Source of the DNA: Lepidodermella squamata | Taxonomy: Eukaryota; Animalia; Gastrotricha | DNA length: 64,000 bases | Assembly: GCA_047495785.1 (NCBI GenBank) | Contig: JBLDXI010000024.1 | Coordinates: 5,270,001-5,334,000, forward strand | Reading direction: 5' to 3' | Shown: one piece after another, positions 1-64,000 of the stretch | Layout: every line of letters begins with the position of its first letter | Numbering within the stretch: the stretch's first letter is position 1 | Made by a program: the position numbers and the translations under genes | The notes under the pieces: model-generated | Databases searched by the model: none | Told to the model about the DNA's origin: nothing | What the model saw: only the letters and a program-made list of their open reading frames with translations

Positions 1-277
1 TCTCAGTTTTACCCCGTGCCAATCGACAGGGTTGATATACCTTGGGAACAGTTAGTTCCCGTGAATCGGGCCAAGCATTGACAGGTGTTTGAAGCACTGC
101 AACCACCGCCTCTCTCCTCGCAAACAGGGACGCATTCTGCCGAAGAATAGACGATGACAATGATGAGCATTCCTCGAAGTTATTACATAGCTTACGTTGC
201 TGTGAAAATCCTGCCTTGAGCAGGAGGAAAGCAGCAAATAGAGGGATGAAAACCCTTATGGCATAGCTACGAGACAT
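1..277 (-). CDS. 5' part of secreted EGF-domain protein (paralogue of 1053-2882), runs off the window
   Basis: ATG at 277; signal peptide MSRSYAIRVFIPLFAAFLLLKAGFSQQ, GT-AG intron, EGF exon CVPVCEERGGGCSASNTCQCLARFTGTNCSQ, same exon phases as paralogues. Confidence 0.8.
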   Translation of the reverse strand, partial: MSRSYAIRVFIPLFAAFLLLKAGFSQQRKLCNNFEECSSLSSSILRQNASLFARREAVVAVLQTPVNAWPDSRELTVPKVYQPCRLARGKTE

Positions 278-1052
278 GATGGGGCTATTCTAATGCGCTA
301 ACGTTCCCTTGCAATTCAAGGCAAGATTCCAGGCGAAATTCAAGAATAGGCAACGCCAATAACATTCGAGTTTGACAAGTTGCTCTTAATTATTAACGTA
401 TCACCTTCTTTCTTTGTGCGAACCGTCGCCTTTCTGTGACTAACCGGTGGCGGCAATGGAAAAGGAGGCAGATTTTAAACCTACATTATTGCCACTGAGC
501 AAACACAACGCGCGATAGGCTATACAATAGCAGCTTTTTCACTTTTCAGCGCAACTTACCCATAGATTTTATGGATAAAACCATGTAACTAAGAGGGCTT
601 CAAGCGTTGCTCCGGCTTGCCTGACTATGGGGCTGCATTATTATTTCATTAGTTTCTTCATTGTTTGACGTTAGACCAACCTACCCTCTGGCGTCTTTCT
701 GGCGAGCGAACACAATAATGCAAGTAGTCATTAATTCCTCAAATTTCTGAATCATACCTATATTTATTTTTTCGATGGAGAGCTTCGTCTAGTCAATTTA
801 ACTCGATTTAACGATTTCCTTTGTTCGCTTTCGTTATGAGTTTTTAAAAGAAAAGCTATTGGAAACCATCTTCCCGGAGTAATTATCTTTTTGTTGTATC
901 GTTCCAGCTAAACATTTGCATAAGTTACGAATCTTATTCATTCAAAACTGGAAACTAAGCAAAATGTAGTTGAGATATTGAGATAGACTTATGTATCACA
1001 CGCGTTTCACGGGCGGGTAGTCAGTTATTCTAAAGATTGGTTCTGTTTTCTG

Positions 1053-2882
1053 TTAATAGGCAGAGTTAGGAACGCTACAATCGCGGCGTTGCGTACCATC
1101 GGGACAGTCGCACAGCATTGCAGAGCAACGTTTGGCATTCTTGCAATCGCAGAAATCTAAAAGACAGAAGAATATTTAACGCCGATTTCAACTCGGAACT
1201 CTTATACCTTGGGAACAGTCAGGCCCCGTCTTCCATTTGTTGAAGCACGTACATGTACCAGGAGCAGAGCAATAAGCTCGGTTTGAACAAATATTGGATC
1301 CGCACAATTCTAGTAGAAACATGGAAGAATAGCAATAATAAAAAGAAGCTTAAAAAGATAATCATACGCCGATCGCAATTCGGCCCGATCCAGCCCCGTT
1401 TACAGGCGCACGTGTTGGCTCCAACGCAAAAGCCTTTACCACAGCCGCCACTGCAGGTTGGAGTACCTGAAAGCATAAAAAGCGAATAAAAACCTACTGA
1501 TCACTTTTAGCTTTTCTAAATTTTTGCTTTTTCCAACGACTTATTGAATTTCTCAATGACTAAAATGCTGGCGTGTTACCTAGACGGTAGACCCTCAGGT
1601 CAATAAGCCTAACAGGAGCCGTTGCTCCGCCGTTGATAGCCGAAAAGTAGAGCACGCCTGGGTCCATTTTCGTGTCGACAATCGGCAACGGACCTGGCAA
1701 AGTCTGCGCGCTGAAAATCGCTGTGCAAGAAGCGTTATTGCACATGTCCATCCACAGCGTTCTGCCCTGTCGTACAACAATACCCAGGTGATGCCTACCC
1801 TTGATCGTGTTCTGGTCTAGCGGAACTTGCGGTTGCGATGCGATATCCGCCAAACTGGTGACGCCGGATTGCGATGAAATTATCTTGTAAGTGCCAAAGT
1901 AGCTCATCACGCGTATCAGCAAACCAGCGAAATTTGTCTCGTTGATGGAGAGAGTTGTCACGGATGGGTTTGTGTAGATGAGCGACGAGTTCGATAAGAT
2001 GCCGAAGCTGTAAAAATCTTGGCCCTGCCCGCCTGTAGCGTCTATGCTCATCGTCACGTTGATGGAAAAATCGTTCAATAGGAACAGCTATCATAAAAAA
2101 TGTTCATAAATCCAAGAAAGTATTTAATTGTCTTTCAGAAACGGTCGCAATAAGTTATTCGCAATTTTCGCACTTTCCTCTTTTCAATGGGTAAAATTGG
2201 TGAAACGCTAAGAATTTCACATCAGGATATTGTTCGCATCTTTTTGGTTCTGAATTTAATTATTATTCAACGAGGCTACGACCACAAACGCACCTTTATG
2301 AAACTATTCTACTTCCCAAGAAGAGAACTAATGATGAGTAAGACTAAGCAATGTGGGTCTTACTCTTTTGTTGATAAAATTAGAGATAGTGTTGCCACCA
2401 CTCGCTAGGATGATGTCATTTTTGCTGCCCAGAGGACCGAAAGTGCCGCTGCTTCTGTAAATCCAGTTAGTACCTTCGCAGAGATCAGACAGTTGCCATG
2501 AATATGTCATAAAAACTGTAACGTAACATACCAAAGTTTCCATCGCTAGTGTACGAATATTCTGGTACAAAGCTAGCCGTATCCGAAATTGGACTAATAA
2601 CTTGGTGAATTGAATTGAACTTGATATTTTACTCAAATGCAATAAAATAATATCCCTCAACCTTGAGAGCAGGTTGCTCCTGTGAATCGAGCCAGGCATT
2701 GGCAGGAGTTGGAAGCACTGCAGCCTCCACCTCTTTCATCGCAGGCAGGTGAGCATTCTATAACATGGAATAGGTGAAATCCAATCGAATAATCCTTGCT
2801 TACGTTGAAGTGATTCATTAGCAAGGAGCGTAATGATAAAAACCCCAAGTTTGAATAACCTTGTGACAATGCTGCAAGACAT
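1053..2882 (-). CDS. Secreted multi-exon protein: EGF - lectin-like beta-sandwich - EGF repeats
   Basis: Signal peptide from ATG 2882; EGF exon CSPACDERGGGCSASNSCQCLARF; beta-rich exon 1560-2078; EGF exons 1219-1476; last exon DFCDCKNAKRCSAMLCDC...SAY* ends 1053; short GT-AG introns. Confidence 0.8.
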
Positions 2883-3794
2883 GTTGGCGGTATGTATTTT
2901 CGAAAAAAGTTTTGTGGATAAACGAAGGAATGTTCGATGTCGACGCGGCTTGACGGGTTCTCATTAATTCTTAACCTGATCAACCGCTATTGTCCTTACG
3001 TGTCTTTTGCTTGCATCTTGCATCCTAGCTGTATCAACTTACTGAGCAACAATAGAAAGCACGATGAATTTTTGTTAAACTGTTAGGATCGATCAAAAAT
3101 GATCAATTACAATGCCATTCAGCCTAACTATTGGTCTCTCAACTGAGACGGGGTAGCCAGCTCAGTCGATGTGCAATTTCTTTACTTATCTTTCTGTCTT
3201 TCGTCGGGCTGAGCGGCGTCGCCGGGAAATCGTTGGGATTAGGGCGCACGAATTATGAGCGGTGAAGTGAGCGCAACGTCATACTGAAAGGCGAACGATC
3301 ATTCAGCTTTTCGAAACATCTTGGAGACACATCAAACATCTCATGTTAATTATTTATATATAGATCTCCAACCACTCCTCCTCCTTTGTCTGTTGCATTA
3401 AAAAGTGTTTACTTCTGTAAGTATAGGTAATCAATTGCGTTCTATGGGTATTGCTTCAAATTTCAAACGTGACTCCTATCATACCAACGGCAGCGCTTAT
3501 AAGTGTTAAAGAAGCCTGCAACTATACATGACCAATGCAACCTCGATGAGGCAATTGCTAAAATAACCTGATAATAACAAGTTTTTATTAGAAATTTGCT
3601 AATAAATTCTACGAGAAGAGGAAAAGCAGTTTTCTTCCATGTCTTGTCTTCCATTCTGGTTTTCCAGTATTCAAAATGCAGTAAACACTATGCACCACTA
3701 GCAAACAAGTGCGCAGTTGTCTCGTGCGCCCGCGCGACACGCAAAAACACAGATGTCCTGTCGCAATTTATCTCACTCAACTAGCTACGTGAAA

Positions 3795-5196
3795 ATGAAC
3801 TTGACAATTCTCTCCTTGCTACTAGGTGTGCTGGCCCTAATAAAACCCACCTCGGGCATTCTGTGCCAAACGCCATCGATCGCCTTGGACGAGAAAATTT
3901 TCGGATTCAGATCTTCGCTGTTCCAATTATTCACATCCCTTAAGATGAGATGCGATGGCTATTTAACAAAATGGTCCATAATCTCCCGCACTTCAAACGG
4001 CACCGGGTTGTTCCTATCGGCATGGCGGGCAGTCAAAGAGCCACAAAATGTTAGGGCTGTTGTCTATCGCCTGATAGGGACGACTCAAGTTCCATCATAC
4101 AGCGTAGTCCCGACGGATTCTTGGTTCGAAATTAATTTGGCTGAACCATTTCCTGTACAAGCAGACGACATAGTCGGTATTTATTACGGAGAATGGGAAG
4201 GTTAGCTATGAAAAATTGCGATTAATCTTGAGGATTCTTTTGCTTGTCACAGTCGCTTGGTCTCATAGCGGTTTTGTCCCGATCAGCAATGACCTAAAAA
4301 ACGTGCCTAAAGAGGCTCAAATCGACGCCGGGCCTACTTATGTCGTGAAAAAGGATGCAAAGGCGATTGCGTATGAAACCAGTGCAACAGGAGGATTCGT
4401 TGATGTTTCTGAAGCGGCGATTGTTACTGATCGATTACCGGCTGTTATCGCGTATGTCGATCCGGATTTTCGTAGTAGTACATCAACTACGTCCACCACC
4501 ACAACTCCATCTACGACTTTAAGTACTACAACGACAACTTCAACAACAACAAAAACAATGCCGACCATCTCAAGTTCTTCTACTCCAACTACCACTATGT
4601 TTAACATTGAATTCAACTGGTGATTCTCAATTTTGAATGTTTGCGAATTTATAGGGTGACTACAACGACGAGAAGGACCACGCTCACCCCGGGTTGGGAC
4701 TACTATGAATGGTCAACAGATTTAACGAGCACGTCAACCACAACTACCACAACAGCCCCGACAACGCCGATGAAGACAAAATGCCGGCTATGTGACATAT
4801 GGCGCAACAAGATGCCGACAACACCTGCTTTAAAACCCGTAACCGCTTGCCGAACTTGCAGTGCCCCTAGAATTACGTGGAAGCCAATTATTAAAGACAC
4901 AACTCGTTCGTTAAGAATTATTTGTCTTCGAATGTAACCAGCGATTTGTTGCAGGTTGTTTCTCTCCGATTCGATCTTCAGGGAAATGTAATATAAGTGT
5001 CACCAAATTTGCGAGCAAATTTTACTACAACGCGCCAACTCGGCAGTGCGATCCATTCTGGTACCTCGCGGATTGCCTTATCACAACAAACGTTTTCGAC
5101 TCGAAGTAACTTTAAATCATTTTTGGTTAACTACTTCATTTTCTCGAATACAGGTACCAATGCGAAGCGAATTGTTACGAGTTCCTCTCTCCTTAA
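3795..5196 (+). CDS. Secreted protein: uncharacterised N-terminal domain, Thr-rich mucin stalk, C-terminal divergent Kunitz domain
   Basis: Signal peptide MNLTILSLLLGVLALIKPTSG; spliced C-terminus CFSPIRSSGKC...FYYNAPTRQCDPFWYLADC...NVFDSKYQCEANC has Kunitz Cys spacing; TAA 5194-5196. Confidence 0.8.
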
Positions 5197-5539
5197 GGCC
5201 CTTTTTCCACTCCCCACGAAACTGTGATCAGTTATGAAAACTTCGTCCCGGTGCTAGATGGGGCATTCTTTGAGGCATTCTGTAGTGAACTCGTTCTTTA
5301 TTTGCCATTTCGCACTCGAATTCAGTGATTTTCGGGTGCAAGAGAAGAGACAACAAGATTGTTGCGCTAAAATTTGAACAAACCTGCGAGCTTAGACCAA
5401 ACACAGTAGTTAATAAACGCATTATGGGGATTAAGCAAACACCTTGCCAGTCGCGGCCATCTTCTCGCCTCAAGTGGTCACTGCGAGCAAAACTTGACGA
5501 CAATAGTTCATTTTCGGTGCCACGGCGAATTATCTATCC

Positions 5540-7121
5540 ATGCCACTAGTTTTAACTTACCTAAGCGTGTTGCTCTTGGCGACGCGTCTAGCCAACAGCC
5601 AAAATGTTTTACCATCCATGGTCGGCGGAAGTGGGTCCAATTTATGCCAGGCACCACCGATCGCTACAGGCGAAGAATTTTTCGGCTTTCGATCTTCACT
5701 GCTTCAAATTTTCACAAATTTGAGAGTTGGTTGCGACGGCTGTCTGACGAAATGGGCGATGATCTCAAGGACTCAGGGCGGCATCGGGCTTTACCTATCA
5801 ATATGGCGTAAAGCTCCCGAGCCGCAAAACGCTGGCTCCACAGTTTACAAGCTCATCGGCAGCACTCAGGTCCCGCCGTATGGAGTAACGCCCAACACGT
5901 GGTTCGAATTTGTTGTTCCCGAGCCGATTCAAGTGCAAGCGAATGATGTAGTCGGCATGTTTTACGGAGACTGGGATGGTAAGATTTTCATAAAGATTCG
6001 ATATTGGGAGAGATTCAGGCTTGCCTTGCAGAGCCTTGGTCGCACAATGGTTTCGTGCCCGTGACAAACACTTCGACACGTTTGCCTCGAGTTATTGCGC
6101 AAGGCTACGCTGGGAAGACTTTAGTCATCCAGAAGGATGCTGGCGAGATAGCAGCCGAGGTCGAAGCGACGGGTGGATATGTAGACATGTCTAATGCGGG
6201 TATCGTTCATAAACCATGAAACCAATCTGATGTTAACCTAGTTTTTTCTCTTCAGCGGTGGTTTCTAGCCGTCTTCCAGCGATTATAGCGTTCGTCGATC
6301 AGAACTGCCAAACTACAACAACTCGCACGACGACTCCCACAACGACTTCCACCACTACCTCTACAACAACGACGACAACAACAACAACAACGCCCGGCCC
6401 TATTGTGACAACTCAAGAGCCTACTATCGACACAATGCCGCCGATGACCGATGCTCCAGAAACAACACTGTGGAACCGCATAACCACACCGACTCAAATG
6501 ACGACCACGCGAACGGGATGTCGCGTGTGCGGCATTAGAACGACCACGCAAGTTTTGGTCGACAACCTGCAGTTGCCCAATGGCGCAGTGCCGCCTTGTT
6601 CGACCACCAAAGCACCGTGCTCCGCAAACGGTGCGGCAGGCACGAAACTTTGTCCGAACGCCAATCGCGATCGTGTCGACAACCCTCAGGTGGTGAATAA
6701 TATCGCACCAGCGTTCCCGTCCAACACCCGTGATCGCGTCGATAGCCTTCAGCTTCCCAGGCGTGCGCTGATGGGCAGTGAACATGCTAAGCAAAAGCTG
6801 GACGGTGGCCATTCTTCCCGTAGGTTCTAAACTTGATATCAGAGTCAAAATTGTCATTTCTGTCAAATAGAATGTTTCGCGCCTATGCGATCTGCGGGTA
6901 ACTGCAATTTCACGATCAACAAATTCTCGACTAAGTACTTCTTCAACGTGCCCGTTCGCCAGTGCTCAGTGTTTTGGTTTTTCGAAGACTGCGTTCATAC
7001 TTCGAACCTTTTCGACTCGATGTAAGCTACGGTATACGTTTTATAAAAATAAGTCAAGTTTTCTCTTATTCATCACAGGGCTGATTGCGAAAAGTATTGC
7101 CACGACTTCATTAGCAACTAA
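5540..7121 (+). CDS. Tandem paralogue of 3795-5196 (uncharacterised domain + mucin + Kunitz)
   Basis: Same N-terminal domain (FGFRSSLLQIFT..CDG.LTKW..VQANDVVG); C-terminus CFAPMRSAGNC..YFFNVPVRQCSVFWFFEDC..NLFDSMADCEKYC; TAA 7119-7121. Confidence 0.8.
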
Positions 7122-7399
7122 ACCATGCCACACGTCAATTTAATCGCTCTTTTTACAAGTACTTATCGACAATTTTAATCTACTTGCTAATATATTTATA
7201 GAAAAACTGAACTTTCGTTTATATTTACTAGCATTGATTCATTTTTTTAAATAATTCATGAAACACGTAAATCAGATGCCCAGAGTTCATTGCTTTTTAA
7301 AAAACAAATTTTCCATAAAAAGGTTACAATGTGCGTATCAGGCAAATAAAGAGCGCAGAAAAATCAAAAACCCTGACAATTAAACACGTTCCAGTATAA

Positions 7400-7470
7400 T
7401 CCTTGGTAGTATAGCGGTTAGTATCCCCCCTGTCACGCGGGAGACCAGGGTTCGATTCCCTGCCAAGGAG
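7400..7470 (+). tRNA. tRNA-Asp(GTC), possibly pseudogene (G missing in anticodon stem)
   Basis: Cloverleaf; CCCCCC-TGTCAC instead of CCCCGCC-TGTCAC seen at 23044. Confidence 0.8.
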
Positions 7471-7546
7471 CCAGCTCTTTTACATGCGGCGGCATGTGGA
7501 TTTCAAGCAAATTTATTCAGTAATAAAGTGAAAAAATGTTGATTGC

Positions 7547-7619
7547 CGCCCGATGTGGGGCTCGAACCCACGACCCTGGGATTAAGAGTCCCATGCTCTA
7601 CCGACTGAGCTAACCGGGC
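7547..7619 (-). tRNA. tRNA-Lys(CTT)
   Basis: GCCCGGTTAGCTCAGTCGG...CTCTTAA...TTCGAG cloverleaf. Confidence 0.97.
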
Positions 7620-7698
7620 TGAGGCGCTATCAATTGCCTGAGCGGACAATTATAAAGCAGTTGACTGCTGACAAATTTTGACTGCCATCAAAAATACT

Positions 7699-7771
7699 CG
7701 AGGCTGCCAGGAGTCGAACCTGGAATCTTCTGATCCGTAGTCAGACGCGTTGTCCATTGCGCCACAACCCC
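7699..7771 (-). tRNA. tRNA-Arg(ACG)
   Basis: Anticodon arm TCTGA-CTACGGA-TCAGA. Confidence 0.96.
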
Positions 7772-7838
7772 ATTCGGTCGAAAGAAGGCTTGCAAGCGCT
7801 AATTAGCAGGCAGGAATGGGACTGAAGTGAAAAATGCA

Positions 7839-7922
7839 TGTCAGAAGTGGGATTCGAACCCACGCCAGTAGAAACTGACTGCGACCTGAACGCAGCGCCT
7901 TGGACCGCTCGGCCATCCTGAC
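7839..7922 (-). tRNA. tRNA-Leu(CAG)
   Basis: GTCAGGATGGCCGAGCGG; loop TTCAGGT; long variable arm. Confidence 0.96.
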
Positions 7923-8091
7923 GAGATGGTGGAATAGATTGCTGATATCCTGCAGACGGCATTTTGCAAAGCTAAGATATCGCAGAGCAAGTACAGCAAA
8001 CAGCAAAGTCGTATAACTGTTGCCAATATAAAACTAGCCAGCTACGCCGATCGGGGTGTATCGTTTCTTAAACTGCTGAAGAAGCACTCAA

Positions 8092-8173
8092 GTCGCTATG
8101 CCCGAGTGGTTAAGGGGTCTGACTAGAAATCAGATGCGGTCTCCGCGCGTAGGTTCAAATCCTACTGGCGACG
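8092..8173 (+). tRNA. tRNA-Ser(AGA)
   Basis: TCTGA-CTAGAAA-TCAGA; long variable arm; G73. Confidence 0.96.
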
Positions 8174-8248
8174 ACAGTTATTTTTGCATTATAACGACTG
8201 AAACTCAGTTCTGCAGTTAGCCTCCAGAACAGACCTCGCTTTCATCAG

Positions 8249-8320
8249 GCGTCAGTGGTGTAACGGTCAGCATGGTTGCCTTCCAAGCAGCCGATCCGGG
8301 TTCGACTCCCGGCTGACGCA
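8249..8320 (+). tRNA. tRNA-Gly(TCC)
   Basis: GTTGC-CTTCCAA-GCAGC. Confidence 0.96.
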
Positions 8321-8399
8321 CACGTTTTTAGCTCACACGTTTGAAAGCAATTGCTAGTGACGAGATTAAAGCTGTCCTTCCCAAAACCAGCGTTCGAGA

Positions 8400-8471
8400 G
8401 GTCCCATGGTGTAGCGGTTAGCACTCTGGACTCTGAATCCAGCGACTCGAGTTCGATTCTCGATGGGACCT
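8400..8471 (+). tRNA. tRNA-Gln(CTG)
   Basis: CTGGA-CTCTGAA-TCCAG. Confidence 0.96.
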
Positions 8472-8571
8472 TGATACGTTTTTTCAAACAAACTTTCAGC
8501 TCACTCTCAACTGATGGAAACTTTCGATCATAATATTTGTTACCATTCAAACCTTTCCTTTCACTAGCCTA

Positions 8572-8643
8572 GGGGGCATAGCTCAGTGGTAGAGCGTCTC
8601 ATTCGCATTGTGAAGGTCTCGGGTTCAATCCCCGATGCCTCCA
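8572..8643 (+). tRNA. tRNA-Ala(CGC)
   Basis: G3:U70 pair; TCTCA-TTCGCAT-TGTGA (U-U mismatch). Confidence 0.92.
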
Positions 8644-8734
8644 GTTGGCACTTTTTTCGCGTAAATGTTGAGAAGTAACAGCCATAATACTGATGATATG
8701 AATCGGAAATAAGTCTAAGCATGCGAAAAAAGAG

Positions 8735-8818
8735 TGTCAGAAGTGGGGTTCGAACCCACGCCCTCTTTCGAGGACCAGATCTTGAGTCTGGCGCCTTAGA
8801 CCGCTCGGCCATCCTGAC
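8735..8818 (-). tRNA. tRNA-Leu(CAA), intronless
   Basis: CCAGA-CTCAAGA-TCTGG; long variable arm. Confidence 0.96.
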
Positions 8819-8918
8819 CGCCTGACTGAACATTCAATTGGATTCAGATGAACCAGCGGGTTCAGCTTCGAGCATTCACCAAACCTCAAATCTCGAATAG
8901 GCTGTACTTCATGTGACA

Positions 8919-8991
8919 GACGCTGTGGCGAAATGGCTATCGCGTCGGACTTCGGATCCGAAGATTGTGGGTTCGAGTCCCATCAGCGTCG
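8919..8991 (+). tRNA. tRNA-Arg(TCG)
   Basis: TCGGA-CTTCGGA-TCCGA. Confidence 0.95.
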
Positions 8992-9108
8992 TCCGCTTTT
9001 GTATTTTTGTTAGTTTCAGTAGGCTTCAGATGCCTCGGATTAAAACAAATAGTTCGACAACTCCTTGCGTAAATTTAATCTGCCTTCAATCCACCACGCA
9101 TTTCAATG

Positions 9109-9181
9109 GCCTTCCTAGCTCAGTCGGTAGAGCATGTGACTTTTAATCACAGGGTCGGGGGTTCGAGTCCCCCGGAGGGCG
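9109..9181 (+). tRNA. tRNA-Lys(TTT)
   Basis: TGTGA-CTTTTAA-TCACA. Confidence 0.96.
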
Positions 9182-9253
9182 CAAGCTTTTTCCTTGCTCA
9201 GTTTAGCTGCATTCGGCTGATTTCACCGCTTTGTCGAACCACTTGACTACGAA

Positions 9254-9326
9254 GGGGGATTAGCTCAAATGGTAGAGCGCTCGCTTAGCATGCGAGAGGT
9301 AACGGGATCGACGCCCGTATCCTCCA
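9254..9326 (+). tRNA. tRNA-Ala(AGC)
   Basis: CTCGC-TTAGCAT-GCGAG; G3:U70; ATCG T-loop. Confidence 0.96.
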
Positions 9327-9401
9327 GAATTTTTTCTGCCTCTAGAAACGGTTTCTTCGCCGAAATGAGACGACGTCGCTGAAATTCTAGCTGTCACCAT
9401 C

Positions 9402-9473
9402 GGCTCAGTAGCTTAGTGGTAGAGCGTCTGCCTAGTAAGCAGAAGATCGAGGGTTCGATCCCCCCCTGAGCCT
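9402..9473 (+). tRNA. tRNA-Thr(AGT)
   Basis: TCTGC-CTAGTAA-GCAGA. Confidence 0.94.
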
Positions 9474-9557
9474 GGTCTTGGGTGAATTTTTTGAAAATAG
9501 AGCCACACAACTTCGCCAGTCAGTTTTTATGTTGCATGCGTAGAAATGATAAAAATG

Positions 9558-9629
9558 TTCCCTGACCGGGAATCGAACCCGGGCCGCCGCGGTGAAAGCG
9601 CGGAATCCTAACCACTAGACCATCAGGGA
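9558..9629 (-). tRNA. tRNA-Glu(TTC)
   Basis: TCCCTGATGGTCTAGTGG; CCGCG-CTTTCAC-CGCGG. Confidence 0.96.
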
Positions 9630-9720
9630 GGTGCAAAATCCCTGTTGTATGCGTAAACTGTGAAGAACTCAAATTATCAACGTCATCGCACCTTCAGCAA
9701 CTCTGTGCAAAAAATAGAAT

Positions 9721-9792
9721 GGGCCCGTTCGGGAATTGAACCCGAGACCTCTCGCACCCGAAGCGAGAATCATACCCCTAGAACAACGGGCC
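9721..9792 (-). tRNA. tRNA-Pro(CGG)
   Basis: CTCGC-TTCGGGT-GCGAG; one D-stem/A-box substitution vs the other copies. Confidence 0.9.
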
Positions 9793-10547
9793 AGCCTGAC
9801 TTTGCCAACGGCAAGCAATCGCTTTGCGTTGTTGCTAAACTTTCAGGAGCATGGCGCATTTTCTAATCATTTTCGTGCATCATCGTACATCGAATTCGAA
9901 CCGGTCAGTGCATAGATCACTCTGTTCTCTAAGGATTTACTCAGCTATCGAGTTCTTACTCAAATGTGTTACACCAGGTTTTCTTGATGGAATTAACGAG
10001 TAATTTCTCTGTTAAGCCCATGTTCCGAATAGCCTATTCTTCGATTTTTCGTTTGAAAAATTGCGCAATGGCTGAAGCAAAAAACATTGCCGATGAAAAA
10101 TTGATTTTATTTTCGCAAAAAAGAGAGAGATAGAGATAGTATCGTTTTCGTGTTTGCAACAACAAGACTGGTTCAAATCGCCGCCATCTCCGCAATAATT
10201 ACAACATCAACAACGAGAGCAGGAATATCAATAACAATAACAGTAATAATTGCTGACACGGAGAATTGAAACGCATTTTACAATAAGTAAAAGAAATAAA
10301 CGCACTCGCATTCGAATAATAATTGTTTGTGCACAAGAAAAACAGGAGGAGAATTCGAAAAAGAGTCTAAATCGCTACAATAGATTACGGCTCAAAATGC
10401 ACTAGATCAAACAATAGAATCATTATATAATTAAAATCAGTCGTCAATTTTTGAAAAAAAAACTACCAACATGAAAATATTCGACACTTCTATGATCAAC
10501 AGGCAATAACAATTTGTTTCCAACAACGAGTGGGCAGTGTTCAACTT

Positions 10548-10580
<33 letters not shown>
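10548..10580. repeat. (TAG)11 microsatellite
   Basis: 11 perfect TAG units. Confidence 0.95.
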
Positions 10581-10678
10581 CCGTCCTTTGTGAGCACGAG
10601 ATCCATCGACAAATAATTAAAATTTCAAAAACAATTTCTCTGACTAATTGCTGACGCGAGTTTGCGACCTCTAAGATG

Positions 10679-13600
10679 CTACGATGTGGTCGATGACGAA
10701 GCCGAGGACGCGGGCGAGTCTTCGCTGCCGAATTTAACTTTCAGCGATTTCACAACAACGGCCGAGCATTCCGTGGTGCTGGGTTTCGCCACGGAATGGC
10801 GCACTTTTTTCGACGGCGACACCAACGCCGCCTCCAGCAGTTCGCTTGTTGGTTTCTTGCGAGGCGATGCTGATAACGAGGATGAGGCACTACTGGTAGG
10901 TGAATTGAGCGGTTTTCTAGCCTCCGCCAGCCGAATCGCCCGTTGCAACTCGCTGGCAATGGCCGAGCATTCAGCGCTCGTCAGCACGCACTTCTTCATA
11001 CACTGTTGCATAGAAAAAAATTATTAAATATTTGGAGAGCCTTATTTAGGTATCGAAATTATTTGAACAGTGATGAAGTAAGGCGATCAGATGGCCCCTA
11101 CGTAGCTGCGTCATTCGCACGGGTCGAAGCCGGGTCAGGCCTTGCGGCCGACGGCAAACCCTACGCTCTGATAGGTAGAATCATCACTTCGCCGCATTTC
11201 ATCCTCACAAGTGCCGCAATTCGGGTTCAACTTGCCAAAAAAATTTGATTTTCTAGAACATCTTTAACGAAACTTAATCAGTCTTAACTCAATTTGTCAT
11301 GGTCCAATACAAATCGCTGAGTAAATTCGTTATTCGTAACGATTGGAATCCGAAGATGCGAAAAATCTAGAATTTAGAAAAATTTGCAATTTTTCGGACC
11401 TAATTAAATCGCAAATCAAGACTAGAACCAACAACGGATTCAACTCGATAACATTGCCCAATATTTCAAGCACAAACTATAAAGAACAAAACAATCTACT
11501 GTAATTTCTATCTTGAATCGCGACCAAAATAAAAAGCGATTTCTATGAAATTTCGGATACATTTCTCTTTTGCAATTTGCGGTTCAAACAAACAAAATCT
11601 ATCAAAATGTCGATGGATCAAAATCGAAAGTGACGTTTCGGTACTAGCTCGTACCATCATCAGACTCTAAAACAAAAAAGAAAAGGAATTACAGTAACAA
11701 TCACAACAATTAAGAAAAAACATAACAAGAATTCTAAAATAGCTTCAATTTGATCGAGTCCGTCTGCACGTTAAGACTGATTTTAAGCTTCGTCTTCTTA
11801 ATCAGAAGACTTTCGTGCAAGAGGCACTCCCACCTGCTGCGGCATTTGCGCAATATGGTGAAACAGGTGTGCAAATTGAAGTTATCCGGCAGATCATGTG
11901 ACTTGAGGTGCTTGCCGATGGAACTCGAGGCCAATTTGTGTTCATCAATGCGTTGGTGGAGATGGCGCGTCGTCATACCGATATACCCAGCGTCGCACTG
12001 GGCACACTTAAACTTGTAAACGACGCACTGACGATTGACAATATCGGGCTTGGGTTCCCTGGCCCCAAAGTCCTCGGCAATTTTTCGACTTGTGAAAATC
12101 GGCTGGATGGTAATCAGAATTCTGCTGGACAGGTCGTTCAGTCGGTGTTTGAGGCTTTGGGCGCTTTTTTCATCCTTGAAGGGAATAACAAATCGCACAG
12201 CATCCTCCTTGGGTTTCGGTGGCAAGTTTTCACGGGACATACGGCGGTCCAGGTACGATGCGAGAATCCGATCAAACATTGATTGAGGGTATTCCAACTC
12301 GGTAAAAATCTTTCGAAGAAGTTTTACCTCCTTGTCGAAACCAGGCCAGTCGCTTGTCAGGCGATCAGCTCTGTAAAGCATCGTCTTTATCAAACATTTC
12401 TTGTATTTGAGATCCGTGTGGCTGTGGAAGTGTAGTAAAAGTCCGGTGTCAGTCGGTTTGTGATAGACCTCTGTCTGAAGTAGCCCGCCAACGGACTTTA
12501 CCAGTGCTCCACAGAATGCGATGCTTCCATCCTTCTCGACTTCCATCGTGAATTTTACCGAGGGATGCAAGTTGTTTAAGACTTCGAGAAACTCGTTCGC
12601 GGCTGTTAGACCAGGCATTACTGTAAGCGTGTCGTCAACAAAGCGTCTGTAGAATCTCGGTAGAAGGCTTTATTGATGAGAAACTCGATTGTCTCGTCAA
12701 CTGGGACATTCGTGAACAACGAAGTAACGTCGTAAGAAACGAGGATTTCGCCAGGGTTGAGCTTCTTGCCAATTACCTCCTTGTTTGTGAAATCAATGAT
12801 GTCAGTTATCATGAACTCGTTTGAAGCTTTGTTGACGCTTTGTTGACGACACGCTTACAGTAATGCCTGGTCTAACAGCCGCGAACGAGTTTCTCGAAGT
12901 CTTAAACAACTTGCATCCCTCGGTAAAATTCACGATGGAAGTCGAGAAGGATGGAAGCATCGCATTCTGTGGAGCACTGGTAAAGTAAAACTTCTTCGAA
13001 AGATTTTTACCGAGTTGGAATACCCTCAATCAATGTTTGATCGGATTCTCGCATCGTACCTGGACCGCCGTATGTCCCGTGAAAACTTGCCACCGAAACC
13101 CAAGGAGGATGCTGTGCGATTTGTTATTCCCTTCAAGGATGAAAAAAGCGCCCAAAGCCTCAAACACCGACTGAACGACCTGTCCAGCAGAATTCTGATT
13201 ACCATCCAGCCGATTTTCACAAGTCGAAAAATTGCCGAGGACTTTGGGGCCAGGGAACCCAAGCCCGATATTGTCAATCGTCAGTGCGTCGTTTACAAGT
13301 TTAAGTGTGCCCAGTGCGACGCTGGGTATATCGGTATGACGACGCGCCATCTCCACCAACGCATTGATGAACACAAATTGGCCTCGAGTTCCATCGGCAA
13401 GCACCTCAAGTCACATGATCTGCCGGATAACTTCAATTTGCACACCTGTTTCACCATATTGCGCAAATGCCGCAGCAGGTGGGAGTGCCTCTTGCACGAA
13501 AGTCTTCTGATTAAGAAGACGAAGCTTAAAATCAGTCTTAACGTGCAGACGGACTCGATCAAATTGAAGCTATTTTAGAATTCTTGTTATGTTTTTTCTT

Positions 13601-15128
13601 AATTGTTGTGATTGTTACTGTAATTCCTTTTCTTTTTTGTTTTAGAGTCTGATGATGGTACGAGCTAGTACCGAAACGTCACTTTCAAATAAAACTGTCA
13701 ACAGAATATCGCTCTCCTTTTTGTTAAAGACAATGAAAAGATCTCAGCTATTGAAATCCGAACCAATCATTGGGAAAACATTTCGAAAATTCATGCCGTA
13801 GAAAAGCATCAAATTTCATCATAAATTGAACCCACAATTGCAAATCGTCTGACTATGTGACTTACTTTTTCATCGACTATCCATCGCCGCAGAGCGCCGA
13901 GAAGACTCGAAGCGCCTTGCAACAGCCTCGCAATGAATTCGGGCGATTCGCCCTCAAAATCACGCAATCTCTCCACAATTTGTTGAGCCGCAAAAAAGTT
14001 CACGCTATAAAATTCAGGAAACAAAAATTTCGGATCGGTATGAATTCGATGTTCGAGGTCGAAAATCCGCAACTGAAGGCCGATATCAAGTGAATGCAGG
14101 AAATTGCCGCCGAAGACGATACTATCACTCGGCGTCACGACCGAGTGAATCCACCCGCCCGGCAGCAGTAACGTCTGGCCCTGAGACAGACTCAGCCGGT
14201 AACACGGCTTCAAATCATCGCCCAAAAACCGCTCCACCCGATTCTTCGCATCATTCCACTTCTCGTAGGCTCGCAGATTTTCATCAGTCGGCGGGGCGAG
14301 GTAGAACACTTTTGAGCCGCGAATGATGTGGTACCAAACCGAAGACCCGCCGAAGTCGATGTGAAAATCTGTGTACGAACCGCCGGCGGAAATGAGGAGA
14401 AACCGCTCGGTGCGCGGGCACTCGACGCCGTTCACTTTTTCAGGCCAGAAACTAGGCAGCCACGATAGCTCTTTCACGAAATACGGCGGCGCGACTAAAC
14501 ACTCCATCGCCGTTCCAGTGAATTCGAGGCTTATCACGTTGTAGATTTTGTCGCGAGGTTTCGTTGTGAAGTAATCTCTCAATCTGCTCATATTCGACTC
14601 GAAAACTAGCTGCCGTTCGGAATCGATGATATCAATGCGACAATTCTCGCCTAGATACTGAATCGCGGTCTCAATTGAAAAACTAGAGTCGGGCAACCGC
14701 ATATCTAGGCCCTGGGTGTTCAACACGACGATGGGTTTAGAAAATCCGTTTGATTCGAAGAACTCCCGGCTCAACTTCGAGCCGTTTGGAAGGCAAGTGA
14801 CTATATCGAAGGCGTCCTGGAATTTGCGAGTTTTCAGCTGCTTTAGAAAACCGATTGTCCCACATTGCACTGGCTTTTGATCGGCATTTCGCTCGAAACA
14901 ATCGTGGCGGTGCCAGTTTTCACGCCGCCGCCGCTTCGATGGGCCGAAGTTTTTGACGCAAGACTGACAGTGGAACACTTCAAATTCAGCGGCTTGCCAT
15001 TCGGTGAGTGAGCAGCATTTGCCGTGGAACCAGCCGTTGCAGTGGTCGCATTGAATCATGAAACTGTCTGAGGCAGGTGCGAGCTTGCATTCGCCGCATG
15101 CCTCCTGTTCTTCGCCGTGATTTGACAT
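10679..15128 (-). CDS. PHF8: PHD-finger JmjC histone demethylase (PHF8/PHF2/KDM7 family)
   Basis: Exon 15128-13866 has a PHD (CDHC..WFHGKC) and JmjC (TDFHIDFGG, PGGWIHSVVT, FGGNFLH); phase-0 join to exon 11002-10679 completes the jumonji helical domain (ELQRAIRLAE); intron 11003-13865. Confidence 0.9.
11082..11193 (-). ncRNA. SNORD67: Intronic box C/D snoRNA, U6 Cm60 guide (SNORD67-like)
   Basis: Terminal stem GGCGA/TCGCC, C box GTGATGA, D box CTGA; guide CGTAGGGGCCAT pairs with U6 AUGGCCCCUGCG, fifth nt = C60; ~80 nt from the 3' splice site. Confidence 0.8.
11627..11668 (-). ncRNA. Minimal type I hammerhead ribozyme (PLE terminal)
   Basis: Reverse complement of 13644-13685. Confidence 0.85.
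11734..12812 (-). pseudogene. PLE RT/GIY-YIG ORF, 5'-truncated with internal deletion and frameshift
   Basis: ORFs 12618-12812 and 11734-12618; RT motif B missing between KAFY and PRFYRRFVDD. Confidence 0.9.
12837..13578 (+). pseudogene. Second PLE ORF fragment (RT end + GIY-YIG)
   Basis: ORF 13015-13578 identical to the C-terminal part of 11734-12618; ~170 bp deletion at ~12985. Confidence 0.9.
13644..13685 (+). ncRNA. Minimal type I hammerhead ribozyme (PLE terminal)
   Basis: AGAGT-CTGATGA-T-GGTAC gagcta GTACC-GAAAC-GTC-ACTTT: stems I and II, loopless palindromic stem III. Confidence 0.85.
13740..13827 (-). ncRNA. Candidate intronic box C/D snoRNA, target unknown
   Basis: C ATGATGA, D' ATGA, C'-like ATGATTG, D CTGA in the sense of the PHF8 intron; weak terminal stem. 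Confidence 0.4.
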
Positions 15129-15313
15129 CGGCTGCGGTTGCCGCTCTTCGCAAGCAACCCCGGCAGAACTGCAGGTGTTTTAAATGCTGATAACACCCTA
15201 CAGAAATTGAATAAACATGAAACCATTCAAAACCTTGGGATCAGAACTTGTTCTCTTGTTTTACTATCAATGATTCACAGTTCACAGTCTTGGCCCTCTG
15301 GAGACTCTTGCAT

Positions 15314-15666
15314 CAGTGGCGTAGATGAGCGGTCGCGAGCAGTCGTTTGTCTTCACCCCCAAAATGACTTGTGACGTACTTCGAAAAGCGACCACAGGAG
15401 GACATTTACCATTTACAGGCGTGGATACTTGAAAAAAGAATGGTTTCTTCAAATTTTGAAGTCTATTCTTCGCGATTAATGGAGTACTGCGAAATAACGG
15501 GATGTTTTATACTAGACGGAGTAATAGGGAGGGATTTTGAAACGAAATTGACAAATCCCACTACCCTACTCGGCATGTAGCGAACGCACGGAAAAAAATT
15601 GACACTACCTACTCGGTGTATGGCGTTTACGCGCGACCGCTCAGTTTAGGTTTATCTACGCCTCTG
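15314..15666. mobile_element. hAT-type MITE
   Basis: TIRs CAGTGGCGTAGAT / ATCTACGCCTCTG; 8-bp TSD TCTTGCAT. Confidence 0.9.
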
Positions 15667-15782
15667 TCTTGCATGACCTCAAACCTAATGCATGCTTAAT
15701 GCTTAATTCAGATGCCCTTCAGCAACCCAGATGCGGTTTTCGCAGCCACAAGTTTTCGACTGAAAATGAAGTGGGTAATCTT

Positions 15783-16124
15783 CAGTGGCGTAGGTAAGGG
15801 GTTGCACGGGGTTGCGCCGCAACCCCAGTCTTCACCACCCAAAATGAGGGTTGGCGACACTTGAAAGGCGACCACAGAGGGGACCCTTACACTTTTTTCG
15901 AGTGGCGACACTGGGAAGAACATTTCCCTCGATATTTCCCTTTGTTTGCTTTCAAAATTTAGTTTTGTGCTCAAATCGCTCAAATACAAGGTTTTTATAG
16001 CCGCACCTGAGCGTATTAGTATTGCGTCGGCCCATTTTTGAAGGTGGCGACAAAACTGACACTACCCAAAATGAGGTTGGCGACACCTTGCAACCCCGAG
16101 GCTTTTAGTTTACCTACGCCACTG
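15783..16124. mobile_element. hAT-type MITE
   Basis: Perfect 15-bp TIR CAGTGGCGTAGGTAA; 8-bp TSD GTAATCTT; internal GGCGACA motifs. Confidence 0.93.
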
Positions 16125-17132
16125 GTAATCTTTGAGAATCGGCTGAAAACAGAGACAGGCGAAAATTTTGCGGTGGCAGGAGATGGAAGCCCGGGCCGGC
16201 ATGTGGCGGGGAGGGGGGGGGGGGCAAGAGACAAAAGGAAAAAGGAGGAAAAGAGGAGCGGGAGACGGGAGCCGAGGAACTGAAAAGCTCGAAGAAAAGG
16301 CGGAAGGCAAAAAACGAGTTGCTGTCGAAAAAAGAAGAAAAAGGCGATAAGGTCGTTTCCTATTCATGCTTTTATTTTCGCAACAAAATACTTGCTTATG
16401 TTTTGTTCTGTGGATTATTTCAATTGATTTTATTTAGTAGGCATATTTATTTGTTGCATGATAGCATCTGCGTGAAGCTGATGCTGTTGGGGCCCGAGCC
16501 CGAGCTCGATTTCAGCCAGTTCGGGCAGGTCCGTATGCAGTTGGGGAACAGTAATTTACCACTCCGCGCTTGGGCCGGTCTAAAATGCGCCCATATGCGA
16601 CATTAACTGCAGATTTAACAAATTTCAACGAATTCCGCTGCACTGCACACGGGCCGGAAAAGTTTGGATGTCGAGCACGCTGAAGAATAAAGGGAACCAG
16701 TGCTATTGCTAGACGCTCGCGCGCGCCGTACTCGGGCGCATTTTATCATCAGCATCTCCTGGACAGGTGTGGATCGAAAAATCCAGGCAAGGTGGCTTAC
16801 CTGAGGTACGGTGCATCCCTGGTGAACGTTACAGCGCGACGTTAGCACCCCGCAATGCGAAGATTAATTGGCATAAACGCAGTTGTCAACCAGGCTTGAG
16901 AACCTGAGATGCGTTCGATAGATCGTAGCGATACTGATACGAGCGATTCCATTTCATCATGGAGTTATGACAACGCATGAAGTACTTTATTGTCATCTTT
17001 TAAGGTAATAATCCTAATTTGTATCAAACAAAATGTAATAATCACTGGTTCTCGAGTATAAAGGCACGCAAATGAAGCCAGCCTGTTTTCCAAAGTAGGT
17101 CTGCAAGTCTTCAAGATTTCTTCCTCGGGCAA

Positions 17133-19050
17133 TCAATATACCGTGGACTTGTCGTTACAATCGCGATGCTGCGAGCCATCAGCACAGTCGCAAAGCATGG
17201 CAGAACACCGCTTCAAATTCTTGCAATCGCACACGTCTTTGTGATAAATAGCTTCGTCAAAATATAAAGATTCGGCTGAAAAAGAAATACCCTGTGAACA
17301 ATCTGGACCAGTTTTCCACTTGTTGAAGCAAGCACAATAGCTTGCATCCTTGCAATAGGCGTCACTTGAACAAATGGTCGAGCCGCATAGCTCTAACAAG
17401 CATTTTGTTATTGAATCGCGGTTAACGAAAATAGAGGGTATGAAATTTACGTCTGCTACAAAGGGAGCCAGTCCAGCCTGTTCGGCAGGAACAGACATTA
17501 TTAGCTACGCACGTTCCCTTAGCGCAGCTAGGATTGCAAAGTGGCATTGCTGATTTTGTACCAGGTGCCGTTGCAGTTTTGGCTGTGGTAGGTACAGTCG
17601 CAGTTGTAGCTTGCGCAGTCGTAGTAGGAACGGTTGTGGTCGATGCGGTCGTTGTTGTAGCCGGAGGAGAGGTGGTTGTGGTTGGATCATCTACAGACAA
17701 ATATGCATGCCAATTTTCGACATTCTAAGAATATATATTCCCGGCTGCGGGAGCAACATAAGCTTCTAACTATACCTAAGACGTCTAATATTATATATAT
17801 GTTATGCTTTTGAGCATATCTCCATCCTAATCATCCTAATTTCCGACATTCCATCGCCAGTTTTCAGACATTCTTAGCTCGATGAACTAGGAGTTACTTA
17901 GAAGACGATGTCTTAAGAGTTTCGCATTGCTTTGGAGAATGAGAAAGTTTGCAAATTTTACCTAGGTTATAGACACGCAGATCAATCAATCTGACTGGGT
18001 CAGAACTGCCAACATTAACTGCCATCACGGCGAGAACAGCCGGTTCCATGCTCGAGTCAGAGATCGGAAGCAGTCCAGCGGGCAACGCTTGGGCAGTGTA
18101 AATCGCTGTGCAAGATGAATTGGTACACATGTCCATCCATAGCGTGTTGCCGTTTCTAACTACAATCCCAATGTGATGGCGGCCTTTAATCGTATTTTGA
18201 GACAGCGCAACTTTCGGAGTTGCCGTCCAGTTCATCAGATCAATTGTGGTTTTTGTAGGCGATGAAATGATTTGATAGCCGCCTCTGTAGCTCAGAACTC
18301 GAAAATGTAGCCCAGCGAAATTGCTCGTGTTGATAATGACCGTCTGCGATGTCGGTACTGCATAGGACAGTGTCGAGTTCGACAAAATGCTGATCGTGTA
18401 TTGATCTGAGTCCTTGCCAACGGGGGCGTCGATTTGCATTGTAGCATTTATTGAGAAGTTTGTTAGAGTGAATGGCTTGTGAGACAATGGGAGGTTAGTA
18501 TATCGCCTATTCGTTTGATTTACGTTTCCAGCTTACATTTTTGTTAATGAATGTTGTGAATATGGACGATGTGCTGGACGTCAGGAAGATTTCGTTATTA
18601 GATCCAAGAATGGGAAAATTGAGATTGCAGGTGTATCGCCAATTCGCAGCTTGGCAAAAAGATGCAAAATAATTTTACAGTGATTGTTATTTGAAGATGA
18701 TGCATACCGTAATTACCATCTCCGATGTACGAATATTCCGGCACGTAGTTGATTGGGTCTGTGATAGGTCCGATCACTTGCCCGCAAAAAAGAATTGTTC
18801 AGTACGAAGGTTAGCGAAGAAGACACGTACCTTGAGAACAATTCGTTCCGCTGAATCTGGCTAAGCATTGGCATGCGTTTGTGGAACCACAAACTCCTCC
18901 TCTTTGTTCGCAAGCTGGTGAGCACTCTACGAAAGGTGGCAAAAATAACGATGGGGAAATAATCTCCGAACTTTTAAGCTCACGCTGCAGGGTGGAGTGC
19001 GCGAAAACGGATAAGGTGAGCAGCAGTTTTGTATAATATTGCAGTTTCAT
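17133..19050 (-). CDS. Secreted EGF - lectin-like - Thr-rich linker - EGF protein (paralogue of 1053-2882)
   Basis: Signal peptide; EGF CSPACEQRGGVCGSTNACQCLARF; exon 17894-18487 similar to 1560-2078 (QNTIKGRHH.GIVVR.G.TLWMDMC); same C-terminal Cys exon. Confidence 0.82.
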
Positions 19051-20133
19051 GGTTGGTACCGGGTGTGACCTATTTTCTGATCAAAATTAGCGACTAAAGC
19101 CCTCTTCGAAATTAATCGGACGCTCCACGGCGTTATTGATCAAATTAAAGAGATTAATCTTTAATTGAAGTTCTTCACAAGAGTTAGCACCGGTTGGGTG
19201 GTAACTAGGATAAGTGATGCAGCGAAGTGGGTGATGAATACCGTCGAAAAACATCATATGGTCGCTTTAACTTGTGATGTTCACACCTTTCACGCTGCAC
19301 AATGCTTAAGAATGCGTCGCTCAGCTGCTTACGCTGAAATGTTTACGTTGGTGGTACTGTAGAAAAGTTTATTCATCAACCGTAATAAGCAGAATATAAA
19401 GACATCCCGCGAGGCTTTTCCATACAGATCAGGGCCGAATCGATTTCCTGCTTGCTGCGCTCGTAACGCCCTTACTTGGTCGTTCCTGTGGTCGCTGCAA
19501 AGCCCTGCCTTATTAATGTTTTATTGCTGTAAAATGCTGGTTAAAAGTGGTTAAGACGGAAATATTGGAACGAACGATTTGTTCCGTCTTACTAATAAAC
19601 CCGACGTTGAAAAAGAGACATCAGTAGCGTTTCGGAATGAGCTTCCATTTGACGGTAATTCTTTTACAATGAAGCGCAAACAATGGGTCATAAGAGCGAG
19701 TACGGATAGTGAAAATAATGCAGCTGCGTGCTGCGGTAATTTAGTAAGCGGTGTTAAGTTTTATTGAATGCGGCGCTGTGGTAATACTTAACGTCTTGCC
19801 GTTTACGAAAAAATATTTACCACAACATTAAACGCTTGGGACGAAACGCTAGCGATCTGGGGCTGTACAAGAACTTTTCTGGTTTAAACGCATCTGGTTT
19901 TCGTAAAAAATTTCAGCGATAATTTTCATGAAGCAAAAACGTAAATTCATGTGAAATTTCATTTTCCTTTTCCGTATTCGAAACGAGCAACTGACAAATC
20001 TGTTAGCGTAACTGCCGTAAGAACCCTCACTTAAATTAAAGGTGATTGAAAACTCAGCTCGCCGAAAACAGCGCTGAAAATTAGCATTTCGGATATAATG
20101 AAAAACCGCAATTGAGGAATAGGAAAAATTTAG

Positions 20134-20213
20134 TGTCAGAAGTGGGATTCGAACCTGAGTAGAAACTGACTGCGACCTGAACGCAGCGCCTTGGACCGCT
20201 CGGCCATCCTGAC
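20134..20213 (-). pseudogene. tRNA-Leu(CAG) pseudogene
   Basis: CACGCC replaced by TG, destroying the T stem. Confidence 0.85.
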
Positions 20214-20379
20214 GGGATGGTGGAATAGATTGATATCCCGCAGACGACATTTCGCAAAGCCTAGAGCGTCGCCACAAAGTAGGTTAATTACCTGTTGCCT
20301 GTTGCCAATATCAAACTTGAACTAGCCAGCAATGTCGATCAGGGTGTATCGTTATTGAAACTGCTGAAGAAGCACTCAA

Positions 20380-20461
20380 GTCGCTATGCCCGAGTGGTTA
20401 AGGGGTATGACTAGAAATCAGATGCGGTCTCCGCGCGTAGGTTCAAATCCTACTGGCGACG
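20380..20461 (+). tRNA. tRNA-Ser(AGA)
   Basis: As 8092 but with an A-G mismatch in the anticodon stem. Confidence 0.88.
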
Positions 20462-20536
20462 ACAGTTATTTTTGCATTATAACGACTGAAACTCAGTTCT
20501 GCAGTTAGCCTCCAGAACAGTCCTCGCTTTCATCAG

Positions 20537-20608
20537 GCGTCAGTGGTGTAACGGTCAGCATGGTTGCCTTCCAAGCAGCCGATCCGGGTTCGACTCCCGG
20601 CTGACGCA
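20537..20608 (+). tRNA. tRNA-Gly(TCC)
   Basis: Same as 8249 copy. Confidence 0.96.
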
Positions 20609-20687
20609 CACGTTTTTGGCTCACACGTTTGAAAGCAATTGCTAGTGACGAGATTAAAGCTGTCCTTCCCAGAACCAGCGTTCGAGA

Positions 20688-20759
20688 GGTCCCATGGTGT
20701 AGCGGTTAGCACTCTGGACTCTGAATCCAGCGACTCGAGTTCGATTCTCGATGGGACCT
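20688..20759 (+). tRNA. tRNA-Gln(CTG)
   Basis: Same as 8400 copy. Confidence 0.96.
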
Positions 20760-20863
20760 TGATACGTTTTTTCAAACAAACTTTCAGCTCACTCACTCTC
20801 AGCTGATGGAAACTTGCGATCGCAATATTTGTTACCATTCAAACCTTTTCTTTCACTAGCCTA

Positions 20864-20935
20864 GGGGGCATAGCTCAGTGGTAGAGCGTCTCATTCGCAT
20901 TGTGAAGGTCTCGGGTTCAATCCCCGATGCCTCCA
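20864..20935 (+). tRNA. tRNA-Ala(CGC)
   Basis: Same as 8572 copy. Confidence 0.92.
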
Positions 20936-21022
20936 GTTGGCAATTTTTTCGCGTAACCTCTCGAAGATTAGTTGCTATATCGGTGAAAGTGACCGGAAAT
21001 TACGCTAAAAATGTGAAAATAG

Positions 21023-21106
21023 TGTCAGAAGTGGGGTTCGAACCCACGCCCTCTTTCGAGGACCAGATCTTGAGTCTGGCGCCTTAGACCGCTCGGCCAT
21101 CCTGAC
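21023..21106 (-). tRNA. tRNA-Leu(CAA)
   Basis: Same as 8735 copy. Confidence 0.96.
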
Positions 21107-21206
21107 CAGATGTAGCTACTCTAGGAAATTGTTGTAATCCATCCGAAAATATGAGAAATTTGGCCGTTTAAAGGGCGAGCGCATTGCATTGCCGCATCTA
21201 TCGATA

Positions 21207-21279
21207 GGCGCTGTGGCGAAATGGCTATCGCGTCGGACTTCGGATCCGAAGATTGTGGGTTCGAGTCCCATCAGCGTCG
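21207..21279 (+). tRNA. tRNA-Arg(TCG)
   Basis: As 8919 with G at position 2. Confidence 0.95.
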
Positions 21280-21365
21280 GCTCTATTTTTGCTGGCCTTT
21301 TCGGCTGAGGCGTTATCATAGCAACAGAATTATCACTTGTCAAGCTGTCAAGAATAATCACAAGG

Positions 21366-21438
21366 GCCTTCCTAGCTCAGTCGGTAGAGCATGTGACTTT
21401 TAATCACAGGGTCGGGGGTTCGAGTCCCCCGGAGGGCG
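21366..21438 (+). tRNA. tRNA-Lys(TTT)
   Basis: Same as 9109 copy. Confidence 0.96.
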
Positions 21439-21505
21439 CAAGCTTTTTACCCAGGGTAACATGTTTATGGCATCGACCGGCTGCTAAGAAGACGAAGATC
21501 TCGAA

Positions 21506-21578
21506 GGGGGATTAGCTCAAATGGTAGAGCGCTCGCTTAGCATGCGAGAGGTAACGGGATCGACGCCCGTATCCTCCA
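21506..21578 (+). tRNA. tRNA-Ala(AGC)
   Basis: Same as 9254 copy. Confidence 0.96.
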
Positions 21579-21651
21579 TATACTTTTTTCGGCAAGATAA
21601 AAAAGGCTGAAATGAGGAGACTGCGCTTGCGAAAATAAAGCAGTCAACCCC

Positions 21652-21723
21652 GGCTAAGTAGCTTAGTGGTAGAGCGTCTGCCTAGTAAGCAGAAGATCGA
21701 GGGTTCGATCCCCCCCTGAGCCT
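21652..21723 (+). tRNA. tRNA-Thr(AGT)
   Basis: As 9402 but acceptor-stem mismatch (GGCTAAG). Confidence 0.85.
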
Positions 21724-21813
21724 GGTCTTGACACTTTTTGCAGCATTCGGAGGTCTTCCGTCCCTTTTATATAGCCATTCCATTCAGGATCAAAATTGGA
21801 AAGGCTAAAAGTG

Positions 21814-21885
21814 TTCCCTGACCGGGAATCGAACCCGGGCCGCCGCGGTGAAAGCGCGGAATCCTAACCACTAGACCATCAGGGA
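21814..21885 (-). tRNA. tRNA-Glu(TTC)
   Basis: Same as 9558 copy. Confidence 0.96.
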
Positions 21886-21976
21886 GGTGCAAAATCCCTG
21901 TTGTATGCGTAAACTGTGAAGAACTCAAATTATCAACGTCATCGCACCTTCAGCAACTCTGTGCAAAAAATAGAAT

Positions 21977-22048
21977 GGGCCCGTTCGGGAATTGAACCCG
22001 AGACCTCTCGCACCCGAAGCGAGAATCATACCCCTAGACCAACGGGCC
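21977..22048 (-). tRNA. tRNA-Pro(CGG)
   Basis: GGCCCGTTGGTCTAGGGG; loop TTCGGGT. Confidence 0.96.
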
Positions 22049-22127
22049 AGCCTGACTTTGCCAACTGGCAACTGGCAACCAAAGACTTTATTAGAACGTC
22101 TCCAGCGTTTATGCAAAACATGCGATA

Positions 22128-22200
22128 CGCCGAGACCCGGGATCGAACCAGGGACCTTTAGATCTTCAGTCTAACGCTCTCCCAACTGAGCTATCTCGGC
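22128..22200 (-). tRNA. tRNA-Phe(GAA)
   Basis: TTAGA-CTGAAGA-TCTAA. Confidence 0.96.
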
Positions 22201-22297
22201 TGTTATTTACAGCAGTACTAAAGTCGAAGCGTAACTTGTAGCTTAGCTAGGGAGCTCAATGCAGGCTGCTATGACTTTGGCAGCAAATAAAAAACTG

Positions 22298-22314
22298 CGC
22301 TCCTGGGTGGGCTC

Positions 22315-22354
<40 letters not shown>

Positions 22355-22371
22355 AATTGCGCCACAGAAGC
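22298..22371 (-). tRNA. tRNA-Asn(GTT)
   Basis: TTCGG-CTGTTAA-CCGAA. Confidence 0.96.
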
Positions 22372-22557
22372 TGGCTAATCGCAGACTCGGCATCACCACT
22401 AAGCAATATGTAGCTTTTAACGCGAGCGTTGCCATGATCACGTTGTTGTCGTTACAGTTTGGCTGTAGCCGAGGTTAGATCGGCCTTCGCATAGAATATA
22501 AACAGAGCTGAACTGTCCTTCATCAATGATCCTCAGCCGCTTTTATAGCTCTGCCAA

Positions 22558-22643
22558 CCCGCGATAGCTCAGCTGGTAGAGCGGAGGACTGTAGATGCAA
22601 CGCAGCTATCCTTAGGTCGGTGGTTCAAGTCCGCCTCGCGGGA
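22558..22643 (+). tRNA. tRNA-Tyr(GTA) with 13-nt intron (22595-22607)
   Basis: GAGGA-CTGTAG[ATGCAACGCAGCT]A-TCCTT; intron at the canonical 37/38 site. Confidence 0.95.
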
Positions 22644-22720
22644 TTGCATGGTTTTTCACTTTCGTTGGGTAGCAGCTTTTCATTCGTTCGTCAGTAAAAA
22701 TGCGCTGATAGATGTGCAAA

Positions 22721-22792
22721 GGCCCGTTGGTCTAGGGGTATGATTCTCGCTTTGGGTGCGAGAGGTCTCGGGTTCAAATCCCGGACGGGCCC
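22721..22792 (+). tRNA. tRNA-Pro(TGG)
   Basis: CTCGC-TTTGGGT-GCGAG. Confidence 0.96.
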
Positions 22793-22876
22793 AAGCTTTT
22801 TGAGCTAATAGCTGAAGCGGCAGCATTACAAAAGGTGTTTGCCATAACCTTGAGCGCATGTAATGTTATCACAGCG

Positions 22877-22947
22877 GCATCGGTGGTTCAGTGGTAGAAT
22901 TATCGCCTGCCACGCGGGAGGCCCGGGTTCGATTCCCGGCCGATGCA
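22877..22947 (+). tRNA. tRNA-Gly(GCC)
   Basis: ATCGC-CTGCCAC-GCGGG (27:43 mismatch). Confidence 0.92.
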
Positions 22948-23043
22948 AGCGACCCTGTTTTTTCATATCAGCTTCGATGTGCATCAGGCAAATTATGAGC
23001 GCAGCAAAATCAAAAGCACTGACAATTCAAGACGCTTCAGTCA

Positions 23044-23115
23044 TCCTTGGTAGTATAGTGGTTAGTATCCCCGCCTGTCACGCGGGAGACCACGGTTCGA
23101 TTCCCTGCCAAGGAG
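23044..23115 (+). tRNA. tRNA-Asp(GTC)
   Basis: CCCGC-CTGTCAC-GCGGG; C-C mismatch in the T stem. Confidence 0.88.
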
Positions 23116-23185
23116 TCAGCTTTTTTAGTTGCGGCGCATAGGTTTCGAGCCAATTTTTTGAGAAAATTGCTAAAAAGTTGATTGC

Positions 23186-23258
23186 CGCCCGATGTGGGGC
23201 TCGAACCCACGACCCTGGGATTAAGAGTCCCATGCTCTACCGACTGAGCTAACCGGGC
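23186..23258 (-). tRNA. tRNA-Lys(CTT)
   Basis: Same as 7547 copy. Confidence 0.97.
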
Positions 23259-26200
23259 TGAGGCTGACAACTGCGCCAGGACTTCGTCCGGTTAAGGGAC
23301 TTTCAATCTCGTAACTGAGTCTCATTTCGTAGCTCCAATAACGGCAAGGCAAAATTCCAAGTAGTGCGACTTTTTACTTCTTGTCGTGTTTTACGTATGT
23401 GTTTACAGGTTAGGTTTTCATTTTCTGAAATAAAAGCTGAGATCACGCTTGTAAATCTCCGCGTGTGAGAGTAAGTATAATAATTCATGGAGACACGCCC
23501 TGCCACGACCCACAACCGAATAAATAGCGCAAATGGACTGACCTACACGGAATCGGACACAGATAAGAAAAGCCGCAATAAAACTTATGCGGCAATGCTA
23601 ACCCAATTACTAATCTGATATCTTCAAGTATGTTTCAACTCAAATTGGCAACCACTATCGAGCCGGAATTCCGCCTAGTCCTAGACACATAAGGCATGAC
23701 TGTCAACTTCTTTAACAACGACGAACATTATTAGGTAGGAAATTTGCAAGGCTTCGGGCGGCTCGGAATCGCAAAAAAACAAACACGCAAGCGCGGATCA
23801 AATTTCTGTCTCTGAAAAGACTTATCGAGATTATTTTCTGGCTACACTTTCAATCGTGGGCTGCATTGAACTTCGTACCTACAGCAGGATGTCGAATCAT
23901 TAAATAAACAGTTTTTTATGCGATCAAATTTCTGAGTTAGTTTTTGCTACGAGCGCCGATGTTCTGAACGCCTAGCAAATTTTATTCAGATATTTAGCGC
24001 TTTTCCGCTGAGTAATTATAATTAGGCGTCGCTTCAGGCGGGCTCTGTCTCATTTGTACGCCAAGTATAACAGCCGACCAGCGGGTGGGGATGAAATTTC
24101 TCCGCTAAGACAACATCAGTCTAGTAATGCCTCAAGTTTTCAACTCTGTGATGCGATTAAAAATTAACAAGGTTAAAAGGTTGTGTCTCATGAATTTTTC
24201 GCGATGTTGATATATCGTTGTACAGCTTCATGACTAGCTTCAGCAAGAAAAGCTCAGTCTTTCACTTTGAGGATTTCACTTTCCATCTTTTGCTGGCGAT
24301 TATGAAAGGTTTCTTTGAAAGCGGTTTCCACGATAATTGCACAGGTGTGACGTAGTTTGACAATTCAATTACAAGCTGATGAAAACGTGAGGTTTTCAAT
24401 CCACGTTTTTCACTGCATTCAAAATGCACACAAAACCAGTGATTTTCGGAAAGTTGGAAATCTCGTTGGGCTTGTCAACTACTGGGCTTGTTGGGGGTGT
24501 GCGAAATGAAGGTGATGACTGCTGTCTTTGCCGACTTCTACTTGGTGATGTGTTAAATAATGGCAACAATTCATTTTTCCCGTTTCTTCCAAGCCGCGTT
24601 TGATTAGGTACTGCATTTTTATCACTTGCTGTTTCTGTTGGTTTTCTTCATTTTCTTCGTTCATCGACAGACCTTTCTTTCACTCTTTTTAAGTGTGTGT
24701 TTGTGTTTGGCAAAAACAGCAACAGCAATTATTAAAAAATTGAGCACGCAATGAGTGCACGTAAAGTCTTTGAAAATTAAAAAAAAACGAGAACTGTGCC
24801 TTAATAATTTTCAAAATGAAATTTTCCGAAAGCTGATTGGCTTTGTCAATGTCAGTGACACCAGAATTCGTCTATAAAAGGGAAGGAACGAAAGAGAAAT
24901 TGGAAGAGTTGGAAGAGTTGACTAGAAAGAAGTGGAAGAATAGGAAGAGAAGAGACGGAAGAAGAGAAGGGAAGAAAGAGAAGGAAGAGTGGGCAATTAA
25001 ACAAGACCGCGCGGACGAGTTACACCAGACATTCGTTGGGTTTGTAACCCAGAAACGCGGACAAAAAGCAACAGCACATTGCTCATAATATTAATGAGCC
25101 GCATTTCACTAATATAAAGCCGAGTACTGGCGCGTGTGCGTGCATAACGCTTTATATTAGTGTTTTTCTAGAATATTCCAAAAGCACTAATAATAGACGC
25201 AGTGTGCGACGTGCTTTTCATTGAATGAGTGCCGAGAAGCAGCGGCAGCAGTATAAACCAGCTTTGTATAACAAACGCTTATATAGAAATAAAATTGGAA
25301 CATGGAACCTGCTGCTGCTATCATCATCTTTTCGGTGATGACTTCTCAATCGACGTCAATCGATCGATCGATAAATGCCTACAAGTTACCTATCGCGTGT
25401 CATGTCAAATTTTGCAGGCCGCCTGTCACCTGCCATTACTCTCAAGCTGTCTACAGCTGCGAGGTTACGTCGCCAACTCATTTACAGCTACAGCAACATT
25501 TGTTCCGTAGAATTAGTTTAGAAATTTATTTCACTCAAGTGAAAAATTACTTTATAAAAATCACCACCACGCAGTATAGTAAATCGTTAAAATTCTCTGG
25601 TTCAAAAAATCATGCACTAAACTTTTTTGGTCTAGTGTTACGCAATATACACGGCCTCCTCTCATTGTTACGTATTAGCAGGTACTGTCGCTTTTAGGCT
25701 GGGCCTTTCTCGAAAACAGCGCGCGCTTTTTGCACTGATTAAAGTCAGGTCGAATTTCAGTGATGTGTGTTCAAGACAACTCGAGACGACGACGACGTGT
25801 TTCATTCTTTTTTTCTAGGTTTCACAGCTTCCGCAATATTTCATTTCATTTTTTCTTATTTCATTCATTCGTCTTAGAAGCGTTACAAGCGCGTGTTTAT
25901 TTATTTCAGGGTTAAATAGCATGTTCACGTTTTTTATTATCACTGCCATTTTTTATGATATTATTATTTTACTCCACTCGAAGCACGCATGCTGTTTTCC
26001 CTGTGTGTGTTGGCTTAATCGCAATATTTTTTGCCCCTCTTCTCGCCACACGCGAGTTTGTCTTGAAGCTCGAGTAGCAAATTACCGCATTATACCTGTG
26101 TGAATATGTGAATCACGTGCGTGTGTGTTTTTTCTGCGTCAATTCATCAATCGGTACAACACAACAGGTGTTTTACGCTCCGTTGGTTTCTCTCGCGCCC

Positions 26201-27057
26201 ATGCGTGGAATGCGCTGAATTTTTCTTGTCACTTAAACCTTGAGCCTTTCCGGTGCAAAGTTGATTTTAAAAACTGCAAAAATTGTAGGAAAAGCATTTA
26301 GATGCTCCATAGCTTCGACTTTCGCAAACGTCTACTATTTTATTACACATTTTACTCTGCCTCATTTTTTTTCTGGTGTCTGTGCCCCAGGAAACCGAGA
26401 CAAGCGTATGCCCGACATTCAGGGCGATTTCATTGTTATTGCAACATAAATCCCACGGATTTGAGCTGAGCTTTGCCTCCTGAATTCTTGACGCTTTTTA
26501 ATTCCACTAGAAAATGGGGCTTCCCGGTTGGATCGATTTTAAAAAATCGCCGAAATGGAATTATTTCTTATTATTCCAATGACCTATTTCCCGGAATTCA
26601 TTTGAATTTTTTTATTCATCGTAAATTCATCGCAGTTTTTCCCCAATAATTTCTACCAAAAGTTGAAGAGCGATGAAAAGTTTAGTTTCTCATTTTCATG
26701 GATAAATGATGATAAATGTTTCTATCTTTCATTGAAACTAATCATGGTTGAAAATTCTCGCGAAATGAACGACCCAATTTTGGTTCAGCTTGCTCTAGAT
26801 TTGGACGATTTATCTTTCTAGGCGAATAGTAACATAGCATAAAAAAATTCGAAAACATTTTTCTGTATGAACAAATGCAATATGATCTTTTGAATTTTTT
26901 TACAAAAGCGTTTTTGTCTAAAATTAGGGCAAAAAAATCCTTTTTATGATCTGATTTTATTAATGTATTATTTTTATTGTTGACTAGGTGGTTATTTAAT
27001 CCTACAGTTATTATCATTGTAGTTGAAATAAATTTCATTATCGATTAACAAAAAACC

Positions 27058-30000
27058 ATGGAAGTGATGGAACGCGCCGATGGGCGCACGGTGTTCACGT
27101 GCCAGGTGTGCGGCCGCGAGGCGTGTCTGCTGCAGCGCGACCCGCCCGCCGCCGCCGCCCAGAATGGCAGCAATCGCAAGCATTCAGTGGCGTCGACGAA
27201 CGGCAGCAGCGACGGCGGCGGGCTCGATTCGAATTCGAACCACTCAGCGTCGACGATCGAGAACGGCTCGAACGGGCACGTTAACAGCAATGGCGTTAAT
27301 GGCGTTAATGGGATGAATGGGACGAATGGCGGCGATCAGATGATTCTCGGCAAGGTGTGGCTCAACTTCAAGATTCCGCTGCTGTGCGGCGCCTGCAAGA
27401 AATTCTACACGCGCTGCAAGGCCAAGGTCAAGGACAACGGCGTGCAGGAGTGCACGTGCCCGCTCATCGTCCAGAAAGCCAGGTAATAATAATTTCACTT
27501 TACGGTAATTGTCGAAATTCTCACAAAAAATGTCAAAAATGTCAAGCCTGATTTTTAAGAAATATTTCAAGCCTTAAGCTGATTTGGCATCCCCTCTTAT
27601 CTCTCTAAAAAAGAGGTAATTCTGGGACAATATTCAGCATAGCATTGCTGTCTCAGTTCTCGAAATAAGAAAACCGAAGATCCGTCGATTGGTTCATGCA
27701 TGGCATTCACCTGAAGTTCAAGTGAAAATCGCGCGATTTTGGCCTGCATGCAAATGTCGCTGCGTAGCCATTTTTTTATTTTCATAACATGTTTCAAACT
27801 CGGACCCAAGGGTCTGAGAACTCGCTATGCCATTTCGTGCATGCACTAGAGCGTCCAAATTGTCCAATTTCGTACAAAAATGCTTTTTTATCGCCAGCAA
27901 TTCAGGTTAAGACATTGTAAGATTATCGCAGAATTATCGGGAATTATTTTACACACCTCTTTCAAATAGCATACATTTCTGTTTTGCCCAACCCTGCGGC
28001 ACTTCTGATTTTTTCTTTTTCGTTCGATCTTGCGTTTTAAACTTGTTTCTTCACCTTTTTATCCTTGTTAATCCTTACTGTAGGGGAAATTGACTTTCCT
28101 GAAAATGTGTGGTTAAAATCTTAGAAATGAAGAAAATTGATTACCTACTACTGAGAAATGCGTATTTTTCATGGGATTTAGGTGATACTCAATTCCCACG
28201 GAAGCCTCACAAGGCTCTCTCACCGCTCGGGTGAATCCATTTAAACATCATCTTTCTTACTGAACTACTTTAAATTTTGGAATTGTCCGTCATCCACTTA
28301 TCGCGGCAATCAATTTCGCTGAATTTTGAGTTCAATAGTTCGTCCGCAATTATTCTATGGGTAGAATATTTTTATGCTCTTAGCTAGTCCCATGAAATAA
28401 TTCCTAGATCGTCCCATTTTCCCGTGTTGTTTTCGGTTGAAACTAGGACCGCGTGCCCTCCTTGTTTTCTACACGTCCTCACATCACCGATTTCGTGTTG
28501 AATTTCTCTCTCTCTGCTTTTATCGCCCTATTTGCTCAACGACACGACGTCGGCGGCGGCGGTGGCGTTCAGCATTCGTTATGCTGTTGTTGATTTGATA
28601 ACGCATTTTGTATATGCAGGTGGCGGCGGCGTAAAAAACCGTACCTCCGGATGACGGATGGCTATAAATAGGCCTCATGTTTATTTGATACACAGAGACA
28701 TGTTGCAATCGAAGTGCCGAAGCGTGTTTAGAAAAAACACAAATCGTCGATTTTTTTCGATCAATTTTGCCGCAAATCTCGAGTACACACCCCCTAAAAT
28801 ACAAGATGCTTGCATTGAATTAATATAATCTATTAGAAAATGTGAGGTTAAAATGGAGAAAATCTGAAAATCCGAAGTTTCGCAAAACTAATGAATCAAA
28901 AATTGAAAAAACCTGGCATTTTTGTTAGAAGGGGGATTGATCGTTGAAAAATCTGATTTTTCTAGTGTATTTTGTCCACAAGCGTCGAATTGATTGGAAG
29001 TGATTGGAAAATTTCGATTAGAAAATTTGATTTAAATTTGAAAATCAGACTAATTCTGATGGATTTGTGCCATTCATTTTTAGGCGGCAGCACAACGGCT
29101 CGGCGAATGGCTATTCGAAGCAGATGTGCGCCGCGTGCCGATTCACGCGCTGCCAACAGGTGATGGCCGATCGGTCGACGAATAAGCCGACGAACGGCGG
29201 CGGCGGCGTGGAGCACGCGCCAAACGGCGGCCTGCTGAACGGCGGGCACTTTAACACGAACGACGATTTAAAGTCGGCGTCAATCAACAACGGCAAGTCA
29301 GTTCATCACAACGGCCACGGCAATGGCCATAATGGCAACGGCGATGCGAGTGTCCGCCGCATCCCGTGCGTCGTGTGCGGCGCCTCGTCGTCCGGCTACC
29401 ACTTCGGCGTCATCACGTGCGAAGGCTGCAAGGGCTTCTTCAGGCGCTCGCTCGCTAAAAACGACACGTACACGTGCACGCGATCGCAAACCGCCGCCTT
29501 ATCACCAGGTAAAACAGTTATTTGCACACAGTTATTATTAACAGTTATTTAATTATTCACAGCGAATCCTTCAAGTTACGCAACGATTTTCTCCGAAATT
29601 TTTTATTTTCAAAATTGAGCGCGATTTTATGGGAAAAGTTAAACCCGGAAAAAACCGAACGAACCCGAATATTCCGAATGAACTCGTAAAACTTGAGATG
29701 AAACGCCAATTCATTCTTTTTTCGAAGCCTTGAAAAATTTCGTTTCATGAAGTATCCCTGGAAAATCTTGGGGAAAAGATGTAGTCGTGTTCACAAACTT
29801 TTTCGAGTTTAAAAGTGTTAGGATTTTTAAGAGATCGGACTTTTTTGACAGTTTTCTCGACCAATTTTAGAATTTTAGAATTTGTGGTTTCGGAAATCAA
29901 TAATTGCTTGATCAGACAATCTCCTTGAAATAATTTTTTAAATTTGTATTTACGTAAAAAAACATTTTCCGTCATTTTTTATTTAAATTTAAATTTTTAT

Positions 30001-33000
30001 TTTTTAAATTTCGAATTTTTTAATTGTAACAGGTGAAAACGGGCTTGAGGACGGCGACGACGACATGGCGCACCAGGCCAAGTGCAAGCTGTGCCGGTGG
30101 CGGGCGTGCCTCGCCGCCGGCATGTCGGTCGACCACATCCGAACCGGCCGGCATTCGATCCAGCGCAAGATGGAGACGAGCGTGCACATGCAGCACCTGG
30201 CGGCCGAGAACCGGCTGCTCGCCGAGACGGTGTTCCGGCGCGACCACCGCCGCCGGCTAGCGAGGCGCGGCCGCGACGACGCCCTGGGCGCCATGCGCGG
30301 CCTCGACGGCGGCTGCAACGCGTCGACGGCCGACTACGCCGACTACGCCGATTTGTCGCTCTTCGGCTCGGAATCACTCGATGCAGGTCAGTCTCGATGC
30401 GTGCTCACGTGCTCACCTCAATAATAGAACATACTTATTTTAATTTTGGGTCGCATTCGAATTCAATTTTTCAATAATTTTTCTCAAAAGAGGCCAGAAA
30501 TTATTACAGTGAAACGGTGAAACACTGTTTTTAATTTTACCGAAATTATCGAAATTTGTGAATTTCTTCTAATTTTGCGAATCGAGAATCGTCTCAATTT
30601 TTATGAAATTTTCGAAATGCTGACGCATTTGTTCAAATTTCGAATTTTTAAATTCCTTGGACTGTAAACTTGAGGTTCCAGCCCTAAAATTAAGTGTTCT
30701 TAATTTTTTTGCGATTTCGACTTGTTTGTTCCAAGTCATGTGATCGAAATCTATGGTTCCAAGCCGGTTTAAACGCTTGATTCCCAAATTTAGCACTGGA
30801 ACCTCGCTCTATTTCGAGTTGAAAACGTGTATTCATTTTTCATGAAACGATTCGCGAATTCAAAATTTCAGGATTTTTCCTCTCATTTTCGATAATTTTT
30901 AATCAATTTTTCTTGTTGTGTTGAATCATTTTAGATGTGTTGGCGGACATGGAGCACATGACATTCGAGTGGTCGCCGGATCACTTTATCATCAACAGCA
31001 GCAACGCCAACGCGAACATGAACGGCAGCAGCAGCACGTCGTCGCCGTACGCGCAGCAACAGGTGACGCCGAACGGCTCGTCGACAGCGTACCCGGTGCC
31101 TGGCACGCCGCCGTCCGCCGCCACCGCCACGCACAGCCCATCGTCGACCATCTACGTCGACTTGACCAGCGCCCAGTACAACGGTGAGCAGTTGTGCCCG
31201 AACGGCGGCGGCTCGAGTTACGGCTCGCCACCGGCCACTTCAGCCCTATCGCCATTGAGTAATAGTAACTACGTGGAACGGCCGTTGACGTACGACCTGT
31301 TGCTGAACAACCACCCGGACGGCGCGTGGGCGACCAACGTGGCCGGCTACTTCAACTTCAGCGACGCGGTGCTGTCGCGCATCGTGGAGGGCGCGCGGTC
31401 GCTGGACGAGATCCGGTCGACGCGCGTCGAGCCGTTCCACGACGGCATGCCGCTCGACGCTGTGTGGACGCGCGTCGTCAAGACGTCGTTCGAGCCGCAC
31501 CTGCGCTGCGTCTCGCTCTTCATCCGCTCGCTGCCCGGCTTCCAGCAGCTCGCCATGCTCGACCGCATGCGCCTCTTTTCGAATGCCTACTTTCCGGTAA
31601 GAGCCAACGCCCATTTAACGCCCATTTTTTAGAACAATTTCAGAAAACTGAGAAAAAAAATTCAAAATTAGGTAATTCGTCAATTTTCAAAAAAAAAATT
31701 TAAATTTTCGATTTTTGAATTTTTGAAATTTTTTGATAATTCAAATTGTTTTCAAAAAAATTTAAATCTCGTTTTCACGAAAATGAAAGAATCATCGCAC
31801 CTGTGTAATATCGAATTTCTCCCTTTATTGGTTGAAATTCCAGGATAATTCTCGACCCTACCCATCTCAAGTTGCACTTGAAGATGGAATTGAGGCGTGG
31901 ACAATGCATCATGTCTGATTGTCTGATGTCACACCACCCTGCGGTGACAGCTCGCGTGCCTCGCGTGGACATTTAGACAGCGTGTTGTGGCAAATTGATG
32001 CCATTGTCTATTAAATCACCCATTAGCCATATTAATCACTTTGTTGTTTACATTGCTTAATTGCGTTGAGGGTCTCGACAGCAGGGTCTCGTCCTTCATT
32101 GCGATAATCAATTTCGACCTTTACCTGATATAATTGAGTAATTTGTCTGAAACCGGTGAACCGAACGCGAGAAAAAGCGACAAATCAAATTGCTAGCAAT
32201 CCTTGAAATTCACCTGCAGGATTACTTACACTGTCGAAAATTGCGAAAGAAATCGGAAATCGGAAACACGGTGATTCGAAATGTCAAATGCGTCTAGTGA
32301 AAAATTGCAATGCAACCTCCGTTTTTCCACTAGTTAGCATAGTCGGTATTTCACTGTCAATTGTAAGATTACCAAATTACCGAAACAGAGCATTTTGTTA
32401 GCGCCTTGATTCGCTCTGGCAATTGTTTCGCCCCAAAAACGAATCAGAGTCGCCATGTGTAAAGTTGAAGGTTTCGAGCTCGGTTAGCTTGGAATTTCAA
32501 GTTTCTTTTTTTTTAACACTGGAGTAGAGAAACGAGGGTTTTATATCAAAACATTGAAAATTTCACTTTTTGATTAGATTTTTTCATTCATTTATTTTCA
32601 TGTTCGTGTTTTCATGTAGATTTTGCTTGCCGTGCTGTCGCTGGACTACAACCCGCTGACGGGCCACGTCAACTACTTCTCGCTGCCGGACCCGAACTCG
32701 CGCAAGATCTTCAAGAAAATCTTCGGCTGCGACCAGTCGGACGTGAACGAGCGGCAGTTCCGCGACGCCGGCCATTCCATGTCGGCGTGGTCGCCCAACT
32801 TCCTCGAGTTCGGCGTCCTCTGCGGCTTGCTCTTCTTCAACCCGTCCGTGCCGGGCCTGGAAGACGCTGAAACGGTGCGGCACATCCACAAGGCCTATCG
32901 AGTAGCCGACGAGCAGTTCTGCGCGCGCTACGACGCGGCGCACCGGCGCATGCAGTCGTTCTCGGTGATGGCGGGCTACTTCGAGCAGATGAACAAGGTG

Positions 33001-33147
33001 TTCGCGCTCGGCATCGAGAACATGAAGCTGTACCACCCGCACCTGCTCGGCCTGCACCCGCTCTTCGGCGAGGTGCACGGCCTGCTCAGCGCCGTGCCGC
33101 TCTCCAAGGCCGAGCTGCGCGCCAACAACTACAACGTCGACGACTAG
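27058..33147 (+). CDS. Nuclear receptor with two tandem DNA-binding domains and an LBD (2DBD-NR)
   Basis: Exons 27058-27482, 29084-29508, 30033-30386, 30935-31596, 32620-33147 join in frame; DBD1 P-box CGACKK, DBD2 [10 protein letters not shown]; LBD signature [16 protein letters not shown] and LLFFNP..PGL, LHPLF.EV. Confidence 0.88.
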
Positions 33148-36100
33148 CGATGGCGACTCGACTGACTCGTGACTCATTCACTTTGTTTATTTGTTCATGT
33201 CGTCGTCAAATCCATCTTCAATGAACAGACGCTTCGAAAATTCGCGCGCGGAAATGATGTACATTGCGAATTTTCTACTATCCATTTTTTTTGTACGATT
33301 CCGCCAAAAATCGCGCTTGTTTTTTTGATGGGTTGGGTATGGAATTGAAACCGCGCGATTTTATTGCCGAAAAATACATGTACCGAGGAAATACTCTGAG
33401 CGGCCTTGAAATTAAATTGCCTTGAAAAATGGACTAATTGTCGAATTTGGGGGGTTTTTTAGGAAAAATTCCAAATATTTTAGGAGATCGAATATTGGAA
33501 TAATTGAAAATTAAACCGCAATAGCCGTGGAAAACTCGATCGTTCACTTCACCCATTTTAAAGAGGCCGTTCGGAACCTTGACAATGGAAGGTCGTATGA
33601 AGGCTTTTTAGTCGGAGTCGACCTGGGTCTAGTTGTGTTGGGAAGTTTTTTCGAATTTTCCCCTCATTTCTAACCCGGTGGCTTTTTCAACGATTGGTGA
33701 TGAACTGCCTTCAACGGTGCTTTTAAATAGGTCACGATTATTTTCTCACACCGAAAATTGCCTGCTTTAATTAAATTGCGAAATCTACCACCTTGAAAAA
33801 TTACTGGAAAATTACTGTTTGGAATACAGAGCAAAGCCGAAATTCTTCAATTGTATAGTTCTTTTTTCAACTTTTTTACTGATGATAAAACGACTGAAAT
33901 TTGTATGTCGCATTTATCAGCTGCGGGTATTGAAAATCTATCAAATTTCGAATTTTTCACCGTTGACGGGCTGTTTCGTTTTGCTATATCGGGTATTTTT
34001 TTCTGTCTGTGAAACGGCGGCCCGTCTGCGTTGCCTCACGTGTGCTCATTCCTTTTGATGATGCGATTCACAGGCCAATCGATATAAAGCACGTCGGTTG
34101 GCGATCACCTCATCCTCCGATTTTGACTTTTGATTCGAGCTTTTGCGCGCGCGCGTCGAAAACTTCAGTGTGACTTTTTTAGCGCGAATTTTCGACGCCG
34201 GTCGCAGCAGCTTTCGATTGTAATACACAGACCTGCCTCGATCGGCGATTCATTGAAGACGAAGAAGAAGAAGAAGAAACTGCACTTGATGAATAATTTT
34301 ACGACTATCACTTATAAAATAATAATAACAATTATGAAAATTCCTTCAACTTCTTTCGGTTTACTCTTCTGTTGTTGATTATAAATTAATGAAAAAAAAA
34401 TAGCCGTATTTAGTTTTCGGAAAAAATATATATGAAATTATTTGGAAAAATACGCAGCAGCTTTTCTCTTTCGCCTCGTCAACTCTTTTTTAGTCAGGAC
34501 TTGGCCTGATTATCCTTTTATTATCATTTAGCGCTAATCGTGATTTTTGTAAATAAACGAGCTATTTTTCCCTGGCTGTTTTACTCGAGCGCTGGATGAA
34601 ATGCTCAGAGCTTGACATTGAAACGGTTATTTCTGTACACATAAAATGAATGAATGCCATTTTTCTATGTTGTTGCTGGTTTTTTTCGCGGCTAAAAATA
34701 ATACATTAATAAATTGTGAAATATTCTAATTGAAAATATTATTATTATTATTATTGCACCTGATGACGGTGTCTATCATAGTAATTATCATTCTTCAGAC
34801 CAACTCGGTTGAAAAATAACAGAAACTGTTCAGTAAAAACTGTAAATTATGTCAGGTGATGTACTTATACGATGATGAAAATTATTACCTATGGGTAATA
34901 TCTATCGGTAGCCGGCCGTGTGCAGAAAGAATGAAACACGTCACGTGTGGTCTAATATCATTTCCGTATCTTTTTTTCTCTTGGAAGCAATTTTTTGAAT
35001 CGACAAAAAATGATCGTTTATAAAATGATGAAATGGAGGTGAATGCGAAAGATGTCGACAGAATAAAATCGCATGCGACAATAAGCTTCACCCAAGTGTT
35101 TTTCTGAAACAGCTTTGAATCGGAAAAATCAACGGAAGATGGCCACGCAGGGGCTGAAATTGAAATGTTGATTCTTTATTTTTCAGCTCGCAGATTTAAA
35201 TAGATGATCTGTTTTACTGTTGCATGGTTCAGGTCCTTCCAATATCCGCCGGCCCTACTACCTACATGGCAGGCTAAAACAGATTACCCTATAACGACAT
35301 ATTATGACAATAATGACCGTTTGTCGATAAATTATGACAGGTAAGGCGCCGGTCCGATATCTTTCGACGGATTATTGAAGCCAAGACCCAAACCGAACCG
35401 AGGTCCCAGTTGAAAAAAATTGAACCTATCGATGTTTTCGGATTTTTTTATTTTTCGAATTTTTCCCAGTGGCTTGTCAATATATCATCCAACAACAAAA
35501 TCTAACAACATTGTATTAATACGGGTATCATGAATTGCGCCGATCACTCATTTTCCGCGCATTGAGCCGCACCAGGCCATATGCACCACTTTTAATTGCA
35601 GCTGATGTCGCAATATACCGGATGCCTAGGTTAGCGGTATTACTTTGTCTTTTGCTTGTTCACGCCGCGCTATTTTTTCCCGCTCACCTGTTAATTCACA
35701 CCGCATGGTATAAGAATGTATGCAAGTGTTGTTGTTTGTTTCTCCGCTCAGCGTTTCCATATGACCAACACTCGGAAATAGCATCGTGAAATAAAAAGAT
35801 TTTGCAGTTCAGTAAAACTTTATTGCCAATTTCTTCCTTTTCCGGATTTAGCCACAAAATTTCAAAAGGTGTCAACGAAGACTTAGGATAAATAGATAGC
35901 GTTGCAGCAATAAATTTTGCACACGTGACACACCAAACAAGAGCAAGAAGTCGTCGGCATCTCTATTTCGGGTTTTTATATCAAAAATCAAGCCAGGGTG
36001 TTAATATTATACCTCGTATAATACACGGTTTCGCCAGAGCCAATTTATACAAATATATATAATAATTTCTTTCGGAGCTCGACGATTGCACAGGTTTAGT

Positions 36101-36317
36101 ATGTTGTAAGGTTTGTTTGTAATAGCATCTATTTATAATAATTCAGTTATATTATATAACAACGTATAAAGTCTTGAGAAAGCACTTTCTGCATATTATA
36201 AAATCTTGTAATAATATTTTCAGTTTTTTAACAGCTTTTCGTGTAGACAGTGCAGAAAAAACATGAGAAAAAGCAATGACTACATGTAACGCCGCCTCTT
36301 TCTACCTTCCTTTGATA

Positions 36318-37146
36318 CTATGAGCATTGAGTGGTTGTTGTTACCATATTCCCGATACGCTGCGTGACAGTTCGACACCGTTGGCCAGACGCGCCAGCGC
36401 TGAAATGGCCGAAATGAGCGCCACCGGCAAACGCTTGCTGATGCGCGTCGACGTGGGCATGGCGATGAGAGTTTACATGTTCATTATAATGATGGTGCTG
36501 GTGGTGGTTCATGTTAGCTACATTAGGTGGGGATGACATAAAAACAACATTATCACTACCATCAACATTGAACAGTTCTTCTATATTACCGAAGAAAGAA
36601 TCACCGAAATCTTCGCCGAACATGTCATCACCGAATAGGTCGTCGAAACCGAACGGATTTCCGCCGAAGCTGAAACGTTGGCCCGAGTTGTGACCGTGCT
36701 GATGGGCGTGGAAAGCGTCGTCAAAACCACGGAAAAAGTCGTCGAAGTTGAAGTGGAAATCTTGAAAGCCCGCTCCACCGTGTCCAGGACCGCCAGTTTG
36801 GCCTCCAAATGCAGCATCTCCAAACTGATCGTACTGTTTCTTCTTTTCGGGGTCGCTGAGGATCTCATAAGCTGTGAAATAAAACGAATAAATCACTAAT
36901 ATAACCTAGCCACAAGAGCTAACCTTCAGCAATTTCTACGAATTTCTTCTCCGCCTCCTTCTTGTCAATATCCTTGTTTTTGTCGGGATGATATTTGATA
37001 GCAAGCTTTCTGAAAGCGCGTTTGATTTCTTTGTCAGTGGCACCACGTTTCAATCCGAGGATATTGTAGTAGTCTTTAGCAATCGCCGGCAAAGTTAGCA
37101 CCGCCAAGAGCACAAAAAGGCTCAAGGCCAATTTAAAATAAAGCAT
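36318..37146 (-). CDS. DNAJB9: ER DnaJ protein ERdj4
   Basis: Signal peptide, J domain with HPD, G/F region, C-terminal [14 protein letters not shown]; exons 37146-36924 and 36871-36318. Confidence 0.92.
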
Positions 37147-38090
37147 CTGATTCAAAATTTGCTATACAAATCTACAGTAAAATCATTAGACGTTGGATTT
37201 TCAGCTCCAGACCCAAAAGATGATTTCCGAGCATGTGCATACCTTTGAATAAATAAAAAGTGTCCCGATAATGTCGATGAGAGCAAATAGGTGTGTATAT
37301 CACGGGGAGATTTCAAAGATTAACTAATGCAGAAGAGTGCAGCAACTCATCCTCTTGCTGTCAAATAGAAGCGCGCGGGAAGCCTACGTACTACGCAGCC
37401 AGTCATAGGTGACTAGTTAAGCAACACAGCGATACAAGGCCCTGCAAAACATATCACTATTCCGAGAGGGTACTAGATACTACAGCGTTAGCTGATGGGT
37501 ATCAGCTTAAAAGCTTTGAGCTTTAAGCTTACGTGGCACAACAGCCGACCTAAACGTAAAAACCTTCGTAACCAGGAAACTGCGGATGGCTTTACATAAA
37601 TGAATGTAATTAACATTTTTATTGCGAAATACAGGAGATGCTTTTAATTATTTGTGAAAAACAAAGCGTTCAACATTTTAAACCTATCGCGGAGGAATCA
37701 TCTTCCAGCTTCGCCGCGATTCTCGGGACACGAGAGATAAGGGAACCGACCTAGTCCCAGGCTTGTTGAGGGTAATCCACGCATGAATCTCGGTTAGGTC
37801 GTTGATTGATGTTCAATCATTCTGTGGCTTTCAACAATTCACAGTTAACGCACACGTTTAACGTTTTTAGGTGTTGGGTGTTTGGTTCAATCAACCAATC
37901 CTCTAGCGCATTTTTCAGCACCTTGAATATCGTTATCTTCGAGCTTTGTTATATCTGTTGTTTATAATACCGTCCGGATTCTCTTTAGTTATCTTCATAA
38001 CGTAAAAGGCGATCTGAATGTTTTATATTCTTATGGTCATTTGATAGATTCTTATGATTCCAGTTGACACGTGATCTACGCGTAAGGTGA

Positions 38091-40693
38091 ATGAGCGAAA
38101 CATCGCGTGGCATCAGCGTCAAGGAACGGGCAAAGTTATTCGAGTCTTCGTCATCGCCGATGCCATCACCTGGCAACAATGACTCTTCTCTGATAGAGAT
38201 TGGAAACAGTCATTCAGAAAAGTCTGATAATTTATTAACATCTGCGTTTTCGCCCGTCGAACCTGTGCGGAAGTCGTCTTTTCGACCTGCTGTTCTGCCA
38301 AAGCCTCACTTGAAAGAGTCAGAGTTGAGAGATTTGCTCAACAGTGCAAACAGGTCACGTGAAGGCAGTGTTCGCAGTAGCGCAGCATCCGATGGCTCCG
38401 AAAATCTATCACACCCGAGTGACAATACTGCTGCAACTACGTCTTCCGAACCGACTGATCCTAATGATCAAAACTTGACTCAAACTGTTGCATCATCTTC
38501 GCCAAGCCAGCCAGCCAGTGAACGGAATTCTAGCGCCCCTAGCGACGAGTCTTTCGACTCTTCTCAGCGAATCGAAAAAGTTGTTGAGGAACTAGTTTCG
38601 ACCGAAGATTCTTACTTATCAGTGTTGGATTTGCTAATAACCGAATTTCCAGTCTCGATGAATAACCTTGTTAACGGCGAACCCAGTGTTGAAACAATCC
38701 GTGGCGTTATGCGCATAGAGGATTTGAAGCCAATCAAATCATTTCACGCGGAGCATTTACACCCTAAATTTAAGGAGCGTCTCGAAAACTGGCAATCAAA
38801 CCCGCGCATCTCAGACATCATACTTTGGTCAGTCAAATTCTTCAAAGTATACTCGTCATTTGTTGTCAACCAAGAAATTGTCGTGCAAGAATTCGACCGG
38901 CTCGTTGAATATTTTCCGGATTTTAAGCGAGCCGTTGACAGTTTTCAAACTACGACAATGTCTAAGCCAGAATACAGTGCTATTAAAGGCAGGATGGCTT
39001 TTAGATTTACCGAGCTATTCAGAGCTCCTTTCAATCGATTGTTTCATTACAAAAACCTTCTCGAGAGGTATTCTAAGGAACTAGAGAGAAGCTCAACAAC
39101 TTCAGAACCTGCTGATCTAGATGGCGCAAAGAAGGCTATTGTTGAAATGGACGGAGTAATCAAGCATTTAAATGCTAAAATGAAGGAAGAAGTCGAGTTG
39201 AAAAAATTTGAGGAGCAACTACGGAATTTACGGACTAAAATTCCGGAAATACCCGATTTTTTTAAGGACAAAGAGCTCAAATTGGTACGAGAAGGTCAGT
39301 TATTGAAACGAAGCCGTAAAGCAGATCAAAGTCGTTATGTTGTTCTGTTTGATACACACATAATCATCGCTAAGCCGAATCAATTCGGCAATGGCTATTC
39401 GATTAACCACACTTTCGAACTGCAGAACGCGAAAGCTTACGTCGACGAGCGAGATCCACGTAATTTCATTCTATCAGTGCCGCTACCGCATAGCAGCAGC
39501 ACTTTTCGAACGTCTGGCCCCAAGGAGTGTGACCAGTGGGTGCAAGACTTCGAGGAGTGCCGGCGGCGGTTGGTTCCAGGCGATTCGGTCAGCGAGGAGG
39601 CTAGTCAACCGCTTCGTTTGCCGCCGTGGAAGCCCGACCACATGTTTACGAACTGCACGGAATGCGCGAAAAGGTTCAGCGCCATGAATCGAAAGCATCA
39701 TTGCAGGTAAAATTGATTTGATTCGAGAGGAATTTTTCCTGGACACCGCAGAGTAGGGAAATTTTGGACAAAAACCAGGTTCAAAAATATTGTTGCATAA
39801 AATCTGTTAGTTAGCGGGTCATTTTGGGAGTATAAATTCGGAAAAAATTATAAAGTCTTTTAGAAAAGTTACCCTTCGCTGCCGTAATTTTCTATTCTGA
39901 TTAAAGTTTTCTGTTATCTAGGTTATGCGGTCTGGTTTACTGCGAGGCGTGCTCAAAACAGCGCTGGGCCGTTTCTGGCATTTTGCTGCGCGTTTGCGAC
40001 ATTTGCTACGCCATCGGAACCATCGACGCGTGCCCGAGCGCGGAGTTGCCGGCGTCGATTCTCGACAAAATCGGCGGATCTCGGCTGCTGTGGGACCCGA
40101 AGAGCCACATCGAGAAGTGGTACCTGTACAAGGACCAGTTTCTCGCCGACAATTCCGGCTCGATACCGTACCTGCGCGAAATCATCGCCGCGTCAACCAC
40201 CGCGTCGAGGTCCGGCTACGTCTACCAATGGGACGCGAAATCGGCGAAATTCCTCTCTCGATGGGTTGTGCTAGAGCAGAACTGCCTCTTCATTTTCGAG
40301 GCGTGTCAGAACACGATTGCGCTGGAACGGCGGTTTCTCGCCGGTTTCCGCTTCGAAGGCCCGTTTCCGGTCGGCAATTACTCGGACGCGAAGCAGGCGG
40401 CCGAGGCTGTGTCCGTTCGCTTTGTCTTCGCGTGTTTCCACGAAAACTACAACAGTCCGGCTGACGCCAATAATCAAAATTCGATGAGGACAAGCCGAAG
40501 CTTTTCGACCACGCTCTCGAAAATGCTGCCACTCTCAGGCAACAGCAATAACTGCCAGCTGTACTATTTGTTCGGCGTCGAGGAGGACTACATCGCCGAG
40601 GACTGGATCAAGGAGTTGCAGCAGGTGAAGCGCCACTCGGAGCTTGTTGCATCAGCGGCGAATAGCAATAAAATTGTCGAGCAACAAGAATGA
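38091..40693 (+). CDS. FGD-family RhoGEF (DH-PH-FYVE-PH)
   Basis: EELVSTEDSYL DH start; PH; FYVE WKPD..C..C..RKHHCRLCG..C..C; exons 38091-39706 and 39922-40693. Confidence 0.88.
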
Positions 40694-41093
40694 GTTGTGA
40701 TGTGCAAAAAATTAGTGAAAATTCCATGGCTTTTGTTTGCGACAACAAAAATCGAAAAATTAGATTTCGGCGCGCCTGTGATCTATCACCAGGTTAACGT
40801 TATATACAATGCTTTGATATTAATTTAATTAATTTATCGCTTTTTAAAACTGCGGACCGAACAACTTTTGTGAACGTTATTTTGACATTTTTAAAGTCTC
40901 CTTAAAATTCGATTTTTCCCTGTAACATTTTGATTACTATCCACTTCGCTGCTTGAGAATTATTATTATTATTGTAAAATGAAATTTTTCGCCACGCTTT
41001 GTATTGATTATATTGTTTATTAAAAAATCGACGGAATTTTACTTGATCAATAATAAAAAGCTGAGAAATCGATTTTTAGTGGTGATTTATGCT

Positions 41094-42356
41094 ATGATAT
41101 TGCGGCGGTTTTGCTCCTCCTCGAAAACTGGTGCTGATTTGGCGAAAATTTACCTGGCAAACTCGGCGCTGACTTTCCACCCAGAGGAGCAGTTGTTCAC
41201 GAATGAAAACTACTGGAATCAACGATTCGCGGACTCGGTTTCGAAGCGGCACTCGAGGTTTCAAGAAAAACTGGCCGGTCTGCAGTTTTTGGCATTTTCC
41301 GCGAAATTCAGCGAATTAACCGAGCTGAAGCAGGAATTTAAGCGGCTGAATGTTAAAACCAAGGGTGAAAAAGTCGATTTTCAACGCAGAAAAGCCGTAA
41401 AATCGCGGCTAGTCGAGCTGCGATCGGAGCTGTTGTTGAATTGGCTAGCATTACCCGTTGAGCTGGAGCAAGATGTTCCGCTGAAAGAAGACTTGGTTGT
41501 GTCAACTTTCAACTGCGAACCGATTGCTATTGAGCGAGATGAAAAATCAACGCCAATTCGCGATGCGGAATTTATGCCTGAAATCGCGCCCGGAGCCGTT
41601 TTTTATTCAGGAAATTTGGCGAAAATCGACGTGAAATTGAAAGAGTTTTTGCAGGAGAAATTTCGCCAGAAATTTCTGCAAATCTCCTGCCCCGACACGC
41701 TACGGCTGCCGTTTTACCTGTCAACGCTCGGCGAAGCGTTCCACTTGACTGATTTCGACTCGATACGCCAGCTTACGTTGAAAAACGACGCGTTGGACTC
41801 GAAAAATTCGACTGGCCTGGAAAATTCGTTCGTATTGAGGGGCCAATCGACGCAAACTCTGATGTGCCAATTCGCGAAACAATTGATTAAAAAGAAATAT
41901 TTTCCGAAATTGGTCTTCAACCAGGGCGAAATTTACTATTTTTCGAAATATCCGCAACAAAAGTCGGCAATTTCCTTCCTGATTTTGGCTCACAATTCCG
42001 AGCAGTTAACGCAGCAGTTCGACGAGGTGACGAAATTCTTACACGAGGCGATTTTTCAACACTTGCGGCTGCCGTTCAGTTGCGTCAATGTCGCAGCGTC
42101 TCGCTTGGCTGGCTGCGAGTCGAAGCGGCTGGACTTTCTCGGTTCAGACGACCTAGTTTTCGGCTATTTTGCCATGCATCGCGATTATTTTTCGCGGCGC
42201 TGTGAAATTTTCGCGTCAACCGATGGCGCGAGTGATACGTATCGGAACTTGCATTTCCCTGTCATGGCGGCTGGATCGCTTGATGTTGAGGCGATGCTGA
42301 AAGGACTTGTGCCACGATACCACGAAAATCGGCTCACTGAATTGCTTTCATTTTAA
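41094..42356 (+). CDS. Degenerate mitochondrial seryl-tRNA synthetase-like protein (SLIMP-like)
   Basis: Mitochondrial-type N-terminus MILRRFCSS, coiled coil ending LALP, class II core remnants (FYSGNLA, VAASRL, DYFSRR) but lacking motif-2 FRxE/HQF; intronless. Confidence 0.7.
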   Translation: MILRRFCSSSKTGADLAKIYLANSALTFHPEEQLFTNENYWNQRFADSVSKRHSRFQEKLAGLQFLAFSAKFSELTELKQEFKRLNVKTKGEKVDFQRRKAVKSRLVELRSELLLNWLALPVELEQDVPLKEDLVVSTFNCEPIAIERDEKSTPIRDAEFMPEIAPGAVFYSGNLAKIDVKLKEFLQEKFRQKFLQISCPDTLRLPFYLSTLGEAFHLTDFDSIRQLTLKNDALDSKNSTGLENSFVLRGQSTQTLMCQFAKQLIKKKYFPKLVFNQGEIYYFSKYPQQKSAISFLILAHNSEQLTQQFDEVTKFLHEAIFQHLRLPFSCVNVAASRLAGCESKRLDFLGSDDLVFGYFAMHRDYFSRRCEIFASTDGASDTYRNLHFPVMAAGSLDVEAMLKGLVPRYHENRLTELLSF

Positions 42357-42604
42357 ATCGGGAAAATAAATTTAATTTGTTTTGTTTACATTTTAACAAA
42401 GTCTTTCCTTGAGAGTTTGATTGATCACAAAATTCTGAATTTTTCGGAATTCTCAAATTTGAATTTAAATTTATTAACTTTATAACTTATAGTTAATATT
42501 CCTAACATACATTTTTGGTTTATTTACCAGTTTTTTTGAATTTTGAATTTTCAAATTTTTTTCTTGTTAATTTTAGTGTTAATTTTTATCGATTTGAAAA
42601 GAAA

Positions 42605-43324
42605 ATGCATCACTTGGCGCCATTTAGTGCTCAGACAACGATAGCAAGCGTTCACGAATTTGCGGCCGGCATTCCGCCCAAGGACTGGCAACCGCCTTCA
42701 GTTACCATGGAAACGACGATGGGCGTGTTCGAGGTGGAACTCTACTGGAAACACGCGCCGAATACGTGCCGCAATTTCGCCGAGTTGGCCCGGCGCGGCT
42801 ACTACAACGGCATCAAATTCCACCGCATCATCCGCGATTTCATGGTTCAGGGCGGCGATCCTACCGGAACAGGTATATAATTCCTAAAATAATACTCGGT
42901 TTTGAACATTCTTCAAGGAGAAATTCTCTATACAAAAAATCATGCATGTTGTATCAATTTTTTTACTTCATTTAGGCCGAGGCGGCGCGTCGATTTATGG
43001 CCGCACTTTCGATGACGAAATTTCGGACGATCTCAAGCATACCGGTGCTGGAATTTTGTCCATGGCCAACTGTGGCGCTAATACTAACGGTTCGCCAATT
43101 TCGCCTTAATTTTTCTGATTTTTTTTTAAATTTCAAATTGAAATTTAGGGTCGCAATTTTTCATCACCCTAGCGCCAACGCAATGGCTCGACGGCAAGCA
43201 CACGATTTTCGGCCGGATCCGCGGAGGCATGCAGGTTGTCAAGGCGATGGGCCTCGTTGAAGTCGACGAAGCTGACCGGCCGGTGGACGATGTGAAAATT
43301 CTCAAAGCTTACCCGGTTGCTTGA
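42605..43324 (+). CDS. PPIL1: Cyclophilin-type PPIase-like 1
   Basis: [30 protein letters not shown]; exons 42605-42872, 42976-43089, 43149-43324. Confidence 0.95.
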
Positions 43325-43454
43325 AGCGACACAAAATCATCACCCTTTTTAGTCTTTTTTCTGTTGTTTCATTTCAATTAATCACGCCAGCCATTTCATT
43401 TCAATGTTGCTCGATCATTTTTATAGATTAATTGTTGAATATTATTTTGGAAAA

Positions 43455-46090
43455 ATGGTTGTTGAGATTAAGAATTTTATCAACAATAAATTTGTTGAAT
43501 GCGAGAACAAACTGGACAGCGTTAACCCGGCGACGGGCGAGGTGAACGCCCACGTGCCGATGAGTGGGCCCGGCGAGGTCGATGACGCTGTTCGCGCCGC
43601 TAAAGCCGCCTTTCCAAGGTACCGTACTGCCCGGAACAAAAACCATGACATTTGTTTTTTTCAAACGCTGATGAACCCCTGCCATTTAAAAGGGACTGAC
43701 ATTTATTTCGGGCCTGACATTTATTTATTCGAACCAACTAGTAACTTGCCAGGGTACCAAAATGGCATATATTTTCCTGAGATTCTACGTATTTTGACCC
43801 AAAAGTTGGTCCCTGACCTTTCTATAAGCCAATAGTAGAAATTATCTCCATTCAGAATGGCTATACTGACCTCATTAGTGATCTTCAGTATAGTCCCTGC
43901 AATTGACCTGACATTTATTTCGGGCCTGACATTTATTATTTCGAACGACCTCTAACCTCTGACATTTATTTGAGGCTGCCATTAATTTGAGGCTGGCTTT
44001 TTTCGGGCAGTACGGTACATTAGAGTTGAAAAATCACAGTTTTGTGCGGCTAAATTTGGCTAAACTCGGACCCATCGTTTTTCTCCAGTAAAACATAAAT
44101 TGGACCATTTCGGGAGATCCAGGCAGGAAAACTCGAAAGACACCCTTTGGTCCTAAATTTCGGTGCGGAAAATACCCCTTAGTTTGCTCGAAAACTGCAA
44201 ACCATGGGCTTTCAATAGCAATCGAATATATTTTTTATTCTTATTTTTTCGATATAATTAGCTGGTCCGCAACTCCGGTCGCCGAACGCTCGAAATACCT
44301 GAACAAAATCGCGGATCTGCTGGAGGCGCGTCTCGTCGAATTCGCGCACGCCGAATCGGAGGACCAAGGCAAGCCGGTGTGGCTGGCGCACAGCGTCGAC
44401 ATCCCGCGAGCCGTGTACAACTTCCGCTTCTTCGCCTCGAACCAGCTGCACGTGGACCAGCGATCGACGTTTCAGGACCAGTTCGCGACGCTCAACTACG
44501 TGCAGCGGCAGCCGGTGGGCGTGTGCGGCCTCATTTCGCCGTGGAACCTGCCGCTGTACCTGCTGACGTGGAAAATCGCGCCCTGCATCGCCACCGGCAA
44601 CACGTGCGTGTGCAAGCCCAGTGAATTCACGTCGGTCACGGCCTTCATGCTGTGCCAGGTGCTGATCGACGCCAATCTGCCGCCTGGCGTTGTCAACATG
44701 GTGTTCGGCACCGGGCCGCAAGTCGGCGAGCCGCTCGTCAAACACGAGCACGTGCCTGCGATTTCATTCACCGGCTCGACTGTCGTCGGCTCGAGGATTC
44801 AGCAGATTTCGGCACCGTTGTGCAAAAAGTTGTCGCTGGAGCTGGGCGGCAAAAACGCGGGGCTGATTTTTGCGGACTGCGATTTCGATAAATGCGTCGA
44901 AACGAGCGTGCGGTCGAGTTTTACGAACCAGGGCGAGATTTGTCTGTGCACGAGCCGTCTCTATGTTCATGAGTCGATTTACGAGCGATTCGTCGCGAAA
45001 TTCGTCGATTTGGCTCGCAAAATGACGGTGGGCGATCCGAAGGAGGCGACGTCGAAGCTGGGCGCCCTGTGTTCGGCGCCGCACTTCGCCAAGGTTGACG
45101 GCTACGTGAAGCTGGCGCGCGACGAGGGCGCCACCATTCTGTGCGGCCACTCGGTCGATGCGAGGCCGAAACATTTGAACGAAAAGGTTAGATCGAATGA
45201 TGTCATGTTTTAGCGGAACCAAATTGTCTTTTTGGAATAATTTCGTCAAATCATTCCAAAGGTGTGGACATCCGCCTTGTCACCAATTTTGCGAAGCCTA
45301 ATGGAGTGTCTAAATTTATCAGCCTTCATTTTACTAATCGGAAAAATTTAAAATAGCAGTTTTGGGCGAATTACTATCCAGTACCTTCACATTCTTGCGA
45401 GCCTAAGTTGAGCCATTATTCTTGTGAGTTTTTAACCATTTTTTCGCCGTTTGTGTGAATAATTCTTCGAGTAGGCGAATTTTCTGAAACAATTTGTTGG
45501 TCAATTGTCATGTTGCATCCATCGTAAACTTGCGATTTTTCTTTCATTTGAAAATAGGGGCTTTTCATGGCGCCGACGGTGATAACGAACGTGAAGCCTG
45601 GTTCGCGCCTCGAAATGGAGGAAATTTTCGGCCCTGTCGTCTGCATTTGGCCGTTCAAGAGCGAGGCGGAAGCTGTCGAGCGCGCCAATTCGGTCGCCTA
45701 CGGCCTGGCGGCCACTGTTTGGTCGAGCAACGTCAACACGGCTCACAAAGTTGCCCAAAAGCTAGAGGTACATATTTTCGAAATTTCGAGACATTTTGAA
45801 ATCGAAATTTGAATTTTTATACTTATAAATTTGTTTAATCTTTTATGAAAAGAACAAGATGAAGGAAAATATCTTGAGATTTCAATTTGAAAATTCATGA
45901 AAAAATTCGTAATATTTTGATGATATTTTTCCCCATTTAGGCTGGTACAGTTTGGGTCAATTGTTGGATGGTTCGCGATCTGAACATGCCTTTCGGCGGC
46001 ATGAAATCGTCCGGCGTCGGTCGCGAAGGCGGCCACGACTCGCTCGAATTTTTCACCGAGGCTAAAACAATCTGCGTCCAGCTGAATTGA
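43455..46090 (+). CDS. ALDH8A1: 2-aminomuconic semialdehyde dehydrogenase
   Basis: GLISPWNLPLYLLTWKIAP, LELGGKN, NQGEICLC, EEIFGPV; exons 43455-43618, 44262-45186, 45558-45767, 45941-46090. Confidence 0.93.
43622..44015. mobile_element. MITE with TA target duplication (Tc1/mariner-superfamily-like)
   Basis: TA-CCGTACTGCCCG ... CGGGCAGTACGG-TA; repeated internal CTGACATTTATT motifs. Confidence 0.88.
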
Positions 46091-46281
46091 AGGGCTTCCA
46101 TCCATCCATTATTCCGGAAAATAAAACTCATAATTTTTTTCGACTTTGACAAACATCTGAATAATATTTTTCTTGCCGCAAAAAAAATCGAGATTTAAGA
46201 TGAGCTTTATTATTTACGTTATAAAACCAGTATTAATTGATCGGCTATTGATTGCAATAAATAATAATACTTTTTTTCGAC

Positions 46282-46976
46282 TCAACACAATGATGACGCG
46301 TGAATAAAAGCCCGTATTGATAGTACAAAGGCGACGACAGTCTGTGCTGCTGATGTTGTTGAAATCGTGTTCGAGGAGTTGCAAATCGAACTTTTGCAGC
46401 ACTCGACCTGTTGCAGGATGCTGTTTCGTTCCGGGCAGGCGGGGGCACAGTAGCGGTCGATGCGCTGGAAAGCTTTCGCCTCCAAAAACCACAAGCCATT
46501 GTCTTCTTTCTAAAAACAGAAAAATCGTCAAAATTCTCAGTTTATATTTTTATAAATTTTCATAAAATTTTCGAAAGCGTAAAGAGTTGACAGTCCTATA
46601 CAGCTTTATTTTAGAAGCGGCATTTAGCCGTTCAATAAATGTTATAAGTTCAAAGGATATTTCCAAATCTCCGGAATACACAACAAATTCACCGTAATTT
46701 TCAATTTTAAAATTTAAAAAATAAAATGTGGTGCTTAATTATACCTGTTTACAATTGTTTATTTTAAGTTGTTGAATTATAAGCTGTAAGTTGACTTACC
46801 ACGCAAAAATCAGCCGCGTTGCACTCGATAATTTCTCCGGGAAAATTTTTCTGGCAATTATGGCAGTAGAAGCACTCTTTCGCCTCGGCAAATGGCAATA
46901 GCCTCGCGATAATTGCGATTACAGCTGTTAAAAGCCACGCCCAGAAAATGGCACCTTGCTGCAGTGTCAAAATCAT
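46282..46976 (-). CDS. Ly6/uPAR (three-finger) GPI-anchored protein
   Basis: Signal peptide, ECFYC..C...C...C, CC.SS.CN motif, hydrophobic tail; exons 46976-46800 and 46509-46282. Confidence 0.82.
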
Positions 46977-47761
46977 ATTGAAACAGCTCAAATCTGAATT
47001 TCAGTAGTTGCAAAATTTGCGAAATAATTGATGCTGTAACCGCGCGTTTGAATTAAACCGACCTGATGATGAGGATACAAATAGCTAATTGAACTTGCGG
47101 TTAATTGGCGGATAACATCGACAGGTCACGGTGTCTGGCGGTACCAGGTCGGTTTCGCAGCGGCGCCATTGTCCGGCAGCCGCCGTTGCAGCAAATCGGT
47201 CACGTTTGGAGCGGCGCGATGATGAAGATGATGATGACCCCGCGCGCGCTTTTGTTCGAGCGCGTGACCTAAATAATGAGATTATTGCGGGTTACACGCG
47301 CACTCGCACCTTTTGAAAGCGCGGCACCTTTGAGCGCAATTGGAAAATAGTGCCTGCCGCTCGAACGTCTCAGTTAGACTTGGCACCGAACAAGTGCAAA
47401 ATTCGCTAGTTAAATTGTATCGCAACTAGAGATTGCTAATTTTAAAATAGGCAAGAATGTGAAGGAAGAATTGAGAGTGAGTTTTAATGTCCCAAGTTTT
47501 ATTTAAGTTTCTTTTTGTAAAGTGGCACGCATGATTTATTGCCACTAGTATTATGCGCCACTTTTTCCGGCAGTGTAGCCGAAAATATTAATTCCAAGCC
47601 AACAAATTACGAGAGTAAAAAAATTTTCGCCTTCTATCTCTCATGCAGAATAACGGAATACTCTATGGCTAGCCATAGAGAAATAAAATTTGGCCAAACT
47701 CACTCGGGGTTCCAGATCGGGGGGAATTTTATTTCTCCATGGAAAGCCATAGAGTAATGCT

Positions 47762-48263
47762 ATTCCTACATGCGCACTATCTGGAGCCACTTTTGGGGTG
47801 TTAAAGGGTCATACCCCTGTGAAAATAGCGTAAAAATTGAAATAAAAAGTCCGCCTTAAAAAAATTAATTCAGCCATAGAGAATTAAGCAATCTTGGATG
47901 GGTCAGAATACAGAAACACTTTTCTTGTACGAATGACTGTATGAATCGAGGTTCCGCAGGAACCGAAGATGAATACAGTCATTCGTACAAGAAAAGTGTT
48001 TCTGTATTCTGAGTAAATCCGAGATTGCTTTTCTCCTCTGTACCTGCTAAAAACTCGGAGAAACGTAGCTAGTAAGTGCGGGAAAAAGTGATCTTGTACG
48101 CCATTTATATAGGAAAATGCGATAATAAAAAGTCCATCTTAATAAAAGTGTTTCTGTATTGTACAGGAATACAGAAACACTATTTCTGTATCGTTTTTTA
48201 GCCTCAATCATAGGAGAAATTCAATTTCCCAATGGCAAAATTATACCATGCGCATGTAGGAAT
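47762..48263. repeat. Fold-back/MITE-like element with nested inverted repeats
   Basis: Outer IR ATTCCTACATGCGCA (47762-47776/48249-48263); inner perfect 40-bp arms 47903-47942/47973-48012. Confidence 0.7.
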
Positions 48264-49042
48264 GTTAAGAATACATTGAAAATATATGTTTATGTCCCGA
48301 ATTTTCAATTTCTCTTCCTAAATCGACACAGAATGGTATTTCGTGCCACTTTTTACGGCGAAATTATAGGAGACCTCCTTGTAAATGCAATACTTTTTTC
48401 GTTCTCCCACCTAACATACGTACCTAATGTTGGCTTTGACTTGGTTTACGATAGCAATGTTTAAAGTAAAACCAGGTATTCTGCGTCCATTTATCATTTA
48501 CGGGGAGAAATTTGAATTTGAAAACGAACAATATAATAATAAAAATCGTTCCATCAAATCGATAAAATCGGTGCATATCAACGGCGGAGAGTTTATTGGG
48601 TTTTTATGCTCAGAAACTTACGCTGAAGGATTACAGGAATTTATTCTTTCTGATCGAAGAAATAATATCGATGGCGATCGAGAGTGGACTGCCTAAATGG
48701 GAAAAGCCGATGGGCTCAGGATAGTTTTCTATGTGCTATTAAAAACTGCCCGTTGACAATCAATCGGCTTTCCCTGAACTCTGACGAAGAATGGAAAGTA
48801 AAATATGATGATGCCGACACAATACATAAAGCTGCATGCGACAAACAAGCTGCATTCCTTGAAGTTCGGCTTTAGATCAGCATTTTTATAACGGAAGAAG
48901 GATTGGCATGTCACGTTGAAATTGAAACTAATATGTTTTAAAAAAACTAAATTGCTTCATTCCAATTATTGAACGATAAGGTGCGAAATCGGCCCCTACT
49001 CGCAGATGTTTAGAGTTTAGAGGGTAATACGATTTCCAAGTT

Positions 49043-49276
49043 TTATACCGGTTCAAATAGTTGCCAGCTGATCCCTCGAGTCCTCATCATCTGCACTTGC
49101 CTGCACATTTCGGTGATGTCAACATTTTTCCGGACACTGAAAAACGGTGAGATTGCCTTTGTAAGAGTTTTGAAGCTACTTTGAGCCGTCAGAGGTTTTC
49201 TAGACGCTGCTTCTGAACTTGTGTTCAATCGCCAATCATTCGAAACTATGCTAGTTTTCTTAGTTTCAGCATCCAT
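49043..49276 (-). CDS. Small protein of unknown function (77 aa)
   Basis: ATG in good context downstream of a splice acceptor (CTACAG); no recognisable domain. Confidence 0.35.
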   Translation of the reverse strand: MDAETKKTSIVSNDWRLNTSSEAASRKPLTAQSSFKTLTKAISPFFSVRKNVDITEMCRQVQMMRTRGISWQLFEPV

Positions 49277-50242
49277 GTTTTCCGAACCCTGGTAGCGTCC
49301 ATAGTGCCCTTTTCAACATTACCTGTAGCAGTTCTGAACTTGGGTAATTGCTCTCAAATTGGTCAATTTTTTTGAAAAAATGACAGCCAATTTGACATCC
49401 AAAATTATACCGAAATTTCGAAGATGAGCTTGTCAATGATAAGACATTTTCGCACGGCCAACTTTTCTAAATTATTTGTGTCCATTTTTAGTTCATGAAA
49501 TTAATTGTACACCGGTGATTTCCTAATAAAATTCCGCGTAAAGTAGCCGTTCTCGGTTACGCCTGACCGCGCCAGGTGTGCGTCACATGGTAAAACACAC
49601 AGTAGGTACTTGCATAAAATCGATCAATACAGCGTTATATACGTGACCGGCCAATCGATCGATCGATCGCCCGTCAGCCCTAGTACTTGTTTTTTCATTC
49701 GCAATAATGTATACTCACACACACGCGCATGTATATACTGTAGGTAAAAGGTATACGCCGCCATGTTCGATGCGTTCGCTTTCCATCATCGTCGTTGCCA
49801 GCAGCCGCACTTTTCAATATTACGTGTATATGTACCGCCTATATTGCTACTTTTTGTGTCTCTGTGTCTCGCCAGCATGCACCGAAATCGCAATTTCGCG
49901 TGCTCCAAATTTCGCCATCTCAAAGCCAGGGAATCCACGTTGGTTTCAATGATCTCTCGAAAATCCTGTAGGGTGATCTTTACACCTGGCTCGTTAATTT
50001 TAATGTGACGAACCTAAGCTATCTTGACCAAGGATTCTCGACTTGGTAGGAATAGATGAATATATAATCGATTTTTCCATTTCCCGTCTTTAATTTCTTC
50101 AAGTCACGTAGTTGTCACTGTGTCAAGATTTGTCACCTTTTGTCACCCAAAAGGTCAAAATTCGGTCAACCCTTGACCCGAGAGTACTGCTCTGTAATTT
50201 CTTCGTCAAAACCTGGTGCTTTTGTAGGCAATTTAGCCGCAT

Positions 50243-53200
50243 ATGAATTACAACAACGAGTGGCAACCGCCGTCGAACTACAACCGGCCGAACATGCAGC
50301 CGATGCCGAGGGGCGTGGCCGATGCAGCGGCGCCCGACGACGGCTCGTACACCAACCGTTCGTTCCGTGGCGATTCGAACAACAACCCGTTCACGGACAC
50401 GCACGAGGAAGTCGTCTTCTCGAGTTTGACGCAGCAACGCGACCCGCCACGAGAGCGGCCCATCGGCGTGCCGGCGAGTGCGATGACTCCGAGGTCTGGC
50501 GGGCAGGGGATGCCGGCGCCGCTCAGTGGGCGAGGGGTGCCGCCGCCCGGGGCGCCCTACCACGACCCGCGCTTCTCGAGCGACCCGGAGGGAGACAAGT
50601 TCGAAAACATTGCCGTACCTCTGTCACTGGCTGCCATGAGCGTCGGCGCTCCCTGCTGCTCGATACCGGTAAGCAAAAGCTAGATATCCCATAGCTACTG
50701 AAATTCTCAAAGTCAACGTTTGTTTAAATTGGTTTTCGCTTCTCGTCGCAGGAGAAGCCCAAGAAATCGCCCGAAGGCTCATTGAATGTTCCCACGCACG
50801 GAAATCTTTAGTAAAAGGCGAAAGATTTGTACGTTTTGCGCGGAAACCAGAGTAACAAGAAAGCGCCTCCCCATTGCGACCCCTTTCAAGAGTAAGATTT
50901 TATTCCGCCAGGGTATTAATTTGCACATTCGTGGTATTGCGAAAGAATCGGGGATAGGAAAAATGTATGTCAGAAGTGGGATTCGAACCCACGCCAGTAG
51001 AAACTGACTGCGACCTGAACGCAGCGCCTTGGACCGCTCGGCCATCCTGACGGGATGTTGGAGTAGATTGCTGATATCCTGCTGACGGCATTTTGCAAAG
51101 CTAAGCTTTCGCAAAGCGAGTGGAGCGTTGGCACTAAGTAGTATAATTACCTGTTGCCAATATAAAACTAAAACTAGCCAGCAATGTCGAGCAGGGTGTA
51201 TCGTTATTGAAACTGCTGAATGAGCACTCAAGTCGCTATGCCCGAGTGGTTAAGGGGTCTGACTAGAAATCAGATGCGGTCTCCGCGCGTAGGTTCAAAT
51301 CCTACTGGCGACGACAGTTTTTGCATTATAACGACTGAAGCTCAATTCTGCAGATATAGCCTCCAGAACATGAACAGTCCTCGCTTTCATCAGGCGTCAG
51401 TGGTGTAACGGTCAGCATGGTTGCCTTCCAAGCAGCCGATCCGGGTTCGACTCCCGGCTGACGCACACGTTTTTAGCTCACACGTTTGAAAGCAGTTGCT
51501 GGTGACGAGATTAAAGCTGTCCTTCCCAAAACCAGCGTTCGAGAGGTCCCATGGTGTAGCGGTTAGCACTCTGGACTCTGAATCCAGCGACTCGAGTTCG
51601 ATTCTCGATGGGACCTTGATACGTTTTTTCAAACAAACTTTCAGCTCACTCACTCTCAGCTGATGGAAACTTGCGATCGCAATATTTGTTACCATTCAAA
51701 CCTTTTCTTTCACTAGCCTAGGGGGCATAGCTCAGTGGTAGAGCGTCTCATTCGCATTGTGAAGGTCTCGGGTTCAATCCCCGATGCCTCCAGTTGGCAA
51801 TTTTTTCGCGTAACCTCTCGAAGATTAGTTGCTATATCGGTGAAAGTGACCGGAAATTACGCTAAAAATGTGAAAAATGGTGTCAGAAGTGGGGTTCGAA
51901 CCCACGCCCTCTTTCGAGGACCAGATCTTGAGTCTGGCGCCTTAGACCGCTCGGCCATCCTGACCAGATGTAGCTACTCTATGAAATTGTTGTAATCCAT
52001 CCGAAAATATGAGAAATTTGGCCGCTCATTTTCGCGCATTTCATTTCTCTCGTCAAGCTGCGTGGAAGCTGCCGTTTAAAGGACGAGCGCATTGCATTGC
52101 CGCATCTATCGATAGGCGCTGTGGCGAAATGGCTATCGCGTCGGACTTCGGATCCGAAGATTGTGGGTTCGAGTCCCATCAGCGTCGGCTCTATTTTTGC
52201 TGTCCTTTTCGGCTGAGGTGTTATCAGCAGCAGAATTATCACTTGTCAAGCTGTCAAGAATAATCACAAGGGCCTTCCTAGCTCAGTCGGTAGAGCATGT
52301 GACTTTTAATCACAGGGTCGGGGGTTCGAGTCCCCCGGAGGGCGCAATATTTTTACCCAGAACCCAGAGTAACTTGTTTATGGGATCGACCGGCTGCTAA
52401 GAAGACGAATATATCTCGAATGGTAGAGCGCTCGCTTAGCATGCGAGAGGTAACGGGATCGACGCCCGTATCCTCCATATACTTTTTTCGGCAAGATAAA
52501 AAAGGCTGAAATGAGGAGACTGCGCTTGCGAAAATAAAGCAGTCAACCGCGGCTCAGTAGCTTAGTGGTAGAGCGTCTGCCTAGTAAGCAGAAGATCGAG
52601 GGTTCGATCCCCCCCTGAGCCTGGTCTTGACACTTTTTGCAGCATTCGGAGGTCTTCCGTCCCTTTTATATAGCCATTTCATTCAGGATCAAAATTGGAA
52701 AGGCTAAAAGTGTTCCCTGACCGGGAATCGAACCCGGGCCGCCGCGGTGAAAGCGCGGAATCCTAACCACTAGACCATCAGGGAGGTGCAAAATCCCTGT
52801 TGTATGCGTAAACTGTGAAGAACTCAAATTATCAACGTCATCGCACCTTCAGCAACTCTGTGCAAAAAATAGAATGGGCCCGTTCGGGAATTGAACCCGA
52901 GACCTCTCGCACCCGAAGCGAGAATCATACCCCTAGACCAACGGGCCTCGGTAGACGACTAAAATACATGATAACATACAGCCTTTTCATGCTTTTCTTG
53001 CCTTTTTATGTTAATTGCCATGTCACTGTTTTGCAGTCGCTGATCTGTGCGTGGGGCTGCTGTTGCTGTGCACCTCAAGAAAAGCGCCGCCGTTCCATCT
53101 TCGCGATAATCTTCGCATCACTGGCGATTGCCGGCGGCCTGATAATCATCATCGGCGCGTGTGCCGGCTGGTCAGAACGCGATGAAATCATGGAGTATTT

Positions 53201-53405
53201 TAATGGAACTTCCACCACTGTGCGACCTGTGACCATCGCGACAACGATTCGCAATATCAACGCTACAACTGCTCGAGTCGTGAATGCAACAACAACAGCC
53301 GCGAATACGACAGCAAGCATGACAACAAGAGCTCTAACCAGCATAGCAACTGCTAGCACTCTCCTGCAATCGTCGACTACAACTTCGAAACCAGCCGGGC
53401 GCTGA
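50243..53405 (+). CDS. CD225/dispanin-like membrane protein; its intron hosts tRNA cluster 3
   Basis: Exon 50243-50668 (..APCCSIP, GTAAG donor) joins in phase 0 to exon 53037-53405 (SLICAWGCC..RRRSIFAIIFASLAI..); two hydrophobic segments like the neighbour gene. Confidence 0.72.
50968..51051 (-). tRNA. tRNA-Leu(CAG)
   Basis: Same as 7839 copy. Confidence 0.96.
51232..51313 (+). tRNA. tRNA-Ser(AGA)
   Basis: Same as 8092 copy. Confidence 0.96.
51394..51465 (+). tRNA. tRNA-Gly(TCC)
   Basis: Same as 8249 copy. Confidence 0.96.
51545..51616 (+). tRNA. tRNA-Gln(CTG)
   Basis: Same as 8400 copy. Confidence 0.96.
51721..51792 (+). tRNA. tRNA-Ala(CGC)
   Basis: Same as 8572 copy. Confidence 0.92.
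51881..51964 (-). tRNA. tRNA-Leu(CAA)
   Basis: Same as 8735 copy. Confidence 0.96.
52115..52187 (+). tRNA. tRNA-Arg(TCG)
   Basis: Same as 21207 copy. Confidence 0.95.
52272..52344 (+). tRNA. tRNA-Lys(TTT)
   Basis: Same as 9109 copy. Confidence 0.96.
52419..52477 (+). pseudogene. tRNA-Ala(AGC) pseudogene, 5' end deleted
   Basis: 16 bp (GGGGGATTAGCTCAAA) missing relative to 21506; AA microhomology. Confidence 0.88.
52551..52622 (+). tRNA. tRNA-Thr(AGT)
   Basis: Same as 9402 copy. Confidence 0.94.
52713..52784 (-). tRNA. tRNA-Glu(TTC)
   Basis: Same as 9558 copy. Confidence 0.96.
52876..52947 (-). tRNA. tRNA-Pro(CGG)
   Basis: Same as 21977 copy. Confidence 0.96.
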
Positions 53406-53754
53406 GATGGCGAACATTCTGGGCTAACTTCAAAGCTGCTGTATTTTACCAGAAATTTTTGAATTAAGTTAGTTCCCATACGAGTCAGGCCCATAGCGTG
53501 TATTTTTTCAGTTTTCTTGTCACAACAACAACAACAATCAGTGTTCTTATAGCTGCTCTTCTGAGATTTTGCCTTCATTTCGTTCGATTTTAATGAAGTT
53601 TCGTTAGAATTGAACGGTTTTACATCAGCGACTCATTAATAAAACGATCGTTCTTGAATTAACAATCATGGCATTTTATTTCTGAGATCTGAGGGGTTCA
53701 AGCCGAAAACTATTCGAGGGTGAAAAATATAGGTACGCTAGTTTTACATCAATC

Positions 53755-54780
53755 TCACTGGCGCTTAGAAGATCCCATAACAATGATCCGCGCATAGAAA
53801 AACCAGATGAATAAAACAACTAAGATCATAATAGCGATTGCTATGCAGGACAAAATTATCGACGCTCGATACTGGCAGTTCGAACGCACTCTCTCGCGAT
53901 TCCTAGCGGTCAACGCTAAGATGAATGCCGGAATCCAGCACCAAAACATGGCGAACGAAAAAATTGAAGCTATAACGCTGAGGCCAAGCGCTACGATTCG
54001 TAGCAAGGGTGTTCGATGCTCCGTGCCTCCAGGGCTTGTGGAGGTCGCAATTCGCTCCAGCGAATCATCGTCCTGCAGCGGAGATACGGGCGGTAGAGTC
54101 GCAGGACTCGCTTGATTGATGAATAGTGGTTGGTAATCTGCCTGCTGCAAACGATAGGCTACGTCAGGCTGGTCGCCAACTCCATGCGGGATGCAGTAGT
54201 AGAACGGAGAGACCAGCCTAGGCTCAGCGGCTGGTTCATTCGCGTGGTTCGTCAGTCGCAAGACCGCGTCTTCGTTCAAATGGGCTTCCGTCTCAGACCC
54301 GCGCCTTGCAACATCAGGCAGCGCGACTCGACGCGGAAATCTTGTGCTGTGGAATGCTGGCACGACCTGCACAAGGCGTGGCGAGTTCGGTTGCGAAGAA
54401 TAGTGCCACAGCGCATTGGGCATGATCTCGTGGTGATGGCTCGGCATCAGGAGGTAAGTGTTCCTAGCATCTTCGCCCAACTCAATCCTCTTGTTGCTTT
54501 GCCCCTCTGGGATTTCGCAACTGCGCTCCATCGTTATCGTCAGCCCGCCGTTGTTGTTATTCGCCGTCGTCGCCTTGCTCATCGCTGATGGGTCGATTGA
54601 TATTCCAGTTTTTGTGACTTTATTGTTATCGCCGTCCTGCTTGCGGCTGATCATCACTGTTGTCGTCTCGGTTCGGCTCACAAGTCGCGGCGTCGCTTTG
54701 CTGCTCGCCGACGTCGATTGTTGACCCGATGGCTCGCATGATATCTTGAATTTGTGAATGTTATCATCGGTCGGCTTCAT
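53755..54780 (-). CDS. CD225/dispanin-like membrane protein with long disordered N-terminus
   Basis: 341-aa ORF; C-terminal two hydrophobic segments with WCWIPAFILA...RASIILSCIAI. Confidence 0.75.
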   Translation of the reverse strand: MKPTDDNIHKFKISCEPSGQQSTSASSKATPRLVSRTETTTVMISRKQDGDNNKVTKTGISIDPSAMSKATTANNNNGGLTITMERSCEIPEGQSNKRIELGEDARNTYLLMPSHHHEIMPNALWHYSSQPNSPRLVQVVPAFHSTRFPRRVALPDVARRGSETEAHLNEDAVLRLTNHANEPAAEPRLVSPFYYCIPHGVGDQPDVAYRLQQADYQPLFINQASPATLPPVSPLQDDDSLERIATSTSPGGTEHRTPLLRIVALGLSVIASIFSFAMFWCWIPAFILALTARNRERVRSNCQYRASIILSCIAIAIMILVVLFIWFFYARIIVMGSSKRQ

Positions 54781-55486
54781 GTTCTTCTTGTGAACAGATA
54801 CTGCTGAAAAATAACTTCAAATCTGTGCGTTGGTTTCTTGTTGTTGCGCGCAAGAGGCGATCATTTCCGATCCGATGCGCGTTGGTCGTAAAAACAGCTG
54901 GATCGTTAGGCGCGGCTCACCGGACGATTTCCGGCTATTCTGCTCAAGTAAATTACAGCCAAATCAAGTGCCATTTCATTTGCGAACATTGCGGTGATTC
55001 ACAAACATGGGTTACAGTGTTTTCGCCGGTTTTTAGGCCTTTAGCGTCTTTAAGATTCGCAACATTAAAATGCAATGAATTCGTGTTTAATTTCATTCGT
55101 AAAATCGTTGAAGACACCTGGAACAATTTTTATAAAGAAAAGTTATAATTATCGAACTGAATGCTATCTTGGGAATCTTCACAAAATTGAGTCCAACTCA
55201 GCAAGCGAAATTTCACAGATTATTTTCGCGGACAGATCCTCCTATTGAATCAACTATGGTAAAGAATCGAAGCGTCGCCTAAGATACTGAATCAAGTGAC
55301 CTTTAAAATCAGTCACATGGATTATTTTCATCTTATTTTTGTCAAATTATTATCAATACTGGACAGCTAAGACTAGAAACATGAATCGAAAATGAGCTTC
55401 AATTTTTCTTCATTTATTGTTATCAATATTTTTCTCAGCAGTAGCACATTTCCTCTACACAATAAAAGACCTCCAGAAAGTCTAGC

Positions 55487-55983
<497 letters not shown>

Positions 55984-57250
55984 GCTTAATCACTAGATAA
56001 AAATGAAAGAAAACATAGAATACAACCTGAAAGGTAAATAGCGTATAGAGTATAGAGGACGAGAGAACAAAAGAGAAATATTGAAGGAGTGAGTAATAAC
56101 AGGTGCGTCCGATCAGTCAAAGTGGATGAGAACGCAGGTTTATGAAATGAGTGCTGCAAATAATCAAATCAATCGAGCGTGGAGCAGAGGGTACCCGGTT
56201 AAATGTAAGCTACCGTCTACAACAGTCCAAGATCGCTGAATCGCTTGTTGCAGGTGTAAATCTTTCGGTAATGATTCATGGGGTGTGAAGAAGTTATGGA
56301 TTGGAATAAAATCCCGGTGTCCAACGGAGAAATGAGAGAAATCTTCATTAATAAGGAAAAAACTATTGGTGGTTATCAGAATCATTAATATACAACTATG
56401 AAGTCCAGAAACGCTCTGAAGACAGCAGTAGAGACAATGACAAAGCTCGAATATTTCTTGCCGGCTTAAGCTGCTCGCCAGACCGCAAGAATCCTCAGTC
56501 CAAGAATAGAATAGTCTTGAAGGCAGACAGAGTAATAGGACTACTAATTCTCAGTAAAGATAGAAGAGCTCGTTGCCCATTCGCTTGATCACGCGACAAG
56601 CGAGCGTGAAAGGCAAAGATAAGTCCAAACTTCCAGTCGCTAACCACCTCGAGCTCGCTGCCCGATCGAAGCCCCGCGCACATCAGAAAACCACTTAAAT
56701 AAAAATCCTTGTAGTGTTCGCGTAGTTCATAACAAATTTACATGTAAAATGATACCGCATCATTTTGGGTTTATAAGGTTCAAAAATTAATGAAATAGCA
56801 CGTTTTCTTGGACCTGGTGCCATCTCTTCCGCTCTGTCTTTGTTGTTTGCCTTCTAGCTTATCTGTTGTTTACGATTGTTCGTAGTGCATACCTGGTGTG
56901 TATCTGACCTGTGAGCCAAATTTCCGCTCCCATTGCAAACAGGTGCAAAACGTGTTTTGTCAGCTGTTTGGAATACGCAATTTTCGAATGCGTATTGGGA
57001 CTTCTGATTGATCAGCAATGATGACGCAATGGCCAACCAGCGTTGAGTCATAGATACCAGGTGTAGTTATCAGTTATGGCCATTTTGCTGATTCCACTGA
57101 TACTTCCTACCATTATATTCAGTTTTCAGGTTTCAGGTGTACTTATGCTCAAGCTCTATGATGGTTTCATCATTTTCTGCATTCTTAGGTGTTTTTATAC
57201 TACATGTGTTGTGAATTATTATCTCGGAACAGCCGCTGAAAATCCTTTAA

Positions 57251-60200
57251 ATGGGTGTTCCTGCCTTTTTCCGTTGGCTAAGCAGGAAATTCCCGTCAAT
57301 CGTCGTGGAATCAGTTGAAGAAAAGCCCAAATACATTAATGGCGAGAAAATCCCAGTCGATATTCGACTGCCGAATCCAAACGGAGTCGAATTCGACTGT
57401 CTTTACCTTGACATGAACGGCATTATTCACCCGTGCTGTCATCCAGAAGACAAGCCTGCTCCGAAGAATGAAGATGAAATGATGGTTGCCATTTACGAAT
57501 ACATCGACAGACTTATGCTCATTATTCGTCCTCGTAAATTGCTTTACATGGCAATTGACGGTGTTGCTCCTAGAGCTAAAATGAGTAAGTTGCATAACTC
57601 AGCTACTATTTTTGAAGCTAAGGATGAGTTATTCTTGCGAGATATCTGTGATTGCAAAGTAGTCATAGTTACTCTGAAGCGCAATTCTTGACGACTAATG
57701 ACTTACAACCTAAGTATTCGATTGGTAATTCATTGATAATTTCATTTTAGATCAACAGCGATCTCGCCGTTTCCGATCAGCGAAAGATACGCAAGAGCGC
57801 GATGAGAAAATCCGAGAAATTCGCGCCGAACTTGCTGCAAGAGGCATCGAACTTCCCCCGGAGAAGAAGTCGAGTGAACATTTCGACTCAAACTGCATCA
57901 CACCAGGAACGCCATTCATGTCTCGCCTCGCAGACTGCCTCCGCTTTTACATATACGAGAAGCAGAACTCCGACCCAGCTTGGCAAGATCTGGAGGTGAT
58001 TCTCTCTGACGCCAGCGTGCCTGGCGAAGGAGAACACAAAATCATGGATTTTATCAGAAGACAACGTGCTCAACCTCGTAAGTTCGGCTATTTTTTGGTA
58101 TTGATTTGGTTTAATAGTTTGAATTGCTTGTAGAATATAACCCGAATCTTCACCATGTTTTGTGTGGAGCTGATGCCGATCTCATTATGCTGGGACTGGC
58201 GACTCACGAGCCACACTTCACCATCATCCGAGAGGAGTTCAGGCCAGATAGGCCGAAAACTTGCGAAATCTGCGCCCAGGTGGGCCACACAATGACCGAG
58301 TGTCAAGGGCTGGCACGCGAGAAGCGCGGAGACTACGACGAAATCACGTCGGACAACCTCATGGAAACTCGGTTCATTTTCCTGAGACTAAACGTCGTTC
58401 GCGAGTACCTCGAGCGGGAATTATGGGTCGAAAACTTGTCGTTTCCGTGGTCGCTAGAGCGGCTTATTGACGACTGGGTTTTCATGTGTTTTTTCGTCGG
58501 AAACGACTTTCTACCTCACATGCCGTCACTTGAGATTCGCGAGGGCGCCATCGATCGGCTGGTTCGGTTGTATAAACAAGTGCTGCCCAGCGCGGGTGGC
58601 TACTTCACAAATGACGGTTTCGTCAACCTAGAACGCGTCCAGTTGCTGCTTGACGCGCTGGGACGCGAGGAAGACGACATCTTCCGCGGTCGGAGAGACG
58701 AGGAAATGTCTCGGCGGCAGCGAGTTATCAACCAGCGGAGGGCGAAAAAACGGCGTATGGCCTACGACGAACAGTATGTGCCCCGAGATGCGGCTCAGAC
58801 TGTCAACACAACCGCCTTAGGTTGGTTTTCATTTAAATCAGCTCAGATTATCTAGGAAGAATATCGAGGAAATGTTTGGAAAGAGGAACCGGCTTGATTT
58901 AATAGGGAAAATTGAACACAACGCGTCCCAGTAATGCAAGGAAACAGAATGAACACTAATTTGCTGGTGATTAACAGGAATGTTAATGGAAAACACGACA
59001 TTTACGCTGGAGAGAAATTTGGATTAGAATAATATATCCGCAAAATTGTCTATTTTTTGCACAATTATACCAAGGTTTGGTTCGTTTAATTGTTATTTAT
59101 TTATCATAATTAGGCGGAAATGAGCGGCCTCAATGGCAACAAAGGAGGTCATACCCGCAACAGTCTCCGCAACCCCAACAACCACCCCAGCCCACAATAA
59201 CCCGGGACCCGCGTGCTAATGACAACAAATCAGCCGCCGCCCAGTTGAAATGGCAATTACTAGGCCCGCAAGCCGCCCAACAGCAGCAACAACAACAACA
59301 GCAACAAACCTCGCCGACCGGGTCGAAAGTCCTGGAACCCACCCCGCCGTTCTACGCGCCTGGCCAGGGCGTGAAGCGCGGCCGGCCTTCAGCTTCGCCC
59401 TCGCTAGACGACTCGTCTGGAGGGTCTTCGATGGAGGATACCGAGTTGGAGGACGAGTTCGCGGCCGATGACGCCCGAGACGGGATCAAATTGTGGGAGG
59501 ACGGATGGCGAGAACGCTACTATCAGGTAACAATTACCTAGAAATTCAGCTTTTTAATTATATCTTCGCTCGCTATTTTAACATTATATGAGAAATCCTC
59601 ACTGGGGATTTTGTTTTTAGTCCTTTTCATATGTCCCTGGTCCTGATTTCAATTTTGAGCAGGGATGCTTAGCTTAATCTTAAGTTTAAAATTGTTCGTT
59701 CTGTGGTCAATTTTGATGACATATTTTATGTATAATTGGCCTGTAATTTTAAATATTATTTATGAATTTACGCTATTTTTGTGTATGTAATTTTCAGGCG
59801 AAATTCACCGTGGAAGAGAACGTGCGTGAGTTCGGGCAGAAAGTGGCGCGGGAGTACGTGCGGGGTCTGGCGTGGGTGCTCCTCTACTACTACCAGGGCT
59901 GCCCGTCATGGAAGTGGTACTACCCGTACCACTACGCGCCGTTCGCGAGCGACATGAGCGCGATCACGGAGGCGGACATCAACTTCACGGAGGCGACGAT
60001 GCCGTTCCGCCCGCTCGAACAGCTCATGGCCGTGTTTCCGGCCGCGTCGCGCAAGTTCCTGCCGCCCACGTGGCAGACACTCATGTTCGACCCCGAGTCG
60101 CCCATCATCGACCTCTACCCCGTCGACTTCGCCATCGACCTCGTAAGTCCATACTTCATGTAGCCATTTACACGCCAATTAATTAATGCGAATTTATATA

Positions 60201-63200
60201 TCACGGATAATGAAAAGGGTTGTTTTATTTTCATGTGTTAAGAATACAAATATTGCGGGTCTTGCAAAATTGAGAAATGGTTGTTTTAAACCGAACCGGG
60301 CACGGAAAAAGCGGACCTGCTAAAAAGGAGGAATGAAAAAACATTTTCATAGTTAAGGGCTTTGGAGGGTTGAATCAGCTTAAGAAAATACACAACACCG
60401 AATCAACCCGACATGCGGCAGATGAGGCTCGAAAACGATACGATATGAAAGGATAGGATTCAATTCAACCGTTGATTCCACGGCTGAATAAAAGCGGTAC
60501 TCACATGACAACTGAGCCACGATGCGACTCATCGGCTGTTCTTCAACACAGATCCATGCATTTAGGTTACGATCTTGAGTGCGTGTTATACGTAGCGCTG
60601 GGGGGCCTCCAGGGAGTGCTGCAGATTAAATCAAATAATAATAATAAAATAAGAAGATTAAATTAAGCAAGTAAAGTGGTGGATTAGATGTTGGCCGAAA
60701 ATATCTTACCTTTCTATTCGCTCCAAATGTGTCTCCAAGTTCTGCAGATGGCACGTGATTGAAGCGACGTGATTGATTGGCTGAAATATAACAATGTAAT
60801 ATATTATTGAAATCGGTATAGTCTAGCATTAGCGTCTCGACTGAACGATCTGAATAATCCACGGCCAGATGAAAAGTTTTGCGAGGACGTTTTGTTTGGT
60901 GGAGGTGAGACCAGTAAGTATAAGCTATCTTGTAGCCATTGCCAGTTCAGCGCCTCTACAGGGAAGTCTAAGTAACGCAGGAAGACGATGTTGGCCTCCG
61001 TAGGTAGTGGAGCAGGTAAAACCCTCGTGACCTATTCCAAGCAATCGCGAAGCCATTGCCAGCCCAACGCCTCGTCTGGAAATCCAACGCGACGCAAGAA
61101 TTCCAGGTTGGCCGCCGTAGGTATTAGCGGAACCGCCTCGTCAGCTTCGAAACGCCACGCCTCGAATCGGCAGTGGGAACACGAGTGAATCTGTCCTTGC
61201 GAATCGAGCGTCCGGATCCACGTCTCTGCGCACTCACTTCTTCTTACATCGTTGATGGCAGCTGACCGTCGTCGGCTCCCCGATTTCTGCTGAACAAACA
61301 CGAATCCAACAAATAAAAACTCACACAACATATGTTTAAGCTTATATTGGATATTGAATGTCAAAAATTAGTGGTGCTGATAAAAGCGAGCGGAAGGTGC
61401 CTCGAAAATGTATTTAGTTACCGCAACATAATGGTAGTTAGTATCACCAACATTGTTGACCGGGTTATAGCGAGAAAGGTTGCTAGGTCAGGACAGCGAT
61501 TTCTGATACCTAATAGTTGATTAACACTCATTAATGCATCTGATCAAGTGATAGCTTGCTGGGCTCTACAAATTAATTTCTCGACGCACAAAGTAGCGAG
61601 ATGGGGTAAGGAAAGGAAACTATAGAAATCGAACGAAATTCGGAGCTAAATCACAACCGATGCCTATCATTGAGTTGCCTGTAAGGAAGTTCAACCCAGA
61701 AAAGTTGAGTATTTTTAATTTTAGAAAAATGAAGAATTCTTCACACTTTTGCGGCAATATTGACACAGATGAAGAAATAAGCTTTTCTTGAGCTGTTCAT
61801 AATAGATAGTATGAGCGAAACTGTTTGCCGCTGTAAAGCAGCCACGAAGACCCCTATGGTTGTGTCGTCGTTTTGCTAAATTTGTATTTTGTATTTTTGT
61901 AGAATGGCAAGAAGTGGGCGTGGCAAGGCGTGGCGCTGCTGCCGTTCGTCGACGAGGAGCGGCTGCTGAAGACGCTGCAGCCGCACTACGCGGACCTGAC
62001 GGCGCAGGAGCAGGAGCGCAACGCGTTCGGCTACGACCGCCTCTTCGTGCACAAGAAGCACCCGCTGTACGACCTGTTCCAGGACCTGTACTCGGCGAGC
62101 CGCGCGCCCGACGCGCCCGCGCCCCTCGACCCGGCGCTGTCCGGCGGCTTCCAGGGCCTGGTGTGGTGCGACCCTCTAGTCATCCTCGAGAACGAGACCG
62201 TGCCCACGCCGTTCGGCGACGACATGATCCGCCGCTCCATCCCTACCAACACCGTCGTGTCCGTGCACTACAAGGACCCGCAGTACGCGAAAGGCTTCGT
62301 GTTCCAGGCCCGCCTCATCAACGGCGTCCGCATGCCGCGGCGGGTCGTCAAGCCACAGGACTGGGACGACCGCACGCAGGGCGCGTGGCACGTCCAGACG
62401 GGGTTCAACAACCAGAACGGCGCCGGCGGGTCGTACCTACGCGATTCTGGACCAGCACAGCGCTTCATTCGCAATTCAATGGGCGGCGGCGGCCAAGGTC
62501 AGCAAGGTACGAATAATTTGAACGAATTTTGCTGGGAGATTCAACTTATTTTTACTTTTGCTTTCGTTGTTCGCAACCCAGGGTCATATTTCAGGGTCTC
62601 CATAGATAAAAGTCGGGATGTTGGCGATTTCATTGTCGCATCAGCGAATTCGAAATGTTAACATAAATTTCGAATATTTTTTAATCAAATTCGAGCTTAG
62701 GTTATTGTATTGATCTGATATAAAATCACTTTGGACCTGATTCCTGTTGGCTTTGGGATTTGGGGGAAAATTGTACTCTCTGTAGAAAAATAAATTTGTC
62801 GGGTTCCTTTTCTCTATTACCGAATGAAGCTTGAATTATACGTTCCGATGAGCATTGCAATCATTTTCGAATTTTATCGAAAATTCCGAATTCCGAAGGA
62901 AGAAGTATTGGTTTCAATAAATATCGGATATTTTTGAAAATTCAAATTTTTTAAAGTTTGATCTGCTACAAAATTCAAATTTTATGCTGAAATACTAGAA
63001 AATGGCTTTCCAGCCGTTGAAGGCACAAGTTTTTTGTTGAAAAATGTCTCCGTCATTTTCAGTAAACTATTCTACTCGACCTCTAACCTCTAACTCTCCT
63101 CGGTTTTAATTATATGTCCATTTAATTTTTTTGTAATTATTCTAATCCAGGTAACTACAATAACAACCGAGGTGGGTACGGGAATAACCGGGGCGGTGGT

Positions 63201-63407
63201 TACAACAACAACTACGGCGGGTACAACAACAACCGGGGCTACAACCCGAACCCGGGCGTGAACAGTCACATGCAGTACGACCCGGCCCGGCCCAACTTCA
63301 ACATGCCTCCACCCGCGATGCCGTTCCTGCAGCCGCCGCAGCCGCGTGGCTACCCGACCCCGCCCGGCGTCGACCCGCGCCGCTCGCAGTCGAGCCAGTA
63401 CGACTGA
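57251..63407 (+). CDS. XRN2: 5'-3' exoribonuclease 2
   Basis: [35 protein letters not shown]; exons 57251-57584, 57751-58077, 58134-58820, 59114-59526, 59798-60142, 61903-62506, 63151-63407. Confidence 0.96.
57617..57680 (+). ncRNA. SNORD46: Intronic box C/D snoRNA guiding 28S helix-69 A methylation (SNORD46/snR63-like)
   Basis: Variant C box AGGATGA; 13-nt guide AGTCATAGTTACT complementary to LSU AGUAACUAUGACU, immediately followed by CTGA; 70 nt from the 3' splice site. Confidence 0.75.
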
Positions 63408-64000
63408 CCAGTGCGCGCGAGCCTTGTTTTGCCTACTATGCATTTTCAATGATAAACAAACAAACCAGTTCAAATTTAGTCATTTTGCGTTTGCGGTGGA
63501 AACTACGACGACAACGGTGCGAATCGAAGAAGAAGCGAATTTTGTTTATGTAAAAACTGATTATATATAGATAAATACTATGAATATTTGCTGCGTCTAA
63601 TAATAGTTGCTGTCTGCGTTTTTTTGCGCGAATTTTTTCTGCTCTGCTCTCTCGTGTTTTCTCTCTTTAATACTACTGAAACTTGATGAATGATCGTGAA
63701 ATACGTGTACTACTGTGTACTAATGAAACACAAAAACAGATGATATAAAAATCTTAAAATTTATCGATTGATCGATTATTGATTATTCCTTATCGCGCAG
63801 AGCCGAGGCAGCTCTCCTCAACCACCGTCAAGCATTGCAGTGCATTTTTTCCAAATTGAGAAAATTGGTTCAACAAATCAAACAGTTGCTTTTTCGGCAT
63901 TATTTTTCTTTTCAATTGAAATTTTCGTTAAATCGGATTTTTCCTTCAATTTCTTGAAAAATTACGACATTTTCGACCGTCATTTTTATTGAAAATTTAA

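Follow-up and report, generated by a model that had tools for sequence, protein, structure and literature searches.

The three tRNA gene clusters described here are probably orphons of a chromosomal tandem tRNA repeat, which arose by local copying and were later altered by gene conversion and by erosion of their edges. The probability of this reading is put at about 0.7. The clusters lie in a window of 64,000 nucleotides of Lepidodermella squamata DNA (contig JBLDXI010000024.1, positions 5,270,001 to 5,334,000), and two large head-to-tail arrays of the same 20-tRNA unit were found on the same contig, 120-330 kb from the clusters. ARAGORN and Rfam gave the gene order and strands stated in the original prediction, with 15, 19 and 11 called tRNA genes in clusters 1, 2 and 3. 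The count of 20 distinct anticodons for 14 amino acids was also borne out, and tRNAs for Cys, His, Ile, Met, Trp and Val are absent from clusters 1-3.

Cluster 1 extends over 7329-9810 and its 15 genes, from Asp to Pro(CGG), were called at 7400-9792; it starts within the Gly-Asp spacer and ends about 18 nt into the Pro-Phe spacer. Cluster 2 (20116-23264) has 19 genes at 20133-23258, from Leu(CAG) to Lys(CTT), and represents about 94% of one unit, only Arg(ACG) being missing. Its tRNA-Tyr(GTA) gene (22558-22643, forward strand), which was found by Rfam, has a 13-nt intron, and no 5S gene was detected by Rfam in this near-complete unit. Cluster 3 (50951-52947) runs from Leu(CAG) to Pro(CGG), and its boundary coincides exactly with the 5' end of Pro(CGG). 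It had been credited with 12 genes. Eleven intact-looking genes were called at 50968-52947, but the twelfth, tRNA-Ala(AGC) at about 52406-52478 on the forward strand, is a pseudogene which has lost its first ~12 nt at the 5' end and is called by neither program. The clusters are not uniform in sequence: 8 of the 46 tRNA genes in the window carry private lesions, and the spacers are mosaics of two haplotypes. Damaged genes and gene remnants sit at the fragment edges. The tRNA-Asp(GTC) gene at the edge of cluster 1 (7400-7470, forward strand) carries a substitution besides a 1-nt deletion and scores 47.4 bits in Rfam against 53.8, and tRNA-Leu(CAG) at the edge of cluster 2 (20133-20213, reverse strand) has a 4-nt deletion in the T-arm (37.5 bits vs 54.6); overall, the tRNA genes of the window score 37-70 bits. 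All 46 have a T4 terminator at a distance of 13 nt or less, against a background of 22%; with cloverleaf scores of this size and a T-run terminator apiece, they count as separate Pol III genes. Within the window the clusters are not themselves tandem and their spacers contain no short tandem repeats. The window also holds a perfect 702-bp inverted repeat at 11626-13686.

Likeness between the clusters goes far beyond chance, because spacers align as well as genes (83-92% over 2 kb). The homology noted earlier for the Gly-Asp spacer between clusters 1 and 2 was recovered at 7329-7625 vs 22977-23264 with 87% identity (E 3e-96). The flanks of the clusters are unique, the neighbours being FGD, KDM7, ALDH and XRN genes, and no flank homology was seen among the clusters except over 55 nt at the left edges of cluster 2 and cluster 3. 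A U5 snRNA gene (50738-50855, reverse strand) lies 112 nt downstream of Leu(CAG) of cluster 3. This U5-Leu(CAG) junction recurs 1.5 Mb away (C24:3.83 Mb) with 80% identity and is therefore an older cassette edge. In degenerate form, the left flank of cluster 2 (20078-20132) resembles the spacer between U5 and Leu in cluster 3 (50917-50967) rather than the Arg-Leu spacer of the arrays; the shuffle p is ~0.0005 at the anchored position, to which a shared terminator run contributes. As their left edge is of the U5 type, clusters 2 and 3 may predate the present arrays. Fragment ends differ between copies and no target-site duplications were found, the longest word shared between flanks being 5-6 nt, which is the chance level.

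It had been proposed that the gene order closes into a circle of 20 tRNAs and that head-to-tail units of ~3.35 kb should exist. Such units were found twice, with the closed 20-gene order, and their structure is known from BLAST coordinates and identities. In array A, which lies 118-209 kb upstream, about 25 units follow one another with a continuous marker order (309+903+1087+1046 = 3,345 bp). Array B is made up of roughly 19-20 units, each near 3,380 bp, with a period of 3,360-3,388; the presence of Phe-Asn-Tyr in its units is indicated by spacing (1,607-1,626 bp vs 1,619 in cluster 2). The full order thus exists and more copies are present than the three clusters. None of the outcomes that were to refute the original prediction has come about. 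The two arrays have identical gene order and different spacers. One query matched every B unit at 98-99% identity but every A unit at 82%, and the reverse query gave 99% to array A vs 85% to array B. The arrays thus show the pattern of concerted evolution, high identity within arrays and lower identity between them, and by their sequence organisation they are tandem multi-tRNA gene arrays comparable to rDNA. They are most likely a high-copy, rDNA-like source of tRNAs alongside other cassettes of the genome. Array A contains a sub-repeat of 896 bp, to the base the same length as the spacing from Leu(CAG) to Leu(CAA). Its Leu-Ala block is present in 35 copies and the other blocks in 22-25, and six deletion units were observed.

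About 15 further fragments lie around the arrays on both strands. They show differing permutations in both orientations and cluster near the arrays, at distances up to about 300 kb. Three of these dispersed fragments traverse the Lys(CTT)-Arg(ACG)-Leu(CAG) junction. What had been described as circular permutation is a set of different cuts through a head-to-tail repeat. Clusters 1-3, as copies of the tandem unit standing outside the main locus amid unrelated sequence, can on this basis be classed as orphons. Orphons differ by 1-25% from one another and from the arrays, with private indels, and several fragments have array-type spacers at 98-100% from end to end. Cluster 2 is 96-99% identical to array A from Leu(CAA) onward and 93% in the Leu-Ala part. 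In cluster 1 the spacers of Lys-Arg-Leu(CAG)-Ser are of the array-A type (97-98% to A) and those of Leu(CAA)-Arg(TCG)-Lys(TTT)-Ala-Thr-Glu are of the array-B type (91-94% to B, 76% to A). Switches between spacer haplotypes are located at invariant tRNA genes: between a B-type and an A-type fragment none of 737 gene bases differ, whereas 157 of 798 aligned spacer bases do. Among 77 informative sites, 1,513 of 2,926 pairs are incompatible, and neighbouring sites share a partition 55 times vs 19.5 when shuffled (block test, p=5e-5). The switching of spacers at tRNA genes in cluster 1 points to ectopic recombination or conversion as the origin of the A/B mosaicism; conversion cannot be told apart here from the insertion of units that were already chimeric. 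A simple one-way seeding of intact fragments, as first envisaged, finds no support in copies that are A/B mosaics with older edges.

Segments no longer than one unit were probably copied out of the arrays to intergenic places close by, in local events driven by recombination, such as ectopic repair or template switching, or loop-out and local re-insertion. The copies would then have been overwritten repeatedly by gene conversion, with tract ends in the near-identical tRNA genes, and their edges would have eroded by deletion. Homology-driven exchange would also operate within the arrays, as the Leu(CAG)/Leu(CAA) sub-repeats and deletion units suggest. The orphons themselves are probably by-products under relaxed selection. 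We infer that transfer ran from array to orphon, since interiors are 96-99% array-type and ends fall within spacers, yet the older U5-type edges have to be set beside this.

One route within the orphon model, corresponding to the circle of the original prediction, is that single units loop out as extrachromosomal circles, open at random points and re-integrate as permuted copies. This is possible, though not favoured. No fragment is longer than one unit, a fragment at contig 5,354-5,357 kb measures 3,299 bp, close to one unit cut open in the Leu(CAA)-Arg(TCG) spacer, cluster 2 spans nearly a whole unit, and tandem repeats are known to generate circles which may form orphons (PMC3225859). However, the limit of one unit is not diagnostic, since a longer insert would loop out to one unit, and permutation is expected from any tandem array. 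The local bias is strong, most copies being within 300 kb on one contig, and the mosaics with their older edges require later exchange anyway. It is rather doubtful that dispersed clusters of several tRNA (and snRNA) genes came first, as a family that spread by duplication, and that arrays A and B grew later from two of them and now convert the rest. Related order blocks do exist on C7, C16, C54, C66 and at C24:3.82 Mb with 71-87% identity, the recurrent U5-Leu(CAG) edge of cluster 3 fits such a state, and fission of arrays with re-arraying is known in Entamoeba (PMC2652664). On the other hand, fragments start and stop within spacers, at places spread over the circular order, and array-type spacers run through the whole of several of them. 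The syntenic place in a relative (FGD-KDM7-RPS7-SPARC-MFS) has no tRNA genes, although other gene insertions differ there, so that it is not a clean empty site. Scans of metagenomes for Lys(TTT) next to Ala(AGC), with or without Thr, gave nothing real and carry little weight. There is a small chance that the gastrotrich tRNA set consists of large multi-gene cassettes that spread themselves by recombination. Circles of unit length would leave the arrays and re-integrate close by, be updated by conversion through the tRNA genes, stay transcribed and give rise to further arrays whose gene content is new and may include snRNA genes. If true, this would provide an animal model for watching the birth, spread and reshuffling of tRNA cassettes.

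A non-redundant "kit" had been suggested, with one complementary cassette for the missing isotypes. That the unit was selected as one-of-each to balance tRNA ratios, with a complementary kit and with functional dispersed modules such as chromatin boundaries, is improbable. In its favour, 20 anticodons drawn uniformly from 46 would all differ with a probability of about 0.008, order is maintained in two arrays despite diverged spacers while the genes are invariant, and tDNA clusters serve as boundaries in fission yeast (10.1101/309815). A complete decoding set was rejected, as the unit reads at most 35 of 61 sense codons even with generous wobble. Units of array A gain and lose genes, as its unequal block counts and deletion units show, window genes are damaged, and the recurrence of related order blocks on other contigs speaks against a single complementary cassette. 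Recombination alone also predicts non-redundancy, and it probably explains the "one of each" content: a second same-strand copy of a gene within the unit would loop out. As array A sub-repeats exactly in the Leu(CAG)/Leu(CAA) register, "one of each" may be a stable end state of recombination and not a designed kit. The three most similar gene pairs are on opposite strands (Pro 96%, Lys 82%, Arg 77%), a weak observation with a chance of about 1 in 8.

It is very improbable that whole-genome amplification (phi29 chimeras, rolling-circle concatemers) or assembly created these structures. If this is the published assembly, it derives from a single animal by way of MDA (PMC11660948), and the perfect inverted repeat would fit such an origin, but the divergence and private indels of the orphons, the ordered unit variants of arrays that lie within a 5.48-Mb contig amid unique syntenic genes, and the lack of chimeric contigs in the genome paper (PMC11660948) all argue otherwise. 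Cargo of a transposable element (SINE, DNA transposon, retrocopy) was rejected for variable ends and lack of target-site duplication, a polycistronic operon for mixed strands and separate terminators, and segmental duplication with flanks for lack of flank homology beyond the short left edge of clusters 2 and 3.

In Xenopus a tandem unit of 3.18 kb has 8 tRNA genes. The original prediction held that known units carry far fewer genes, but that of Schizosaccharomyces japonicus has 18 tRNA and three 5S genes; on chromosome 2, units of 9 tRNAs, 3 5S and 9 tRNAs, 5.6-6.8 kb long, are present in 34 and 46 copies (PMC7619369). As here, the units are tRNA-rich and head-to-tail, two sister arrays share one order with different spacers, and shorter deletion variants occur, in S. 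japonicus of a 15-tRNA unit. However, S. japonicus is a fungus, its arrays, which are linked to the centromere, include 5S genes and LTRs, its genes are less dense (18 in 5.6 kb, against 20 in 3.35 kb here), and no halo of permuted mosaic fragments is described (PMC7619369). In Entamoeba most tRNA genes are likewise in tandem arrays which evolve in concert and whose units fuse, split and lose genes, but with at most five genes per unit and with short-tandem-repeat spacers, which clusters 1-3 do not have (PMC2652664). The human 1q23.3 tDNA VNTR and the ncRNA arrays of Hydractinia and Nematostella are animal tandem tRNA repeats of mixed orientation and changing copy number; they have far fewer genes per unit than 20 (five in 7.3 kb at 1q23.3), and in the parts consulted comparable dispersed permuted copies are not reported (PMC4041453, PMC11067881). 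Orphons are known for tandem histone, rDNA and 5S families (Childs et al. 1981, cited in PMC3225859) and are likewise dispersed, partial, diverging copies outside the main locus; here the unit has 20 tRNAs, the copies are mosaics of two source arrays and exchanges lie at tRNA genes. The L. squamata genome paper makes no mention of tRNA (PMC11660948) and no report on nuclear tRNA arrays of gastrotrichs or flatworms was found in the literature, so that, as far as this search goes, ours is the first nuclear tRNA gene organisation for Gastrotricha. No new molecular function is revealed. Described animal tandem tRNA units have a handful of genes; the present system, with its 20-gene unit, two sister arrays and permuted mosaic orphons, belongs to a type of array already known from a fission yeast, from amoebae and from mammals, and is unusually rich in genes for an animal. 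Since the sub-repeat fits the Leu(CAG)/Leu(CAA) register to the base, exchange has taken place between genes that are no more than 73% alike, and arrays and orphons together form a compact natural record of copy shedding, of tRNA genes as anchors of conversion and of non-redundancy without selection for a kit.

Three tRNA-gene clusters were found in the window by ARAGORN and Rfam, with the gene order and strands originally described: cluster 1 with 15 genes (7400-9792), cluster 2 with 19, including a Tyr gene with an intron (20133-23258), and cluster 3 with 11 called genes (50968-52947) and a twelfth, Ala(AGC), whose 5' end is missing. Together they carry 20 anticodons for 14 amino acids. Homology covers spacers and genes alike (83-92% over 2 kb), and the Gly-Asp-Lys overlap between clusters matches at 87% (E 3e-96). 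A run of at least four T lies within 13 nt of the 3' end in 46/46 genes as compared to 22% of random positions, and gene strands within the clusters are mixed. An operon reading was ruled out by these two properties, and the genes are thus predicted to be independent Pol III genes. Private lesions were observed in 8 of the 46, the worst at cluster edges, which suggests that selection on these genes is relaxed.

The published L. squamata assembly (122 Mb, 157 contigs, 43% GC) was generated by MDA and HiFi from a single animal (PMC11660948); our search covered 121 Mb in 151 contigs, and statements on arrays are based on BLAST coordinates and identities. A single exact match to the 23-nt star sequence of the L. 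squamata 'Novel-1' microRNA (PMC6468455) was obtained in these contigs, against none for the control. It was found that the postulated head-to-tail master array with a closed gene order exists twice on C24, the contig to which the window (C24:5,270,001-5,334,000) belongs. Array A, detected with short queries, occupies C24:5,060.6-5,151.8 kb (91 kb, ~25 units). Five markers, four of them overlapping and one bridging, recur there in closed-circle order, and their distances of 309, 903, 1,087 and 1,046 bp give a 3,345-bp unit. In array B (~4,947-5,018 kb) the markers follow one another in that order too, and its 19-20 units measure 3,360-3,388 bp; the Phe-Asn-Tyr part of its units is deduced from spacing only. 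The proposed circular permutation therefore stands as closure of the order but requires no circle, as any cut through a tandem repeat suffices. Within each array the units are homogeneous, whereas the two arrays have diverged (98-99% vs 82% with one query, 99% vs 85% with another). Between a B-type and an A-type fragment, 0/737 gene bases and 157/798 aligned spacer bases differ.

The Leu(CAG)-to-Ala(CGC) block forms a sub-repeat of 1-6 copies in array A; its 896-bp period coincides exactly with the offset between corresponding bases of Leu(CAG) and Leu(CAA). These two genes, 73% identical overall, share the longest exact match (20 nt) of any same-strand pair; the pairs that are more alike (Pro, Lys and Arg) have their members on opposite strands, a suggestive pattern at most. 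Gene loss by deletion has affected six units: three of 2,395 bp are without Tyr to Arg(ACG), and three of ~2,940 bp lack ~400 bp from Leu(CAG). In the Phe-Tyr region, three units are 9 bp shorter. Sub-repeats in the Leu-Leu register and deletion units thus show that homology-driven exchange between tRNA genes is active in the array. The idea of a selected tRNA kit was not sustained: the unit could read at most 35 of 61 codons, gene ratios in array A are uneven (35 vs 22-25 copies), and non-redundancy would arise without selection because such exchange would delete same-strand duplicates.

Besides clusters 1-3, orphons, the dispersed partial copies outside the arrays, lie on C24 at ~4,778, 4,790, 4,869, 4,873, 4,880, 4,908, 4,918, 5,049, 5,234, 5,246, 5,355, 5,413 and 5,455 kb, counts that are lower bounds. 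They occur on both strands with variable start and stop points, several have gene remnants at their edges, and at least three continue across Lys(CTT)-Arg(ACG)-Leu(CAG) and include genes of either side. Their flanks are unique, and a search of these flanks for target-site duplications revealed none. A lone 120-bp piece of the Phe-Asn spacer (C24:5,246,436-5,246,555; 93%), without an intact tRNA, is a very small orphon remnant. The orphons at 5,356 and 5,413 kb, 58 kb apart on opposite strands, have an identical 6-nt deletion in the anticodon loop of Asn; a broken gene has therefore been copied or converted between sites. Blocks of this gene order with 71-91% identity also exist at C24:3.82 Mb and on five other contigs (C23:248,661; C66:223,566; C54:3,035,774; C7:1.38-1.57 Mb; C16:0.99-1.04 Mb), where the commonest recurring block is Arg(TCG)-Lys(TTT)-Ala(AGC).

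The window clusters and fragments are mosaics of A-type and B-type spacers. Cluster 1 is 97-98% identical to array A across Lys-Arg-Leu; from Leu(CAA) to Glu it is 91-94% identical to array B and only 76% to array A, and its Glu-Pro spacer is identical to those of clusters 2 and 3. Cluster 2 resembles array A (96-99%) along most of its length, but its Leu-Ser spacer is identical to that of the orphon at 5,234 kb and matches A-type copies at 75%. In a comparison of six copies, informative sites formed 2,926 pairs, of which 1,513 were incompatible, and like partitions were clustered into blocks (55 vs 19.5 expected, p=5e-5), with spacer-type switches located at tRNA genes. A degenerate left edge, distinct from the arrays' spacer, is common to clusters 2 and 3. 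A U5 snRNA gene (window 50738-50855) lies 112 nt beyond that of cluster 3, and this junction recurs at C24:3.83 Mb with 80% identity. Therefore, in clusters 2 and 3 at least, edges are older than interiors. The genome holds at least 48 U5 snRNA copies; ~20 of them form a tandem array at C25:47,000-107,000 (periods ~1,819 and ~2,374 bp), and others adjoin cassette fragments.

The analysis shows tandem masters, partial copies that are dispersed but locally biased, mosaic spacers, the Leu-Leu register and decay. Our preferred reading, to which we give a probability of about 0.7, is that one unit or less would be copied locally into intergenic sites, conversion anchored in tRNA genes would follow, and orphon edges would erode. 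A free monomer circle could be one route of such local copying, though a doubtful one: no fragment exceeds one unit (maximum 3,299 bp), but this limit equally fits collapse of longer inserts. It is possible, with still lower probability, that the dispersed clusters are older and spawned the arrays later. An artefact of whole-genome amplification is very unlikely, given the 1-25% divergence among copies and the ordered variants within the arrays.

Genes near the clusters are animal-type (FGD RhoGEF, KDM7/PHF8, ALDH, XRN), with long unbroken ORFs for KDM7/PHF8 and FGD-type RhoGEF at 13809-15128 and 38091-43318. The order cyclophilin-unknown-FGD-KDM7-RPS7-SPARC-MFS is common to this region and a related animal in ENA metagenomes (37% GC, proteins 43-84% identical), probably another gastrotrich. 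The FGD-KDM7 gap is 1.4 kb in the relative vs 23 kb here, with cluster 2 inside, and the relative's syntenic locus has no tRNA genes; since further genes have been gained or shifted, however, this locus does not qualify as a clean empty site. A Penelope-like retroelement fragment at 11626-13686 (C-terminal reverse-transcriptase region and GIY-YIG), with a perfect 702-bp inverted duplication and a second of 153 bp, is either a young inverted insertion or an amplification chimera. A gene family without annotation or Pfam match (39-2760, 17133-18929 and up to 39 kb upstream) has several diverged copies, with exons at 70-80% DNA identity.

tRNA genes go unmentioned in the L. squamata genome paper (PMC11660948), and a literature search for comparable units in gastrotrichs found no report. 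The view that known tandem units carry far fewer genes does not hold for S. japonicus, where two sister arrays, of 34 and 46 copies, are built from units of 5.6-6.8 kb with 18 tRNAs and three 5S genes each (PMC7619369), much like arrays A and B, so gene-rich units are already known. Entamoeba units, in contrast, have at most five genes (PMC2652664) as compared to 20 here; the human 1q23.3 unit has five genes (PMC4041453), and numerous ncRNA arrays occur in Hydractinia (PMC11067881). Orphons are likewise known, and their possible origin from circles is a long-standing discussion (PMC3225859). To these systems the present study adds a second array, an orphon halo and a mosaic record of exchange.
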